Assembly (NCBI GenBank): GCA_963575745.1
Contig: CAUYUJ010000002.1
Span: 1,488,001-1,552,000 of the forward strand
Length of the DNA: 64,000 nucleotides
Direction: 5' to 3'
DNA from: Prorocentrum cordatum
Lineage: Eukaryota
Part shown: positions 1-64,000 of the stretch, in pieces
Layout of the letters: the number at the start of each line of letters is the position of its first letter
Position numbering within the stretch: the first letter of the stretch is position 1
The notes under the pieces: generated by a model
What the model was told of the DNA's origin: nothing
What the model saw: only the letters and a program-made list of their open reading frames with translations
The model's database searches: none
Program-made: the position numbers and the translations under genes

Positions 1-339
1 TGGCCCCCTGGACCCCACCTGGGGCTTCCTGAAGCCTCTTGGGGCTCTCAGGGGGGGATATCTAACATGTGGCCGTCGGGGCTCCCCAAAATGGGAGCAG
101 GAAAAATCAACGAATCGACACCGGATGTGTATTAACTTGACACGTTCTGATAAGGAGCCTCCTGGGGCCTCCTGGGAGCCTCCTGAGAATCTCCTGGGGA
201 CCCCTGGGGCCTGTCCTGGGCGTCCTGCGGCCTCCTGAAGCTCTCTGGGGCCTCCTGGGGCTCCCAGGGTCCAGAGGGGGATATCACACATGTGGTCTTC
301 TGGGCCCCCAGGCTGGACCACCTCTTGCGCGGCATCTGG

Positions 340-935
340 GAACTCAGAGTTGCGAGAATGTCTTGTACGAAACGGGCCGGACCACCTTGCGCACGGCATC
401 TCCGAGGTCAGAGTTGCGAGGATGTCTCAGGCGAGACGGGCCCGACCACCTCGCAAGCGGAATCTCGGAGCCCAGAGTTGCGAGGATGTCTCAGGCGAAA
501 CGGGCCGGACCACCTCTTGCGCTGCAACTCGGGGCCCAGAATTGCGAGGATGTCTCAGGCGAAACGGGCCGGACCACCTCGCAAGCTGCATCTCGGAGCC
601 CAGAATTGCGAGAATGTCTCAGGCGAAACTGGCCGGACCACCTCTCGCACGGCATCTCGGGGCTCAGAGTTTCGAGGATGTCTTAGGCGAAACGGGCCGA
701 ACCACCTCGCAAGCGTTATCTCGGAGCCTGGAGTTGCGAGGATGTCTCAGGCGAAACGGGCCGGACCACCTCTCGCACGGCATCTCGGGGCTCAGAGTGT
801 CGAGGATGTCTCAAGCGAAACGGCCCGGACCACCTCTCGCGCGGCGTCCCGCAGCGCAAGTGTTCGAGGATGTCTCAGGCGAAACGGCCAATCCCGGCCA
901 ACTCAGAAACGAGAGTTGTGAGGATGTCTCAAATT
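340..935. repeat. ~70-bp tandem repeat
   Basis: About 8 copies of GAGTTGCGAGGATGTCTCAGGCGAAACGGGCCGGACCACCTC...; core is the reverse complement of the CGTTTCGC..GAGACATCCTC motif. Confidence 0.9.
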
Positions 936-2514
936 TTGTGAGGATGCCTCTGCTCCCCTTTGCCTCGGCCGGAGTTAGCTTCTATCACAACAGCACCCCG
1001 TTCAGCAAGCTGTTTGGGAAAATAGTTTTCGGGGTGGCCTGGAAACATCAAAATACGTGGTTCAAGCTCGAGACCACCATCTTAGATACCCCCTGGGTGG
1101 CCTGGACACGTGAAAATACATGGCTTCATCTGGGGACAACCATGTTAGTTATCCCCCTGGGCGACCCGGGCCCGTTGAAAACAAGCATTTCGCCAGAGAG
1201 TTGCTTCAATTCTTGCCCCCAGAAGAGGAGCAATCTATGAGACAACACAAGCCTGCAGACGTCCCCAACAGATGTTGCAAAACAAGCGTGTCGCTCGAGA
1301 TATCCGCGCAGCTTTACCCTATGTTGTTATCTATCGGAAATTTAGAAACCAACATTTCGCTCGGAACATCCTCACAATTTAATGCGCGGGCCCTACGCGA
1401 CCTCGTTATCTGTCGCAAATTAATCCGCCGGCCCTCAGGAACGTGGCACTGGGACAGTTTACCTACGAAAAGAAATGCACTGGCCCACGCCCTTTCCCGA
1501 AATAATTTGTGGCTTTAACACCTTATTTCTCGCAAATATTTTCGCCAACCCTCTTCAAGTCGAGGCCGTTGGGTTACCAAAACTGAAAGAGAACCTTGGG
1601 CCCACGCCCTTTCCGGGGAAAATGAAGAAAAAACTCTATACACCGACGTGTTTCCCGACCCTGTGCTGAAATTCGCACAGGAACGCGGATTCTGCTGTAT
1701 ACGGGATCTTGGTGTATACATGTGTGGTTGTTTTCCCGAGACATCGGACATGATCGACCCACGAACCCGGAAAGGAAGATAGAAATGTAAGACATGGCAA
1801 CGTTTCAAAAACACCTGATTGGGCGACGGGCAAATGCAATGATGAATGTATCGATCTTGATGTACCGTGCCGAGGGCTGTGCTGTGCTGCGCCGTGCTGA
1901 ACTGCGATGTGCCATGCCGCGATTGTGCTCTATAGCGTTGTGGATCGAGTCCTCCTTTGTATCCGCGTAAGCTCGAGCTGCCTCAGCGTATAGTAGCTGC
2001 CCTTAAGCTGATTGGCAAGGAGACATGCTAGGAGGACACGCCGCGGAACGTCCCAAGGGACGCGCCAGGCGACGTGCCAGGGAACGTGCCATGGGGACGC
2101 GCCGCGCGACGTGCCAGGGGGACTCGCCACGGGACGCGCCACGGAACGTGCCAATGAACGTGCCAAGTTGCAATGCTGAAAGTATCGATCTTGATGTACC
2201 GTGCCGAGGGCTGTGCTGTGCTGCGCCGTGCTGAACTGCGATGTGCCATGCCGCGATTGTGGTCTATAGCGTTGTGGATCGAGTCCTCCTTTGCGTCCGA
2301 GTCCTCACCGAACTGATCTGGACCTTAAGCTCGAGCTGCCTGAGCAAATAGTAGCTGCCCCAGAGCTAATTAACAGGGGAGCATGCCAGGAGGACGCGCC
2401 GCGAAACGTCCCAAGGGATGCGCCAGGCGACGTCCCAGGGAACGTGCCATGGGAACGCACTGCCAGACGTGCCAAGGGGACGCGCTACGGAACGTGCCAA
2501 TGGACGTGCCACGG

Positions 2515-3232
2515 GACGCGCTCCCAGGGCCACGATCCCTCGTAAATTACGCTGCGTCCGCGCTCCCAGGGCCACGCTCCCTCGTAAATTACATTGGGGT
2601 CGCGCTCCCAGGGCCCCGGCCCGACCCATTGTAAATTACGCTGCGTCCGCGCTCCCAAGGCCCCGACCCCTTGAAAATCACGCTGCGTCCGAGCCCCCAG
2701 GACCCCGATCCCTCATATTCTACGCTGCGCCCGCGCTCCAAGGGCTACGAGGTCAAGGTCAAGCCCGTGCGCCGGAAGGCGAGCCCATAGAGGGCACAGG
2801 CGGTGGCAATCGGCAGCGTGCTACACACGCGCGCGCCACGGTGAGACAGCGTGTTCATAGGGAATGGCAGCAGAAATTATGAAAATCGTCGGCGCGCATT
2901 TGGAAAACATATGGTGACCAGGATCGCCAATGAGAGCCGATCACACGGCCGAAATCTTCCAATTTGCTTGTCCATGTAAGACACGGCCGGCCTGCTCTAC
3001 GATTACCGCGTGGTGACCAGTTCAGAACTCTCGTGATGTACCTCGTCTCCGGCAGCTGCTGGACATATTCTGCAAACGACCAATATTGCGTCCGAGCTCC
3101 CAAGGCCCCGACCCCTCGTAAATTACGCTGCGCCCGCGCTCCGAGGGCCACGATCCCTTGCAAATTACACGTGGTCCGAGCTCCAAGGGCTACGATCCCT
3201 CGTAAATTACGCCGCGTCCGCGCTCCCAGGGC
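2515..3232. repeat. ~42-bp tandem repeat interrupted by a LINE fragment
   Basis: CGCTCCCAGGGCCACGATCCCTCGTAAATTACGCTGCGTCCG units on both sides of 2750-3086. Confidence 0.85.
2750..3086 (-). mobile_element. 5'-truncated RTE-like LINE 3' end
   Basis: WSFAEYVQQLPETRYITRVLNWSPRGNRRAGRPCLTW..W matches the RTE C-terminal W-P-x-R-x-GRP-x-W pattern; (CTTGAC)n-like tail at 2750-2763. Confidence 0.7.
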
Positions 3233-5229
3233 CTCCTGGGGCATGCTGGGGCACCCAGGCCCCTCAAGTTTTGCCAAACCAGCGTTTCGCTCGAGACATC
3301 CTCGAGTTTCGGCGCGGGGGGCGCACCATCCTCGAGCGGGCACGCAAAAACTCAGCATTTTCACACTAAATCCTGGAAAAACATGATCGACCCACGAACC
3401 CGGAAAGGAATATAGAAATGTAAGGCGTTGCGCGACGGGCACATGCAATGCTGAATGTATCGATAATGATGTACCGTGCCGACGGCTGTGCTGTGCTACG
3501 CCGTGCTGAACTGCGATGTGCCATGCCGCGATTGTGCTCTATATGGCGTTGTGGATCGAGTCCTCCCGGCATCCGAGTCATCACCGAACTGATCTGGAGC
3601 GTAAGCTCGAGCTGCCAGAGCAGATGGTAGCTGCCCCAGAACTAATCGACAGAGGGAACATGCCAGGAGGACGCGCCGCCGAACGTCCCAAGGGACGCGC
3701 CAGGCGACGTACCAGGGGACGTGCCATGGGGACGCACCGCGGGACGTGCCAAGGGGACGCGCTATAGAACGTGCCAATGGACGTGCCGAAGGACGTGCCA
3801 GGGGACGCGCCGCGCGACGTGCCAGGTGGACTCGCCACGGAACGCGCCAAGGAACGTGCCAAGGTGCATAGTTGAGTGTATCGATCTTGATGTACCGTGC
3901 CGACGGTTGTGCTGTGCTGGGCCGTGCTGAACTGCGATGTGCCATGCCGCGATTGTGCTCTATATAGCGTTGTAGATCGAGTCCTCCCGGCATCCGAGTC
4001 CTCACCGAACTGATCTGGATCGTAAGCTCGAGCTGCCTGAGCAGATGGTAGCTGCCCCAGAAATAATCGACAGAGGGAACATGCCAAGAGGACGCGCCGC
4101 GGAACGTCCCACGGGACGCGCCAGGCGACGTGCCAGGGGACGTGCCATGACGTGCCAAGGGGACGCGCTACGGAACGTGCCAATGGACGTGCACCGCGCG
4201 ACGTGCCAGGGGGACTCGCCACGGGACGCTCCACGGAACGTGCCAGGCAACATGCCAGGCTGCAATGCTAAGGGTATCGATATTGATGTACCGTGCCGAG
4301 GGCTGTGCTGTGGACACGTGAAAACACGCGTTTCGCGCAAGACGTTGTCAGCACATCCTCATGCTAGACATCCGCCTGGGCAACCTGGACACGTGCAAAC
4401 AAGCGTCTCGCTCGAGACATCCTCAGCAAATCCTCATGCTGGACATCTGTCTGGGCCACCTGGAGGCGTGAAATCAAGCGTCTCGCTCGAGACATCCTCA
4501 AGACCTGGGCACGTGAAAACAAGCAATCCACTTGAGAGATCCTCAGAATTCAGGTCCCCAGGAGAGGACAATGTATAACACAAAACAAGCGTTTCGCTGG
4601 AGACATCCTCAACAAACTCTGGGAAACAAGCGTTTCGCTCGAGACATCCTCAACTTTTAATTCGCCGGCCCTACGCGACCTCGTTATTTATCGCCGAAGA
4701 AATTCGCCGGCCCTACAGCCGTCAGATCCGTGTGTACACGTCTAAAAGAGAACCCTTGGCCGACGCCCTTTCTGGGAACAAACGAATTAGATGACACATC
4801 CTCGAAATTCCTGCGCGCGGGACGCGGCACGCGCGAGACATCCTCGGAAGTCCTGCGCGCGGAGCGCTTTTCCGCGTCGCGGTCGGAGCTCCAGACCTCG
4901 TTTTGTTCTGATGATTCTGCTAAAAGTGCCCCGCACTTTTTTTTTACAAAGGAAAACGGAGGCCCGCGGACCCCGTTATGTATCGAGGATCCGAGATGTG
5001 GGGTCGACTTTCCTCGAGCGGGCACGCGCGAAACGCATTTGTTTCACGCCGTATCGAGCGGAATTCCTCGGGCCCCCTTGAAGTCAAAACTGGGGGGTTA
5101 ACCCACTAGAAGAGAACCCTGGGCCCGCGCCCTTTCCGGGAAACATGATCGACCCACGAACCCGGAAAGGAATATAGAACTGTAACACATGGCAGCGTTT
5201 TCAAAGACACCTGATTGGGTGACGGGCAA

Positions 5230-7160
5230 ATGCAATGCTGAATGTATCGATCTCGATGTACCCTGCCGAGGACTGTGCTGTGCTGCACCGTGCTGAATTG
5301 CGATGTGCCATGCCGCGAATGTGCTCTATAGCGTCATGTATCGAGTCCTCCTTTGCATCCGAGTCATCACCGAACTGATCTCGATCTTAAGCTCGAGCTG
5401 CCTGAACACATAGTAGCTGCCCCAGAGCTGATGGACAGGGAAGCATGCCAGGAGGACGCGCCGCGAAACGTCCCAAGGGACGCGCCAGGCGACGTGCCAG
5501 GGGACATGCCATGGGGTCGCACCGCGGGACGTGCCAAGGGGACGCGATACGGAACGTGCCAATGGATGTGCCACGGGATGTGCCAGGGGACGCGCCACGC
5601 GACGTGCCAGGGAGACTCGCTAAGGGACGCGCCACGGAACGTGCCAATGAACGTGCCAAGTTGCAATGCTGAAAGTATCGATCTTGATGTACCGTGCCGA
5701 GGGCTGTGCTGTGCTGCGCCGTGCTGAACTGCGATGTGCCATGCCGCGATTGTGGTCTATAGCGTTGTGGATCGAGTCCTCCTTTGCGTCCGAGTCCTGA
5801 CCGAACTGATCTGGACCTTAAGCTCGAGCTGCCTGAGCACAGAGTAGCTGCCCCAGAGCTAAATGACAGGGGGACATGCCAGGAGGACGCGCCGCGGAAC
5901 GTCTCAAGGGACGCGCCCAGCGACGTGCCAAGGGACGTGCCATGGGGACGCACCGCGGGACGTGCCAAGGGGACGCGCTACGGAACGTGCTGGGGACAAG
6001 CGTTTCGCTCGAGACATCCTGTCAAAATCCAAGGAAATCATTGCAAAACAAACGAATTAGTCGAGACATCCTCGAAATTCCTGCGCGCGGGACGCGGCAC
6101 GCGCGAGACATCCTCGGAATTCCTGCGATCGGGACGTAAAAACAAGCATTTTGCCTGAGACATCCTTTGAATTCTGGTCCCCCTCGAGGCCCCCGCTCGA
6201 GACATCCCCCAATTGTGCAAAACCAGTGTTTCGCTCGAGATCTTCAACAAATTATGCAAATTTTGCAAAACCAGCGTTTCGCTCGAAACATCCTCAACCA
6301 ATTATGGAAAACACATGATCGACCCACGAACCCGGAAAGGAATGTAGAACTGTAACACATGGCAGCGTTTTCAAAGACACCTGATTGGGTGACGGGCAAA
6401 TGCAATGCTGAATGTATCGATCTCGATGTACCCTGCCGAGGGCTGTGCTGTGCTGCGCCGTGCTGAATTGCGATGTGCCATGGCGCGACTGTGCTCTATA
6501 GCCTCGTGGATCGAGTCCTCCTTTGCATCCGAGTCCTGACCGAACTGATCTGGATCTTAAGCTCGAGCTGCCTGAACACATAGTAGCTGCCCCAGAGCTA
6601 ATGGACAGGGGAACATGCCAGGAGGACGCGCCGCGAAACGTCCCAAGGGATGCGCCAGGCGACGTGCCAGGGGACGTGCCATGGGGTCGCACCGCGGGAC
6701 GTGCCAAGGGGACGCGCTACGGAACGTGCCAATGGATGTGCCACGGGATGTGCCAGGGGACGCGCGACGCGACGTGCCAGGGGGACTCGCCAAAGGACGC
6801 CCCACGGAACGTGCCAAGGAACGTGCCAAGTTGCAATGCTGAGTGCATCGACCTTGATGTACCGTGCCGAAATCAGTGCTGTGCTGCGCCGTGCTGAATT
6901 GCGATGTGCCATGGCGCGATTGTGCTCTATAGCCTCGTGGATCGAGTCCTCCTTTGCATCCGAGTCCTGACCGAACTGATCTGGATCTTAAGCTCGAGCT
7001 GCCTGAACACATAGTAGCTGCCCAAGAGCTAATGGACAGGGGAACATGCCAGGAGGACGCGACGCAGAACGTCTCAAGGGACGCGCCAAGCGACGTGCCA
7101 AGGGACGTGCCATGGGGACGCATCGCGGGACCTGCCAAGGGGACGCACTACGGAACGTGC
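5230..7160. repeat. ~431-bp satellite unit with internal ACGTGCCA subrepeats (recurs throughout 1.8-20.2 kb)
   Basis: Equivalent ORF starts spaced by 431 bp (5353/5784, 6523/6954, 10093/10524, 17753/18184). Confidence 0.9.
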
Positions 7161-7164
7161 TGGG

Positions 7165-7680
7165 GACAAGCGTTTCGCTCGAGACATCCTGTCAAAATCA
7201 TCTGAATTCCTGCGCGCGGGACGCGGCACGCGCGAGACATCCTCGGAATTCCTGCGATCGGGACGTGAAAACAAGCATTTTGCCTGAGACATCCTTTGAA
7301 TTCTGGCCCCCCTCAAGGCCCCCGCTCGAGACATCCCCCAATTGTGCAAAACCAGCGTTTCGCTCGAGACATCCTCAACAAATTATGAACAACAAGCGTT
7401 TCGCTCGAGACATCCTGTCAAAAAGAAGAAATCCAAATATCCGCGCGCGGGACGCGGCACGCGCGAGACATCCTTGGAATTCCTGCGCGAGGAGCGCTTT
7501 TCCGTGTCGCGGTCGGCTCTGCAAAACCAGCGTGTCGCTCGAGACATCCTCAACAAATTCTGAAACCAAGCGTTTCGCTCGAGACATCCCCAACTCTGCA
7601 AAACCACCGTCTCGCTCGAGACATCCTCCACAAATTCTGAAAAACAAGCGTTTCGCTCGAGACATCCTCAAAAATAATTT
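7165..7680. repeat. ~40-bp periodic GCGTTTCGCTCGAGACATCC array (also ~10.7-11.25, 17.0-17.4, 18.4-18.9, 20.2-20.8 kb)
   Basis: Conserved ~20-mer separated by mutually similar A-rich linkers. Confidence 0.9.
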
Positions 7681-8144
7681 CCCCGGACCTACTCCGTGCG
7701 TGCCCGCTCGCAAAATAATTTCGCCGGCCCAAGTCGCAGGGGGGCCGGGGGGTTAACCAACTAAAAGAGAACCCTGGGCCCACGCCCTTTCCGGGAACAA
7801 ACATTTCGCTCGAGACATCATGTCAAAATTCAAAGGAATCATAGAAAATTACACTACACCCGCGCTCCCAGGGCCACGATCCCTCGCAAATCACGCCACG
7901 TCAGCGCTCCCAGGGCCACGATCCCTCGTAAGGGCTCCTGGGCCCTCCTGGGTCTTCCTTGGACCTCTTGGGCCCTCCTGGGCTCTCCTGGAGCCTCCTG
8001 GAGCTTCTCCTGGGCCCTCCTTGGGCCCCCTGGTGCCTCTTGGAGCCTCCTGGGTCCTCCTGGGCCCTCCTGGGCTCTCCTGGGCCCTCCTGGGCTCTCC
8101 TGGGCTCTCCTGGAGCCTCCTGGGCCCTCCTGGGCGAAGTCAAG

Positions 8145-8460
8145 GTCCGAAAACACATGGGACTTGCCACATTTCTGAAATTCGGTGCCACCCCTCACGC
8201 AGGTCGGCGGGGACAGGATCCGAAAACACATGGGATTTGCCACATTTCTGGAATTCCGTGCCACCCCTGACGCAGATCGGCGGGGTCAGGGTCAAAAAAC
8301 ACAAGGGATTTGCCACATGTCTGGAATTCCGCGCCACCCCTCACGCAGATCGGCGGGGTCAAGGTCCAAAAACAAAAGGGATTTGAAACATTTCTGGTAT
8401 TCCGTGCCACACCTCACGCAGATCGGCGGGGTCAGGGTCAAAAAACACAGGGGATTTCTG
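8145..8460. repeat. ~73-bp tandem repeat
   Basis: About 4 copies of AAAACACATGGGATTTGCCACATTTCTGGAATTCCGTGCCACCCCTCACGCAGATCGGCGGGG... Confidence 0.9.
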
Positions 8461-8767
8461 CTATTTCCGAACTTATGCAACTTCAAGAATCCAAAACTCC
8501 GTTCCCAGCGCCGTTCCGGAGGCCGCGGTACCTCGTTATTTATCGAGCGAACGCGTTTACTTCGTTTTTCCCGGAAAGGGCGTAGGCCCAGGGTTCTCTT
8601 TTAGTATGTAAACAATGTCCCCGTGCCCAACTTGAAGGAGGCCGGCGGATTCTTTCCCTGATAAACATCGAAGTCGAAGGAGGCCGGCGGATTAAAATTT
8701 GAGGATGTCTCAGGCGAAACGCTTGTTTTTGAAATCCCGATCGATAAATCACAGGGTGCGGGACACC

Positions 8768-9435
8768 TCAGCACGACCACACCCTAGCACGACCACACCC
8801 CAGCACGACCACGCCCCAGCACGACCACGCCCCAGCACGACCACACCCCAGCACGACCACACCCCAACACGACCACACCCCAGCACGACCACGACCCAGC
8901 ACGACCACACCCCAGCACGACCACACCCCAGCACGACCACACCCCAGCACGACCTCACCCCAGCACGACCCGATCGATAAATCACAGGGTGCGGACCACC
9001 CCAGCACGACCACACCCCAGCACGACCCCACCCCAGCACGACCCCACCCCAGCACGACCACGCCCCAGCACGACCACACCCCAGCACGACCACACCCCAG
9101 CACGACCACACCCCAGCACGACCACACCCCAGCACGACCCCACCCACGACCACACCCCAGCACGACCACACCCCAGCACGCACGACCCCACCCCAGCACG
9201 ACCGCACCCAGCACGACCACACCCCAGCACGACCCCACCCCAGCACGAGACCACCACACCCCAGCACGACCACACCCCAGCACGACCTCACCACAGCACG
9301 ACCACACCCCAGCACGACCCCACCCCAGCACGACCACACCCCAGCACGACCCCACCACGGCAAGACCACCCCCCAGCACGACCACCCCCCAGCACGACCA
9401 CACCCCAGCACGACCACTCCCCAGCACGACCACAC
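8768..9435. repeat. 17-bp minisatellite
   Basis: (CAGCACGACCACACCCC)n. Confidence 0.95.
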
Positions 9436-9457
9436 CGCCTTGGTTGAGTGGTTGCCT

Positions 9458-9605
9458 GTCGTCGTGGAATTTTTCGTGGGGTGTGTCGTGGAATGTTTCG
9501 CGGGGTGTCTCGTGGAATGTTTCGTGAGGTGTCTCGTGGAATGTTTCGTGAGGTGTCTCGTGGGATGTTTCGTGAGGTGTCTCGTGGGATGTTTCGTGAG
9601 GTGTC
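9458..9605. repeat. 24-bp minisatellite
   Basis: (GTCTCGTGGAATGTTTCGTGAGGT)n, about 6 copies. Confidence 0.9.
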
Positions 9606-12600
9606 GCCCAGTTGGGTATCGTGAAAACGTGACCATGCTGCACATGTCTATATCCCTTTCCGGGTTCGTGGGTCCATCATGTTTATCGTTTAAAGTAGAT
9701 GTCGGAAAAAAGTGGACTTCACCTGTGAAATATCGAGGTTTCCTTAAAGGCAGTAAAATTCCAAGAGCGCGATCTGCGTGAGGGGTGGCGAAAAATGGCC
9801 TTCGTCCTCACAATTGAAATCCGCCGGCCCCCTTCGACCTCGTAATCTATCGCACAAGAATTCCGCCGGCCCCCTTCAAGTAACATGATCGACCCACGAA
9901 CCCGGAAAGGAATATAGAACTGTAACACATGGCAGCGTTTTCAAAGACACCTGATTGGGTGACGGGCAAATGCAATGCTGAGTGTATCGATCTTGATGTA
10001 CCCTGCCAAGGGCTGTGCTGTGCTGCGCCGTGCTGAATTCCGATGTGCCATGGCGCGACTGCGCTCTATAGCGTCGTGGATCGAGTCCTCCTTTGCATCC
10101 GAGTCCTGACCGAACTGATCTGGATCTTGAGCTCGAGCTGCCTGAACACATAGTAGCTGCCCCAGAGCTAATGGACAGGGGAACATGCCAGGAGGACGCG
10201 CCGCGAAACGTCCCAAGGGATGCGCCAGGCGACGTGCCAGGGGACGCGCCATGGGGTCGCACCGTAGGACGTGCCAAAGGGACGCGCTACGGAACGTGCC
10301 AATGGATGTGCCACGGAATGTGCCAGGGGACGCGCCACGCGACGTGCCAGGGGGACTCGCCAAGGGACGCCCCACGGAACGTGCCAAGGAACGTGCCAAG
10401 TTGCAATGCTGAGTGTATCGATCTTGATGTACCCTGCCGAGGGCTGTGCTGTGCTGCACCGTGCTGAATTGCGATGTGCCATGCCGCGGTTGTGCTCTAT
10501 AGCGTCGTGGATCGAGTCCTCCTTTGCATCCGAGTCCTGACCGAACTGATCTGGATCTTAAGCTCGAGCTGCCTGAACACATAGTAGCTGCCCCAGAGCT
10601 AATTGACAAGGGGAACATGCCAGGAGGACGCGCCGCGAAACGTCCCAAGGGATGCGCCAGGCGACGTGCCAGGGGACGTGCCATGGGGTCGCAACGCGGG
10701 ACGTGCCAAGGGGACGCGCTACTGAACGTGCTGGGGACAAGCGTTTCGCTCGAGACATCCTATCACAATCATCCGAATTCCTACGCGCGGGACGCTGCAC
10801 GCGCGAGACATCCTCGGAATTCCTGCGAGCGGGACGTGAAAACAAGCATTTCGCCTGAGACATCCTTTGAATTCTGGCCCCCCACGAGGCCACCGCTCGA
10901 GACATCCTCCAATTTTGCAAAACCAGCGTTTCGCTCGAGACATCCTCAACAAATTATGAAAAACAAGCGTTTCGCTCGAGACATCCTGTCAAAATCCCAA
11001 GAAATCCAAATACCCGCGCGCGGGACGCGGCACGCGCGAGACATCCTTGGAATTCCTGCGCGAGGGGCGCTTTTCCGTGTCGCGGTCGGCTCTGCAAAAC
11101 CAGCGTGTCGCTCGAGACATCCTCAACAAATTCTGAAACCAAGCGTTTCGCTCGAGACATCCCCAACTCTGCAAAACCAGCGTCTCGCTCGAGACATCCT
11201 CAACAAATTCTGAAAAACAAGCGTTTCGCTCGAGACATCCTCAAAAATAATTTCGCCGGCCCTACTCCGTGCGTGCCCGCTCGCAAAATAATTTCGCCGG
11301 CCCAAGTCGCAGGGGGGCCGGGGGTTTAACCAACTAAAAGAGAACCCTGGGCCCACGCCCTTTCCGGGAAAAACCGAGGGTAAACCATCTAAAAGAGAAC
11401 CCTGGGCCTAAGCCCTTTCCGGGAAAAAGTATACACCACACCACCCCAGCGTCGCCCCCGACCTTCAAAAAGTCATGGGATTCAAGAAACAACCCACCAC
11501 TGGTGATGTATACGTTCCAATTTCCGAGAAAACACAACTAGCCCGAAGATGTCATAATCAATCCCGTACGTGTTGATATATTTCCGCCTGGTCACATTTT
11601 CGGGCTGACCCCTACCCCTCTTCTCACTCGACCAGGCGCCGCCAACCCGCGTCATGCAGATCCCCAAAGCCCCCGCCCCCATTCCCGACCCAAGTCGCTC
11701 TCGAAACACATATTTAACATGATCGACCCACGAACCCGGAAAGGAATATAGAAATGTAAGGCATTGCAACATTTCAAAGACACCTGATTGGGCGACGGGC
11801 ACATGCAATGCTGAATGTATCGATGATGACGTACTGTGCCGAGGGCTGTGCTGTGCTACGCCGTGCTGAACTGCGATGTGCCATGCCGCGATTGTGCTCT
11901 ATATAGCGTTGTGGATCGAGTCATCCCTGGCATCCGAGTCCTCACCGAACTGATCTGGAGCGTAAGCTCGAGCTGCCTGAGCAGATGGTAGCTGCCCCAG
12001 AACTAATCGACAGAGGGAACATGCCAGGAGGACGCGCCGCGGAACGTCCCAAGGGACGCGCCAGGCGACGTGCCAGGGGACGTGCCATGGGGCACGCACC
12101 GCGGGACGTGCCAAGGGGACGCGCTACGGAACGTGCCAATGGACGTGCCGAGGGACGTGCCAGGGGACGCGCCGCGCGACGTGCCAGGTGGACTCGCCAC
12201 GGAACGCGCCAAGGAACGTGCCAAAGTGCATAGTTGAGTGTATCGATCTTGATGTACCGTGCCGACGGCTGTGCTGTGCTGGGCCGTGCTGCCACGGGAC
12301 GCTCCGCGGAACGTGCCAGGCAGCATGCCAGGCTGCAATGCTAAGGGTATCGATATTGATGTACCGTGCCGAGGGCTGTGCCGTGCCTGGGCGACCTGAA
12401 CACATGAAAACACGCGTTTCGCTCAAGACGTTGTCAACACATCCGCATGCTAGACATCGTCGCTGGGCAACCTGGACACGTGCAAACAGGCGTCTCGCTC
12501 GAGACATCCTCAACAAATGCTCATGCTAGACATCCGCCTGGGCGACCTGGGCACGTGAAAACAAGCCTCTGGTTCGAGACATCCTCAACAAATCCTCATG

Positions 12601-14569
12601 CTAGACATCTGTCTGGGCCACCTGGAGGCGTCTCGCTCGAGACATCCTCAAGACCTGGGCACGTGAAAACAAGCAATCCACTTGAGAGATCCTCAGAATT
12701 GAGGTCCCCAGGAGAGGACAACCTATAACACAAAACCAGCGTTTCGCTCGAGACATCCTCAACAAATCATGAAAAACAAGCGTTTCGCTAGGGACATCCT
12801 CAATGTTTAATTCGCCGGCCCTACGCGACCTCGTTATTTATCGCAAAAGAAATTCGCCGGCCCTACAGCCGTCAAAACCGGGGGGAAACCAACTAAAAGA
12901 GAACCCTGGGCTCAGGCCCTTTCCGGGAAAAAGGATCGGCGGATATGGCGTAAGCTTTTTAGAATCACACTCAGAAGCAGCCGAAGCGTCACCGTCACCA
13001 GGATCGTCACCAACATCCTGCGTAGCATCAACGTCCAACATCCTGCGTATCATCAACGCCATCGTCATCACCAACATCGTCACCATCGCCGCCCGTATCA
13101 GCATCGTCCTCGTCATCATCATCACCATCAGCATCATCATCACCACCATCATCGTCGTCAAAATCATCGTCAATCGTCATCGTCATCGTCGTCGTCGGTC
13201 GATCGATCGCAGTCATCATCACCATCATCGTCCATCCTCATTCCTCCATCCTCAACCCTCTCTCTCTCTCTCTCATCCCCTTCCTCTCTTCCCCTGCCTC
13301 GGTTTCCGCATCCTGCCAACACCCATCCCCTGCCCCTGGTCGCGGGAACCTCCGTGCCCCTCTGTGCCTGACACGATGCACCTTGTCCTCTTGCATTTTG
13401 CCCACTTAGTCCTCATCCAACGGCCATGACGACGACGACGCCAGCAGTGGCTGTCCTTGTGGATGCCATAACAATGGACACCCTAACAATGCTATCATTG
13501 AATCGAACATGTGTTTAAAACGTCGGAAACATGCTCCACATATGTTTAGTTCATGTTTTCACATGATTCCAATCCCCTTAAACATCTGGAAACTAATTGG
13601 CAACATGCTTCCGCTCCATTGATCGTCGTCCACAAGGCTGTCCTTGATGCTGTCCCTGCCCCACTCCGCCAGGTTGTCCATGTGGCCGAGCAACTCCTCG
13701 CGGGTGCGGCGACGCGGACGAGGCGGCACGAACGAAGAACCAGATCGACGACGACGACGACTAGGACGACCAATGACGGCCCATGAGGTCCGCTTGCGTA
13801 TGCTGTGTCATATAGAGAAGAACACAGGGAGGGCAAAGCCCCATGGTATCGTAAGCATTAGACTGGGTCGATTATGGTAAACACGACAACCCTGGAATCG
13901 TCCCGCAAATTCCCGCGAATGTCTCATCTCCAACATGGCCGACCCACAAACACGCGGAAAAGAAATTAGAAACGCAGGGCATGGCTACGTGTTTCGACAC
14001 ACCTGACTCGGCGACAAGCACTTGCAATGCTGTGCTGCGCCGTGCCGAAACGAGATGCAGCATGCCGCAATGAAGTGCTGTGTGCTCTATAGTGTTTGGA
14101 TCACCTCGCCCTTGACATCAAACTCATGGCCGAACTGATCTGGATATTAAGCTCGAAATGCCTGAACGCATAGCTGACCCAACACTGGTTGCAATCGAAA
14201 CGTGTGGGGCGCTCAATCAGCTCGAGCTTGAGCTCGAGCGGGACGAGTCGCCATGGGGCGCAGGGCGCATGGACGCGCCACGTGCCAGGGGCGCACTGGG
14301 GGATGCGCCGAGGGACGTGTCAGGGTACGTGGCAAGGGACGCGCCAGAACGGGCAGGGACAACTCCAGGGGACAAGCCAGGCAACGCGACAGAGGACGAG
14401 CCAAAGGACGCGCAAAGGAGGAAGGGGCATGCACCCTCCCGCTCTGGGGCGTTAGGAACCCATATGGTGTCAGGCTTGTCCCGCCCTGGTGCGTTAGGAA
14501 GCCACGTGTTTTCATATCCAAGGCCACCAAGGGACGACTATCCAACGTGCGGTCGTGAAAACAATAGGT

Positions 14570-15200
14570 TTCAGCTTGGGGCCACCATGTTAGATACCCC
14601 CCTGGGTGGCCTGGACACGTGAAACCACATGGTCCCAGCTCAGGGCCACAAGCTTAGATACCACCCTGGGTGGCCTGGACACGTGAAACCACGTGGTTCC
14701 AGCTCGGGGCCACAATGGTAAATACCTTTCTGGGTGGCCTGGGCACGTGAAAACCCGTGGCTCCAGCGCGGGACCACCATGTTAGATACATCAATGGGGA
14801 ATATATGGTAAATAACCAGCCGAAGAATGTGTCCCATGCTGTTACACATCTGGTGTCGATGTTGTGAGATTGTCGGGCTCTTGTGGCCCCCCACGCTGGG
14901 GGCTGCCAGACAACCGCATGTTCGCTGCCGACAACCAACTGCAGACAACCGCTCATGTGCCCCCCCCACGCTGGGGCCCGCACACGAAGTAACACGTGGT
15001 TTTCACCTCGGGGCAACCATGCTCGGTACCCCTCTGGGTAGCCTGGACAAGTGACGACACATGGTTCCAGCTCGGAGTCACCAGCTTAGATACCCCCCTG
15101 GGTGGCCCTCGACGCGCAAAAGCACGGGGTTCCATCTCGGGGCCACCACATTTGAGACCCGTCCGGGTAGCCTGGACAAATTGAAGCGCGTGGTTCCAGC
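14570..15200. repeat. ~60-bp tandem repeat (also ~1.03-1.16, 16.66-16.86, 21.4-21.65 kb)
   Basis: TTCCAGCTCGGG(A/G)CAACCATGTTAGATACCCCCTGGGTGGCCTGGACACGTGAAA units. Confidence 0.85.
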
Positions 15201-18200
15201 GAGGGGTAGCAGGCAACCATCTTAACATGATCGACCCACGAACCCGGAAAGGAATATAGAAATGTAAGACATGGCAACGTTTCAAAGACACCTGATTGGG
15301 CGACGGGCAAATGCAATGCTTAGTGTATCGACCTTGATGTACCGTGCCGAGGGCTGTGCTGTGCTGTGCCGTGCTGAATTGCGATGTGCCATGCCACGAG
15401 TGTGCTCTATAGCGTTGTGGATCGAGTCCTCCTTTGCATCCGAGTCCTGACCGAACTGATCTGGATCTTAAGCTCGAGCTGCCTAAGCAAATAACTAGTA
15501 GCTGCCCCAGAGCTGATTGACAAGGGAACATGCCAGGAGGACGCGCCGCAGAACGTCCCAAGGGACGCGCCAGGCGACGTGCCAGGGGACGTGCCATGGG
15601 GTCGCACCGCGGGACGTGCCAAGGGGACGCGCTACGGAATGTGCCAATGGACGTGCCACGGGACGTGCCAAGAGACGCACCAAGCGAGGTGTCAGGGGAC
15701 GTGCCACGGGGACGCACCGCGGGACGTGCCAAGGGGACGCGCTACGGAACGTGCCAATGGACGTGCCACGGGACGTGCCAGGGGACGCGCCGCGCGACGT
15801 GCCAGGGGGACTCGCCACAGGACGCGCCACGGAACGTGCCAAAGAACGTGCCAAGTTGCAATGCTGAATGAGTGTATCGATCTTGATGTAATGTGCCGCG
15901 GGCTGTGCTGTGCTGTGCCGTGCTGAACTGCGATGTGCCACGTGACGAGTTTGCTCTATAGCGTTGTGGATCGAGTCCTCCTTTGCATCCGAGTCCTAAC
16001 CGAACTGATCTGGATCTTAAGCTCGAGCTGCCTGAGCACGTAGTAGCTGCCCCAGAGCTAATTCACGGGGGGCATGCTAGGAAGACGCGCCGCCGAACGT
16101 CCCAAGGGACGCGCCAGGCGACGTGCCAGGGGACGTGCCATGGGGACGCACCGCGGGACGTGCCAAGGGGACGCGCTACGGAACGTGCCAATGCATTATG
16201 AACGTGCCACGGGACGTGCCAGGGGACGCGCCGCGCGACGTGCCAGGGGGACTCGCCACAGGACGCGCCACGGAACGTGCCAAAGAACGTGCCAAGTTGC
16301 AATGCTGAGTGAGTGTATCGATCTTGATGTAATGTGCCGCGGGCTGTGCTGTGCTGCGCCGTGCTGAACTGCGATGTGCCATGCCACGAGTGTGCTCTAT
16401 AGCGTTGTGGATCGAGTCCTCCGTTGCATCCGAGTCCTGACCGAACTGATCTGGATCTCAAGCTCGAGCTGCCTGAGCACATAGTCCACGAAGTAGCTGC
16501 CGCAGAGCTAATTGAGAAGGAATTGTGCCAGGAAGACGCGCCGCGGAACGTTCCAAGGGACGCGCCAGGCGACGTGCCAGGGGACGTGCCACGGGGACGC
16601 ACCGCGAGACGTGCCAAGGGGACGCGCTACAGAACGTGCTGGGGACAAGCGTCGTGTTGGTGGCCTGGACACGTAAAAACACGGTGCCAGCTCGGGACAA
16701 CCATGAGAGATACCCCCTGGGTGGCCTGGACACGTAAAACACGTGGTTCCAGCTCGGGACAATCATGTTAGAGATCTCCCTGGGTGGCCTGAGCATGAAA
16801 AAACACGTGGTTCCAGCTCGGGACAGCCATGTTAGATACCCCTCTGCGTGACTTGGATACGCTGAATTCGCGCTCCCGCTCGAGACATCCTCACAACGTC
16901 TTCCCTGGAGAGGCCCCCAAAGCGCACCCCCCTGTTCAGAGCAAGAAGCCATCACTTTTCCTCATAATTCGGCGTTGGGCCCGACGCCATGTTAGATACC
17001 CCAACTCTGCAAAACCAGCGTTTCGCTCGAGACGTCCTCAACAAATTCTGAAAAGCAAGCGTTTCGCTCGAGACATCCCCCAACTCTGCAAAACCAGCGT
17101 TTCGCTCGAGACATCCTCAACAAATTATGAAAAACAAGCGTTTCGCTCGAGACATCCTGTCAAAATCCCAAGAAATCTAAATTCCTGCGCGCGGGACGCG
17201 GCACGCGCGAGACATCCTCAGAATTCCTGCGCGAGGAGCGCTTTTCCGTGTCGCGGTCGGCTCTGCAAAACCAGCGTTTCGCTCGAGACATCCTCAACAA
17301 ATTCTGAAACCAAGCGTTTCGCTCGAGACATCCCCAACTCTGCAAAACCAGCATTTCGCTCGAGACATCCTCAACACATTCTGAAAAACAAGCGTTTCGC
17401 TCGGGACATCCTCAAAAATAATTCCGCCGGCCCTACTCCCGCACGTAATTTATCGCAGAATAATTTCGCCGGCCCAAGTCGCAGGGGGGCCAGGGGGTTA
17501 ACCTACTAAAAGAGAACCCTGGGCCCGCGCCCTTTCCGGGAACATGGTCGACCCACGAACCCGGAAAGGAATATAGAAATGTAACGCATGGCAGCGTTTT
17601 TCAAAGACACTTGATTGGGTGACGGGCAAGTGCAATGCTGATTGTATCGATCTTGATGTACCGTGCCGAGGGCTGTGCTGTGCTGCACCGTGCTGAATTG
17701 CGATGTGCCATGCCGCGGTTGTGCTCTATAGCGTCGTGGATCGAGTCTTCCTTTGCATCCGAGTCCTGACCGAGCTGATCTGGATCTGAAGCTCGAGCTG
17801 CCTGAACACATAGTAGCTGCCCCAGAGCTAATGGACAGGGGAACATGCCAGGAGGACGCGCCGCGAAACGTCCCAAGGGATGCGCCAGGCGACGTGCCAG
17901 GGGACGTGCCATGGGGTCGCACCGCGGGACGTGCCAAGGGGACGCGCTACGAAACGTGCCAATGGATGTGCCACGGGATGTGCCAGGGGACGCGCCACGC
18001 GACGTGCCAGGGGGACTCGCCAAAGGACGGCACACGGAACGTGCCAAGGAACGTGCCAAGTTGCAATGCTGAATGTATCGACCTTGATGTACCGTGCCAA
18101 AATCAGTGCTGTGCTGCGCCGTGCTGAATTGCGATGTGCCATGGCGCGATTGTGCTCTATAGCCTCGTGGATCGAGTTCTCCTTTGCATCCGAGTCCTGA

Positions 18201-19194
18201 CCGAACTGATCTGGATCTTAAGCTCGAGCTGCCTGAACACATAGTAGCTGCCCCAGAGCTAATGGACAGGGGAACATGCCAGGAGGACGCGACGCAGAAC
18301 GTCTCAAGGGACGCGCCAAGCGACGTGCCAAGGGACGTGCCATGGGGACGCACCGCGGGACGTGCCAAGGGGACGCGCTACGGAACGTGCTGGGGACAAG
18401 CGTTTCGCTCGAGACATCCTGTCAAAATCATCTGAATTCCTGCGCGCGGGACGCTGCACGCGCGAGACATCCTCGGAATTCCTGCGAGCGGGACGTGAAA
18501 ACAAGCATTTCGCCTGAGAAATCCTTTGAATTCTGGCCCCCCACAAGGCCACCGCTCGAGACATCCTCCAATTTTGCAAAACCAGCGTTTCGCTCGAGAC
18601 ATCCTCAACAAAGTATGAAAAACAAGCGTTTCGCTCGAGACATCCGGTCAAAATCCCAAGAAATCCAAATACCCGCGCGCGGGACGCGGCACGCGCGAGA
18701 CATCCTCAGAATTCCTGCGCGAGGGGCGCTTTTCCGTGTCGCGGTCGGCTCTGCAAAACCAGCGTGTCGCTCGAGACATCCTCAACAAATTCTGTTACCA
18801 AGCGTTTCGCTCGAGACATCCCCAACTCTGCAAAACCAGCGTCTCGCTCGAGACATCCTCAACAAATTCTGAAAAACAAGCGTTTCGCTCGAGACATCCT
18901 CAAAAATAATTTCGCCGGCCCACCTCCCGCACGTAATTTATCGCAGAATAATTTCGCCGGCCCACCTCCCGTCGAAACCGGGGGGTAAACCAACTAAAAG
19001 AGAACCCTGGGCCTTTGCCCTTTCCGGGAAAAACGGAACGAAGTGCAGACGCGCGCGTCGTCGCGCGCGCATGCCGAAATCCTTCAAAACCCATCGGTTT
19101 TGGAAGGATTTCAAAATCGTGCGTCCCAAAAACCTACAAAATCAAAAGGGCTCGCAGCACGGATTTTCAACAAAAGCGTGCGCGCGCGTTCTTG

Positions 19195-19730
19195 CGTCGT
19201 CGTCCTCGTCGTCGCCGTCCTCCCTCCTCCCGCGTCGTCGTCGTCGTCGTCGCCTACGTCGTCCTCTGTCTTTCCTCGTGTTCGTCGTCGTCGTCCTCTT
19301 TGGCGTCGTGGTCGTTTCCGTCGTCGTTGTCGCCGTTGTCGTCCTTCCTCCTGGTCCCTCGTCGTCGTCGTCCGTCGTCGGCGTCTCGTCGTCGTCCCTC
19401 CTATTTCGTCGCCGTCGTCGTCGTCGTCGTTGTCGTCGTCGTCGTTGTCGTCGTCGTCGTCGTCGTCTTCTCTCCTTCCTCGTCGTCGTCGTCGGCGTCG
19501 CCGTCCATCCTCCTTTTTCGTCGTTCGTGTCGTCGCCGTCCTCCCTCCTCCCTCGTCGTTGTCGTCGTTGTCGTCGTTGTCGCCGTCGTCGTCCTCCCTC
19601 CTCCCTCGTCGTCTTCTTCGTTGGCAACGTCGTCGTCGTCGGCGTCGGCGTCGGCGTCGTCGTCGTCGAAGTCGTCGGAGACGTCGTCGGTGTCGTCGTA
19701 GTCGTTGTCGTCGGTGTCGTCGTAGTCGGT
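19195..19730. repeat. (TCG)n microsatellite
   Basis: Degenerate GTC/TCG tract. Confidence 0.95.
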
Positions 19731-21847
19731 CTTAAAGGTTTGCAAACCAAGTTGCGGGCGGGCGGGTGAGATGTTTGCAAGAGCGTGGGATATGTCAAAT
19801 CATGAGTAAAAATCAGTTGCGCAACAGAGATCACACCAAATATTGCATCACGCAGACTGCACACCATTGACTGGGCAACATATATCGCACCACGTAGGTT
19901 ACACGGGACAGATGGCACAACGCATCAGATGCACCGAGTATGTTGCACAACGTCGAACGCACCACATAGGTTCCCCTTTTTGAAGGAGCACCGGGGGTCA
20001 ACGGGGCATTTTTCTGCATTGCGATCTAAACATGTTCCTGCCTCATCGCCCACCCGAATTATGAATTCATATCACCCCAGCCAGGCCAGCATCGCCCCCC
20101 CCTCCTCTGCAACATGCCAGGAGGACGCGCCGCGAAACGTCCCCAGGGACGCGCCAGGCGACGTGCCAAGGGACGTGCCATGGGGTCGCACCGTAGGCCG
20201 TGCCAAGGGGACGCGCTACGGGACATCCTCAAAATTCCTGCGCGCGGGACGTGGCACGCGCGAGACATCTTCCGAATTCCTGCGAGCGGGACGTGAAAAC
20301 AAGCATTTCGCCTGAGACATCCTCTGAATTCTGGCCCCCCACGAGGCCCCCGCTCGAGACATCCCCAAGTTTGCAGAAACCAGCGTTTCGCTCGAGACAT
20401 CCTCAACAAATTATGAAAAACAAGCGTTTCGCTCGAGACATCCGGTCAAAATTCTAAGAAATCCTGACAAAACAAACGAATTAGTCGAGACATCCTCGAA
20501 ATTCCTGCGCGCGGGACGCGGCCCGCGCGAGACATCCTTGGAATTCCCGCGAGCGGGACACGAAAACAAGCATTTCGCCTGAGACATCCTCTGAATTCTG
20601 GCCCCCCGCTCGAGACATCTCCAAATTTTGCGAAAACCAGCGTTTCGCTCGAGACATCCTCCACAAACTATGTAAAATAAGCGTTTCGCTCGAGACATCC
20701 TGCCAAAGTTCTAAGAAATCCTGACAAAACAAGCGAATTAGTCGAGACATCCTCGAAATTCCTGCGCGCGGGACGCGGCACGCGCGAGACATCCTCGGAA
20801 TTCCTGCGCGCGGGGCGCTTTTCCGAGTCGCGGTCGGGGCTCCAGACCCCGTTATTTTTCGAGGATTCTGCGAAAAACGCTCCGCACCCTCTTTTTTACG
20901 AGGGAAAGCGGGGGTCTGCGGACCCCGTTATTTATCGAGGATCCGAGATGGGGGGCGAACTTTCCTCGAGCGGGCACGCACAAAACGCACTTTTTCTAAA
21001 AAAATCAGCACTTTACCTCGTTATTTATCGCAAATAATTTCGCCGGCGCTTGACCCGTCAGATCCGGGGGTAAACGGCTAAAAGAGAACCCTGGGCCCGC
21101 GCCCTTTCCGGGAAAAAAAACCCTGGGTGGCCTGGACGTGTAAAAAACATGATCGACCCATGAACCTGAAAAAGAATATAGAAATGTAGGACATGGCAAC
21201 GTTTCAAAAACACCTGATTGGGCGACGGGCAAATGCAATGCTGAATGTATCGATCTTGATGTACCGTACCGAGGGCTGTGCTGTGCTGCGCCAATCTGAA
21301 TTGCGACGTACCGTGCCGCGATTGTGCTCTATAGCGTTGTGGCTCGAGTCCTCATTTGCATCCGAGTCCTGACCGAACTGATCTGGATCTTAAACTCGGG
21401 ACAACCATGTTAAACACCTTCCTGGGTGGCCTGGACACGTAAAAGCACGTGGTGCCAGCTCGGGACAACCATGTTAGATACACCCCTGAGTGGCCTGGAC
21501 ACGTTAAAACACATGATCCTTGCTCGGGACAGTCATGTTGGATACCCCCCTTGGTTGGCAGGACATATAGAAACACATCGTTCCAGCTCGGGACAACCAT
21601 GTTAGATACCCCCCTGCGTGGCCTGGATACGCTGAATTTGCGCTCCCGCTCGAGACATCCTCGCATTGTCTTCCCTGGAGAGGCCCCCAAAGCGCTACCC
21701 CCTTTCCTGAGCAAGAAAACATCACTGGGATATGTGTTCGGGTAGCGCTTTTCGACCCCACGTGCGTTTTCTGATAATTCGGCGTTGGGCCCGACGCCAT
21801 GTTGGATATCCCCCCTAGGCGGCCTGGACACGTAAAAACACGTGGTT

Positions 21848-22928
21848 CCGACGACGACAAAGACGACGACGACGACGACGACGGACGACGACGACGACGA
21901 CGGCGGCGGCGACGACGACGACGACGACGCGATGATGACGACGACGACGCACTGCGGATGCCCCATGGGGTGGGGGGGGGTGCTGCGCAGGCCCGCTGTA
22001 CTCGTCGACGACAACGACGACGAAGACGACGACACCGACGACGATGACGACGACGACAAGGACGACGGAGAAGAAGTCGACGACGACGACGACGACGACG
22101 ACGAGGACGACGACGACGACGACGCCGACGCCGACGACGACGACGACGACGGCGGCGACGAGGGCGACGACGACGCCTGAGAGGGCGAAAAATGCGCCTC
22201 AAAGTGTACGACCCCTGCAACAACTTCTATACGAAAGGCAATAGTTTTGAGGCTGTCATGCAAGGGGGGTACACGATCCCCTCGGCGGCGCCAGCGACGC
22301 GCGTGATTAGAAAAATGTTTCGCGCCCCGCGGGGTGTACTCATCAGCCCCGGGGGGGGGTCATTTGTTAATCACACGCTGACATTAGTCGTGATGTTCTG
22401 GCGCGAGATCCTAAGGCGAGGAATCAAGAGGCGGGATCCAGATACCGAAGTACTGATCCCTGCTGCCACGAAGCTGTGTGGCAAACGTCTGCGCTCACCC
22501 GCTTGATATGAGAAGAGAGTGGTGCCCCGAACAAACTTCCTCAGGCCATGTTGCAACTGTCTGCGCTCATCAGCTTGGTATGTGACTAACGTGGTGCCAT
22601 TTGCTTCCTCATCGTCCTTTCTTCCTTCCTTCCTTCCTTCCTTCCTTCCTCCCTCCCTCCCTCCCTCCCTGCTCCTCCTCCTCCTCCTCCTCCTCCTCCT
22701 CCTCCTCCTCCTCCTACTCAAGCGCTGCCGCAGGATGGTGCTCCTCCCACGTCATGACACCAGGGGTGGAGTCCGGCTTGACAAAGGCTGGGCGCGGAGG
22801 AGACGGGTGGGGACAGAGCTGGCGGGGAGGCAGGGGAGGGGCGCGGGAGAGGGGGGCAGCGGGAGGTCTGGGGGAGGGCGAGGGACGGTGGAGGATGAGG
22901 AGAAAGACGACGGCGACGATGACGAAGA

Positions 22929-22990
<62 letters not shown>

Positions 22991-23045
22991 GGGATTAGGG
23001 AGGAGGGGAACGACGACGACGACGACGATAACGACGACGACGACC

Positions 23046-23082
<37 letters not shown>

Positions 23083-23125
23083 CGTAGGCGATGACGACGA
23101 CGGCAACGACGACGCTCGGGATGAC
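21848..23125. repeat. (GAC)n microsatellite blocks with intervening (CCT)n/(CTTC)n
   Basis: GAC tracts at about 21848-21948, 22005-22175 and 22906-23125. Confidence 0.9.
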
Positions 23126-23267
23126 GATGGGGGCCAGGGGTGGGAAAGTGTGGCAGATATTGGAGGGAGGAAGGGAGGAGCGGGGCAGGGACAGACAGAG
23201 AGAAGGGAGAGAAGAGTGAGAAATGGGGCGGGGAAAGAGAGGTGGAGTTGGAGACGTCGGAGGAAGA

Positions 23268-23465
23268 GGATGGACTGCAGGACGAACATGAGGATTAGAA
23301 GGAAGAACGGAGAGGGTGGACGGAGAACATGGATGAACATGAGGATGAACATGAGGATGAACAAGAGGATGAACATGCAGGATGAACAAGAGGATGAACT
23401 GCAGGATGAACATGAGGATGAACAAGAGGATGGACTGCAGGATGGACATGCAGATGAGGATGAGG
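23268..23465. repeat. 12-bp tandem repeat
   Basis: (GAGGATGAACAT)n variants. Confidence 0.85.
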
Positions 23466-24193
23466 AGGACGGAGAAGGAAGGATATGTGCTTCGAGCCCA
23501 ACACAAACTTAGATATTACCCCAACCCTGGAATGTGACCAAACTAAATCGTGACCCTGACTCATCCTTAAGCTGCGTAATAACTAAACTGTAGTCTGTTC
23601 CATTCACCATAATCTAAGACGCGAATCCTCACCCGAACACCAATCCGAAACACAATGACTACTCCAATACTGACACGCAGAATAAGGACTTGCTGTTGCG
23701 GCTACTACCGGCGCTGATAGTTCTCCTACTGGAAGTGTCACTGCGGTCGACGAGAGCGGTGATGATGCTCATCGTGCCGCTGCTGGCACTCTCGATTATG
23801 GTGCGGGTGGCGATGGTGCGATTGTGAATGAGGCTTCTAGAACTTTAGTCTTCGGGCACCTGAAAGCCCAAGATCGCCCGTCAGTCCGCACAGACTGGCC
23901 CAAGGCGGCCAAAGAGGCCCCCATGACGCCGATGTATAGGCCCTCGAAGAGGTTCGAGGGGAGGCGGACGGTTAGGATTCAAGGATCGAGGTTCGACGCC
24001 ACGATTTGGAAAACGTTTGGCCGCTTCTGGGGCCCGAGGTGTCGGGGACGTGTGGAAGCGTCCGAAGCCTTGCCTGCCAGAGCTCGAAACAATCGAGACG
24101 GCCACCTCTCGGGGGAACGCTAAGGGGGGGGGGGCAGCAGAAGAAAAGGGGTCAGAGGAAGATCGTTCTGGACGGCGCCTGGGAGAAGAGAAC

Positions 24194-27003
<2,810 letters not shown>

Positions 27004-27013
27004 CATGTAACGC

Positions 27014-27089
27014 TTGTGATGCCCACGCGCCCCTTTGTAGATAGAATCCAGGAAAACAGCGCGATAGGCAAAACATAGAAAAACATAGG
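27014..27089 (+). repeat. Left terminal inverted repeat
   Basis: TTGTGATGCCCACGCGCCCCTTTGTAGATAGAATCCAGGAAAACAGCGCGATAGGCAAAACATAGAAAAA matches the reverse complement of 50852-50927 with about 2 substitutions and 1 indel. Confidence 0.92.
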
Positions 27090-27730
27090 TTTCCGCGGAG
27101 GTTGAACATAGAAGCCAGTTTTGGTTTTCATTTAGGCGAACGCGGCTTTCTAGTCGCAGCGCCGCCCGCGGTCCGAACGCCGCCAGCTCTTTAGAACGCC
27201 ATAGCTGAAGATTGTGTTTCTTCCAAAGGCAGTCTAACCCTTTGGAAAAATGCTTTCGGCGCTCTAATGCGCCGCCCTGGGTTTGAACAAAGCGTGCCCG
27301 CGCTCTCTTTGCAGTTCCTAAATGGCCCGAAATGGCGCCACGAAGACCCAAGATGGCCCAATCTGGCTTCACCGTGGCGCAAGACATGTAAGCGCGGCTC
27401 ATTAATCGCCCGCAACGGGCTGGAGTGAAGAACACGAGCGGCACCAAGACGGCCCCAGAGTTGCCGCGGGCCGCCAAGGACGCCCCCGAGAAGCCAAGTC
27501 TCATTCCAAGCTGAAATAAACAAAGGGGCCGAAGCCACAAGACGGCCTCCAAAAGACTGCCAAAGACGGCCACCAAGACGACCCAGCGCGCCCACCAAAG
27601 GATCGCAACACGACCCCGAGAAGTTGCCCAGACGGCCGAGGCGCACCCAGGACCCATCGAGATAGTCTTGAATGGACCTTGACGTCCCAACAAGGGCAGC
27701 AAAGGACAGGCGGAAGGCGCAATAGCGAAT

Positions 27731-28402
27731 CCCACCAGCCCTTTGGGCGACGGTGGTCTAACGAGATTCCTCTTCCCTCTGCCAACAACTCATCGTCCCC
27801 TATGGGGAAGGGTCTACCCCTCCCCCGACCCCCTCCCCTGGACCTGGACGGGGGGATGGTAGCGGGTGGTTGGAGCGCCCTGTTTTCTGACAGTGGGGAG
27901 CTTATTGTTTGACACCGCTCACAGGGATCGCGGCCTCCGAGGGAGGGGGCGCGATCGGGACGTCCCCTCTTTTCACCGACCGCTTCCAAGATGGCCCCCA
28001 AGAGGCCCTCCAAGGCCCCCAAGAAGCTCCCAAGAGCGTTCCAAGACCGCCCCAAGAGGCACCAATATTGCCCCAGGACGGCCCCAGAGGCCCCCAAGAC
28101 GACCCAAAGGGGGTCCACATACGGCTCAAATGGCTTCCAATACGCCCAAGATGGCCTCCAAGAGCGCCAAGATGGCCCCAAGAGAACCCCTGATGGCCCC
28201 ACGATGCCTCCAAGGCGGCCCAAGATGCACCCAAGACGGCCCAATATAGCCTCAGGATGGCCCAAGAGACGACCCCAAGGGGCCTCCAAGACGGACGTTG
28301 TTTATGATTGAATTGCTTGCTGCTACACTTCCCTCATCAAGACAACGTGACCTGGCGGCTGTCTTGGGATGGGCTGGTGGGGATACGCGAAGCGTGAAGA
28401 CT
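27731..28402 (+). mobile_element. Non-autonomous Helentron/DINE-like element, family 1
   Basis: 5' CCCACCAGCCC, 3' GGGCTGGTGGG followed by hairpin ACGC-GAA-GCGT; internal GGCCCAAGA repeats; colinear homolog at 49599-50273. Confidence 0.65.
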
Positions 28403-29025
28403 ATAATGTGAACTTTGGGCACATCGCGAAGCTGAAGATGCGGGGGGGGAGGACTACGAGGATCATAATAACGAAGATGAGGATAAGGACAAGGGCCAAG
28501 GGAGAGGAAACAATCAGGAGAGGACCCTGCGCGGCGAACATACGAGGAAGGAAACTCCTGAACCAACCAACGACGGCGGTGGCGGCGGCGGCAACGACGA
28601 CGACGACGAGCTCCCCTTTTTGAGCTTGCGACGCTCTGGGACAGCCCGAGGGCCCCCCAAGACCATACCAGCACGACCCAAGAGAGCGCCCTAAGACGGC
28701 CCAAGAGTGCCCAAGAGAGTCACACGCCAGACGGCCCAAGACGGCCCAAGAGGGTTCCAAGGCGGCCCAAAGAGGGGCCCATGAAGAGGACCGCGAACCA
28801 AACATACGAGCCTTCCGCCCCAATAGGCAACCAGGAAGCCCCAAGATGCCCCGAAGAGCCCCCAAGACACCCCGAAGCCCCCCCCCAACAAACCCCAAGA
28901 GACTCCCCAAGAAGCCTCTTGGTCCAAGAGCCCACCCAGGCCATCAAGCTTGTGACGATGTTTTCGTTTTTTGTTTTCAAGGCTCCAGCTGCGGCCCAGC
29001 TGTCTCGGCAATCGCCGTCGTTCGT

Positions 29026-32000
29026 CTAGGACACCCGCTGCATCTTGACGGCCCTGCCCGCCATCTCGAGGAGGCCCGACGGCACGGACTCCTGGATCCC
29101 CAACTTCTTGATCTGCGCCAGCGGGTCCGTGCATTGCTTCCGCATCCTGCTCAAATCGGACTTGTCCGTGTTGGCCGCCACGTACGCCAAAATGCCACCG
29201 TAGTGCGCAGCCCTGGCCATGCGGAACAGCTTCTCACCAAGGTCGATTGCCGTCTTCGTCGGTCCCGAAACCACGTCGTAGAACTTGGCGGCTTTCACCA
29301 TCTGGCTGTGCTTGGAAACCAACTCGTCGAGCATCTTCTTCCGCTGCTCGGGCGAGTACGTGAAGATCGTGTCGCCAGCCGCAGTCACGCAATCCCCGAT
29401 GATGTCGGCGTTGGCAGCGGCAGCGTACCACATCGCACCGTCGGTACCCCCGCCTGCAATGTCCTCCCACTTGTTGGACGCCACATCGTCATCGAAGGCC
29501 TGCTTGTACATGCCCACCACTGCAGTGCTGATGAAAGTGATGTACGCTGGCGTGAGCTCGTCGTCAAGCATGCGCTTCATAGGGTCGGGCGCGCGCTCAT
29601 GCAGCTCGGACCTGATCGAGCTCATGGCCTTCGCAAGGCTGATTGCCTCCGCCATGAGATTAGCCCCAGCCTGCGTCACTGCAAGGTCCCTGTAGGCAGC
29701 GCGGTCCGTACCGAAGTGGTTCTCGAGTCTCTCGAGAAGGCGGGCCTGGTCGAGGGCAGCGCCCACGCATTTTTTCCACTGATCGTACCCCGTCGCCTGG
29801 ACCCAATTGAACCACGAAGCAATAGCATCGCCAATCGCATCCGCCAGGTTAGTAGTGAGGGTGCCTTCGTGCTTGTGGTGGTGGATCGCCTGCTCCACTA
29901 CAATGAACGCCTTGGCGATCACTCTCTGCTTGGCGCTTTCCTTCGTCGAGGGGTCGATGCCTGGGTAGACCTGCTGAGTGAACGTGACCGTCTTTGCCGC
30001 CATGAGGCGCCAGTCGCCACAAGAAGCAACGGCCTCGTGGGAGAAGAACAAGTCCAAGTCATTGAGGTAGGCCGCGGCAGCCTTACCAGTCTCCAGGACG
30101 GGGATGGCGTCGTTGATCTGCTTGAGGGTGTCCGCCCACTCGCCGCCGAACGAGAGGTGGCTGTGAACCGCAACGAACAAGGAGCGCTGGCACCCCCAGA
30201 AGCTATCGATGGCGGCGGAGGAGGATTTGTCCGAATCGATGTCACCGATCGCCCGCTTCACCTTGGCAGCCTCGTCATTCACCTTCGCACGAAAAAGGTC
30301 CTCGAGGATCTGCGCCGAGCCTGGCCGTGACTCCTTCATAAACGTGGAGAGCTCCTTCGCCATTGTGATCAAGCCATTCGTGGTCACGGCCTCACCAGCA
30401 CGCAACGTCGCAATCATGGTGTCGATCATCGGGCGGAGCTTCCGCGTTTGATCCATGTAAGGCTTGAGCTTGGTGACCATTTCCTTCGTAACAGTCTCTG
30501 TCCTCAATGCCGTCGCCAACTGAGTCCGCGGGTCCTTTATGTCACGTTTCGCATCGTTGCGAAGGAGGTCCAGGAAATCGCTCCAATGCTCCACTGGAGA
30601 AAGAGGGTCCATCAGGCAAGCGAGACCTCGAAGGCAAGTGAGGAGCTTGAGAACTGCTTCGACGGCGTCGTCCTCCATCTCCCCAGAATCGGTCCAACGC
30701 TCGATGACGTAGTTGATCATGGCCATGATATTCTGGTAATCCTTCTGGTCCACCAGCCGCGCCATGACGCAGCCTGCGATGAAATGCCGAGTGAAGAAGT
30801 CAATGAACATGAAGGACTTCTCCCTGATGGAACCATCGATCGTGTTGAGCGTGGGGGCCTTCGCGTTGAACTTGAACCTCTCGCCGTCTGCCTCCGTATC
30901 CTGCTGGGCTGCGCCCCCGGCGTCATCGCCAGCGCCGCCGCGCCTGCCCCAAGGCTCCACAACGTCCAAGAAGTGCGTCAACGTGTCGACCTTGCCGCTG
31001 ACAAGCAACGCCGCCGCGTCAGCGCACTCCCTGGTGAGCAGCTTCGTTTTGAAAGGCGTGGGGAAGTCCACCCCATGTTCAATCAGGTCACTCACGATCT
31101 TCTTAAGCCTCTCGATCGGCATGGTGTTCACGTGATCTTTCGGCTGGGATATCTCCTCCGCTAGCTTGCCCATGGCATAGTGCTGGTTGCAGGCGTTCAG
31201 TTCGTTCTTGAGGGTGGTGTCGGAGCTCTTGGCGTCGATCCAGTCTTTCAGCCTCCTGCGTTCCTTGCCCATCTTCTGACCCGAGAGGATGGCGACGATG
31301 TCGTACTTCATGATCGTGTGCTCCCACGCGCTCATGTCGCCAAGGTCGCCACATTGAGAATCTCCGTCGCCAGAGTCGCCGAGCGAGGTCCTCGATGTCC
31401 CATGGCTGATAGTCGACATGCCGCTGCCGAACCTTTGTTTGTTGATGCCCTTGTTGTCGGGCGTCCTCAGCTCCCCAGCCCCAGCGCCAGAGACGTGGCT
31501 GGTGACGTCCTGCACGTCGGGATCCTCATCGTCGCTAGCAGGAACTGGTGGCGGCGGCGACCCGTCGACCAACTGCTGTAGCTTCTTCTGCAGCTCCTTC
31601 ATTGTCAGCGCCGCAGCCATCCTCTTGCGATTAATATTCCACCCAGTGTTGCCCTTGTTCATCGCCTTGGTGACCATACCAGGCTGCTCTTTGCGGTAAT
31701 GCTTGCGCTTATCCAGCTTCGTCCGCTTGGTCGCAAGGGTCGACCTCTTGAAAAACCTGAAGCGCACGTACGGTTGGTTCAAATCCTTCATGAGCACGCC
31801 CTTGAACTTGTCGCCGTTGGGCCCCACGAGGTCTTGAATCTTGAGCCCTGCCTCCGACGGCTCGCGGCCCTGGGCGATCTCCTTGAACTGGGCGACGGTG
31901 AGGCCGACGCAGTCCTGTGATACCTCGACGCCAATGTCGCTGTCAGAGTCGATGCCAACCTCGTCGAAGTCCTTCACCTTCTCACCCCTCTTCACAACGG

Positions 32001-32376
32001 CACTCTCATCGAACCTCTCGTTCGTCTCCTCGTTATTGCGGCACTCCTTGCTCACATCCGAAAACGACCCTTCCACGGCCCACGAATCACGATGAACGGT
32101 GGCGCACTCGAGGCAGGCTGACCCGACGGGGACAGCGTTGCCATGCTCATCGGCCCCAGTCAAAGCCCACGGCTTCATGCTGCCAGGCGTGACACCACAC
32201 CGTTCGCACTTACAAGAGTTCCCCACTGGCTGGCGACCTCGGGTCGGCACCGACGGCCCCGATGCAGACTTGCTGGAGGCCGCCTTCTTCTTCTCTCTAG
32301 GCTGCCGTGGGGCTGACGAGCTGGCCTTCGACTCACAGTCACTAGACGGCTGGCGTTTCGCTTTCTTCCTGACCAT
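29026..32376 (-). CDS. Intronless 1,116-aa hypothetical protein: basic N-terminus, CxxC..CxxC/H Zn-finger-like motif, apparently helical C-terminus
   Basis: 3.35-kb uninterrupted, non-repetitive ORF with strong G/C third-position bias; likely start MVRKKAKRQ at 32376; CERCG...ACLECATVH. Confidence 0.85.
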   Translation of the reverse strand: MVRKKAKRQPSSDCESKASSSAPRQPREKKKAASSKSASGPSVPTRGRQPVGNSCKCERCGVTPGSMKPWALTGADEHGNAVPVGSACLECATVHRDSWAVEGSFSDVSKECRNNEETNERFDESAVVKRGEKVKDFDEVGIDSDSDIGVEVSQDCVGLTVAQFKEIAQGREPSEAGLKIQDLVGPNGDKFKGVLMKDLNQPYVRFRFFKRSTLATKRTKLDKRKHYRKEQPGMVTKAMNKGNTGWNINRKRMAAALTMKELQKKLQQLVDGSPPPPVPASDDEDPDVQDVTSHVSGAGAGELRTPDNKGINKQRFGSGMSTISHGTSRTSLGDSGDGDSQCGDLGDMSAWEHTIMKYDIVAILSGQKMGKERRRLKDWIDAKSSDTTLKNELNACNQHYAMGKLAEEISQPKDHVNTMPIERLKKIVSDLIEHGVDFPTPFKTKLLTRECADAAALLVSGKVDTLTHFLDVVEPWGRRGGAGDDAGGAAQQDTEADGERFKFNAKAPTLNTIDGSIREKSFMFIDFFTRHFIAGCVMARLVDQKDYQNIMAMINYVIERWTDSGEMEDDAVEAVLKLLTCLRGLACLMDPLSPVEHWSDFLDLLRNDAKRDIKDPRTQLATALRTETVTKEMVTKLKPYMDQTRKLRPMIDTMIATLRAGEAVTTNGLITMAKELSTFMKESRPGSAQILEDLFRAKVNDEAAKVKRAIGDIDSDKSSSAAIDSFWGCQRSLFVAVHSHLSFGGEWADTLKQINDAIPVLETGKAAAAYLNDLDLFFSHEAVASCGDWRLMAAKTVTFTQQVYPGIDPSTKESAKQRVIAKAFIVVEQAIHHHKHEGTLTTNLADAIGDAIASWFNWVQATGYDQWKKCVGAALDQARLLERLENHFGTDRAAYRDLAVTQAGANLMAEAISLAKAMSSIRSELHERAPDPMKRMLDDELTPAYITFISTAVVGMYKQAFDDDVASNKWEDIAGGGTDGAMWYAAAANADIIGDCVTAAGDTIFTYSPEQRKKMLDELVSKHSQMVKAAKFYDVVSGPTKTAIDLGEKLFRMARAAHYGGILAYVAANTDKSDLSRMRKQCTDPLAQIKKLGIQESVPSGLLEMAGRAVKMQRVS

Positions 32377-33503
32377 CGCAAGGAAGGGCGCGCCCGCTGG
32401 AGGCCGACCCGCCAAGTGCAGTGCAAAGTGCAGGTGGCACTGCAAGCCTCACATCTGGAACCTTCTAGAGCCCACATGCCTACGGCGAGCGATGGCGAGG
32501 GCAATGCCAGCTCCAAGTGGAACGCCGCCTCCTGGAACCGATTGGCCAGTCCAGGCCCACCCTTCGCGTGCACCAGACCCCACCCCCCCTGGCTAAACAG
32601 TCTTGGGCCCTTCTCATCAGCCCCCTATTGGTCTCGATAGCCTGGGCCTTCCCCAGACGGCCCCGACGCGGCCTATTGCTAGGAGCCCGACAGACGGCTC
32701 TAGATGACACAATACGGCTGCACCCCAGAGCCTACGGATAGCAACGACACCATCGCGCCGTCGGATCGTTTCTGGATGGGCTCTCTTAGGTATGTTGGAT
32801 CGTTTCTGGATGGGCAGCACCTGCGGTCATGGCAACTCCCTTGGATCGTTTCTGGATGGGCGGGTCAGGGGGGGGGGCGAAGCGCTCGAGATCACTAGAA
32901 CGACGCTGTTCGCAACCGCCTGCCCCCCTTTGATGTTTACGTTCTGGGGCATGCGTTGTTCGGGTTGTGGGGTTGGGGCGCCACGCCCTCGAGAGAAGCA
33001 TCGGGGCGAACGCTCTCTGCGGGTGACCCTGGGTGGCTGAGGGGGCGGATGGAGGGGGGAGATGCGGGGGGGAAGCGGGGAGGTGAGCTTGAGGGGGGCA
33101 GATCGCGCCCAGCCGACTGGGATGGCGGAAGAGGCCTGGGGGGAGGGACGAGGGAGGAGGAGAAGGCGGGAGGGACATGGCGGCGAGAAGGGCGGCAGGA
33201 TTGAGGGCGGGGACAGGCAGAATACAAGTGACGCCATGTGCAAAAATAATGCGTTTGATCAAAGTACTCTGGTTGAAGCTGCTGGCCGATGGCGGACCAT
33301 GCCGTCTCCCCTACACGCTGCGCTCTCTGGCGGCCACAACGTGCAATTGCTGCAACACCTGAAGCAGCGATCGGCATGGCGATTGCAACACGAACTGTAA
33401 AACCACCTATGTGCCGCCCGCGCGTGGTCGGCGACCTCGCGCGCTCGAGAGGCTGGCGCGTGCTGCCCAAAGTGCGGCTCTCAAACTGGCCACGCTCGAC
33501 TCA

Positions 33504-34274
33504 TCAGCTAGAGGGCGCAGGGCTGCCAAAGGCCGATGCCGCGTCTGACGACGCAGAGCTCGAGGGCGCACCCGCGTCGCCGCGCCTGACCGAGCTCGGG
33601 GACGACGGGCCCGTGGCGGAGACAGGAAGCACCACGGCGTCGGCGGCCTGCGCGTCAGCGTCTGGGCCCAGCAGCTCGCCGTCTGCAGCCACGATGACCT
33701 TCGGCGACGTGTCCACCGTGCTCATGGTCTTCACGATGTAAGACCTCTTGATGGTGACCTCTGGGCGGACGATGCGGAGGTAGTCGCTGTGAACCTTCGC
33801 CGATCTCGAGTGCTTGCGCACCACGTTCAGCTCTTCCTTGGTGCCAGGGGGGCCCGTCTGAACCATGCTGCTGGTGAGCCAACTCGGGAACTTGACCTCC
33901 TTGTGTGAGATCAGGAGCTTCGCAACCTCGTTCGGCAACTGCTGCAAGGCACTGGCAATCTTTGCGGGCGGCACTCCGACATGTTCCCCAAGCTCGACGG
34001 ACAAGAGCTTGATGTAGTTCGGCCGCTCCCGCTCCCGTGGGATCGGCTGCACCCTCGGGTTCGGCAACTGCCCTTCGCCGCCACCGACTGCACTGGCACT
34101 GCCACCGCCAAGGCCACTGGACGCCGCGTCTGGATGACGACAGATGTCGCCCACCACGAGGCCCTCCGACATCGAGTCATCCACGGCCATGGGTGCCGTC
34201 TCGGCCGCGGGCTGGGAGTCCCCAGAGTACCCGCCGACCTGCTGCCGATTGAACTCGTTCTTGTCCAGCGGCAT
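33504..34274 (-). CDS. 256-aa hypothetical protein with a possible HU/IHF-like (histone-like protein) core
   Basis: GC3-biased ORF from MPLDKNEF; central YIKLLSVELGEHVGVPPAKIASALQQLPNEVAKLLISHKEVKFPSWLT..IVRPEVTIKRSY resembles the HU helix-helix-strand pattern; low-complexity flanks. Confidence 0.6.
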   Translation of the reverse strand: MPLDKNEFNRQQVGGYSGDSQPAAETAPMAVDDSMSEGLVVGDICRHPDAASSGLGGGSASAVGGGEGQLPNPRVQPIPRERERPNYIKLLSVELGEHVGVPPAKIASALQQLPNEVAKLLISHKEVKFPSWLTSSMVQTGPPGTKEELNVVRKHSRSAKVHSDYLRIVRPEVTIKRSYIVKTMSTVDTSPKVIVAADGELLGPDADAQAADAVVLPVSATGPSSPSSVRRGDAGAPSSSASSDAASAFGSPAPSS

Positions 34275-34557
34275 CGCCGCGGTCTGCGCAGTCGCAGGCT
34301 CGAGACCGGATGGCCTCAAGAATGCCCTGGCGCGCGTACGAGTGCGTGCACAGCTGCTGCTGAGGCCTGGAAGGTCTGAGCAACAAATGGCAATGACGAG
34401 GAAGAGGTTGGAATGAGCCTAAGCATAATCAGCAACTCATGCCTCTCTCCACATCTAGCGCTGAGCCCTCGGAGTCAAGCGGACACACGGGGCTGGGGTC
34501 CAGCGCGATGGGGGCCCGTGGCGATGGTTCCAGGACTGGGCCCACCGCTGTTATATT

Positions 34558-34980
34558 TGTTGGGCTCCTAGCTGGTATGTTATTGCTAGTGCGTGGTTGG
34601 GACACCCAACCGACACACGTTTTGAACTCCCTCCTGGTATGTGTTGTAGGTACGCCCCCAACTGCTGATCTGTGTATTAGACTCCCAGATGGTCTGTTAT
34701 CGCTGGCATGTGATTTGGACTCCTAGCTGGCATATGCAATTTAATTGGCTCCCAACTGGTATGTTATCGCTGGTATGTTACGTTGGACTCCCAGCTGATA
34801 TGTGTTTGGGGCTCCTGGTACATGGTTTGGGGCTCCCAGCAGGCATGTGCTTTGATCTCCCAGCTGGTATGCTCTCGGGGGCACGTTTGGGATCCCAGCT
34901 GGCGTGTGTTTGGGGCTCTCCCAGCTGGAAGCGCTTCGGGCTCCCAGCTGGCATGTGCGTTGTACTTCTAGCTGGTATGT
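34558..34980. repeat. Degenerate ~25-30-bp tandem repeat
   Basis: GGGCTCCCAGCTGG(C/T)ATGT recurring. Confidence 0.8.
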
Positions 34981-35238
34981 AATCTGGGTAGCCCAACACC
35001 TGCCAACAACCATGCAACGATACGACTGCCATGACATTTCTTGTTTTGCGAAGGCGTGCCCAAACGGCAGCCTTTCAACGCGCAGTGAGGCTGCAGAACT
35101 GCGCAACTGCGACGGGAATCATCGCATCACGAAGCGGGAACGGCTGAGCTGGGGAGGCCAGAGAGGCCATGCGGCCTGAATTGGAGAGCGTCGAACCGAC
35201 CAACGCTGACCTACCTAGAGAGCAGGGTGACAACGTCC

Positions 35239-35949
35239 TTAAAGCAAGGCAGCATCCGAATTGGCCGAATGACCTGGCATGGCACCGACCGCATGCTCCA
35301 ACGACGGTTGCCTCCAAGCTGGAATCCAGATTGCCGCCTTGAAGAGGCCGCCAGGTAGCTGCAGGAGTACAGGAAGCATGGGCTTGGCCGAATCGACGAA
35401 CCCGAACTCAGTTTCCTCTGTCTCGCACTGGCGGTGGGGGTACAAGAAACCCATGCCATATATGTCAGTCAAGGGCCTGTAGCACGAAGGCTGCGCACCG
35501 CGTTGGCCAAGCGGGCTCAGCCTGGGCGTCTCTCCAGACATCCAAAGAAGAACCATATTTTGGCAAATCCCAACAGCGATAGGGTGCTTCTCTGCGCCGA
35601 CGAGCCGCAAGGCGGCGAAGGAATTGCGGTACTCCTGGGGATAGCGCTGCTCGTTCTCATCGGCTGCCTCCACGAGCGAGTCCAGCATCGCGTGGGCGAT
35701 ATCAAGGCTAACACCATGAATGCAGTCCGCGTTGCCGTCACTTATGCTGCCATACGTGGCGGTGGTGATGAGCCCAGAGGGCTCTGGCATAGCGGGCGCA
35801 CCTGCTGCTGCAACTGGTGGTGTTGCTCGACACCATGGCTGATCTGCTCGTGTCGCCGCGGCGAATCCCAGACTGTCCAGGCTGCGCGCCGTCGGCGGCG
35901 CGCTGCCGCTGGGCGTCCGGGTAAGTAGGGGATCCCACAAGGAGAACAT
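35239..35949 (-). CDS. Hypothetical protein (~236 aa) inside the TIR element
   Basis: Non-repetitive ORF with protein-like composition, same strand as the neighbouring element genes; no recognised motif. Confidence 0.45.
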   Translation of the reverse strand: MFSLWDPLLTRTPSGSAPPTARSLDSLGFAAATRADQPWCRATPPVAAAGAPAMPEPSGLITTATYGSISDGNADCIHGVSLDIAHAMLDSLVEAADENEQRYPQEYRNSFAALRLVGAEKHPIAVGICQNMVLLWMSGETPRLSPLGQRGAQPSCYRPLTDIYGMGFLYPHRQCETEETEFGFVDSAKPMLPVLLQLPGGLFKAAIWIPAWRQPSLEHAVGAMPGHSANSDAALL

Positions 35950-38900
35950 ATGTAATATCTTGGGCCAAAGAGGCTACGGATGAAAACTGATGCTCTAAAT
36001 CAAACCCAGACACGTGCAAATATTGGCTTCTGCATTTTGGAACCCACCGCGTCTCCACAAGACGCCCTGCCCGCCAGGTCGTGAGACCCGAACCTGCTGC
36101 CCTCCGCCCCCCCCCCAGATACAAGACAAGGCCACGCAGGCGCCCTCTGGACCTAACGCAACTAATTGCGATGGCGCCGATTTAAACCCTGGGAGGTTGA
36201 TGGCGTCGCCAGCGACCACGGAACGCCGATTACAACTCGGCCGCATGGACAACCATATGCCGCATGCCGTTTAACGGTTGTAGCACGCTGCGGCGCAATC
36301 AAGCAAACCTAAGGCGATCGCGAAGAAGTCTTTCGCGCCGCATGAGCACAACGACCCGCGAGCCGCATAACGCGCACGACCGACCGTGCTAAGGGAACTG
36401 CGAAACGATTTTAAATCGTTGCATTCACTGCGCGCATCTCGCGAAAGCAGCGGGAGCTTCGCAATTCACAACCCCAACAGGAACACGGCGATGCCTCATG
36501 TGCATCACCCCAAGGCAACACTGCGTTGCCCATTCCAACGGCTCAAAAAAGCTGCGCCAAAACCCGCACTTCGCAAACCCGAGGAGCAGCCTCAGTATGA
36601 CTGATGCACGGCCTACCGCGCAGGCCGCGGGCATAATACAACGACGCAATCCCAGGAACGGCCCGTGGACCGCGCATCTAAGGGCCGCGCGCAGCAATGC
36701 GATGCGCGCTGTGACTCGCAACCCTTCAGGGCGCAGCTTACGCGCATGAAATAAGGGCCGCGCACGGCCCGTGGGGAGCTGCCAAACGCGGCATGTTTGT
36801 TTTATGTTGCCGCGTCGCGCCCCCACCGTGAGCGCGAAGAAATTATGTTCAGGCGCCGCGGCGCGGCCAACGAGAGCTACCATTTCCATGCCGCATTGCA
36901 GCGCGTGCGCCACCTTCACGAGCGCCAGAAGGCAATTCCCACCCGCGCGCAAGTCTCGGCGCCATGTTCGGCCCCGCGCAGCGTTGTGCCTAAGCTCCTG
37001 CAGAACTGCAACGGCCTATGGCGACCACCTGGCGCGCCGCCCGAATCGCCGTGTGCGCTATGGCATCGCATAAAAAGCCGCGTAAACAAACGCGCTCGCG
37101 AAGGCGTCACCCCCGCGCACGCTGAGAACGACTCCAACGCCCCGCCGCGGCGCACAACTCGACTCACCTCAACCCCTTGCCAGGCACCCCGACGGGGGGG
37201 TGCTAGCAGCTACCATGGCCCGTCCACATCTATGACATCAGCCGCCGCTGGCGCGAAACCCCGCGACGCCAGCGCAGCGACCAGCTGAGGGCGCGCCGCG
37301 CGGGATGATCGCGCGGCGGTGTTCGACGCCGCGCGATGTCAGAGCTATTCCGCGCCTTAACCGCAAATATCCAGTGAGTCTCGCTGGCGCCGCTGGCGTT
37401 CCGAGGGCGCAACTGGTGGCGCCGCAGCAAGTTACCCTATAACATCGGTGTCGTGTTTGCGCTGCGGCCGCCGAAAGTAGCGGACCCAGCTCTGGGCTCG
37501 GCGCGATGGTCAGCCTTGCAGGCCGCCGCGCCAGAGCCCCTACTTGGAATATTCTGGGCGCGCGCAGTTCTGTCGCGGTACCGTCAACATGTATGCCTCT
37601 GTGGGCGCCGCCGAAGAGTTCGCGTCAGTGCAATGCTGCGGCAGGACGACCGCGGCGTCGCGCAAGGGCACCGCATAGCCCAGAAGACCTCAGCCGCTTG
37701 CCCAGGGAACCCAACTGCCATTTGCACGAACACGCCGCTCGTGGACACATTCAACAGCAGCAGAGCTCTCTAAAGACACATCAGAACAAAGAACGCAGCG
37801 GACGCATCAATCGTGCACCCCTCCCGCCCCCCCCCCCCCCCCTGCCGCCATGCCGCTGCAAATGGCGTCTCCCGCCGCCCGATCGGACGGCGCGAACGTC
37901 GGCTTGGCCCCGCTCTCCATCACGCAAGAAAGCGCAACAAAACCCGACATGCCGTGACGCGCCGCCAGCGCATTCACTAGACTAGGGCACCATGCGTTCG
38001 AGCGCATTGCCCACGCGCCGCAGCATCCCCACCACGCCCAGCCCAGCCCACTCCGCCCCCCCCCCCCGCGCCCTCCTCCCCACCCCCCAGCCACCCGCCC
38101 CGCCTCGCGCCACCTCTACCCCGCGCCCGCACCCAACTCCCTTCAGAACGTCGCCAGGCTCGCGCAGAACTGGAACGCCGCCGAATTTGACCCCCCCTCC
38201 CTCCTGCCCCGTCCTCTTCCAGGCACGACAAGCATTCGTACGTGGCCCGCGCCCTGCAAGAGCAACGCAATGCTTTGCCTTGCACGAGAACCGATGCCCT
38301 GGGCCCGATGGCGGCGATGCATGGTGCCGCGCGGCTGCTTTTTTTCTTTTTTTTGTATTTGCTTTAGTTTGTTTCTTTGCTAACTTATGTCTTGGGTTAT
38401 TTACTGTCTTCCTTTTGTTTTTAATTTTGCTTGCTTATTCTTTGCTGCTGCTTTGTTATTTAATGTGTTTATTTTTTTTTATATTTACCTGATTGCTTCG
38501 CTTTTTCTTTTTTCTTCTTTTCTTGTTTTTTTTGCTTATATTATGCCTGTTGCCGCGCCCCGCGCAAAGTCTGCGCCGTCGGCGAGCGTGCCGTCGTCGA
38601 GACGCGTCGGCGGCCATGGTAGCGGCGACGGGCACGCGGGCGCGACGGCTCGGGCGGCACGGCGCGCGAACGCGACGGCGCCCGCGGCGACGGCTGCACC
38701 GCGGCGCGCGCGCGCGCGGCGCGCGCCCAGGATGGCGCCCAAGCTAACGGATGAACTTGCGCGCGCGATGCCCGAGCCGACGGCGCGCGGCGCAACGCGA
38801 CGCCCGCGCGCGCAGGCGGGTGACACAGCCGCGCCTTCAAGCCCACATCGCGCGACGCGCCCGTCCACCCCCCCGCGCCCTGCCCCCCCCCCCATGTAGA

Positions 38901-38980
38901 TCGCGCGCGGGTGCACCCCCCCCCACCCCCCCCACCCTCCTATAGATTGCGCACAGAAAAGGCAGAGGCGCGGCGCGCCT

Positions 38981-39153
38981 CTATGTTTTGCCTATCTGCG
39001 GCCTATGTTTTGTCAATGTTTTGTCAATGTTTTGCCAATGTTTTGTCAATGTTTTTCTATGATTTTTCTATGTTTGGTCTATGATTTGCCTATCGATAGG
39101 CAAAACATAGGCAAAACATAGGCAAAACATAGGCAAAACATAGACAAAACATT
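38981..39153. repeat. Internal inverted array of the 11-bp TIR motif (CTATGTTTTGC / GCAAAACATAG) around a perfect palindrome
   Basis: About 9-10 degenerate copies in one orientation, then about 5 in the other, flipping at TTTGCCTATC|GATAGGCAAA (39085-39104). Confidence 0.9.
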
Positions 39154-39986
39154 GAACGCGAACTTGGTGCGCGACCGCTCGCCTCCAACTTTTTCAGCAC
39201 CCAAACATTGATGGCTGCGCGCGCCTCCAATGATCACGCGCAGTGCCGATAGGCAGGCGAGCGCGCCCGCAATCGTGGTCGCCGCCGCCAGCGCGGCCCC
39301 AAGACGCGCGCCAACTCAACAAGGCGCGGTCGCATCGGCGACGACGCACATTCGCCCCCCCCCCGCCCCCTCCCCCCCCGCCCACCTTGGCAGCGCGCCC
39401 GCAGACCGCCAGGCGAACCCAAGCGATTCCCCGATGAACCCCGCCGCGGCAGACGAATCTTCGGGCCGAGCGAACGCAAGAGGCCGAACACCGCAGCGCA
39501 AAACGGCGCTGCTGCTCTTCGCGCGGACATCGGCTTCACGACAGCCCGACCGCCACCGACCGTTGTTTGCGCCCTTCTGCGCGCAATCGCGCGCGCCGCC
39601 CAGGGCCACCGCGCGCGAAGGTCAGCTGCGGGCCGCTCCTTCGCCCTTCCTCTTGCACATCTGCGTCGGCCGACCGCCAGCCAGCAATCACTTCGCAGCG
39701 CGGGCCGCCCATGCAACGCATGGCTGCAGCGCGCGCGAACGCAGCGCGCACTGCCGACCACATCGGGCGCGCGCCGCGAGCGGCGCCAACGCGCTGCGGC
39801 GCCGCCCCGAGAATCACCAATCACCCATGTCAGCTGAGCGGGGCTATGACTGGGCAAGGAGAGGACGAAACTGATGTTAGGGGATGTGGAGATAGAGCTT
39901 GCGCGGCCAGCCTTGGGTCATAGAGCAGAGGGCTGTGAACGGGACGTTCGCGGGCAGCGCACGCACCTTTTTTTTCGGTATACCCA

Positions 39987-40500
39987 CTACGGGTTGACCG
40001 CGACAGCGGCAGCGCCGAAGGTGTCGCACGCGCGCGCGTCTTCTCTTTCGGGGCATGGGGGAGGGCAGACGTAAAGCGAACCTACTCTGCTGGCCGCATG
40101 TGGCCTATTCTTCGCAGCCTTGGGCTCGACCCTGGGAACCGCATCTTGTGCTGCGGGAAGCGGTGCTGCCTTGTCGCCCTTGTGCTTCATTACCTCTTTT
40201 GCGATAGCCGAAATCCATGGCGCCTTCTTCTGCGCGGCCACCAATGTGCTGCGCAAGCTCAATGCGACGCTCACCTTCTGGCTCCACGATTTCAGTTCCG
40301 AAGCGTACATGCGATTGCAATGCTTTCTCGCAACCATCGCGGGCTCAACTACCTCATTGTTTTGTGACGGAGTCCTGCTCATCGCGGGTAAGCAGACATT
40401 CCAGGACTTCAATGTATGTATCCTGGATGGCGCAGCTCGGCTGATTCATTCCTACGCGTCGCGCGCAAGGCTGAACGACTTCTTCGAACTCCGAGGAAGA
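39987..40500 (-). pseudogene. Possible small or frameshifted hypothetical gene
   Basis: ORFs 39987-40412 and 40354-40551 overlap in different frames within a lower-GC, coding-looking island. Confidence 0.3.
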
Positions 40501-42704
40501 AGAAGCCGTGCATACCGTCCTGGGAGGACCGCGGTGGTCGACCGTCGCCATGGCGCGTGGGCCGCGCGGGCGAAACCGACGTCGCGGCGGGGCGCGCGCG
40601 ACCCTTTGTCATTAACGCATCACGCGGGAACGCGAGCTGCCACCGCGACGTTGACCCAAACTGGCGCGGCGCAATCCTACATGGCGCGGAGGGCGTTCGC
40701 TGGGTTGGAACGGCGTCGCGCGGCAAGGGACGGGCACGTGGGCGGGCGAGGTTGGGTGGGCGCCGCGTAATGGGCGGGCGGGCCTATTGCGCGGGCGGTT
40801 GCTAAGCCTTGCAATGCGGGCGAAGCGGCGTGTAATCCAATGGTGCGTTGTTGCGCGCGGCGGCCCCTGCGCGAAAGTGGGCGCGCGGCCTGGGTTGTCG
40901 GCCTGCGGCGTGGTTGTCGGCCTGCGGTATTAACGCGGGCGCGCTTGAAACCAAGCTACGGAGGCACGCGCCCCGCGGCAATGGAACGCGCCCCCGCGGG
41001 GCACCGATGCAATCGCAATCTGGCGATGGCTTCCCTTGGCGCGGGTCGCCTGCGACGCCGTGAACGGTTGCGAAAGGTATCGGCGCTTACGGTTCGCTGT
41101 GCCAACAATGCAACACATGTGTCGCGCCGACGTTCGCAGCGTAACAATCGTTGGCCAAACGGTTTGCCGAATACCTTTCGCACGCGGTTGTGCCTGTCGC
41201 TGCGCAGGCAAACTTTAGCGCAGGGCGAATAATAGCATCAACGTGTATCATGTCTGATAACTTTAACGCATTACATTACCATTACACCCAAACTTGAAAA
41301 CAGAGCCCGACGCCCCCCCTCCCACCCCCCTTCCACCCACCCCCCAGCCCCACACCAACTCTGGCCACCCCGCGGAACTGATGAACTGCCCAAGGCGGTG
41401 CCACGACTAGCTATCCGACCTCTTCCCACGCGCGCCCAATGGACACCCAAGGGTCTTCGATAAACGCTACTCTCTGGCCCACAACCCATGCACGGTGGCG
41501 GGATTGCCGTCAAGCGCTGGATTTAAACGTTGTGGCAGTGAATGCCGTGCGCGCTGCACGTTGTGAGCCGCCGTGCAAACATATTTCGGCGCACCCTGAC
41601 GCGGATCGTGTTCCGCATGTAGCTCCACCTATGCGTGCCAGCCGTGGGGCACTGCCGCATAACCCATCGGAAAGCTAATGATATACTTCACGCGGATCTT
41701 GCCCCTTCTGTGAGCTCCACCGACTGCCTCAGCGGCTGCGGGCGCGCCCGCGCAAGGTGGAGGGAGGAGGAGGGGGAGGAAAGTGAGGGCGTCACGCTGT
41801 GGAGGAGGGGATGGGGGAGGAGGGTGATTTAACGGAGGGGGAGGAGGACGAAACGGGAGGGTGGATGACGAGGAGGGGGAGGATTAGGAAGAGGGTAGAG
41901 GGTGAAGGGGCTGGGCAGAGGGAAGTAATGATGAGGAGCGTTGGAAGCCTCTGGGATGCCCTCGAAAGCCCCACATGGGCCTCTCAACACCTCCCCGTGG
42001 CATATCGGGAGCCTCTGAGAAACCAGCGGCGGATGCCGAAGGCACACAACATAAGGCGCATCGACGTGACCCGACGGTTTGCTTTCAAAGCTATGCAATG
42101 ATATGCTGCACCATCCTCCTCCCTCCTCCCTCCCCCCTCCTCCCTCCTCCTCCTCCCGCGTCATTTCCCCCCTCCCTCCCCCCTCCTCCCTCCTCCCCCC
42201 CCCTCCTCCCTCACCCCTTCCCGCGGCGTCCTCGCCCGCGGCCCCCAGCGCAGCCGCCGCCGCCCCCTCGCAGTAGTAGTAGTAGTAGTCGTAGTACTAG
42301 TAGTAGTAGTAGTAGCAATACTCATAGTCGTATGGCACCTATAGTAGTAGCAATACTCATAGTCGTAGTAGTCGTAGCACTACTCATAGTAGTAGTAGTA
42401 GTAGTAGTAGTTAGTAGTAGTAGTAGTAGTAGTAGTACTAGGACCTAGTCCCAAGGTCCACCATAAGTTCTCTGCGCGTGCACCTTCTGCCCTCCCCCGC
42501 CTCAGCCCTCCTCCTCGTGGACCCCTGGGGCCCCAGGCGCGGAGGTGGAGCTCCCTGTGGGGCCGCGAAGCGCGAGAGGGCAGGCGGGGGCCGAGGAGCG
42601 ACGGGCGGGCCGCCAGCAGGCCGCCCGCCCCTTCAGGCCGGATGGCGGGGGAGGGGGGGGAGGGGCAGGAGGGGAAGGGCGAGGGGGGGGCAAAGTGGAC
42701 ATGT

Positions 42705-45700
42705 TTACCTGAACGTATCGCACTCGCTATCCTCGCCGTCAACCTTGTCTCTCTCTTTTGACAGAAGAAGGCGGCCATCAGCCATGGCCTTCAACGCATC
42801 ACGGGCCGCCCTCCTCCGTAGATACGAGGGGCGGCAATGAAAAATGTGCTCCCTGGCCCCGACATAGTCATCGTGTGACAGGAGCCACGCCGCCAAGAAA
42901 CCAGCAGGCCTGCCGACCCAGCGCCTGGCTCCCGCGAAGCACTGCCGATTGACTTTGCACGCGGCCCTGCCGCCGTGGTCCACGCAGTCGCACAGCGCGA
43001 ACATGCGGCGGCTGGCCGCATACCAGACCAAGGTCCCGCCACCGAACCGCATGCTGATCGAGTCGCCGTACTCGTCAGGCGCGGCATGGCCAGCGCGAGC
43101 GGCAGGGGGGGCATCGTCCTCGCTCTCGCCCTCGCCCCCGCCACTCGCCTCAGCATCGCTACTTGATGACGAGGACGAGGACGAACTGGACGACGAAGAC
43201 GCTGAGCTCGACGAGGAGGCGGGCTCCTCCCCGCCCGCGCTGCCCTCGTCTTCGCCCACGTCGCCGCCGCCCTCTGCGCCAGAGTCGCTGCCGTCGTCGT
43301 CGATGGCGGCCAAGGCGCCCCAGCTGCCGCGCGGCTCTCTCGCAGCAGGCGGCTCCCAGATAAGCCGCAGCAAGCCGTCGCCCAAAAGCGATGTATTCAG
43401 GCGCCGTGGGCGCACGGCATCGAGGACGCCGTCCTTGTCCTTCGCAATCCAGAAACAAGCGTGCCATGTCAATTGTAAATCCAAGTCCCCCAGAGCCCGC
43501 ACGTCAATACTCTCGGAGTACGCATAATCAAGCATGACGTCATTCTCGAAAGCAGCCCGCCCCTCGCGAACATCCAGTGAAAAGCCATCTCCTGCCACCA
43601 GTATGCTGAAATCAAGGCGCCACGGCCGCTGGTGAACGTCACCGATCAAGAGCCACTTGGACTGGTGCGAGCCTGCATCGCAACGTTCATGGTCTTCCAG
43701 TGCCAGCGGGGGATCGCGCCCTATCAGGAGGACAACAACCCGAGCAGCCAATAAACTAGATCGCTCAGTCGAGCCAGCAGGGCACGCTGCCTTGGTCGCA
43801 GAGACAAGGTTGCCGATGCACCTGGCAATCTTGCGGCCCTGCCCACTGCAAATGCACATCCCAGCATCATGGCACTTGCGGTGTGTCAGTGGCGGCTCTC
43901 TGCTCCATGCAACGGTGCGGACCGGCAAATTGGCTGAGCGCCAGGCTTCGGAAGCTGCCTTGAATAACGTCTTCACTGGGCGCGTTGCTGGGTCCAAGGC
44001 CGCAAGGCGGTGAGCCACGTTCGCCAAGTCAGGCGGTGACCACATAACCCTATGGTACGAAGGTTCAGGTTGTGGGTCCGACCAACTTCGCTGCAGCATG
44101 TCAGTATCCATCACGGGCGCGCATCTCTCTAAGTATTCCTGCAAACCGCCTGTGCTGAGCTGGTACGCCTCTAACCTTCTGCGCTCCCTATCAGATATCC
44201 GCCTCGATAACATGGATGCGGCTCGCCACGCCTTCTTGCAATGGCGCAAGCCATCGATTGGAACGCACTCTGCGGTGTTGCCCAAGTCGCCGCTGAATGC
44301 AACTTCACTGGACACTCTGCGGGCGGCCAACTGGAAAGGGTTGTCCACCGTGTCTCCCAAGCGCTGCGCCTCGGACTCAATGCGGTCGGCAAGCTGGGCC
44401 AACGTGATGTCCCGAGCAGCGTGGCTGGCGACAGGCGCACCGCCGTCGTCCCCGATTGCAGTTTCCAGGGCATTCATGTCATCAGCACGTTGCTTCAAGG
44501 CGCGCTTGTCAGGGCCTGACAGCGCTTGGTAAGCCTCCGAGCACTCAGAGAAGGACGTGCACGCACGGGCCCGCAGCTGGTCACTACAGTAAACGGACCA
44601 CGCGCTGTGGAGACGTCTCCTGCGCCTCCCATCTGGCCTCTCAGGGCGCGCAAGGGTCGCGCCGCCACCGTCGACCTCAACTCGCTGCCCTGGCAACTTC
44701 CGCATCTCAGAATGCAACTTGTCAGCGTTCAACCGCTCGACGCTCACCCGCTTGGACTGCGCGCTCAAGCCGATGAGCCGACGCCGCGACGTAGCGTGCT
44801 TAGCTTCAATCTGCACTGTCTCCTCCCTCGCATACGTGGCCGTGGCTCGCAAGTGGGCAAGCAAGTCGGCTGACAGCGGGTCCCCGCCGTACGCCTCGAG
44901 AATGGCGTCCGACCACTGGTCTCGCACACACGGTCTGTCATCGAGTATTTCGGCTGCCACTCTCTCGCGCTCGTCGCCGAGCAGACCGAACAACTTGAAG
45001 GGGTAAAACCTATGAATACCGAACCCCACCCCCCTTACCCTGGGCGCGGCGGGCGTCGGCGACAAAGGCTTCTGGGGGGGGGGCGATTCCGCCAGCCCCC
45101 ATGGGCCATGGACCCCGGGCGGATCAACGCGACACCTGCGCCTCAGATTCTCTGTTCGATTGAGTGCCCGCCGTCCTACCAAACCCGCGCCGCGGACCGC
45201 GACGGCCCCAACACGAACCCAATATAGCAACACGTTGCCCGAGATGGCATCCAACATTGCTCCATGACACCTTCAAATGGCGGCGCAACCCTTTCCATAG
45301 CGCGCCAGTGCGTGCCACGCCTTCCGCGGCCGCATCAGCTGCCGCAGGCGTAGTCGATGGGCTGGGGCTGGCGGGGGCGCGAAGCGTCAAGAATTTAGTT
45401 CATTGGTTTGCAAACGATACGGTGGACACGTGGAGCGGCTGGCGGGGAGGGAAGACGGGCAAAAGGATGATACGGGCGATATGTGGACGGAAAGGTGGAG
45501 TGAATGGCGGTGGGTCGCGGCTATCCGCGCATGCCGCCGCGCCTCCCCCTTCTGTTGTTCGGCCTTCCAGCCGACGCCCGCCGCCCCTAGTCCACATCCC
45601 CACCCCCGTGGCTGTGTGGCGAACTCCGAGAAGGGGTTCGGTTCGGTAGATTGCTTGAACCTGTGTCTCTCCATCAACGCGTTGACCCTGCAGCAAGACT

Positions 45701-48700
45701 TCGCAGCAATCCTACCAGCCCTCTGGGCGTGGGTGGTCTAGGTCGCCCGCCCTGTTCAACCCCTACTCCTCTCCTGTCGGGGCGGGGTGCGATCCCCCCT
45801 CTACCCCCTTCTCCCTGGGCCTGGATGGCGCTCCATCGCGATGGATTGGGGCGACCTTTGGATCCAAGGATGGGTGCGTAAGAGTGCTCAAGATGCCGCA
45901 GCGACCGCCCAAGATAGCCATCCCTGGCCCAATATCGCCCACGACATGTCTACAAGTGGCCCCCACCTCGCCTCAATGCGGCCCCAGGACGCAACGCGGC
46001 AACGATGTCTCCCAAGGACGCGCCCGAGAAGCCAACTTCGCACCACAACCTTAGGGACAACCATGTGCGCGTGTGCTTCCTTTCTTGTCTGTTCGTCTCT
46101 TCTGGCGCCTCCAGCTAGCACTAAGATGACACCAGCGAGGCAACGTGCGGGCCCGAAGAGAGGTCCGAGGCGGGCCCGAGTGCGCTCAAGGGCGCACCAA
46201 GAGCGGCCCATAGGGCCATATGGCACTATGCGGCGACGGTTCGGGCCTGCGGGGGGCGGGGAGGGATGAAACCAGATAAATGCTCGCAGCTTTGTTTGAT
46301 CGAGGGTACCCCTCACACATACGTCCCATGCCCTCCCAGGGTGCCCCAAGACCCAAGATGGCCGTGCAGCGTACAGCGCCCCAATACGCCCCTAAGAGAG
46401 CCTTGGGGGGGGCCCAAGAGAGCACCGAGAAACCTGTACCCTGCAAACACCCTACGGGGAAACCACCAGAAAACATAGGAGGTGGAGGGAGGAGGCGGAG
46501 ATGTGCGAGAGCAGGAGGCCGCGTGGGCCCGAGCACCACGACCGTCGGCTTTCGTCGCAAAGGTGGCTGGTTTGGGATGTGCTGGCGGTGACACGCGAAG
46601 CGTACAGACTTGAAAACACCCACGCCTCCCTCTCGCCAGTGCGACCAATGGACGGTATGTGCGACCACAGCGAATCATCCATCATTACCACGTGCATGTC
46701 ACGAATGAACTCAGCATCGCGCCTCGCTCCGAAGACCTCAAGCATCCTATATGTGGGACGTGGGCCGCCGCCATCGCCCGCATCCAGTGCACGGACGGCC
46801 TGTGTGCGGTCCCACTCTTCCGATGCCAATCTGAGCAATCCTAACATCGCCGCGCAGGGCGAGCATGGCTTACGACAGTTTCTTCCCCTGCGGGGATATG
46901 TAGAGACTTACATGCGCCAAACCTTGGCGCGCCTGGGCGCGGCGGGCGGAGGGCGGCAGGAGCGTCCAAGATACCCCCATATAGCTCCAAGACTTGCGTG
47001 GGAATGCACACGACATCACCGTGCCACTTCAATCATGCCCAACGTGGCTCAAGGTAGCCCCAAGCCCCAACGGCACGGGCACAGACGATGCCGCGGCACG
47101 CAAACGCACGCATAAGGTAACCAACGGTCGTATTGGCACGCGCAACTACACCCGCCAACACTCACTATGCATGATGTGCTATTATTGTTGCTCCCCCTTC
47201 CCCCCCGCCGACCGTCCCCAAATTATCAAATTGCTGGCCAAGGCGATAACTCTAATTACACAGTGGGCCCCATACCCTCGCAACCTTGGGCCCGACCAGG
47301 GGAACTCGTGACCAGGACAACTCGAATGGGCCACGCATGGGCAATCTCATTAGCGAGCCTGGGCGTGTCGCGAAGCGTCACTGATTTGAACATGTACGCA
47401 CGATGAGGCTCCATGAGGGATCTAATTGCAAAGACGTCTGCGAATGGACAGTCGTACTCCCTCGTGGCCCAAAGGGGCGCTTCTCGCCGATGCCCGTCGG
47501 CGGCCGCGCGAGCGGCAGCCACTGGATCAGCAACGCCGCCAGAGCCAATCCCCAATTGCGACTCGCCTGAAAAAAAACAAAGAAGAGATGGGGGGCGGAG
47601 ATGAGGGGGGTGAAGAGGATGGCGGGTTTAGGGAGGCAGCCTGGTGCAGCATAATCACCAGTAGTACCAGCTCGCCTGCAGAACGTCACGAAGGCTTCAG
47701 CGAAAATATTGTGAACCGCCAACAAAACACCGATCCAGGACGGCGTGACCTCAGACCCAACCCAATTCCGACTAGGGAACGATTTAGGACCATCTCCAAC
47801 AAGCGCTTTCACGAACGTTGTCCGAAACAAGCGCTTGATGTACGCATCTGGCTTGTCAGATGTCGTGAAAAAGTGAACCCGTTCCGTATCATCCCAAGAA
47901 CCATTGGCCAACGACAATATGACAGTCCTGCGCTTGACCGCACTGGTATCGTGGAGGCCTGGCAACAAACGATACAACACATCTGCGTTCTTGGCAACAA
48001 CTCTGGGGTGCGGCAGCGTGTCCCTGACAATGTTGAGCCGCCTCATGACGATGTCTCCAACGATCTTGCGGAATTTCAGCATGCAACTGGGGCCCTTGAG
48101 TGCCAGCGCTGTGTGCGTGAGGGAGCTGATGAGGCCTGAACGAAGGGAACACGCATCATGTTTCGCAGTCGCTGCCCTGTGGACGTGGCACCTGTTGTGT
48201 AAAGCCAACTGCCCAGCATCCAGAACGCTGAAAAACCTCTCAGCCCCGGCGATCGCACCGTCGCCATCCGTGCACACAACCCTCTGCCTGTGCTTGAACA
48301 ACCTCGACACTCCAGACGTATCCAAGCCACTCGCCTCCACCGCGGCTGCGTAGTTCTCGCCTTTGCCAGCCGTCATAACCTGGATCGGCACGAGCACGTT
48401 GAAAGAAACCTCAGTGTATGATCCACCGATCTTGAACAACATAGTGTACAACCATTCTGTGTTCAACAATGGCAATTTTGACACATGAGTTGGTTCTCTG
48501 CCGCCGTCCATGTCGATCTGAGCTCTGGAAAGGTCGTGTCGCTCCAACGCGGTTCCAACTACTAGTTCCAAGGATGCGTCGTCGTTGTCAAAACATGCGG
48601 CTGTCAGCTTCGTCTCATCAAACCTGCACTGTTGAGAAAACAACATGCACCCGCCACCTGCACTTGTAACCCTCCCAACGCAAGCATTCATCATGCTGAT

Positions 48701-49447
48701 GGCCATTGCTCGTTCTGTCAACATTGCCAGCGCCATAAACCGTGACTTACATCTTGCGAACACCGACCTGCTAACTCCAGCAGCTTGGGCACTGACACTT
48801 TCACTCATCATATGGTTCGCCAGTTTGCCACGGATCGCATTGATCGTATCTGTTGCCACTTTGTCGAACATACCTGGTCTGTCAGGGTCCTCTCTTATGA
48901 CGCCAAGCGCAACCAACAATGGGTTATACAGGAGGCTACCGCGACGCTGCCGTTGAACATGCAGGAGGCCCCGTAAACGTTCGCAGTCCTGATCTAAGGC
49001 ACCATCTGGCGGCCCGACTGGACCAGCAACAACAATCTGCATCTCATCGGGCACGACGTCGCCAACGGCACCCTCGATGTCGGCTGGCTCGCCGTCGCCT
49101 TCAGAGGCGCCCTCGCCGTCGGCTGGCTCGACGTCGCCGCGCGGAGCTGCCAGCGGCGCGGCGATGTCCTTGGCCGCCAGAGCAGCACCAACGGGTCGCC
49201 ACAGCTCCTGGGCGGTGGCGCGCCGCCGACGCCGCTTAGCCCCCCTGTCCAGCGGAGGCCCGTCCCGCGCGGGCTCCTCGGCGCCGTCCTCGACAGGGCT
49301 CAACGAGCCTGCTGCTCCCGCGAGAGCCTCCCAGCCGCCCGCGTCGCCATCCGCGAACGCAGCCCAGCCGCCGCTGGGCGGCGCATCGGCCTCGCTCGGC
49401 GATGGGCTGGACGGCCCGACGAAATGCGCCCACCCCTCCAATGGCAT
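42705..49447 (-). CDS. Putative spliced DDE transposase, ~1,523 aa. Exons approximately 49447-47641, 47566-47387, 46840-46612, 45711-45661, 45009-42705
   Basis: Joining ORF pieces gives one continuous frame (4,572 nt). Motifs: RFDETK (~48618), VCTDGDG (~48267), RCHVH (~48185), TVQIEAKHA (~44806), HMG-box-like SAWSVYC..FSECSEAYQALSGPDKRALK, KCHDAGMCIC, C-terminal CDCVDH..C..GRPAGFLAAWL..H. Introns 1 (47567-47640, AG|GC..TTTCAG|G) and 4 (45010-45660, AG|GT..TAG|G) are clean; donors of introns 2 and 3 are uncertain; an AG|GT just before the stop could mean a further exon. Confidence 0.72.
45711..46610 (+). mobile_element. Family 1 Helentron-like insertion forming transposase intron 3
   Basis: CCTACCAGCCC...GCTGGCGGTGACACGCGAAGCGTACAGACT; precise removal (900 nt) at T|T restores the frame WVFS-IAAKS. 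Confidence 0.7.
46840..47385 (+). mobile_element. Degenerate family 1-like insertion forming transposase intron 2
   Basis: Right end CGCGAAGCGT plus 7 nt, left end CCTAACATCGCC; precise removal (546 nt) at T|T restores YMFK-LLRLASEEW. Confidence 0.55.
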
Positions 49448-49598
49448 GGAGGGGCTGACGCCTGAGCCAAAATGGCTACGGATGTGCCAAAGCAACAGAA
49501 CCTCTTGGAGAATTTGCAAGGCTTCTAATACCCCCGTTCAATGCAATCAGTCTTCGGAGGCTTCTATTCAATCAATACACGGGCGACTCTATCGTTAT

Positions 49599-50273
49599 CC
49601 CACCAGCCTTTTGGCGACAGGTGGCCTAGATGCCTCTTCCCTCTTCCAACAACCCCTCTTCCCATTCAGGGAAGGGTTTATCACTGCCCCCTTCCCCGTC
49701 CCACCTGGGCGGGCGAGGGGGCCGCGCGTAGTTAGTTAGAGCGCACCTTTTCGGACCATGGGAATGCTATTTTTGCCACCCTCACACGGGTCGTGGCCTC
49801 CGAGGGGAGGGGCATCGATCGGGGCGCCCCCTCTTTTCACCGACCGCTTCCAAGATGGCCCCAAAAATGCCTTCCACGGCTCGCAAGGGCCCCCAAAGAG
49901 AGATTAAGGACCGCTCCAAGAAGCCCAGACATGGCCCCATGACTGCCCCTGAGGCCCCCAAGACTGCCTTAAGAGGGCCCAAAGACAGTGCAAATTGCCT
50001 CCAAGACGCCCAAGGTGGCCTCCAATACGGCCAAGATGGCCCCAAGAGAGCCCAAGATGGCCCAATGTCTCCAAGACGGCCCAATATGCACCCAAGACGG
50101 CCCAATATAGCCCAAAGATGGCCCAAGACGGCCAGAGACGACCCCGACAGGCCTCCAAAACGGATGTGGCTCACTTTTGGATTGTTGCTCGCTGCTACAG
50201 CCCCTTCATCAAGGCAGCTCGCCTGGCGGCTGTTTTGGGGTGGGCTGGTGGGGATACGCGAAGCGTGAAGAGT
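49599..50273 (+). mobile_element. Non-autonomous Helentron/DINE-like element, family 1
   Basis: Same ends and internal sequence as 27731-28402; T|T flanks, no TSD. Confidence 0.65.
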
Positions 50274-50851
50274 TGTTTAGCCTCTGTTCAATCTACGCGC
50301 GGCTTCTACTCGATTCATCGTGCTGCGAAGCAGCAAAAAGAACGCACAGCATGAGAGAGCTCTGGCCACAAGACGCGTGGATTCACCTGCCTCCAAGACT
50401 GTCCATCTACAGCATGAGCTCGGCCACAAGACGACTATGCCCCCCCTCCCCCCGTCCCCAGTCCAACCCCCTCCTCTATCCCCTGGGCTGGCCCACTAAG
50501 GGCCCGTGATCCCGATAAATTTGCAGGTGGCGTCTAGATGTCCGTCGCGCCCCTCCCTCTGCCAAAGCTAACTGGTCGCGGAGGAGGGCGAGGGCCCTCT
50601 TCCTAAGTATCAGGCCCTCCGTCGGAAGAGGGGCATAACGACTAGGCAGAGGGCAGGCGATTGCGGGGAAGACAATGAGAAGGGGAGGAGGAGGAGGAGA
50701 AGAGCAACATGATGACGTAGAGGAGAGTGAAGAGCGATTTGAAGGAGAAGGTTTGGGTGCCCATTCACAATCGCGCATATAATCGCATCCTGTTTAAAAA
50801 AAACCAGGCGCCCTCACAACGAACATGGTTCATTTTTTTTCTATCGGCGGC

Positions 50852-50927
50852 CCTATCATTTTTCTATGTTTTGCCTATCGCGCTGTCTTCCTGGATTCTA
50901 TCAACAAAGGGCGCGTGGGCATCACAA
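50852..50927 (-). repeat. Right terminal inverted repeat
   Basis: TTTTTCTATGTTTTGCCTATCGCGCTGTCTTCCTGGATTCTATCAACAAAGGGCGCGTGGGCATCACAA, the reverse complement of the left TIR. Confidence 0.92.
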
Positions 50928-53610
50928 CGCTAACATGTAAATTATAGGTGCCTGCGGCGAGGTCCGCCCCCCTTGCCAGAGCAGTGATCTATATGGCGAC
51001 GCGTGGAGCTTTGACTGTTAAGAGGTCCTTGACATGTGACATCTCTCGTGTTTTCGGATTGCTGCGCGGCATTCTTTGGGGTCATTCGAGGCCTTTTGGG
51101 ACGACTTCGGGCCGTTGGGGGCCGCTTTGGCGCCGCGTTGCACCGCGGCCGCCCTGGGCCAGGGAAGCGTGTATTTGCGGCTCTCTCGGGGGCGCCCTGG
51201 GCCGGGGAAGTGTGTATTCGCATTCCCCCCCAGCTGGGCATGTCGACCTCGGTTCTGGGTTGGCAAAGTCGGGGCGCCCTCGAGGTGGCGAGCGTTCACC
51301 TTTTCGAAATACACAGATCAAGGTGTGATCTGTGTACACAGTTTGTGTCTTCAACTGTGTATTTTCGTGTGTGGGCCCGCTGTTTACACAGATCGTGGTG
51401 TGATCTGTGTACACAGATTTCGTTCCCATCTGTGTATTTGGAGTGTGCCCCTCGCGGGTGGTGTTGAATGGGCGGGAACTTTCGCGTTTCTCTTCCGGCT
51501 GGTCCAGGGGCGGCGTCGTGCGCGGTCGAAATACACAGTTCGTGTCTCCAACTGTGCATTTGTTGCGCGCCTCTCGCTGGAGTGGCCACTGGGCGGGAGT
51601 TTCCGCGGGTCTCCCGGCTGGTCCAGGAGGGGGCCGTGGTCTGGGTATGCAAAGGCGCGGGGGGGTGGGGATGGTGGGCTGTGGGAAGGAAGGGGTTCGA
51701 TTGGAGGGGTGGCCGAGGGGCCAATGATGAACGGGACTGGACGAGAGCGGAGGAAGAGAGCCCAGGAGGATTTGCATTATCGGCGTCAGCATCACGAGGG
51801 CGAGGGAGGTGGGGGAGGGCAGAAGTTGGGGGCATGATGTGCACTAGGGCGTAGAGGATGGGAGGAGGCCAGGCATGTGGACGATGGGGGAACGAATCCG
51901 GCGCAGGAGGACGACGAGGAACGACGTGAATTGACACATGGGGGGGCAGTGTAGATGAAGGGCATGATGAGGACCGGGGCAATCGGAGGGGCATGAGAAG
52001 GGTGGGGCCGCAGCGAAGGGATATTTGGAAAAGGCGGGGGATGGGGCATGAGTTCGAGGCGGGCGCCAGCTAACGATTAGCTGAACAGTGTTTTGCGTGT
52101 CCGCGCACCCCCAGAGCACAGTGACTGGTTGCAGAACTTCATGATCTGGGTAATCGTGCGCTTCGTGCTTCCAGGCCAAAGGCTCGAGTCCGCGACGCCC
52201 GTTGGCGTCGCGATGATGCCGCCCCGATCTGCCAGACCGCATATGCACAGATACGCAAAATATGTGTTGCAGCGTTTGTTTCATGACCCTCTCTATATGA
52301 ACAGACCCACGTTGGAACCCAAGCTGACGATGCTTCTACTATTTTGGCTTAGCGCCAGGCGCCCAGACCCACACATTTCTGGTGCAGCTGCTCGGTAGCT
52401 CCAGCGGGCCCGGGCGCGGGCGTCGCTTGTGCCGGAGGGCGCGCCGGGAACGGGCGCTCGAGCGGGCGGGAGAGAAGAGGGCGGCCGCGGAGGAGGCGGG
52501 AAGCGCCCCGCCCGCCGAGGGTCGCAGAGGGAGCGGCGTGCAGGCGGCCTCGGGCACCGAGGGCGGCGTGCAGCCCGGGCCCACACGTCCGACGAGATGT
52601 AGTTTGTTCCAGCGGCGAGGGTTCCGCGATCTCGGCCTCCCGGGACCCATCAGACATGGATCCGGGAGGAAAAGCTGCAGCCAACCCGCACAGCAAGGAT
52701 GGGTAACCCTCCCAAGGGCACCCTTGCATCTTTGCCTCCTCGATCCATCCTGGGCCAATTTCGTTGACCGCGCCACGCTCGAAAAGCTTCGAAACGGGCG
52801 TCTAAGGCCCGGGCATCCTCATCGCGCATCCTTATGATACGGGCCGACTGTATGCTTGGGGAGGCGGTGAGAGCTTCTGGGCCCGCGGATTGGGAAAGTC
52901 GTGTCGGCGGATGCCAGGGGACTCCCTCCCGTCATGACGAAGCCACGACGGCGGAGGGCTTCTGTGCCATCTTCTGCGTCGGGGGCCTTCTGCTGGCCCC
53001 CGGGGCCTCCAAAGCAGGTCTCGGGACGAGGAAAGCAGCTCCTGGGGGAGGGGGTCGAGACCTCCGCAGCTCCACGATGTGAAAACAACACGGGTGAAGA
53101 GGAGGGTGACATGGTGGGAGAGGGGTTGTTTGTCGTTTCTCGCCTTCTTTGGGCCCTAGGGTCTTGCTGGACGCAGCTCGAGAATGTGTCAGGATGTGGA
53201 CCAGGAGGGCCCCCTTCTGGTTGCTGAGAAGGGGGAAATGGTTGGGACGTGGGCGGAGGAATGCGGAAGTTCGAAGATCGCGGTGTTTGAACGCTCGTGG
53301 CATTTTCGATTGGGGGGAAGCCATGAACTCCCAAAAGCTATCCTAAACTTCCCCCCCTATCCCTTGAGCCCCCTGAAGCCTGCGAGGGGGTCCTGGAGGT
53401 CCCCTTGAGAAGGAGGCCTCCGCGGAGGTCTCTGAAGGCCCCCAGGCGCCCAACAGAGCGCACAATGACGCCCAACAACGCCCAAGGCTTCGACTCGAGA
53501 GCCTTCGAGAACCTCCCCACATATCCGACGCCGCTTCGTCTTTAGCAGCGTGGCTCCCCAGCCCCAGGGCAGGCTCCTCATCCCGCGCAGATGCTTTATT
53601 GTCCATGAGA

Positions 53611-53792
53611 CGGAGGAGGAGGAGGAGGAGGAGGGAGGAGGAGGAGGAGGAGGAGGAGGAGGAGGAGGGGGATGAGGGGGAGGAGGAAGAAGGGGAGGGG
53701 GATGAGGAGGAGGAGGAGGAGGAGGAGGGGAAGGAGGAGGAGGAGAGGGAGGGGGAGGAGGAGGAGAAGGAGGAGGAGGAGGAGGAGGAGGA
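53611..53792. repeat. (GAG)n microsatellite
   Basis: GGA/GAG tract. Confidence 0.95.
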
Positions 53793-53923
53793 CCAGCGCT
53801 CAGACTGAAGGTTGGGTTCGGCCGTCCTGGGCATCTTCCGCATCCCCTCAAGGGGGCTTTCACGGCAAGCGAAAGGGACAACTTCTGAGACAGGCAGATG
53901 GTTCGTGAAATGATCTTGAGACG

Positions 53924-55100
53924 TCACGAACCCTCACTCGGATTGCCAATGTCGAGGTCGGTGGGGGTCGTCTCAGCTAGTTCTTTGGCCAGCCGGGCCA
54001 GCGGGATCGGGGCTTTCAAAACAATGGGCGAATTCGCGGCCCCCTTGGGATGTCTACCCTCCATGGCTCTTTGCTTCTGTAACTTGCGACCATGGTTCGG
54101 GCGTCTACCAGGGTAATATTCCTGAAAACCACGCGTGCCTTCGGTGGACGTGCCACACTCCCAGCACAGGATCACACTAAGCGGAATGCTTTCGTCAGCG
54201 TACCCGAAGGAATACGGCATGTGCCCTCGAGGGTTACTCACCAAGTCACAATGGATCTGGCAAAAACCTGGGCAATCCTCTCGGGCTCGACGCTACATTG
54301 CGGCTTGGCTGCCACAGAGTTGTCAGCATGCAACGTACAGGAAACTGTTCCCCCAGGGGTGCCAATGATGCTTTCTCTCTGGTGCGAGCTCGAGGTCGGG
54401 AGGGGGCCTCACAGGAGGAGGAGGAGGATGAGGAGGAGGAGGGCCAAGGTCCCATGACGGGCCTGCGGCAGCCGCCCTTGAAGGCGGGTTCAAACAGACA
54501 AGCGGTGTCTCGAAAGCTTTGGCACCTATCCTGGGGGCAACTGTTGACCAGAGCTGTAGGACCTCTGAAACGTACCTAAGATATTTCGCTAGGAGTTGGT
54601 TCTGCGCTTCCTGCTGTTGGACTTCATTCTGACTCGGCTGGGCGGCTCTGGCAGCTACAAACTTGGCATACGTGTTAGCAGCTTCGTTGCCTTCGGCACG
54701 CCTCCACTCAACACTATATGGCTGGAGCGCAGATATGTTGACGTGCGCCTTGATCTTGTTTAAACGGGACCCAGGGGGTCGGACAAGCGCCGCCCAAGAC
54801 CTTAAAGGCCACATAACAATCGGCCCTCGAAAAACTCGTTTACTTGTGCACGTCGATGGTTCCCTGGTAGTCTACATACATATGGGCGTGTGGGTCCGTA
54901 TTGAAGTCAGCAGCAAGCACAGCACAATGCTCAGCGGCAGGGGAGGAGGAGGGACGGTGTTTGCCCACACGCTCTATCAGGTAGGCAACAACGTTTCCGT
55001 GGTCGTCCATGGCTACCACAAACCACCCAGCTACATCGTACGCTTTATGGCCCCCTGGTTTTGAACAGGAGCCGTCGGTGAAAAATGATCCCGCCAAGGC
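53924..55100 (-). pseudogene. Decayed non-LTR retrotransposon 3' part: RNase H plus Cys/His motif
   Basis: FFTDGSC..AGWFVV..AAEHCA..YVDY / KIKAH..GNEAANTYAK split over frames; downstream GH..LCWECG..GRHP. Confidence 0.8.
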
Positions 55101-55133
55101 CTTCGAAGACTGTAGGTTGGTGTCGCGGCGCCA

Positions 55134-55509
55134 AGAGGAGGAGGAGGAGGAGGAGGATGAGGAGGAGGAGGAGGAGGAGGGGAGGAGGAGGAGGAGGAGG
55201 AGGAGGAGGAGAGGGAGGAGGGAGGAGGGAGGAGGGAGGAGGGAGGAGGAGGAGGAGGAGGAGGGAGGAGGGAGGAGGGAGGAGGGAGGAGGGAGGAGGG
55301 AGGAGGAGGAGGAGGAGGGAGGAGGGAGGAGGGAGGAGAAGGAGGAGAGGAGGAGAGGAGGAGGGAGAGGGAGGAGGAAGGAGGAGGAGGAGAGGAGGAG
55401 GAGGAGAGGAGGAGGAGCGGAGACGAGGAGGAGAGTAGGAGGAGGCGGAGGAGGAGGAGGAGGAGGAGGGAGAGGGGGAGGGGAGAGGGGGAGGGTGAGG
55501 GGGAGGGGG

Positions 55510-55544
<35 letters not shown>

Positions 55545-56052
55545 GAGGAGGAGGAGAGGAGGAGGAGGAGGGAAGGAGGAGAGAGGAGGAGGAGGAGGAG
55601 GAGGAGGAGAACATAAGAAAAAAGAAGAGGAGGAGGAGGAGGAGGGAGGAGGGGAGGAGGGAGGAGGAGGAGGGGGAGGGGAGGGGGAGGGGGGAGGGGG
55701 AGGGGGAGGAGGAAGGAGGAGGAGGAGGAGGAGGAGGAGGAGGAGGAGGAGGAGGAGGAGGAGGGAGGAGCAGGAGCAGGAGCAGGAGGAGGAGGAGGAG
55801 GAGGAGGATGAGGAGGCGGAAGAGGCGGAGGAGGCGGAGGAGGCGGAGGAGGCGGAGGAGCAGGAGGAGCAGGAGGAGGAGGAGGAGGAGGAGGAGGAGG
55901 AGGAGAGGAGAAGAGGAGAAGAGGAGAAGAGGATAATATTTATAAACTATAATCATCATATTAAGAAAAAGAATAAAAAGAATAATCAGACGAAGAAGAA
56001 GAAGAGGAGGAGGAGGAGGTTGAGGAGGAGGAGGAGGAGGAGGAGGAAGAGG
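55134..56052. repeat. (GAG)n purine microsatellite
   Basis: ~0.9-kb GAG/G-rich tract. Confidence 0.95.
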
Positions 56053-57189
56053 AGCCGGGCGAGGGCCCCAGGAACCGAAAAATCTGCCAAAAGCTTCCAT
56101 CACGGATTTTTGTGCTCGCGAGCCCAGGAAATCTGATGCTCCTGCCCGAGAGCCTCCGAGACCATGGGAGGGCCTGGTCGCGGCAGAGCCCCGCTGCTCC
56201 CACGGATTTGACGCTGCCAAAAATAATCCAGACGTGATCGCTTCGTGAAAAAATCAGGACGGAAGTTTTTTCTGCCATTTTCGACGTCGGGGGGCCCTCG
56301 CCGGGCTTCGGGACCGTCAAAAAGCGACTCAGCATTGAAAACCAGTCCCGGGGAAAGGGTCGGGACTTCCAGGGACCCCGTAATTTTGTTGAAAAAATCA
56401 GAACGTCGCATTTCCGGGATTCCAACGTCGAAAAAAGCACCACCAGAGCCCCGGACCCAATTGATCTGCGTCATCTTTCGAGCTCGATCGATCTGGGAGG
56501 CTCTTGGGGCCCGAACCAGGGCGAGAACACCCGCTGTAAATTGGCAGCGCCAGGATCCTGGGGCTCTACGTCCTGGGTTGACGCATCAGGCCGTCCCGGA
56601 ACGCTCTCAGAGCGTTCCAGAACGCTGCTCTGAGAGGGCCGCGGCGCCCGAGTTATCCTCCAGAGCCGCCGGATCTCACAGATTATTTCTCGCTGCATCC
56701 TCACCCGAATTTACGGTGGAGACCCATTCCAAGAAATACCTTGCTTGCCTCCAGGGTGCCCTTCGGTTTCGATGGTTTTGCGATGGAGAGCGCGACGTTC
56801 CCACACCAAAAATCGATGGACGTCCTGGGGTCTCAGGGTTGGATTTCTTATGGAAGGTTTCTTGTGGACTGGTCTCCAGTGCATCTTGGAACATCGTGGA
56901 GTCCCTCCCCCATAGGACGCACTGTTGCAAGCAGTCGCACCAAGCAGAGGTCTGGAGCCAAACCCCCCCCTCCCCGCCTTTTCCGCCCAATGTCGAAATG
57001 CCGAATAGCCAAGAGAGCGCCAAGAACACCCGGAGAGCGCCAAGAAGCTTCCAACCGGCTCACAAGACCGTACAAAAGAGCTCCGAGGAAGCCCGAGAGG
57101 GCCCCAAATCCGTCAAATGTCTGAAGATAATATTCGTTTTGGCGTTCTCGCAGTTTCGCCTCCGATACGCTTCGGAGGCTTGCGCATGA

Positions 57190-58790
57190 TCCCCAAGGGC
57201 GCCCCAAGGTGCTCCCAAGTGGCGCCTCGAGGGCACCCAGGGGGCCTCAAGAAGCCACAAGAGACCCCCATAAAGCCTGAAGAAGCACCAGCGAGGCTTC
57301 AAAGACGCTCCCAAGAGGCTCCGAAGAGCCCTCAGGACGCGCCCAAGAGGCCCCCAAGAGGCCCGCAAAGGCCCAAGAGGCCCCCAAGAGGCCCCCAAGG
57401 GGCCCCCAAGAAGCTCCAGGAGACTCCAAGAGGCGGCCCCAAGAGGCTCCAAACAGGCGTATAAGACGCCTGAGAAACCATCCGGGAGATACCCACGAGC
57501 TATCCAAGATGGCGGCGAACTCGGAGGAGGCGGCTCCTCTCCCCTCTCCCTCGCCCGGCGTTTCTCCAGCTTCGGGCTATTTTGCAGCAGTTGCGCTTCG
57601 CCGAGTGAGTTCCGGGTTGTTGGGCGTTCCCGGGTGTCTGGATGTTGCCGAACGGCCGCGGGAAATCCAAATCATGGCCCGAAAGCCAGCGGGCAACGTC
57701 AGCAGGGGGGACAGGATAGGCTCAGGGAAGGACGCATCGACACCCAATCGCAGCCAATTGACGATGTATCGCCGATACATCGGACCCGATTGCCCACCCC
57801 CGCCAAGCACCGTGCGGATTCGCTATCGGGGGCCTATCGCCGATCTGTCGGCGATGTATCGCCGATGCCAGGCCGATGCTTCCCCGCAGGCCCCTCAAGA
57901 GAGGAATGAGGAGGGAGGGACCGATTGGAGGCCTCCAAACTAGTGTCCGACTTCGTAGGTGGGCTCATGCATCGCCGACTCCTCGGCGATGCATCGGCGA
58001 CGTCGGGATGTAGTTGATCGTGCTCCGCCTCCGACTCCACCTACTCGGACCCTATTTTGGGGGAGTCTGAGACCGAGGGGGGAGAAAAATGGCGAGGAAG
58101 AGACGGGGGATCCCTACTGTTGCTTCTTGTCCTGTATCCCTACCGCTGACCCTCACCATGCCTGGTCCCTCCTGCAGGGGCCCTTCTCGGCGACTACAAT
58201 GGGTGTGGTTACGCTGGGATGTGGTTGGCCACCAGCGCCGTTGGGGCTTAGGACGTCACTGCGTTGCGCCAAAGGTTTGATGAGCCCTCGTCGGGCCGCG
58301 GCAGAGGTCTCTGTCGAGCTCCTCGCCCGTCCCCCGGCGCGTCCCAAAGAGGATTTGCTTTGAAAATGCCGAAAACATTGATGTCCCTGAGGTTCTTGCA
58401 GGATTGATGTGTTTTTGCTTCTCCTGGCTTCGAACGCTTCAGACGGCCCACGAGGCCTCCCAGAGGCCCCCCAAGAGAGCTGCAAAATGGCCCTAGATTA
58501 CCGCGAGACGGCCCAAGAAGGCTCCAAGACGGCCCAAGAGGGCGTCGGGGAGGGTTCCAAGAGAGCGCAAGAGGCCTCAAGACGGCTCAGGAGCCCCCCG
58601 ACGGCCCAGGAAGCCGCCAAAGAGGACCCCAGATGAGCTGAAGACTTCAAAAGAGCACCAAGAGCGCTCAAGATGGCCTCGGCCTCAGCACGGCTCAAGA
58701 GGTCCCCAGGAGAGCCCCCCCCGCTAAGACAGCCCTCGAGGCCTCCCGGAGGCCCCCCAAGAGGGCGCCAAAACGGCCCCAGAGGACCGC
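57190..58790. repeat. Dispersed GGCCC(C)AAGA-rich repeats (blocks ~57190-57470 and ~58440-58790; similar at ~27330-27630 and ~28640-28940)
   Basis: Recurring ~11-bp GGCCCCAAGA(G/C) units. Confidence 0.75.
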
Positions 58791-58961
58791 GAGACAGCCA
58801 TGTTTCCTTCCCGAGGTGGGCTCAAGGCCTCTCAAGGTCTGTGTGGGTGTCTGTGAGTGAAACTTCGCCACGTGCTAGCGCACGCTCAGCACCGGTTACA
58901 TCCCGTGCTGCATCTTGCGGGGGTCTTCACCGCTGCTGCAGCCACGGCTCTGACATGCCCC

Positions 58962-61860
58962 TCAGCGTGCGCCTTCCGGCACAAGGCCCTGCCTTCCCTG
59001 CCCAGGGGCTCCACAAGGTCGTCGGGGAGAGGCTCCGCAGATTCCGAGCGTAGGTAGCATCTCAGTGCATGCGTTGGGGGGGGATCCCGAGAGATGACGG
59101 ATGCAGCGGAAGTGTTGCCGGAGGTCTTTGTGGCACAGAGGGCAAACGCCGTCCGCCGAGACGTATCTTATCGTTTCATGCCTGACACCGTGCGCGGCGC
59201 GCTTGTGCTGCACGAGCCCTAGTCAGGTTGCAAATGCCGGTGGATTGGGGCCCAGGCACATGTCGCAAGCGAAATTCAGCTGTACCCGTTCTGGCAAGGG
59301 ACAACTGTCACACCTGCTCTCTGAGAAATGAATCGCATCAACTATATCGTGCCATCGCTGGTCGTGGCTGCATTATCACGTCCAGCCATTGCCCTGCGTT
59401 TTCGCTGGGGTCTCCGAGCGGTGCACACCGGCTGCTCAGCCTTTGCACCGTGTTAAGGTCCTCGAGCACGACCCGCGTATATGGCATCGCTTTGCCACTG
59501 CGCTTCGATACAGCAGCGCCAACAGCTGCTTTCTGCCAGAGAGGAGAAGCCTCTGCGGATACCTCAGTCCAGCCTGCATAGCCAAGCAATTTATGGATGC
59601 TGCCCTCAAATATTGCCGCACTTGCAGGTCCGTGCCTGCCCTGGCCCAAACTGAACCTTGTCCACAATGCTCCGACGCACCCTCATATACACTTGGCCCA
59701 CCGTCCGCACGACATGCGCGTCGGGCGTGACAACGTGCGCATGCAACATCAGATTTGTCAAGATGCGTGCCTTCACGGCGTGCATTTTTGAAGCGACGAA
59801 TATGTTAAGAGCACCACACACACGGATCGCAAGTGGCACGTGTGATTCCATGGTTGTTGATGTTTTCGTCTCAGCATCAGGTTTAGATGTGCCCAGGATG
59901 GAGACCATTGTTCAGAGAGTGTTATATTTCGGCACAATGGACACCTTACTAACGTCGTCATGCTGCGATTTCACGCACACGCCGTCCTCGTGCATGTGCT
60001 GTTCCCAATGTACTTTGGCGTTTCTGCCCCTATACAAGAGCATGCACTCCGTCTTACCGAGAGCCCAATTCATCACCATTGCGCATAAGCGGAACAGCCG
60101 GCACAAGATTCCCAGCAACGTTTGGATAGCACGGTCGAGAAGTTGTGGGAAGCAGCGATTAGCACGATACATTCGGTCGTCCACGAACGTGGCGTCGATG
60201 CTTTCCTTCTCAGTGGCGGCGTTCTCCCCTTCGCCCTCGGCACTACACCAGAAAGCCTCCTCCCTCAACCTCACTCGTAGGGTTACGCCTTTGCGCCTCA
60301 TTTCCTCGTGGAGCATCTTGATCGGAACGGGGTATTCCGCGTTGAATACCGTAGTTCCGAAAATATTTCCTTGCCGCACTCCCTTGTGTGACCGCACAAC
60401 TGTGTCGAGTGAGCCGTACGAGAACCACAACCCCTCTTGCAACCGCGCCAACAAAAATCTTTCGAGTCCACGTTCTACTGATCAAACACGCCTCATTCGG
60501 AGCATACGTACCACTCCAGTCACTCGGCAACGTCCTGCTCAACGCCGAGGCACGCTGGATACTCGACAAGCGACTCCTGGGAAGAAACCGAGAAGCCAAA
60601 TATGAGTTCGCGGATGACTCCGCCGAAAGATTTTACCAAATCAGTCAACAACACAAATATCGACAAGCAATGTATAGCCGCTTATTCTATACCGGCGCGA
60701 ACCAAGTGCTGGGCCACATCAGTCCCACTTCTTTTCGTTGCGCCGTACTGCGACGTCGGCAGGGAAGAATTGTAGTTCGGTGCGGTGCACTCGCTTATCT
60801 GGGAACAAAACGCCTTTCCTGCATGGCCAGACAATAACACTCCTGCATACGACACCCCATCCAATCCTCAGGCTAACTTTAGCTTTCAACAAAGTGGTGC
60901 TCGACTTCGAACTACTTCACGGCGATGGCGTCTCCCCCTGCCTTCAGTTGGGCCGACACCGCGATGCGATTTTAGCTTGCGGTGTGCCCGCGGCGTCCGC
61001 TCAGGCGACAGTTTAAGACTCGTAGTGTGTACGATATCTTTAGACACAGGCGCGCGCAGCAAAGCCCTGCTCACGATCGTCCCTCTGAACACCTCTGAAA
61101 AGTGTTCTTGCCATCGTCCTTGGCACTCAGACTCGTCAGCGACCGCTTCGCCGCTCTTCTTCCGAATGGCAGAGCCCGAGGTGGCCTTCTGCGTTCCGTC
61201 CAGTTCGCCAGGCATGCGAAACATGTGCTGCGCGTAACCCGATTGCGACGCACACTGGATCTTCCAGGCGGCGTCGTGCCACCAAGCGTCACGATCTCTG
61301 TTGACAAGCGTCTTCGCGGAGGAACCCAAAGCGTCCAAGACAAAGCGAACGCCAGCCTTCAGAGTTGTCCTCGCGGTCTCGTTCGGGCCGATTGCCACCC
61401 AGCCGCGCAACGTTTGCGAGGGAGCTCGGGACAAGCACCCTCGCAAGGACGCCCAAGCGTAAAACGATCGCTCAACGAGGAAGGCATTGAAACAAGAACC
61501 GAGTTTGCATCCGCATCCGCGTGGGGGCAACATGCTTTACAATTGCCCACGTGTTTGGGGCTATCCCCGATGTTTGTGGGATGTCTCTAGGTTCACCAAA
61601 ACACTTCAAAGCAGACGCCTTCACATTGGCATTCAACCCGCGAAGGCGATCGTCGACAGTGCCTGGCTCGGGTGACAAAATCCATACGTAACGCTTGAAT
61701 CGCTCAACGGCCCATTCGTTTCTCAACTCCAACTGATCGAAGCGGATCTTCCCGGGGCCGTTGGTTCTCTCCATTGGGTTGTCATGACATCCTCAGGGAC
61801 CCCCAAATTCTGCCACGAGCAATTTGTGATCGTCTTGTCCACCAATGGTTAAGAAGAGTA
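58962..61860 (-). pseudogene. Frameshifted LINE ORF2 (end of APE endonuclease, reverse transcriptase, C-terminal Zn fingers)
   Basis: KGVRQGNIFG and DATFVDD RT motifs, NWALGKTECML; QDDHKLLVAEF APE-terminal motif at ~61810-61840; VCPLCHKDL..RHL; many frameshifts. Confidence 0.85.
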
Positions 61861-61869
61861 CGTTGTCTT

Positions 61870-63179
61870 CTACGTACGCGTGCTTAACATCGACATCAAG
61901 TTGGTTAGCGGTGCGGCCTCTGCCGAGCCTGCCCGCCGGGCTGCAAGCTGCCTGAGGCGCGCGTTCTCGGCTTCTAGAGCGGCAACCTTGGCTTGCAGCC
62001 CCCCGGCGTCAGGGGACCCCTGCATGTCGATGAGTTGGCTGCACATCTTCGCGGCGATGCGCTGAAACACCTCTTTCTTGTGCATGTTTGTTCTGAACTC
62101 GAGGCCGTTATCCTTGGAGTACTTCGCGCCAAACCCCTCTAAGTTCACCGCTACTGGCTTCCCCGGTCCCGCACTTCCCGAAGCATCCCTGCCAACAGGT
62201 AGTGCTCGCACAGTTTCCGGCTGGCATCGAACAGGACGAATTTCGCGTTAGCGATGAGCCTCATGGCGAAGTCGCCTTGGTAGATGTCATGTTTGACCTT
62301 GGCCTCTAGAGGGTCCGAGCCGTTCTCACTCGACCACTTGGTTTTCGGGGCTTTCTTCGGAAACGCCATGCCGTATTGTTCACTCGTGTCGTGCTGGGCC
62401 TCGTCTGGGTGGAAGCCGTTCTCATCAGCCTCCCACGGTTTTGTGCGGTCTCTGGGCTCCGCCTCAGGAGCGGCATCCGCCCTGTTGCTGTCCCTGCTGC
62501 GTCGGTAGCTCCAGCTCCCGCTGCGTTCACGGTACTTTTTCCCGCCGCGAGCTGAACTCGACCGATCCCTGCGCCTGCTCCTGCTGCGGCGCCGGTCTGG
62601 TTGGCGGGAGTGTTCCCCGCCCTTTCCCTCATGTTTTCTTGCCCCGCGGGGCGTCGGCGACCTATCCCGGCGCCTGCTTCGGCTCCGGCGCCGGTCGCCC
62701 TGGCGGGAACGGTCGTTGTTCTTCTTGTCTGGCCGCTCATTCCCAATCTGCGGGCGGGTTTGGCCCTCGCCTCTGTTGTCGCGGCCCCGGTCGGAACGGC
62801 CGTCCTCGCCACGGCGGTTCCTGCTGCGGCGGGCGCCGTGCCGTTTCGGGGTGGCCCCCGGTTGCTTCTCCGTCAGCGGCAAGGACATTTGGGACGGCGG
62901 CGGCGAGGGCGGCGGCGGCGCCGCGCCGCACGGTCCTGGGGGGAACATGAACTGGCCAGGCGGGGGCGGCATGCCCCATGCTGCGGCTGCTGCCATGGCC
63001 TCTGCCCATGGACTCGGCCATGCGGGGCTGTTCTCCATGTTCGGTGGGCTGTGAAAGCTGGACATGTTTGGGAATATATCCTCTTTCGCTGTTGTGCTGG
63101 TTTGAACCAACGCGGCTGCGCACCCTCTTCCCACCCCTGATATGCAAGACGAACAATGCAAGATGTAATGAGGATGCAC
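61870..63179 (-). pseudogene. ORF1-like gene of the LINE (Pro-rich, RS-rich, coiled coil), one frameshift near 62200
   Basis: ORFs 62151-63179 and 61870-62211 overlap; LQAKVAALEAENARLRQL heptads; directly upstream of the ORF2 remnant. Confidence 0.5.
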
Positions 63180-63371
63180 CGTGTCTGAAAATATGTAGCG
63201 GTATTGAGCAAAGCTTGCAGCGATTCAGAGGAGATAGGAGGAGAAGCAACAACCATGCAAGACGTTACGGCAGTACCACGCTACGAGGAAGGAGGGGGAG
63301 GAGGAAGACACTTCTCACACGGTGCTTGCACACACTGCGGTTGGGGCCCTTGCCGGGTCCGGGCGACTTGC

Positions 63372-63545
63372 GTCGCACGGGCGGCTTCTGTGGCACGGGC
63401 GGCTTCTGTCGAGCGGGCAGCTTCTGAGCTTCTGTCGAGCGGGCAGCTTCTGTCGAGCGGGCAGCTTCTGTCGAGCGGGCTGCTTCTGTCGAGCGGGCTG
63501 CTTCTGTCGTACGGGCGTTTTGTGTCGCACGGGCGGTCTCTCTCG
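63372..63545. repeat. ~20-bp tandem repeat
   Basis: (GCTTCTGTCGAGCGGGC(A/T))n. Confidence 0.9.
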
Positions 63546-64000
63546 CGCGGGCATTGGATTCGGCACGGGCTGTTTGGACGAAAGTAAGGCGCTACAACAA
63601 GCCGTTCGTATCATATCGCGCGCAGTACAAGGGGATGGGAAATTACAGAGGGAGAGAGGGAAAGAGAGAAAGAGAGAGAGAGAGAGAACAAGGAGAGCGA
63701 AAGGGGCAGGGGACGGAAGGGGGAACGGGAAGATCTGTGACCGACCCTTCTTTCCTGGCAGGGGTGCCAGGCCGAGCTTGTCTGCGTCATCACTGCAAGT
63801 GCGCATTGGACACTGCGTCCCGAAATTCGGATACGGCTTTCTGAGTCAAGGAACGCCTACCCACGTCTACCAACATCGATTCCCACTCGGCTCCTCTGGG
63901 CCAGATGGCACAATTCGCCTTGTGAGAAGAAAGCCTAGTGTGAAAACCGACGCCGATCAACCTCTGCTTTGCTTCGGCTATCAGCTGCCTGGCCCGCGCA

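What the first reader, a model, noticed from the sequence alone, without database searches (positions are those of the whole stretch)
27014..50927. Giant (~24 kb) cargo-carrying TIR DNA transposon with an unclassified DDE transposase
Seen: ~75-bp inverted repeats 24 kb apart enclose the only long intact genes in the window, all on the minus strand. Known: a D..D-x-CxxH..long helical insert..E layout characterises hAT/MULE/P/KDZ and IS66/IS256-type transposases. Inference: this is one large autonomous element with its own accessory genes, possibly an undescribed eukaryotic family; the ends (TTGTGATGCCC) match no superfamily terminus I recognise.
Basis: partly seen in the sequence, partly recalled or inferred. 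Interest (0 to 1): 0.92.

Follow-up and report, generated by a model that had tools for sequence, protein, structure and literature searches.

The report
Large hAT-like transposon in a dinoflagellate
A 24-kb stretch bounded by 70-base inverted repeats is most likely a large cut-and-paste DNA transposon of a dinoflagellate, and its roughly 1,650-residue transposase folds like the Hermes (hAT) enzyme but belongs to a large protein family that has no name.

Summary
Two 70-nt inverted repeats (67 of 70 bases identical) lie at 27014/27015-27084 and 50858-50926/50927. They are the only copies in the window, and they enclose the window's only long open frames, all on the minus strand.

It encodes a full-length member of a family of about 1,600 residues: 1,304 cluster representatives, and no Pfam or NCBIfam match. 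Its invariant residues are D, D, CxxH, then E about 440 residues later.

An AlphaFold model of a 35%-identical homologue has an RNase H-like core with a large helical insert. Its best solved match is the Hermes hAT transposase (Z 13). An HMG-box-like domain follows the catalytic helix.

A spliced-leader (DinoSL) relict lies upstream of each of three minus-strand genes, so the host is a dinoflagellate.

The termini read TG..CA, and the flanks allow a 5-bp duplication (ACGCT). A 16-mer from the repeats recurs as a palindromic array at the element's exact centre.

Mobility is not shown. No genome was held and no second copy was found. No host-derived cargo was recognised.

Verdict: a real TIR transposon with an unclassified hAT-like transposase, a new variant of a known kind.

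The parts
27010..27014 (.). Candidate 5-bp target-site duplication ACGCT, left copy. The alternative is a 3-bp CGC at 27011-27013 with the element starting at 27014.
   Evidence: Read directly. The same 5 bases follow the right end. The flanks form a near-palindrome around it (CATGTA-ACGCT-AACATG).
27015..27084 (+). Left terminal inverted repeat. It starts 5'-TGTGATGCCCACGCG, and its inner part holds the 16-mer GATAGGCAAAACATAG.
   Evidence: 95.7% identity over 70 nt to the right end.
27729..28400 (+). Left copy of a 690-bp subterminal repeat, in direct orientation relative to 49597-50271. It is partly related to tandem repeats outside the element (57302-57458, 58446-58585).
   Evidence: 77% identity over 693 nt.
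29026..32376 (-). Intronless gene for a 1116-aa protein of unknown function (ATG 32376-32374, stop 29028-29026). It has an N-terminal CxCxxC..CxxC cysteine cluster and a basic stretch, and the rest looks helical by eye.
   Evidence: No Pfam, PDB or NCBIfam match and no homologue was found.
32468..32485 (-). Degenerate DinoSL relict (3 mismatches in 18), about 90 nt upstream of the ATG of the 1116-aa gene.
35239..35949 (-). Possible third gene. The first ATG (35949) lies 10 nt after a DinoSL relict, and the frame stays open to 35239. It may continue in 33504-34418. No homologues were found.
   Evidence: Its status as a gene is inferred only from the leader relict and the open frame.
35959..35979 (-). 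DinoSL relict (3 mismatches in 21).
38980..39155 (.). Palindromic array of the TIR's 11-nt unit ATAGGCAAAAC: about 5-8 units in minus orientation, then 5 in plus. The axis is at 39094/39095, which is 12.08 kb from the left end and 11.83 kb from the right end.
   Evidence: Of the 12 matches to ATAGGCAAAACATAG in the window, 10 lie here and 2 in the TIRs, against 0.01 expected.
42705..49447 (-). Transposase gene, about 1,650 codons in at least 4 coding pieces. By homology these are about 49447-47654, 47534-47385, 46847-46605 and 45014-42708, with the stop at 42707-42705. Exact splice sites were not resolved.
   Evidence: tblastn with 1,600-aa homologues. (the family HMM of 1584 positions is covered at positions 8-563, 612-659, 657-740 and 755-1580)..
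48179..48619 (-). First half of the catalytic core: D at 48619-48617 (RFDETK), D at 48268-48266 (CTDGDG), and C at 48190-48188 and H at 48181-48179 (CHVH).
   Evidence: Invariant columns D120, D237, C263 and H266 of alignment A4. These equal D304, D416, C443 and H446 in A5.
44784..44807 (-). Catalytic E (44807-44805) and the conserved RR (from 44786), in the motif IEAKHATSRRR.
   Evidence: Invariant E70 and R77 and nearly invariant R78 of A6. These equal E885, R892 and R893 in A5.
44436..44627 (-). HMG-box-like three-helix domain directly after the catalytic helix.
   Evidence: Window model m65be90c3b8ef, residues 130-193. In VIA-align wide, about 25 of the top 30 rows are HMG boxes, at Z 5-6.7 with about 60 residues aligned. 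Weak profile hits support this: TFAM and NHP6A at E 0.07, and Pfam HMG_box in 1 of 21 members at E 0.14.
43848..43874 (-). Conserved Cx5CxC cysteine motif (KCHDAGMCIC) in the C-terminal half. A second Cys/His cluster lies near the C-terminus (CDCVDHGG..C).
   Evidence: C1221, C1227 and C1229 are invariant in 21 of 21 long homologues. C381, C387 and C389 are nearly invariant in A6.
49461..49482 (-). Near-perfect relict of the 22-nt dinoflagellate spliced leader (21 of 22 bases). It ends 13 nt before the transposase ATG.
   Evidence: The DinoSL sequence was checked in PMC6050394.
49597..50271 (+). Right copy of the 690-bp subterminal repeat. This sequence is high-copy in the runs laid on the window.
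   Evidence: summed depth of 3782 in bin 49510-50176, against about 15 for the body in X1.
50858..50926 (-). Right terminal inverted repeat.
50927..50931 (.). Candidate 5-bp target-site duplication ACGCT, right copy.
   Evidence: One metagenome contig (X4 record 32) matches the flank from 50928 outward and runs on into unlike sequence at the repeat's outer edge.

Best explanation
The interval 27015-50926 (23.9 kb) is one class II (cut-and-paste) DNA transposon in the nuclear genome of a dinoflagellate.

Its ends are 70-nt terminal inverted repeats that begin 5'-TG and end CA-3'. It sits in a near-palindromic target next to a (TAC)n microsatellite, probably with a 5-bp duplication (ACGCT).

It encodes a transposase of about 1,650 residues. 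Reading from the N-terminus, this has: a disordered N-terminus and a helical N-domain; an RNase H-like DDE core (D, D, CxxH) interrupted by an all-helical insertion of about 430 residues before the catalytic E; an HMG-box-like domain; and a cysteine-rich, beta-rich C-terminal half.

Inferred mechanism, by analogy with Hermes and other DDE enzymes: transposase multimers recognise the ends, probably through the 16-mer GATAGGCAAAACATAG in each repeat. That 16-mer also forms a palindromic array at the centre, which may help bring the two distant ends together, and the HMG-like domain may bend the DNA. The DDE site then cuts at the TG..CA termini and joins the 3'-OH ends into a staggered (5-bp) target.

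The element carries two further minus-strand genes of unknown function, a 1116-aa protein and a smaller candidate. All three genes carry spliced-leader relicts, so their present copies passed through, or were converted by, trans-spliced mRNA.

Shown: the repeats, the gene, its family, the fold, the conserved catalytic residues and the leader relicts. Inferred: mobility of the whole unit, the duplication length, DNA binding to the 16-mer, and the splicing.
For: TIRs:
- 70 nt at 95.7% identity, and the only two copies in 64 kb.

Gene and family:
- 1,600-aa homologues and the family HMM map colinearly onto four minus-strand pieces covering HMM positions 8-1580 of 1584, with no stop inside any piece.
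- hmmsearch found 1,304 cluster representatives at E<=1e-3, 552 at <=1e-10 and 64 at <=1e-30. Many are 1,500-1,700 aa long.
- Invariant in 21 of 21 long members: D304, D416, C443, H446, R483, E885, R892, R893, C1221, C1227, C1229. All are present in the window.

Fold:
- The AF2 model of homologue P0006 (35% and 47% identical to the window's pieces) has pLDDT 77 and pTM 0.74, with 528 residues at pLDDT >=90.
- Its order of beta1-3, alpha, beta4, alpha, beta5 puts D302 on a strand, D411 at a strand end and E875 on a helix after the helical insert.
- Foldseek's top 10 hits are all Hermes, though at weak E-values of 2.6e-3 and above.
- VIA second look: Hermes 6dwz_A has Z 13.2, rmsd 3.8 A and 367 residues aligned, against Z 9.1 or less for integrase cores, 8.0 for ISCth4, 7.2 for the P element and 6.0 for RAG1.
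- An independent search of 48,161 chains gave Hermes at Z 12.9 with 373 aligned, and the next hit at 9.1.

Ends and motif:
- The 15-mer of the TIR occurs 12 times in the window, all inside the element (2 in the TIRs, 10 at the centre), against 0.01 expected.

Boundary:
- One metagenome contig matches the right flank from 50928 and diverges at the TIR edge.
- The right flank and subterminal bins have far higher summed depth (295-3782) than the body (10-18) in X1.
- Several contig joints link position 50681-50684 to different internal points, as internally deleted derivatives would.

Relatives:
- In L006 and L007 (one element, 99.2% identical over the overlap), a 1712-aa uninterrupted ORF is flanked by the same 11/12-mer in opposite orientations: 9 copies downstream and at least 1 upstream at the contig start.
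- L011 has about 22 tandem 11-mers just after the stop codon, followed by inverted copies.

Host:
- There are three DinoSL-like matches, all on the minus strand inside the element. Two lie 10-13 nt before a first ATG and one about 90 nt before it. Expected 0.07, with 0 of 100 shuffles reaching 3.
Against: - Only one copy was seen. No genome is held for the window, and the TIR 19-mer has 0 exact matches in the metagenome contig collection.
- No second insertion, no empty site and no independent duplication was observed.
- The 5-bp duplication rests on a single pair of flanks with some freedom in placing the boundary. A 3-bp CGC fits as well, and no 8-bp duplication (the usual hAT length) is present.
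- In run X1 each part of the body is covered by single contigs at roughly even depth, so multiple diverged full-length copies are not evident.
- The transposase reading frame is interrupted three times. Splice sites could not be fixed and no RNA run was available, so the gene may be broken rather than spliced. The third interruption contains high-copy repeat DNA (depth 1455 in bin 45508-46174).
- The fold was modelled on a homologue and on the window's C-terminal piece, not on the window's whole protein.
- The central palindrome splits the unit into two near-equal halves, each bounded by inward-facing copies of the motif. That also fits two abutting elements.
- The two 690-bp subterminal repeats are direct, not inverted.
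Confidence: 0.6

Rival explanations
1. These are two related elements lying side by side or nested, not one 24-kb unit. One would be an autonomous element of about 11.8 kb (39095-50926) with the transposase. The other would be a non-autonomous element of about 12.1 kb (27015-39094) carrying the 1116-aa gene. Their inner ends would be the two halves of the central motif array. A composite that moves by its outer ends is a variant of this reading.
For: - The central array is a head-to-head arrangement of exactly the inner part of the TIR. The 16-mer GATAGGCAAAACATAG occurs at 38981-38996 (minus) and 39095-39110 (plus), as it does in both TIRs.
- Each half is therefore bounded by inward-facing motif copies, as the simple relative L006/L007 is.
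- In relatives the arrays lie within a few hundred bases of the transposase ORF, and the unit is only about 6.5 kb.
- The axis lies within 1% of the midpoint.
Against: - The inner ends lack the outer 50 nt or so of the TIR, including the TGTGATGCCC terminus. That 19-mer occurs only at the two outer ends, even at up to 3 mismatches.
- There is no duplication or flank DNA between the halves.
- The palindrome is confined to about 175 nt.
Confidence: 0.17
2. The two repeats are ends or solo copies of small repeats (MITE-like) that happen to flank a cluster of resident dinoflagellate retrogenes. The DDE protein would be a dead, domesticated or merely neighbouring member of a large gene family, and the 24 kb has never moved as a unit.
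For: - Only one copy was seen.
- The subterminal and flank regions are high-copy while the body is low-copy.
- All three genes carry DinoSL relicts, the mark of retroposed genes in dinoflagellates (PMC6050394 passages). The genes could therefore have arrived by retroposition rather than within a transposon.
- The transposase frame is interrupted.
Against: - The repeats are in inverted orientation, at the outermost positions, and enclose all the genes of a 64-kb window that has no other long frames or leader relicts.
- The TIR motif recurs only inside the enclosed interval.
- All catalytic residues are intact.
- The transposase start lies 1.4 kb from one TIR.
- A contig breaks at the TIR's outer edge.
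Confidence: 0.15
3. This is an integrated linear replicon or virus-like element. The terminal inverted repeats would serve replication, and the central palindromic repeat array would be an origin.
For: The layout of terminal inverted repeats plus a central palindrome of iterated 11-mers recalls iteron-type origins and linear replicons. This resemblance is recalled, not tested. Two of the three genes have unknown function.
Against: - No polymerase, capsid, packaging ATPase, integrase or primase domain appears in any of 72 frames scanned against Pfam.
- There is no relative in the viral contig collection.
- The one identifiable enzyme is a cut-and-paste type DDE transposase.
Confidence: 0.03

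Closest known systems
hAT superfamily transposons (Hermes, Ac, hobo). The Hermes transposase structures are 6dwz, 8edg and 4d1q.
   Same: - Best structural match by a clear margin: Z 13.2 and 12.9, with 367-373 residues aligned spanning both the RNase H-like core and the large all-helical insertion domain.
- D, D, CxxH after the second D, and E after the insert.
- Repeated short motifs in the ends. That hAT elements have subterminal repeats is recalled.
- hAT subgroups with 5-bp duplications exist (hAT5; PMC12730594 passages).
   Different: - No sequence match to any hAT Pfam model or to Hermes.
- The protein is about 2-3 times longer, with an HMG-like domain and a 750-aa Cys-rich C-terminal half.
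- No BED finger was detected.
- The TIRs are 70 nt and start TGTGATG. That hAT TIRs are short and of another consensus is recalled.
- There is no 8-bp duplication.
- The element is 24 kb with extra genes.
CMCT group (CACTA/EnSpm, Mirage, Chapaev, Transib, Plavaka; RAG1)
   Same: - Large multi-gene TIR elements with arrays of short binding motifs. That CACTA has these is recalled.
- Duplications of 2-5 bp (PMC12730594 passages), which fits either candidate here.
- PlavakaA termini are TGT..ACA (same passages).
   Different: [quoted passage not shown]
- The termini here are TG..CA, not CA..TG.
- RAG1 is only a weak structural match: Z 5.6-6.0 in the second look, and it is not among the 50 rows listed from the wide search.
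- No Pfam Transposase_21 or Transposase_24 match.
KDZ (Kyakuja-Dileera-Zisupton) transposons
   Same: Very long transposases with cysteine-rich (CxC-type) regions. Zisupton has TIRs (PMC12730594 passages; the CxC domains of KDZ are recalled).
   Different: - No match to the Pfam KDZ or CxC models in the window frames or in 16 and 21 homologues.
- Zisupton makes 8-bp duplications. Kyakuja makes 7-bp duplications and has no TIRs.
- The cysteine motif lies C-terminal to the core here.
Mutator/MULE elements and bacterial IS256 (ISCth4 structure 6xgx)
   Same: DDE core with a CxxH-type motif (recalled for MULE). ISCth4 aligns over 263 residues at Z 8.0.
   Different: - A clearly weaker structural match than Hermes.
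- No Pfam MULE or Transposase_mut match and no NCBIfam IS-family match.
- No 9-10-bp duplication (the MULE length is recalled).

Membership tests
Class II TIR (cut-and-paste) DNA transposon | Terminal inverted repeats at both ends | tested here: met
   70 nt at 95.7% identity, only 2 copies in 64 kb, 0.04 expected.
Class II TIR (cut-and-paste) DNA transposon | Encodes a DDE/RNase H-fold transposase with an intact catalytic triad | tested here: met
   D, D and E are invariant in 21 of 21 long homologues and present in the window. The RNase H-like fold was modelled on a 35%-identical homologue, with Hermes at Z 13. Integrity of the mRNA (three interruptions) was not tested.
Class II TIR (cut-and-paste) DNA transposon | Target-site duplication flanking the ends | tested here: inconclusive
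   One pair of flanks allows ACGCT (5 bp) or CGC (3 bp). No second insertion was available to confirm either.
Class II TIR (cut-and-paste) DNA transposon | Several copies at different loci, or presence/absence polymorphism | not testable with these tools
   No genome is held. The TIR 19-mer has 0 exact matches in metagenome contigs. There are only indirect hints from contigs, namely a break at 50928 and high-copy ends.
hAT superfamily | RNase H-like core interrupted by a large all-alpha insertion domain, with a [C/D]xxH motif after the second D | tested here: met
   Model secondary structure plus the Hermes alignment over 367-373 residues. C443 and H446 are invariant.
hAT superfamily | Sequence membership: hAT C-terminal dimerisation domain and other hAT Pfam models, or similarity to Hermes | tested here: not met
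   0 Pfam families at E<=1 for the window frames and for 21 long homologues, and at E<=0.01 for 16 homologues. The profile search against PDB sequences gave no Hermes hit at E<=10.
hAT superfamily | 8-bp target-site duplication (rarely 5-7 bp) | tested here: inconclusive
   No 8-bp direct repeat flanks the TIRs. A 5-bp one does. hAT5, hAT6 and hAT7 exist (PMC12730594 passages).
hAT superfamily | N-terminal BED-type zinc finger | tested here: not met
   No Pfam BED match. The N-terminal ~170 residues of the model are disordered. That BED fingers are typical of hAT is recalled.
CMCT (CACTA/Mirage/Chapaev/Transib/Plavaka) | [quoted passage not shown] | tested here: not met
   Between D416 and E885, the only invariant columns among the 21 long members are C443, H446 and R483. 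The motif definition comes from PMC12730594 passages.
CMCT (CACTA/Mirage/Chapaev/Transib/Plavaka) | 5'-CA..TG-3' termini and 2-5-bp duplications | tested here: inconclusive
   The termini read TG..CA (or TTG..CAA), not CA..TG. The duplication candidates of 3 or 5 bp fall within the range.
KDZ (Kyakuja-Dileera-Zisupton) | Match to the KDZ transposase and CxC domain models | tested here: not met
   No Pfam match in any of the sequences scanned.
MULE / IS256 | Match to the MULE or Transposase_mut models, or to IS256-family models | tested here: not met
   No match in Pfam or NCBIfam. ISCth4 reaches only Z 8.0.
Superfamilies known only from Repbase-type libraries (Novosib, Kolobok, Dada, Academ, Sola, Zator) | Sequence similarity of the transposase core to their reference proteins | not testable with these tools
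   No library of these transposases was available. Their duplication lengths, as recalled (8, TTAA, 6-7, 3-4, 4 and 3 bp), do not single one out.
Dinoflagellate nuclear gene / retrogene | 22-nt DinoSL or its relict upstream of the coding sequence | tested here: met
   21 of 22 bases at 49461-49482. Weaker relicts at 35959-35979 and 32468-32485. Three matches against 0.07 expected. Sequence and criterion come from PMC6050394 passages.

The most novel reading that the evidence does not exclude
This is a full-length, multi-gene representative of a not yet described superfamily-level lineage of eukaryotic DDE transposons. The features that set the lineage apart are:
- a hAT-like fold but no detectable sequence relation to hAT;
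- transposases of about 1,600 aa that carry their own HMG-box-like DNA-bending domain and a Cys-rich C-terminal module;
- TG..CA termini and a 5-bp duplication;
- iterated 11-12-nt motifs at the ends.

The lineage would be abundant in marine protists, since 1,304 clusters at 50% identity were found.

In dinoflagellates its genes, including the transposase, bear spliced-leader relicts. That would mean a DNA transposon whose genes are renewed through trans-spliced mRNA and reverse transcription.
Probability: 0.3. Interest if true: 0.7.

Novelty: new variant of a known kind. Interest (0 to 1): 0.55.

Why it matters
Dinoflagellate genomes are huge and repeat-rich. In the papers I could search, their DNA transposons are barely characterised. 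One recent genomics review has a single mention of 'DNA transposon' and none of 'transposase'.

This window gives a complete anatomy for a very large protein family that has no name and no Pfam model: ends, candidate target duplication, candidate binding motif, a full-length transposase and companion genes.

If the family is confirmed as an active transposon lineage, it would:
- add a branch to the hAT-like group of DDE enzymes;
- give a handle for annotating a sizeable part of marine protist 'dark' proteins;
- offer a case where a cut-and-paste element interacts with the retroposition and spliced-leader machinery of its host;
- provide a natural test of how DNA bending is built into a transposase, through its built-in HMG-like domain.

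Tried and rejected
- **Whole-genome search for other copies.** No genome is held for the window.
- **TIR 19-mer in metagenome contigs.** 0 exact matches.
- **Relatives in viral contigs.** None.
- **Relatives in metagenome contigs.** 11 loci, all on contigs of 6.5 kb or less, so no complete relatives.
- **Relatives in prokaryote genomes.** One hit (L012, an actinobacterial contig). I rejected it as spurious because it lies antisense to a subtilisin-like protease gene in GC-rich DNA.
- **Word-based protein searches.** One relative for the transposase piece, none for the 1116-aa protein, and only the query itself for the 21-sequence profile. No source names were obtained.
- **Services that did not answer.** The organisms and names behind the 1,304 relatives therefore remain unknown.
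- **Earlier findings of this scan.** Nothing by place or by sequence.
- **Sequencing runs.** No RNA holder was listed, so splicing and expression could not be examined.
- **Contig evidence I did not rely on.** In X1, contigs join 37843 to 39351/39355 and the bin 38171-38837 has almost no depth. Both joint ends lie in poly-C tracts, so I did not treat this as a real deletion variant.
- **Coding potential.** A codon-usage score trained on the three long frames did not separate coding from non-coding frames and was dropped.
- **Splice sites.** Enumerating splice sites scored by the family HMM could not discriminate between alternatives (timed out, 74).
- **C-terminal half by Foldseek.** No match with E<=0.001, so the beta-rich and C-terminal Cys/His domains remain without a known fold match. 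They were not folded alone.
- **Other scans.** Rfam found no RNA family in the window. No DinoSL (up to 4 substitutions) was found in the 12 fetched loci, so those contigs cannot be assigned to dinoflagellates.
- **TIR of the window against the end of L011.** Only (A)CGTTGTGAT is shared, which is not enough to call homologous ends.
- **TIR extending outward to CATGT.** I considered this and rejected it. The outer 10 nt match in only 7 of 10 positions, no duplication flanks that boundary, and a palindromic target fits better.
- **Literature.** Five searches turned up no paper describing this family. This covers only the held open-access library. Repbase/Dfam and subscription journals were not searchable, and no supplements were read.

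Full report
**1. The observation**

- Reading both ends shows the same sequence in reverse complement, starting TTGTGATGCCCACGCG.
- BLAST gives 95.7% identity over 70 nt between 27014-27083 and 50927-50859. MAFFT shows one single-base indel and no similarity beyond about 71 nt.
- The terminal 19-mer occurs twice in the 64 kb at up to 3 mismatches, against 0.04 expected. A 44-nt inner part also occurs twice, against 0.00 expected.
- The window is otherwise made of satellites and microsatellites. Tandem Repeats Finder gave 89 rows. A 2.8-kb (TAC)n array (24195-27003) ends 10 nt before the left repeat.
- The three longest stop-to-stop frames, of 1140, 855 and 719 codons, all lie between the repeats on the minus strand.

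**2. One long gene, not two**

- The 719-codon frame has RFDETK, CTDGDGA and CHVH. None of the three frames matches Pfam at E<=1.
- A word-based search found one relative at 43% identity.
- A two-sequence profile searched by HMMER against 1.84 billion cluster representatives found 1,304 proteins at E<=1e-3, 552 at <=1e-10 and 64 at <=1e-30. Many are 1,500-1,700 residues long, with the matched domain at about residues 190-610.
- tblastn of eight of these against the window hit 48958-47630, 46838-46563 and 45017-42711 colinearly.
- An HMM of 21 long members (1584 positions) maps to four minus-strand frames:

| HMM positions | Window frame |
|---|---|
| 8-563 | 49537-47381 |
| 612-659 (weak, E 0.005) | 47627-47259 |
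| 657-740 | 46907-46455 |
| 755-1580 | 45272-42708 |

- I could not fix the splice sites. Alternatives with GT or GC donors score alike. No RNA run was listed.
- Whether the interruptions are introns or disruptions is open. The third one holds high-copy repeat DNA.

**3. What the protein is**

- Residues invariant in 21 of 21 long members are D304, D416, C443, H446, R483, E885, R892, R893, C1221, C1227 and C1229. All are present in the window.
- An AlphaFold2 model of homologue P0006 was built from a 73-sequence alignment. P0006 is 910 aa long and 35% and 47% identical to the window's pieces.
- The model has pLDDT 77 and pTM 0.74, with 528 residues at pLDDT >=90. Its strands and helices follow the order of an RNase H-like fold.
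- The first D lies on a strand and the second at the end of the fourth strand. The E lies on a helix that follows a helical insert of about 430 residues.
- Foldseek's ten best PDB matches are all Hermes transposase, though with weak E-values of 2.6e-3 and above.
- VIA-align results for this model:

| Match | Z | rmsd | Residues aligned |
|---|---|---|---|
| Hermes 6dwz_A (second look) | 13.2 | 3.8 A | 367 |
| Retroviral integrase cores | 7.8-9.1 | - | about 130 |
| ISCth4 | 8.0 | - | 263 |
| P element transposase | 7.2 | - | 315 |
| RAG1 | 6.0 or less | - | - |
| Hermes (wide search, 48,161 chains) | 12.9 | - | 373 |
| Next best (wide search) | 9.1 | - | - |

- The family is thus a DDE transposase of the Hermes-like architectural class.
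- There is no sequence-level link to any curated family:
  - Pfam: 0 hits for 16 homologues at E<=0.01 and for 21 at E<=1.
  - NCBIfam: 0 hits for 8 transposase sequences.
  - PDB sequences: nothing significant.
- A second model, of the window's own C-terminal piece (769 aa, 38-sequence alignment, pLDDT 74), shows a three-helix domain at residues 130-193.
  - About 25 of the top 30 VIA-align rows for it are HMG boxes, at Z 5-6.7 with about 60 residues aligned.
  - This agrees with weak profile hits to HMG proteins and one weak Pfam HMG_box hit.
  - At these Z values it is a lead, not a proof.
- The rest of the C-terminal half (the Cx5CxC motif, a beta-rich domain and a terminal Cys/His cluster) found no fold match.

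**4. The host**

- A 21-nt match, with 1 mismatch, to the dinoflagellate spliced leader lies at 49461-49481 on the minus strand. It is preceded by T, so 21 of 22 bases match, and it ends 13 nt before the transposase ATG.
- Weaker relicts lie at 35959-35979, 10 nt before the first ATG of a 236-codon frame, and at 32468-32485, about 90 nt before the ATG of the 1116-aa gene.
- That makes three matches at up to 3 mismatches in 18 nt, against 0.07 expected, with 0 of 100 shuffles reaching three. All are on the minus strand and inside the element.
Passages seen there give DCCGUAGCCAUUUUGGCUCAAG and describe relicts upstream of coding sequences as the mark of retroposed genes, including genes with introns.
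- So the window is dinoflagellate nuclear DNA. All three genes of the element have at some time been copied from, or converted by, trans-spliced mRNA.

**5. The ends**

- If the element starts at 27015 and ends at 50926, its termini are 5'-TGTGATG..CATCACA-3' and both flanks carry ACGCT.
- If it starts at 27014, the flanks share only CGC.
- No 8-bp repeat is present.
- The flanks are themselves nearly symmetrical (CATGTA-ACGCT-AACATG). I read this as a palindromic target rather than as an extension of the repeat.
- This rests on one insertion only.

**6. Repeated motifs**

- The inner part of each repeat is made of 11-nt units (ATAGGCAAAAC).
- The 15-mer ATAGGCAAAACATAG occurs 12 times in the window at up to 2 mismatches, against 0.01 expected. 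Two copies lie in the repeats and ten lie in a palindromic array at 38980-39155, with its axis at 39094/39095.
- The axis is 12.08 kb from one end and 11.83 kb from the other.
- This is either an internal binding-site cluster of one element or the abutting inner ends of two related elements.
- A 690-bp segment is repeated in direct orientation about 0.7 kb inside each end, at 77% identity. It is related to tandem repeats outside the element.

**7. Evidence on mobility**

- No genome is held, and the 19-mer has no exact match in the metagenome contig collection.
- Contigs of four public runs were laid on 31501-51500.
  - In X1 the body is covered by single contigs, 98.5-99.7% identical to the window, at depth 10-18.
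  - The subterminal and flank bins sum to 295-3782.
  - Several joints connect 50681-50684 with different internal points (33163, 41780, 49482), as internally deleted derivatives would. The sides of these joints are short (about 20 nt) and the region is repetitive.
  - One marine-metagenome contig (X4 record 32, 577 nt) matches only 50928-51161 and runs on into unlike sequence exactly at the outer edge of the repeat.
- These are hints, not a demonstration.

**8. Relatives**

- Eleven metagenome loci encode relatives at 25-32% identity, all on contigs of 6.5 kb or less.
- L006 and L007 overlap at 99.2% identity and together span about 6.5 kb.
  - They hold an uninterrupted 1712-codon ORF.
  - Nine copies of an 11/12-mer lie downstream in one orientation, and at least one copy lies upstream, at the contig start, in the other.
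- L011 has about 22 tandem 11-mers starting about 200 nt after the stop codon, followed by inverted copies.
- L008 starts with a 42-nt tandem array.
- So short-motif arrays next to the gene, in one case in inverted orientation on both sides, recur in the family. This fits transposon ends and suggests that the simple form of the element is about 6-7 kb.
- No locus contained a relative of the 1116-aa protein or of the other frames.

**9. The other genes**

- The 1116-aa protein (32376-29029) has an N-terminal cysteine cluster and a basic stretch.
  - It has no Pfam, NCBIfam or PDB match and no homologue by the word-based search.
  - A 1140-codon open frame in 60% G+C DNA is not a chance event, so it is a real gene of unknown function.
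- None of 69 further frames of 120 codons or more in the element has a genuine Pfam domain. One frame has sub-threshold low-complexity matches.
- Hence 'cargo' in the sense of captured host genes is not shown. These may be element-specific accessory genes or retrogenes that landed in the element.

**10. Comparison with known kinds**

- By architecture and structure it works like a hAT-type transposase.
- By membership it fails the sequence tests for hAT, MULE/IS256, KDZ, the P element and CACTA.
- It lacks the C(2)C and H(3-4)H motifs that define the CMCT group in PMC12730594 (passages seen).
- According to the same passages, its candidate duplication of 5 or 3 bp fits hAT5 or CMCT-type elements rather than typical hAT (8 bp), Zisupton (8 bp) or Kyakuja (7 bp, no TIRs).
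- Superfamilies that exist only in Repbase-type libraries could not be tested.
- The statement that the [C/D]xxH motif is shared by hAT, MULE, P and others is recalled from Yuan and Wessler 2011, which I did not read here.
- Five literature searches and passages of PMC12130899 and PMC11453091 showed no description of this family. The held library is partial, and no supplements were read.

**11. Verdict**

This is a TIR-bounded unit of about 24 kb that encodes a DDE transposase of an unclassified, very large family.
- I give 0.6 to the whole interval being a single transposon, 0.17 to two abutting or composite elements, and 0.15 to an immobile arrangement of independent repeats and retrogenes.
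- It is a new variant of a known kind rather than a new kind of element.
- Interest is moderate (0.55). The family is large, unnamed and structurally informative. The spliced-leader relict on a transposase gene and the built-in HMG-like domain are unusual. But mobility, cargo and superfamily rank remain unproven.

Noticed in passing
window 49461-49482, 35959-35979, 32468-32485 (all minus strand): Relicts of the dinoflagellate spliced leader lie upstream of all three minus-strand genes of the element, and none occurs elsewhere in the window. The copy before the transposase ATG is nearly perfect (21 of 22 bases). This suggests a recent passage of a DNA-transposon gene through trans-spliced mRNA.
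   Followed up: partly
window 24195-27003 and 42272-42441: A 2.8-kb (TAC)n microsatellite abuts the left end of the element. A 170-nt copy of the same repeat in inverted orientation, (AGT)n, lies inside the element just downstream of the transposase stop codon. These two arrays gave the longest 'inverted repeats'.
   Followed up: no
window 27729-28400 and 49597-50271: A 690-bp segment is repeated in direct orientation about 0.7 kb inside each end (77% identity). It is partly related to the 11-nt tandem repeat at 57302-57458 and to 58446-58585. It is very high-copy in the runs laid on the window. Its role is unknown: a nested repeat, a promoter region, or a subterminal structure.
   Followed up: partly
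window 37830-37843 and 39351-39375: Long poly-C tracts flank the central 1.5 kb. Contigs of run X1 join 37843 to 39351/39355, and the bin 38171-38837 has almost no depth there. This could be a real indel variant lacking the central array, or an assembly artefact at low-complexity DNA.
   Followed up: no
window 44436-44627 (minus): An HMG-box-like domain is built into the transposase right after the catalytic helix. It was seen by structure only, with weak sequence support.
   Followed up: partly
L011 4850-5216: In a 25%-identical relative, about 22 tandem 11-mers (TAGGTTTAAAG / TAGGTCAAAAG) follow the stop codon. Next comes the sequence AACGTTGTGAT, which resembles the window's left junction AACGCTTGTGAT, and then inverted copies of the 11-mer up to the contig end. 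The rest of the two ends does not align.
   Followed up: partly
L006 5750-5885 and L007 1-20: Two contigs from different samples carry the same element (99.2% identical). Together they show the same 11/12-mer (AAGTACTTCCCA) in opposite orientations on the two sides of an uninterrupted 1712-codon transposase ORF. Both contigs break inside the arrays.
   Followed up: yes
L012 9818-10318: The only 'relative' found in prokaryote genomes is a chance match on the antisense strand of a subtilisin-like protease gene in a GC-rich actinobacterial contig.
   Followed up: yes
window 1-24000 and 51000-64000: The flanks consist almost entirely of tandem repeats with units of 12, 24, 41, 64, 73 and 77 nt, some recurring every few kb (for example ACGTGCCAGGGG arrays and a 41/77-nt unit), plus long trinucleotide arrays (CGT, CGA, GAC, GAG). 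No long open frame outside repeat DNA and no spliced-leader relict was seen there.
   Followed up: no
L001 2456: The 11-mer TTGTGATGCCC, identical to the tip of the window's repeat, occurs once inside or next to the coding region of a 32%-identical relative. About 0.02 such matches are expected by chance in the 40 kb of loci (my own estimate; no call computed it). The meaning is unknown.
   Followed up: no

What the first reader, a model, noticed from the sequence alone, without database searches (positions are those of the whole stretch)
38981..39153. Inverted array of the TIR-internal 11-mer near the element midpoint
Seen: the motif GATAGGCAAAACATAG from the inner TIR is repeated at ~11-bp (one helical turn) period and flips orientation at a perfect 20-bp palindrome centred at 39094/39095; the element midpoint is ~38970. 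Each ~12-kb half is thus bracketed by inverted copies of the motif. Inference: a central transposase-binding or synapsis site (by analogy to the internal cis sites of phage Mu), an iteron-like origin, or a scar from fusion of two elements.
Basis: partly seen in the sequence, partly recalled or inferred. Interest (0 to 1): 0.85.

Follow-up and report, generated by a model that had tools for sequence, protein, structure and literature searches.

The report
Central inverted repeat array in transposon
A 24-kb transposon-like element in a GC-rich algal-type genome carries, almost exactly at its middle, two opposed blocks of the same 11-base motif that sits just inside both of its ends, which looks like a third cluster of protein-binding sites whose role is still untested.

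Summary
At 38981-39154 there are 10 degenerate 11-bp units on the minus strand and 5 near-identical units on the plus strand. They meet at a perfect 20-bp palindrome (39085-39104). The 16-mer GATAGGCAAAACATAG occurs exactly four times in the 64-kb window: once 58-59 bp inside each terminal inverted repeat (TIR) and twice in this array. The element (27004-50937, 23,934 bp) has its midpoint at 38970.5. The array is an AT-rich island (34% GC, flanks 71-77%) with A/T tracts phased at 11 bp.

The element encodes an apparently intact, intron-split protein of about 1,600 aa. It belongs to a large family with no Pfam model, with invariant D277/D394, a CxxH motif and a weakly supported RNase H-like core, so it is a probable DDE transposase.

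My best reading (0.4) is a central cluster of binding sites for the element's own protein. The outer, cleavage-proximal TIR part is absent from the centre, which argues against two complete ends fused. No Rep-like gene was found to support an origin. A neutral TIR-derived minisatellite or palindrome remains a strong rival (0.3).

No second copy could be examined, so conservation and function are untested. I rate it a new variant of a known kind, of moderate interest.

The parts
38981..39094 (-). Left block of the central array: 10 units of about 11 bp (consensus GCAAAACATAG on the minus strand). It is degenerate, and its polarity matches that of the right TIR.
   Evidence: period 11, 10.5 copies, 77% matches; also a 32-bp higher-order period
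39095..39154 (+). Right block of the central array: GATAG followed by 5 units, 4 of them identical. Its polarity matches that of the left TIR.
   Evidence: period 11, 5.2 copies, 97% matches
39085..39104 (.). Perfect 20-bp palindrome where the two blocks abut. It extends to 32 bp with one mismatched pair.
   Evidence: read directly; I6, I18
27004..27088 (+). Left terminal inverted repeat. The outer 59 bp are unique; the 16-mer follows at 27063-27078, then a second 10-bp-spaced unit at 27078-27088.
50859..50937 (-). Right terminal inverted repeat, with the 16-mer at 50864-50879. Further degenerate units (AAAAATGATAG, GGCCGCCGATAG) lie just inside it.
42711..49447 (-). Gene for a transposase-like protein of about 1,600 aa. 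It maps in four colinear blocks (49444-47630, 47492-47385, 46838-46563, 45014-42711) with no in-block stop codons. The gaps are compatible with introns.
29026..32448 (-). Orphan ORF of 1,140 aa (P0001) with a strong third-position GC bias and an N-terminal CxxC...CxxC stretch. It is a candidate second DNA-binding protein of the element.
33507..34418 (-). Orphan ORF (P0167, about 255 aa from its first Met) with a strong coding-type GC3 bias.
38865..38954 (+). Poly-C / GC-rich tract on the left side of the AT-rich array.
   Evidence: (family D3)
39355..39398 (+). Poly-C / GC-rich tract on the right side of the array. It belongs to the same repeat family (D3) as the left tract.

Best explanation
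The array is a third, internal cluster of binding sites for a DNA-binding protein encoded by the element, most likely its ~1,600-aa DDE-type transposase. The same site lies 58-59 bp inside each terminus. About 15 sites are spaced one helical turn apart in two opposed blocks on an AT-rich, A-tract-phased stretch that is probably curved.

A multimeric protein bound there could bridge the centre to both ends. That would organise synapsis of termini 24 kb apart, or alternatively hold back excess transposase.

Shown: the motif identity, its specificity to the TIRs and the array, the phasing, the polarity, the central position, and a probably intact transposase-like gene.

Inferred: that the motif is bound by protein, which protein binds it, and any effect on transposition. 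The array's size and its four identical units are best explained by tandem slippage or unequal exchange acting on such sites.
For: The exact 16-mer occurs only at both inner TIRs and twice in the array. The 12-mer core gives 16 hits against 3.5 expected, and 0 of 100 shuffles reach 16; 15 of the 16 hits lie in the TIRs or the array.

A PWM built from array units finds its next-best sites in the window at the three TIR units (16.4-19.0 bits). The best site elsewhere scores 14.6.

The two TIRs differ by 6 mismatches and 1 indel, all in the outer 52 columns. The inner 28 nt, which hold the motif, are identical.

The repeat period is 11 bp in both blocks. T- and A-tracts recur every 11 bp, with 12 runs of 4 or more in 174 bp against 3.8 per kb in the element. 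GC is 34% against 71-77% in the flanks.

This is the only local inverted tandem array in a window that has 241 TRF rows.

The element carries a probably intact transposase-like gene. The family has conserved D277 (60/60), D394 (59/60), C420xxH423 and E/D566 (50/60). In the model these residues sit at the ends of the core strands and at the start of a helix. Fold matches are to the RNase H-like fold, including integrase cores, Hermes and ISCth4.

There is a precedent for the geometry. In Galileo the first transposase (THAP) site lies about 70 bp from the end, with further sites in tandem repeats (PMC3688188, abstract read). Herves transposase binds a short subterminal motif at both ends (PMC3143072, abstract read).
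Against: No second copy or relative of the element could be examined, so conservation of the array is unknown.

Four identical units, and a left block with only 77% matches, are what a neutrally evolving minisatellite looks like.

Known transposase-site clusters are subterminal, not 12 kb from the ends.

The transposase assignment is weak. The family has no Pfam model, and all structural Z scores are below 8.

No target-site duplication was seen. The element looks low-copy in the one run that holds it, with even depth of about 10-20, so its mobility is unproven.
Confidence: 0.4

Rival explanations
1. A neutral by-product. A fragment of the inner TIR repeat reached the interior through an internal rearrangement. 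Possible routes are an aborted transposition, a hairpin-capped break copied into an inverted duplication, or a junction of two truncated element ends. It then expanded by slippage into a palindromic minisatellite with no function.
For: Four units are 100% identical, whereas the left block is 77% matched and has a 32-bp higher-order period, as expected from unequal exchange. The window is extremely rich in tandem repeats (241 TRF rows). The two blocks abut terminus-side to terminus-side, like a right-end|left-end junction. The stretch folds into a long hairpin (-63.3 kcal/mol, z -10.8), so it is the kind of sequence that hairpin or replication errors produce. TIR-internal tandem repeats are known to expand in foldback-type elements such as Tetris (PMC4079207; search listing with abstract start only).
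Against: The outer 58-59 bp of the TIR are absent beside the array (best p about 0.03 in 8 tests), so the centre is not a simple junction of whole ends. The two halves share no other similarity. The near-exact central position (124 bp off in 23,934 bp) and the precise, spacer-free 20-bp palindrome are not predicted by this model. Long perfect palindromes are usually unstable unless tolerated or selected (established knowledge, recalled).
Confidence: 0.3
2. An iteron-type origin of replication, or another replication or partition cis-site, for an extrachromosomal phase of the element. It would be placed centrally so that forks reach both ends together.
For: There are helically phased short direct repeats in two opposed blocks on an AT-rich island between GC-rich flanks. 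The array has cruciform potential and a central position.
Against: No Rep, primase, helicase or polymerase domain was found in 12 large ORFs or in 97 ORFs from 32.4-42.8 kb (3 ORFs had only sub-threshold hits). The motif is shared with the TIRs, which fits a transposase site better. The unit is short for an iteron.
Confidence: 0.08
3. A transcriptional or silencing element. It would be either an upstream or boundary region between the transposase unit (right half) and the cargo genes (left half, all on the minus strand), or a hairpin-RNA source whose small RNAs target the TIR motif.
For: The array lies 3.6 kb downstream of the transposase stop codon and 4.7 kb upstream of the next clearly coding ORF on the same strand. 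It is an AT-rich island in GC-rich DNA. It forms a long hairpin and gives sub-threshold matches to miRNA-precursor models (best 49.1 bits against a gathering score of 139.7).
Against: The Rfam hits are far below threshold and only reflect a hairpin shape. No transcript evidence was available. A promoter role does not explain why the sequence is identical to the TIR motif.
Confidence: 0.1

Closest known systems
Subterminal transposase-binding repeats of eukaryotic TIR transposons: hAT (Ac, Herves, Hermes), CACTA (En/Spm), P/Galileo
   Same: A short motif is repeated near both ends in inverted orientation. The first copy lies a few tens of bp inside the terminus: here 58-59 bp, and about 70 bp in Galileo (PMC3688188 abstract). 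Further copies occur as tandem repeats. In Herves a short motif is shared by both ends (PMC3143072 abstract).
   Different: Here the largest cluster (15 of about 18-20 units) is not subterminal. It lies 12 kb from either end, at the midpoint, as two abutting opposed blocks. Binding has not been tested.
Phage Mu internal activation sequence (transpositional enhancer)
   Same: It is an internal cis element, inside a large DDE transposable genome, that contacts the transposase and helps assemble the end synapse (recalled knowledge; review PMC3145075 seen only in a search listing).
   Different: As recalled, the Mu enhancer lies about 1 kb from the left end, differs in sequence from the end sites, and is read by a separate MuA subdomain. 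Here the internal sites are identical to the end sites and are central. The host is a eukaryote-type genome.
Foldback-type elements and TIR-derived satellites (FB, Galileo, Tetris)
   Same: They have inverted arrays of short tandem subrepeats derived from TIR-internal sequence, and these arrays are prone to expansion (PMC4079207, listing with abstract start; PMC3688188 abstract).
   Different: In those elements the arrays form the termini themselves. Here the inverted arrays are internal and abut with no loop. Their polarity is terminus-to-terminus, the opposite of a TIR-TIR deletion derivative. No duplication flanks them.
Iteron-type replication origins
   Same: Both have phased short repeats, an AT-rich setting and dyad symmetry.
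   Different: No initiator gene was found, and the motif is shared with the transposon ends.
DDE transposases with an insertion domain and a C/DxxH motif (hAT, Mutator/IS256, P, Transib, CACTA, Kolobok group)
   Same: The family has invariant D277 and D394, a CxxH motif 26 residues after the second D, and an acidic residue (E/D566) after a helical insertion. The longest structural alignments are to Hermes (Z 6.2-6.5, 193-218 residues), and ISCth4 aligns at Z 5.8 over 147 residues.
   Different: There is no Pfam match for 27 of 27 relatives at E<=1e-3 and no shared family among 39 proteins at E<=1. All Z scores are below 8. The protein is about 1,600 aa with a conserved 800-aa C-terminal part of unknown fold. 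The superfamily is unresolved.

Membership tests
Class II TIR (cut-and-paste) DNA transposon | Terminal inverted repeats bounding the element | tested here: met
   27014-27083 matches 50927-50859 at 95.7% over 70 bp. The alignment extends to CATGT at 27004 and 50937.
Class II TIR (cut-and-paste) DNA transposon | Encodes a DDE/RNase H-fold transposase | tested here: inconclusive
   D277, D394, CxxH and E/D566 are conserved. The model core has pLDDT mostly above 85. Fold matches are to integrase cores, Hermes and ISCth4, but all have Z below 8 and Foldseek E of 0.006 or higher. There is no Pfam hit.
Class II TIR (cut-and-paste) DNA transposon | Target-site duplication flanking the TIRs | tested here: not met
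   The flanks are ACTACTAC and TAAATTAT, with no duplication of 2-8 bp. The left flank is a 2.8-kb (TAC)n array that may have overwritten a duplication.
Class II TIR (cut-and-paste) DNA transposon | Several copies or insertion polymorphism (mobility) | not testable with these tools
   No genome is held. One run holds the element at about 99% identity with even depth of 10-20, which suggests low copy number.
Subterminal transposase-binding repeat cluster | Same short motif near both ends, in inverted orientation | tested here: met
   The 16-mer lies at 27063-27078 (+) and 50864-50879 (-).
Subterminal transposase-binding repeat cluster | Cluster lies within a few hundred bp of a terminus | tested here: not met
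   The array lies 11.8-12.1 kb from either terminus.
Subterminal transposase-binding repeat cluster | Motif bound by the transposase | not testable with these tools
   This needs EMSA, footprinting or ChIP.
Mu-type internal transpositional enhancer | Internal site bound by the transposase that stimulates synapsis | not testable with these tools
   This needs a biochemical or genetic assay.
Mu-type internal transpositional enhancer | Enhancer sequence distinct from the end-binding sites and read by a separate domain (recalled definition) | tested here: not met
   The internal units are identical to the inner-TIR unit.
Iteron-type replication origin | Phased short direct repeats in an AT-rich region | tested here: met
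   Period 11 bp with 10.5 + 5.2 copies; 34% GC.
Iteron-type replication origin | Cognate initiator (Rep) gene in the element | tested here: not met
   No replication-protein domain was found in 12 large ORFs or in 97 ORFs from 32.4-42.8 kb. Orphan ORFs remain uncharacterised.
Foldback element or inserted deletion derivative (MITE) of the same element | Inverted arrays form the termini of an insertion flanked by a duplication, with inward-facing TIR polarity | tested here: not met
   The flanks GCGCGCCT and AACGCGAA are unlike each other. The polarity is terminus-to-terminus, the opposite of a left TIR - right TIR derivative. The outer TIR part is absent.

The most novel reading that the evidence does not exclude
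A large transposon of a so far unmodelled, widespread DDE-like transposase family uses a three-site architecture: two ends plus a central palindromic cluster of the same binding site. The centre would act as a synapsis organiser. Alternatively it would serve as an internal pair of pseudo-ends, letting each 12-kb half (cargo half and transposase half) be handled as a unit. I know of no described eukaryotic transposon with this bipartite design.
Probability: 0.2. Interest if true: 0.75.

Novelty: new variant of a known kind. Interest (0 to 1): 0.5.

Why it matters
If the central array is a working binding-site cluster, it would show how a very long (24-kb) cut-and-paste element brings distant ends together. 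It would also add an internal cis element to eukaryotic transposon biology, where only subterminal sites are established.

It also flags a large protein family (787 cluster representatives) that has no Pfam model and has probable transposase features. That family deserves classification.

If the array is only a TIR-derived minisatellite, it is still a clean example of end-sequence repeats seeding internal palindromic satellites.

Tried and rejected
**Searches for a second copy**
- Whole-genome search: no genome is held for this window.
- Viral contigs: the array dimer found 0 stretches; the protein found 0 relatives; alignment A2 found 0 relatives.
I read all 121 in a script, and 0 show TIR or array context. 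Nine loci share an unrelated recurrent repeat that contains the 16-mer.
- Genome contigs with A2: one hit, L122. It lies antisense and out of frame inside a long peptidase-like ORF of an actinomycete, and I rejected it as spurious.
- Alignment A1 was too divergent for locus searches.
- Earlier findings of this scan: nothing.

**Sequencing runs**
- No RNA holder is listed.
- None of the listed contig pieces spans 38.9-39.2 kb, so the array's presence in other samples is unknown.
- Joints such as 38933->39358 (run X3, 5 contigs, sides about 20 nt) connect poly-C tracts. I treat them as low-complexity artefacts.

**Proteins**
- Pfam found no family for 12 large ORFs. Of 97 central ORFs, 3 had sub-threshold hits only.
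- PDB sequence searches found nothing.
- P0001 and P0167 have no homologues by word-indexed search. P0001 has no usable Atlas hit.
- Foldseek and VIA-align gave no match at E<=0.001 or Z>=8.

**Features of the array itself**
- Rfam gave only sub-threshold hairpin-type hits.
- The outer TIR compared with the array's flanks showed no significant match.
- No target-site duplication was found.
- I considered a MITE insertion of the same element and rejected it because the polarity is wrong.

Full report
**Observation**

The sequence at 38981-39154 is as described. Read on the minus strand, the left block (38981-39094) runs outward from the centre as GATAG followed by ten units of the GCAAAACATAG type. 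One unit is 10 bp long and one is degenerate (GCCGCAGATAG). Tandem Repeats Finder gives period 11, 10.5 copies and 77% matches, plus a 32-bp higher-order period. The right block (39095-39154) is GATAG followed by five units, four of them identical (period 11, 5.2 copies, 97% matches).

The blocks abut without a spacer at a perfect 20-bp palindrome, 39085-39104. It extends to 32 bp with one mismatched pair.

The full 16-mer GATAGGCAAAACATAG is exact at four places only: 27063-27078 (+), 50864-50879 (-), 38981-38996 (-) and 39095-39110 (+). Allowing up to 2 mismatches, its 12-mer core has 16 matches in the window against 3.5 expected, and 0 of 100 shuffles reach 16. Twelve matches lie in the array, three in the TIRs and one elsewhere (38268, 2 mismatches).

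I built a position weight matrix from the array units, so its hits inside the array are by construction. Outside the array, its best sites are the three TIR units (16.4-19.0 bits). The next best sites in the window score 14.6 and 13.3 bits.

The window is full of direct tandem repeats (241 TRF rows). Local inverted repeats of 30 nt or more within 200 bp occur at only two places: this array (5 of 7 pairs) and 51307-51436.

**The element**

The TIRs align from CATGT at 27004 and 50937 inward for about 80 bp. They differ by 6 mismatches and 1 indel, all in the outer 52 columns. The inner 28 nt, which contain the motif, are identical.

The element is 23,934 bp long with its midpoint at 38970.5. 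The array begins 10 bp to the right of the midpoint. The palindrome centre lies 124 bp to its right, giving arms of 12,091 and 11,843 bp.

No target-site duplication is visible: the flanks are ACTACTAC and TAAATTAT. The left flank is a 2.8-kb (TAC)n array that may have erased one.

Apart from the TIRs, the array and a satellite-like subterminal segment, the two halves share no similarity.

**Polarity**

In the left TIR the motif reads GATAG...CATAG from the terminus inward. The right block of the array has this same polarity, and the left block has the polarity of the right TIR.

The centre has the geometry of a right end abutting a left end, terminus side to terminus side. This is the opposite of what a TIR-TIR deletion derivative (MITE) of the element would show if it had inserted there.

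The outer 58-59 bp of the TIR, which should carry the cleavage site, have no significant counterpart next to the array. The best local alignment gives p of about 0.03 in 8 tests against shuffles. The centre is therefore not two complete ends.

**Physical character**

The array is 34% GC, between flanks of 77% and 71% GC that contain poly-C tracts of one repeat family (D3).

T-tracts in the left block and A-tracts in the right block recur every 11 bp. There are 12 runs of 4 or more in 174 bp, against 3.8 per kb in the element. From established knowledge of phased A-tracts, this predicts intrinsically curved DNA. That is an inference and was not computed.

As a single strand, the region folds into one long hairpin (-63.3 kcal/mol, z = -10.8, 0 of 200 shuffles as stable), so it could extrude a cruciform.

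**Genes**

Three minus-strand reading frames stand out.

- P0003 (47378-49537) and P0002 (42705-45272) are the N- and C-terminal parts of one protein family of about 1,600-1,700 aa. P0002 aligns to residues 815-1641 of P0006 (E 2e-74) and to residues 867-1690 of P0008 (E 1e-88).
- tblastn with seven relatives maps the gene colinearly in four blocks: 49444-47630, 47492-47385, 46838-46563 and 45014-42711. There are no in-block stop codons, and the block boundaries are contiguous in the protein. This fits introns and an intact gene, but splicing was not verified.
- The family is large: 787 cluster representatives at E<=1e-3, 253 at <=1e-10 and 19 at <=1e-30.
- The family has no Pfam model. There were 0 families for 27 of 27 relatives at E<=1e-3, and no family was shared by more than 2 of 39 proteins at E<=1.
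- The closest named relative is a 154-aa transcript fragment labelled Pyramimonas sp. CCMP1952 by its source (83% identity).

In a 60-sequence alignment, D277 is invariant, D394 is D in 59 of 60, C420 is 90% or more conserved with H423 invariant, and position 566 is E or D in 50 of 60.

The AlphaFold model has mean pLDDT 72.2, with the core at residues ~190-595 mostly above 85. It places D394 right after a strand, CxxH at the start of the helix after the next strand, and E566 at the start of a helix that follows a helical insertion.

The fold searches point to an RNase H-like core but are weak:

- Foldseek's best hit is the ISCth4 transposase (E 5.8e-3), followed by integrases, RNase HI, Hermes, Mos1 and P element transposase.
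- VIA-align gives Z of 7.4 or less.
- Integrase cores reach Z 6.0-6.8 over about 80 residues.
- Hermes reaches Z 6.2-6.5 over 193-218 residues, the longest alignment.
- ISCth4 reaches Z 5.8 over 147 residues.

I call the protein a probable DDE transposase of the group that carries a CxxH motif and an insertion domain (group definition recalled). Its superfamily is unresolved.

P0001 (1,140 aa, GC1/2/3 = 0.57/0.44/0.79) and P0167 (0.63/0.54/0.79) look coding. Neither has detectable relatives.

Between 34.4 and 42.7 kb there is no clear coding signal and no Pfam family above threshold in 97 ORFs. The array therefore sits in an apparently non-coding stretch of about 8 kb. It is 3.6 kb downstream of the transposase stop codon.

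**Other copies**

This was the test that would have mattered most, and it could not be done.

- No genome is held for the window.
- Scans of viral contigs found nothing.
None has the TIR or array context.
- The single genome-contig hit is spurious.
- One run (X1) holds the element's interior at about 99% identity. Its eight listed pieces carry 4-22 differences per 795-1,828 bp, at even depth of about 10-20, which suggests a low-copy element in a related strain. None of the listed pieces crosses the array.

**Interpretation**

The pattern has four parts. The motif is specific to the inner TIRs and the array. The motif lies in the only undiverged part of the TIRs. The first copy sits 58-59 bp from the terminus. 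The units are helically phased.

This is the signature of transposase (or accessory-protein) binding sites. Comparable cases are Galileo, where the first THAP site lies about 70 bp from the end and further sites lie in tandem repeats (PMC3688188, abstract), and Herves (PMC3143072, abstract).

What is unusual is that the main cluster is central and palindromic. I therefore favour (0.4) an internal binding-site cluster that helps synapse ends 24 kb apart or that titrates the protein.

The main rival (0.3) is a functionless TIR-derived palindromic minisatellite. It is supported by the four identical units, the repeat-prone genome and the hairpin-forming geometry. An iteron origin (0.08) has only the geometry in its favour and no initiator gene. 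A promoter, boundary or hairpin-RNA role (0.1) rests on position and on sub-threshold Rfam hairpin hits. The remaining probability is for none of these.

**Novelty**

Binding-site repeats near transposon ends are a known kind. A central, abutting inverted array of the end motif, in a large element of an unmodelled transposase-like family, is a new variant.

I did not find such an architecture in the papers listed by my searches. These were keyword searches of open-access text and do not show that it is not in print. Repbase-type transposon libraries were not available, so the protein family may already have a name there.

Noticed in passing
window 42711-49447 (-): The transposase-like protein belongs to a large family of proteins up to about 1,700 aa. 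The family has 787 cluster representatives at E<=1e-3 and no Pfam model. It has a conserved 800-aa Cys-rich C-terminal part. The closest named relative is a Pyramimonas sp. transcript fragment (83% identity). The family deserves classification in its own right.
   Followed up: partly
window 24195-27003 and 42268-42449: A 2.8-kb (TAC)n microsatellite runs right up to the left TIR. A 180-bp (GTA)n tract of the same repeat, in inverted orientation, lies inside the element just downstream of the transposase gene.
   Followed up: no
window 27729-28400 and 49597-50271: A subterminal segment of about 0.69 kb is repeated in direct, not inverted, orientation near both ends (77% identity). It is built largely of ~11-bp CCAAGATGGCC-type repeats. 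These also occur outside the element (57.3 and 58.4 kb) and are very high-copy in all four runs laid.
   Followed up: partly
window 51307-51436: Two overlapping-arm palindromes (TACACAGATC...GATCTGTGTA type) lie 370-500 bp outside the right TIR. Apart from the array, they are the only local inverted repeats in the window.
   Followed up: no
window 29026-32448 (-) and 33507-34418 (-): Two orphan ORFs (1,140 aa and about 255 aa) have a much stronger third-position GC bias than the transposase gene, and no detectable relatives. The larger one starts with a CxxC...CxxC stretch.
   Followed up: partly
window 38865-38954 and 39355-39398: Poly-C / GC-rich tracts of one repeat family flank the AT-rich array on both sides. 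In the laid runs, short contigs join such tracts to each other, and I take these joins to be low-complexity artefacts.
   Followed up: no
L005/L006, L014, L029, L039, L045, L064, L066, L111 (around the 16-mer match): Nine metagenome loci share an unrelated, well-conserved repeat that happens to contain the same 16-mer inside a short dyad (…CTACGCAC-16-mer-TGCG…AGTAG…). In L005 two copies lie inverted 700 bp apart. Its nature is unknown.
   Followed up: no
window 1-24000: The left part of the window is a mosaic of many tandem-repeat families (periods 12, 24, 41, 64, 77 and others) and of kilobase-scale repeated units. The element sits in a very repeat-rich region.
   Followed up: no

What the first reader, a model, noticed from the sequence alone, without database searches (positions are those of the whole stretch)
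45711..47386. Helentron-like insertions apparently converted into introns of the transposase gene
Seen: both inserts (900 and 546 nt) sit in T|T sites without TSD, end 7 nt after a GCGAAGC mini-hairpin, and their precise removal restores the frame. Both in-gene copies read CCTA at the left end, giving TAG|G on the coding strand, whereas both intergenic copies (27731, 49599) read CCCA with no AG. Inference: the acceptor was gained or selected so that the inserts are spliced out. In-frame donors exist (CT|GTACGC for intron 3; C|GC or AAG|GT for intron 2), or non-canonical AA donors are used. This would be an intron-gain route by rolling-circle elements.
Basis: partly seen in the sequence, partly recalled or inferred. 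Interest (0 to 1): 0.8.

Follow-up and report, generated by a model that had tools for sequence, protein, structure and literature searches.

The report
Helentron-like inserts in transposase-like gene
Two copies of a small rolling-circle-type transposon sit precisely inside the reading frame of a large transposase-like gene of a marine alga-like genome, but nothing available shows that they are spliced out as introns, and transposon-to-intron conversion of this kind is already in print.

Summary
Removing them exactly gives a protein that aligns without gaps to 15 full-length homologues. With two intergenic copies and a partial one they form a family with the structural marks of Helitron-like element 2 (Helentron/Helitron2): an 11-12 nt terminal inverted repeat, a CGCGAAGCG hairpin after the right repeat, a 7-nt tail, insertion after T, no duplication. 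At least 32 related 5' ends occur in metagenome contigs.

The intron reading is not shown. No RNA run was listed and no whole genome is held. CCTA is a rare variant of the terminus (2 of 32 outside copies), and both of those lie outside coding sequence. No GT-AG pair restores the ancestral protein. In-frame GT/GC-AG pairs are plentiful by chance (63 and 67). Differences between strains are 19 nonsynonymous to 6 synonymous, as expected without selection.

Most likely these are plain nested insertions in a drifting transposon gene. The intron reading keeps about one chance in four. Helitron-derived introners are already published.

The parts
45711..46610 (+). Insert 3: non-autonomous Helitron-like-element-2 (HLE2) copy, 900 nt, antisense to the host gene. 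5' end CCTACCAGCCC, hairpin 46593-46603, tail ACAGACT.
46840..47385 (+). Insert 2: diverged copy of the same kind, 546 nt, antisense to the host gene. 5' end CCTAAC..., hairpin 47369-47377, tail CACTGAT.
27731..28402 (+). Intergenic copy, 672 nt. 5' CCCACCAGCCC, right repeat GGGCTGGTGGGG, hairpin, tail GAAGACT, followed by A.
49599..50273 (+). Intergenic copy, 675 nt, 77% identical to the 27731 copy. Its 5' end lies 151 nt upstream of the host gene's start codon, in divergent orientation.
45024..45394 (+). Fifth hairpin-bearing 3' end (GGGCTGG..CGCGAAGCGT CAAGAAT | T) inside intron 4. The 5' limit is uncertain.
47668..49447 (-). Host gene exon 1 (start codon at 49447). It holds the RNase H-like core, residues about 107-275 of the folded stretch.
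47567..47667 (-). Intron 1, 101 nt, CTG|GTACTA ... pyrimidine run ... CAG|G. Inferred from the frame change and the sequence signals.
47386..47566 (-). Host gene exon 2.
46611..46839 (-). Host gene exon 3, between the two inserts.
45661..45710 (-). Host gene exon 4.
45010..45660 (-). Intron 4, 651 nt: a 643-nt element with inverted-repeat ends plus one copy of an 8-bp flanking repeat (AACCTATG / AACCTGTG). Canonical AG|GT ... AG|GT restores the ancestral ..ERHRFYPF...
42705..45009 (-). Host gene exon 5, with the stop codon at 42705-42707.

Best explanation
The two inserts are ordinary nested insertions of a non-autonomous rolling-circle-type transposon of the Helitron-like-element-2 kind (Helentron/Helitron2). 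Each copy entered after a T (mostly AAT) and before a T, without duplicating the target, antisense to a 1514-codon gene. That gene encodes a large RNase H-fold, transposase-like protein. It looks like a young or drifting mobile-element gene: its frame is still intact, but it is not under detectable purifying selection. The CCTA reading of the left end is a C-to-T variant of the family's conserved CCCACCAGCCC terminus. The data can be explained without the inserts being spliced out. What is shown: anatomy, precise insertion, family membership on structure, lack of constraint. What is inferred: rolling-circle mechanism (no Rep/helicase partner seen), and absence of functional splicing.
For: - Anatomy. 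There are 5 hairpin-bearing 3' ends, all on the + strand. An 11-12 nt terminal inverted repeat sits directly before the hairpin in the copies at 27731 and 49599 and in L016, L049 and L073, and is degraded in insert 3. The tail is 7 nt and ends in T. The next base is T in 4 of 5 window copies and 3 of 4 complete metagenome copies. No duplication is present. These are the features given for HLE2 in PMC11417382 (passages read).
- Head-to-tail junctions. An X8 contig joins hairpin + CAAGAAT + AATCCTACC (table 5c). L088 reads ..CGTCAAGAAT|CCCACC.
- Family size. The bin that holds the 34-nt 5' terminus has a summed word depth of 4538, against about 15 for its neighbours, in X1. In the metagenome scan, 32 clear and 7 borderline 5' ends were found among 117 loci.
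- Precise insertion. The joined protein aligns gap-free with 15 homologues across both junctions.
- No constraint on the host. Of the 25 exonic differences among the 40 listed for X1-X3, 19 are nonsynonymous and 6 synonymous. The neutral expectation is 3.15:1; omega 0.3 gives P = 0.005. X3 contigs carry +1 and -2 indels in exon 5 (table 4).
- CCTA is not tied to coding sequence. Both CCTA copies outside the window lie outside coding sequence.
- Splice sites. No GT-AG pair gives the ancestral sequence. 63 (insert 3) and 67 (insert 2) in-frame, stop-free GT/GC-AG pairs exist, so having one is not informative.
Against: - Both in-gene copies carry the rare T: 2 of 2, against 2 of 32 in metagenome copies and 0 of 2 intergenic window copies. 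It places TAG|G exactly where the gene's two credible introns have CAG|G and TAG|G. At a 6% base rate, two of two would be about 0.4% before allowing for hindsight. The base rate in this genome is unknown.
- The 4542-nt frame is fully open although three mobile-element insertions are shared by contigs of three runs.
- Intron 4 shows that a transposon insertion in this same gene has canonical splice sites at exactly the right places.
- The selection test rests on 25 differences out of an incomplete list (44 more not shown). Part of them come from contigs of depth 2-4.
- No Rep/helicase gene was found, so the rolling-circle mechanism rests on structure alone.
Confidence: 0.6

Rival explanations
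1. The two antisense copies are removed from the transcript as spliceosomal introns. The acceptor TAG|G was made by the C-to-T change in the element's 5' terminus. The donors are GTACGC (insert 3, leaving 2 extra codons) and a GC or upstream GT donor (insert 2, adding or removing 5 codons).
For: - Both in-gene copies have CCTA; 30 of 32 outside copies and both intergenic window copies have CCCA.
- The acceptor form YAG|G matches introns 1 and 4 of the same gene.
- In-frame partners exist: 46605/45712 (+6 nt), 47401/46841 (-15 nt), 47371/46841 (+15 nt).
- The whole 1514-codon frame is intact.
- Intron 4 is a transposon-derived interruption with canonical sites.
- Helitron-derived introners exist in fungi and in a dinoflagellate (PMC12130899).
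Against: - The donors are not at equivalent places in the two copies, and 63 and 67 in-frame pairs arise by chance.
- Every canonical option changes a block that is gap-free in 15 homologues.
- There is no pyrimidine tract before either proposed acceptor.
- CCTA copies elsewhere are not in coding sequence.
- The host gene evolves as if unconstrained, so selection for a splice site has no clear basis.
- Only two cases, in one gene.
Confidence: 0.25
2. The family is not a rolling-circle element but a cut-and-paste element with a 3-bp target duplication (AAT). The hairpin and the inverted repeat would then be simply its ends.
For: AAT precedes the 5' end in 3 of 4 window copies, and the base at -3 is A in 27 of 32 metagenome copies (the two bases at -2 and -1 were fixed by the search pattern). 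All 4 complete metagenome copies end in AAT, and L049 repeats 8 nt (CATAAAAT).
Against: In the window the flank and the tail differ in 4 of 4 copies with both ends (AAT/ACT, AAT/ACT, AAT/GAT, TAT/AGT). The inverted repeat is asymmetric: terminal on the left, but followed by hairpin and tail on the right. That is the HLE2 layout. Head-to-tail junctions share a single AAT (L088). Likeness between the target and the element's 3' end is what a rolling-circle nickase that cuts both would give (inference from IS91-type elements, recalled).
Confidence: 0.1
3. The inserts are removed exactly, either by a non-canonical splice (AA...AG, shifted one base) or by excision at the DNA level.
For: A one-base shift gives AA...AG borders for both inserts with lengths of 900 and 546 nt. 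It changes only TCA to TCG (silent) and AAA to AGA (Lys to Arg) (read).
Against: AA donors are not a known spliceosomal class (recalled). No contig in four runs skips either insert (table 5: no joints). There is nothing else in its favour.
Confidence: 0.03

Closest known systems
Helitron-like element 2 (Helentron / Helitron2), non-autonomous derivatives such as DINE-1 (PMC11417382 passages read; PMC4067079 seen in the search listing only)
   Same: Short terminal inverted repeats of 11-12 nt. [quoted passage not shown] Insertion between T and T. No target duplication. Head-to-tail junctions. No coding capacity.
   Different: No Rep/helicase (with or without endonuclease) partner was found, so the link to that transposase clade is untested. 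The 5' terminal 32-34 nt is conserved across contigs of very different base composition (GC 0.36-0.62). The target looks like AAT|T, not just T|T.
Helitron-derived introners (Gozashti et al. 2025, PMC12130899: main-text passages and supplementary table sd07 read). Listed there: Nemania serpens fam1, Suillus subalutaceus fam5/6, Polarella glacialis fam15.
   Same: A rolling-circle-type, duplication-free element sitting inside coding sequence, whose exact removal restores the frame.
   Different: Those families were called from annotated introns with GT/GC-AG sites in 4 to 49 copies. Here there are two copies in one gene, no transcript evidence, no canonical pair that restores the protein, and antisense orientation with a mutation-made AG.
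Introners that take their splice sites from the target duplication (Huff, Zilberman and Roy 2016; recalled, not read here)
   Same: Intron 4 of the same gene: inverted-repeat ends, an 8-bp flanking repeat that contains AGGT, and donor and acceptor in the two repeat copies.
   Different: That applies to intron 4, not to the two inserts of the finding, which make no duplication.

Membership tests
Helitron-like element 2 (Helentron/Helitron2) | Short terminal inverted repeats (about 11-18 nt) at both ends | tested here: met
   CCCACCAGCCC against GGGCTGGTGGG: 10-11 of 11 in the copies at 27731 and 49599 and in L016, L049, L073 and L079. About 8 of 11 in insert 3. Not recognisable in insert 2 (read by eye). 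Definition from PMC11417382.
Helitron-like element 2 (Helentron/Helitron2) | [quoted passage not shown] | tested here: met
   ACGC-GAA-GCGT lies directly after the right repeat in 5 of 5 window copies. A GCGC-GTC-GCGC variant occurs in L049. The energy is weak.
Helitron-like element 2 (Helentron/Helitron2) | Insertion between T and T without target duplication | tested here: met
   The left flank ends in T in all copies (partly forced by the pattern for the metagenome loci). The right flank starts with T in 7 of 9 copies with a 3' end. Exact removal of 900 and 546 nt restores collinearity. A 3-bp AAT duplication is not fully excluded.
Helitron-like element 2 (Helentron/Helitron2) | Autonomous partner encoding a Rep-helicase transposase | not testable with these tools
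   No whole genome is held. None of 132 ORFs from 27 family loci hit a Rep or helicase family. The 9 long window ORFs tested had no Pfam hit.
Introner (intron-generating transposon) | Copies are removed from transcripts as spliceosomal introns | not testable with these tools
   No run on record as RNA was listed, and the laid runs are contigs. No protein in the large collection contains exon 3.
Introner (intron-generating transposon) | Many near-identical copies located in introns of unrelated genes | tested here: not met
   Only two in-gene copies, both in one gene. Among the 32 metagenome copies, none was found inside a recognisable coding sequence. In the two with a Pfam-supported neighbouring gene, the copy lies 126 and 146 nt upstream of the start codon. 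The flanks were often too short to judge.
Introner (intron-generating transposon) | Splice sites carried by the element or taken from the target at fixed places | tested here: inconclusive
   The acceptor TAG|G is at the same place in both copies. The donors are not at equivalent places. 63 and 67 in-frame GT/GC-AG pairs arise by chance.
DDE/RNase H-fold transposase (host gene) | RNase H-like catalytic fold with conserved acidic residues | tested here: inconclusive
   The model has mean pLDDT 83. The best Foldseek rows are ISCth4 transposase, RNase HI, integrases and Hermes, at E 0.008-0.03. VIA-align gives Z 5.2-7.2 over residues about 107-275, with Argonaute PIWI, integrases and Hermes (Z 5.8, 126 aligned, rmsd 3.5). 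Nearly invariant residues are D118, E119, D235, D237 and H264. There is no Pfam hit.

The most novel reading that the evidence does not exclude
A Helentron/Helitron2-type non-autonomous element, inserted antisense into coding sequence, has been turned into a working intron in two steps. A single C-to-T change in its conserved 5' terminus makes the acceptor TAG|G. A nearby GT or GC in or beside the 3' hairpin then serves as donor, at the price of a few extra or lost codons. This would be a caught-in-the-act case of intron birth from a rolling-circle element in a marine green-alga-like genome.
Probability: 0.25. Interest if true: 0.6.

Novelty: new member of a known kind. Interest (0 to 1): 0.35.

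Why it matters
If the inserts were shown to be spliced, they would add a marine protist example to the few published Helitron-derived introners. They would also be an unusually clear one: it would be the Helitron-like-element-2 type, antisense, with the acceptor created by a point mutation in the element's terminus.

As it stands, three things are of value:
- A well-delimited, apparently undescribed non-autonomous family whose 32-34 nt 5' terminus is conserved across many marine metagenome contigs.
- A large unnamed family of about 1600-residue RNase H-fold proteins (787 hits in the representative library).
- A neighbouring intron in the same gene with the anatomy of a transposon that supplies its own splice sites from the target duplication.

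Tried and rejected
- Whole genome of the window: none held. So no genome-wide count of CCTA against CCCA ends and no search for paralogues.
- RNA evidence: no RNA holder was listed among 12 runs.
- Four runs laid as contigs (X1, X2, X3, X8) gave no joint across either insert. A missing joint in contigs is not evidence of absence.
- Word-indexed protein searches with exon 1 and exon 3 ('longer' lengths) found nothing.
- Pfam found nothing for the host protein, for 8 homologues or for 9 other window ORFs.
- The ESM Atlas gave only leads under 0.9: DUF659, ZBED1 RNase-like, P-element RNase H.
- The scan of viral contigs for the 5' terminus gave 0 matches.
- Earlier findings of this scan: nothing by place, by sequence or by words.
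- The introner table of PMC12130899 has no entry for Pyramimonas, prasinophyte or Cymbomonas.
- Considered and dropped: that the copy at 27731 lies in a gene. A 384-residue frame spans it after removal, but it is low-complexity and unconvincing.
- Considered and dropped: that the 8-nt repeat CAGGCGAG flanking intron 1 marks a 109-nt excision. That frame runs into a stop (read).
- The first window-wide repeat listing was swamped by simple repeats and did not help.
- My first coordinate for the end of the 49599 copy (50274) was one base too long. The analogous end is 50273.

Full report
**What is in the sequence**

The window is a eukaryote-like stretch with 58.5% G+C. A long gene lies on the minus strand between 49447 and 42705. 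Its two big open frames have no Pfam hit. A full HMMER search of 1.84 billion representatives found 787 relatives at E up to 0.001: 253 up to 1e-10 and 19 up to 1e-30. Many are full-length proteins of about 1600-1700 residues. Those have no Pfam hit either (8 of 8 tested).

tblastn of five of them against the window placed the conserved blocks. Frame reading then gave five exons:
- 49447-47668
- 47566-47386
- 46839-46611
- 45710-45661
- 45009-42708, followed by the stop codon

Together they make 4542 nt, or 1514 codons, with no internal stop.

**The two inserts**

Insert 3 is 45711-46610 (900 nt). Insert 2 is 546 nt, but CCTA starts at 46840 and the copy ends at 47385.

Each insert is preceded by ..GCAAT and followed by T. 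Each ends 7 nt after a hairpin ACGC-GAA-GCGT. Neither has a duplicated flank.

I joined the exons in a script and aligned the product with 15 full-length homologues. There is no gap within 10 residues of either junction:
- ..EPHRAYMFK|LLRLASEEW.. against ..EPHRGYVARLLFQAGGEW..
- ..AWVFS|IAAKSCC.. against ..TMAFIMLSRSAC..

So exact removal gives the ancestral protein.

**The family**

CGCGAAGCGT occurs five times in the window, always on the + strand, against 0.21 expected. The sites belong to the two inserts, to copies at 27731-28402 and 49599-50273, and to a fifth 3' end at 45394 inside intron 4.

The two intergenic copies are 77% identical over about 690 nt. Insert 3 shares only 30 nt at the 5' end and 49 nt at the 3' end with them. 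Insert 2 shares nothing that BLAST finds.

The 5' end CCCACCAGCCC is repeated in inverted form (GGGCTGGTGGG) directly before the hairpin. A short terminal inverted repeat, a stem-loop after the right repeat and insertion between T and T is the layout given for Helitron-like element 2 (Helentron/Helitron2) in PMC11417382 (passages read).

Laying contigs of four runs on the gene gave three results:
- The bin with the 34-nt 5' terminus had a summed word depth of 4538 in X1, against about 15 beside it. It was 312 in X2, 189 in X3 and 2276 in X8.
- The flanks of those contigs differ (table 7).
- One X8 contig joins hairpin, CAAGAAT and the 5' terminus head to tail (table 5c).

Of these, 32 are clear family 5' ends and 7 are borderline. 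They come from contigs of G+C 0.36 to 0.62. Four hold complete copies of 795-1244 nt with the same repeat, hairpin and a tail ending in AAT.

No Rep or helicase was found in 132 ORFs of 27 family loci. The mechanism is therefore inferred from structure only.

**The host gene**

A model of residues 190-640 of the first frame, built on 40 sequences, has mean pLDDT 83.
- The best Foldseek rows are all RNase H-fold proteins, but weak: ISCth4 transposase, RNase HI, integrases and Hermes, at E 0.008-0.03.
- VIA-align against 48,161 chains gives Z 5.2-7.2 over residues about 107-275. The hits are Argonaute PIWI, integrases and Hermes (Z 5.8, rmsd 3.5, 126 aligned).

'Transposase-like' is thus plausible but not proven.

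The closest relative by identity is a 154-residue fragment, 83% identical. It comes from a EukProt set named Pyramimonas sp. CCMP1952. Full-length homologues sit as single frames on contigs of 5.5-7 kb.

**Does the evidence support splicing?**

Direct evidence could not be had. No genome is held, no RNA holder was listed, and no protein in the large collection contains exon 3. The indirect evidence is as follows.

For the intron reading:
- Both in-gene copies read CCTA. Both intergenic window copies and 30 of 32 metagenome copies read CCCA.
- On the coding strand this gives TAG|G, the form seen at intron 1 (CAG|G) and intron 4 (TAG|G).
- The whole frame is open.
- The inserted state is shared by contigs of X1 (all four junctions), X2 (the insert 3 left junction) and X3 (the insert 2 left junction) (table 8).
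- Intron 4 of the same gene is a 643-nt element with inverted-repeat ends and an 8-bp flanking repeat, AACCTATG/AACCTGTG. Its AGGT supplies a canonical donor and acceptor that restore ..ERHRFYPF.. exactly.

Against it:
- The two CCTA copies outside the window are not in coding sequence. L047 lies 126 nt upstream of the start of a C-type-lectin frame. L055 lies in a low-complexity tandem repeat.
- No GT-AG pair restores the ancestral sequence. The smallest canonical options add 2 codons (insert 3) or remove or add 5 codons (insert 2), in blocks that are gap-free in 15 homologues.
- The proposed donors are not at equivalent places in the two copies. A plain enumeration finds 63 and 67 in-frame, stop-free GT/GC-AG pairs, so such pairs carry no weight.
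- Of the 40 listed differences between the window and contigs of X1-X3 (44 more were not shown), 25 fall in exons. 19 are nonsynonymous and 6 synonymous. The site ratio is 3.15, and omega of 0.3 or less is rejected at P = 0.005.
- X3 contigs have +1 and -2 indels in exon 5, at low depth (table 4).

A gene that drifts gives selection no hold on a splice site. An intact frame can simply mean youth.

**Verdict**

The inserts are real, precise insertions of a non-autonomous Helitron-like-element-2-type family into a transposase-like gene.

The general idea is not new. PMC12130899 reports that about 1% of confidently classified introner families are helitrons (main-text passages). Its table sd07 lists Nemania serpens fam1, Suillus subalutaceus fam5/6 and Polarella glacialis fam15 as rolling-circle/Helitron introners. 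The same table has no entry for Pyramimonas or prasinophytes.

Noticed in passing
window 45010-45660 (minus strand): Intron 4 of the host gene is a 643-nt element with inverted-repeat ends: ATACCGAACCCC / GGGGTTCGGTTCGGTAG, and an inner 21-nt pair that is 90% complementary. It is flanked by an 8-bp direct repeat, AACCTATG/AACCTGTG. The repeat's AGGT gives a canonical donor and acceptor that restore the ancestral protein exactly. This is the anatomy of an introner that takes its splice sites from the target duplication. It also holds a fifth hairpin-bearing 3' end of the family.
   Followed up: partly
window 49447-49599; L008; L047: In the 3 loci where a gene could be recognised next to a family copy, the element's 5' end points away from the gene. 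It lies 151, 146 and 126 nt upstream of the likely start codon (host gene; FHA-kinase; C-type lectin). Possible reasons are a preference for promoters or an outward promoter in the terminus. The start codons are inferred.
   Followed up: partly
window 27731-28402, 45711-46610, 46840-47385, 49599-50273: All four window copies with both ends defined have lengths divisible by three (672, 900, 546, 675), and so does intron 4 (651). Only 1 of 4 complete metagenome copies does (812, 795, 1244, 1234). Unexplained. The two intergenic copies are related, so the cases are not independent.
   Followed up: no
L088, L091 and run X8 (table 5c): Head-to-tail junctions, with the 3' tail directly followed by the 5' terminus. 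This is as expected for tandem copies or circular forms of a rolling-circle element.
   Followed up: no
metagenome loci L001-L117: The 32-34 nt 5' terminus (CCCACCAGCCCTCTGGGCGACAGGTGGTTTAG) is nearly invariant in contigs of G+C 0.36 to 0.62, often with very A+T-rich flanks. The family is either widespread in one group with patchy composition or has moved between hosts.
   Followed up: no
window 29029-32448 (minus strand): A 1140-residue open frame with a normal-looking protein sequence, no Pfam hit and no likeness to the host-gene family.
   Followed up: partly
window 1700-21500 and 24200-27000: A long array of units of about 431 nt (14-16 copies, 60-98% alike). Large CTA/GTC-type trinucleotide arrays. 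CCAAGA(C/T)GGCC-like repeats both inside and outside the element copies.
   Followed up: no
window 47562-47569 and 47671-47678: A perfect 8-nt direct repeat (CTCGCCTG on the + strand) brackets the 101-nt intron 1. Removing 109 nt does not keep the frame, so its meaning is unclear.
   Followed up: partly
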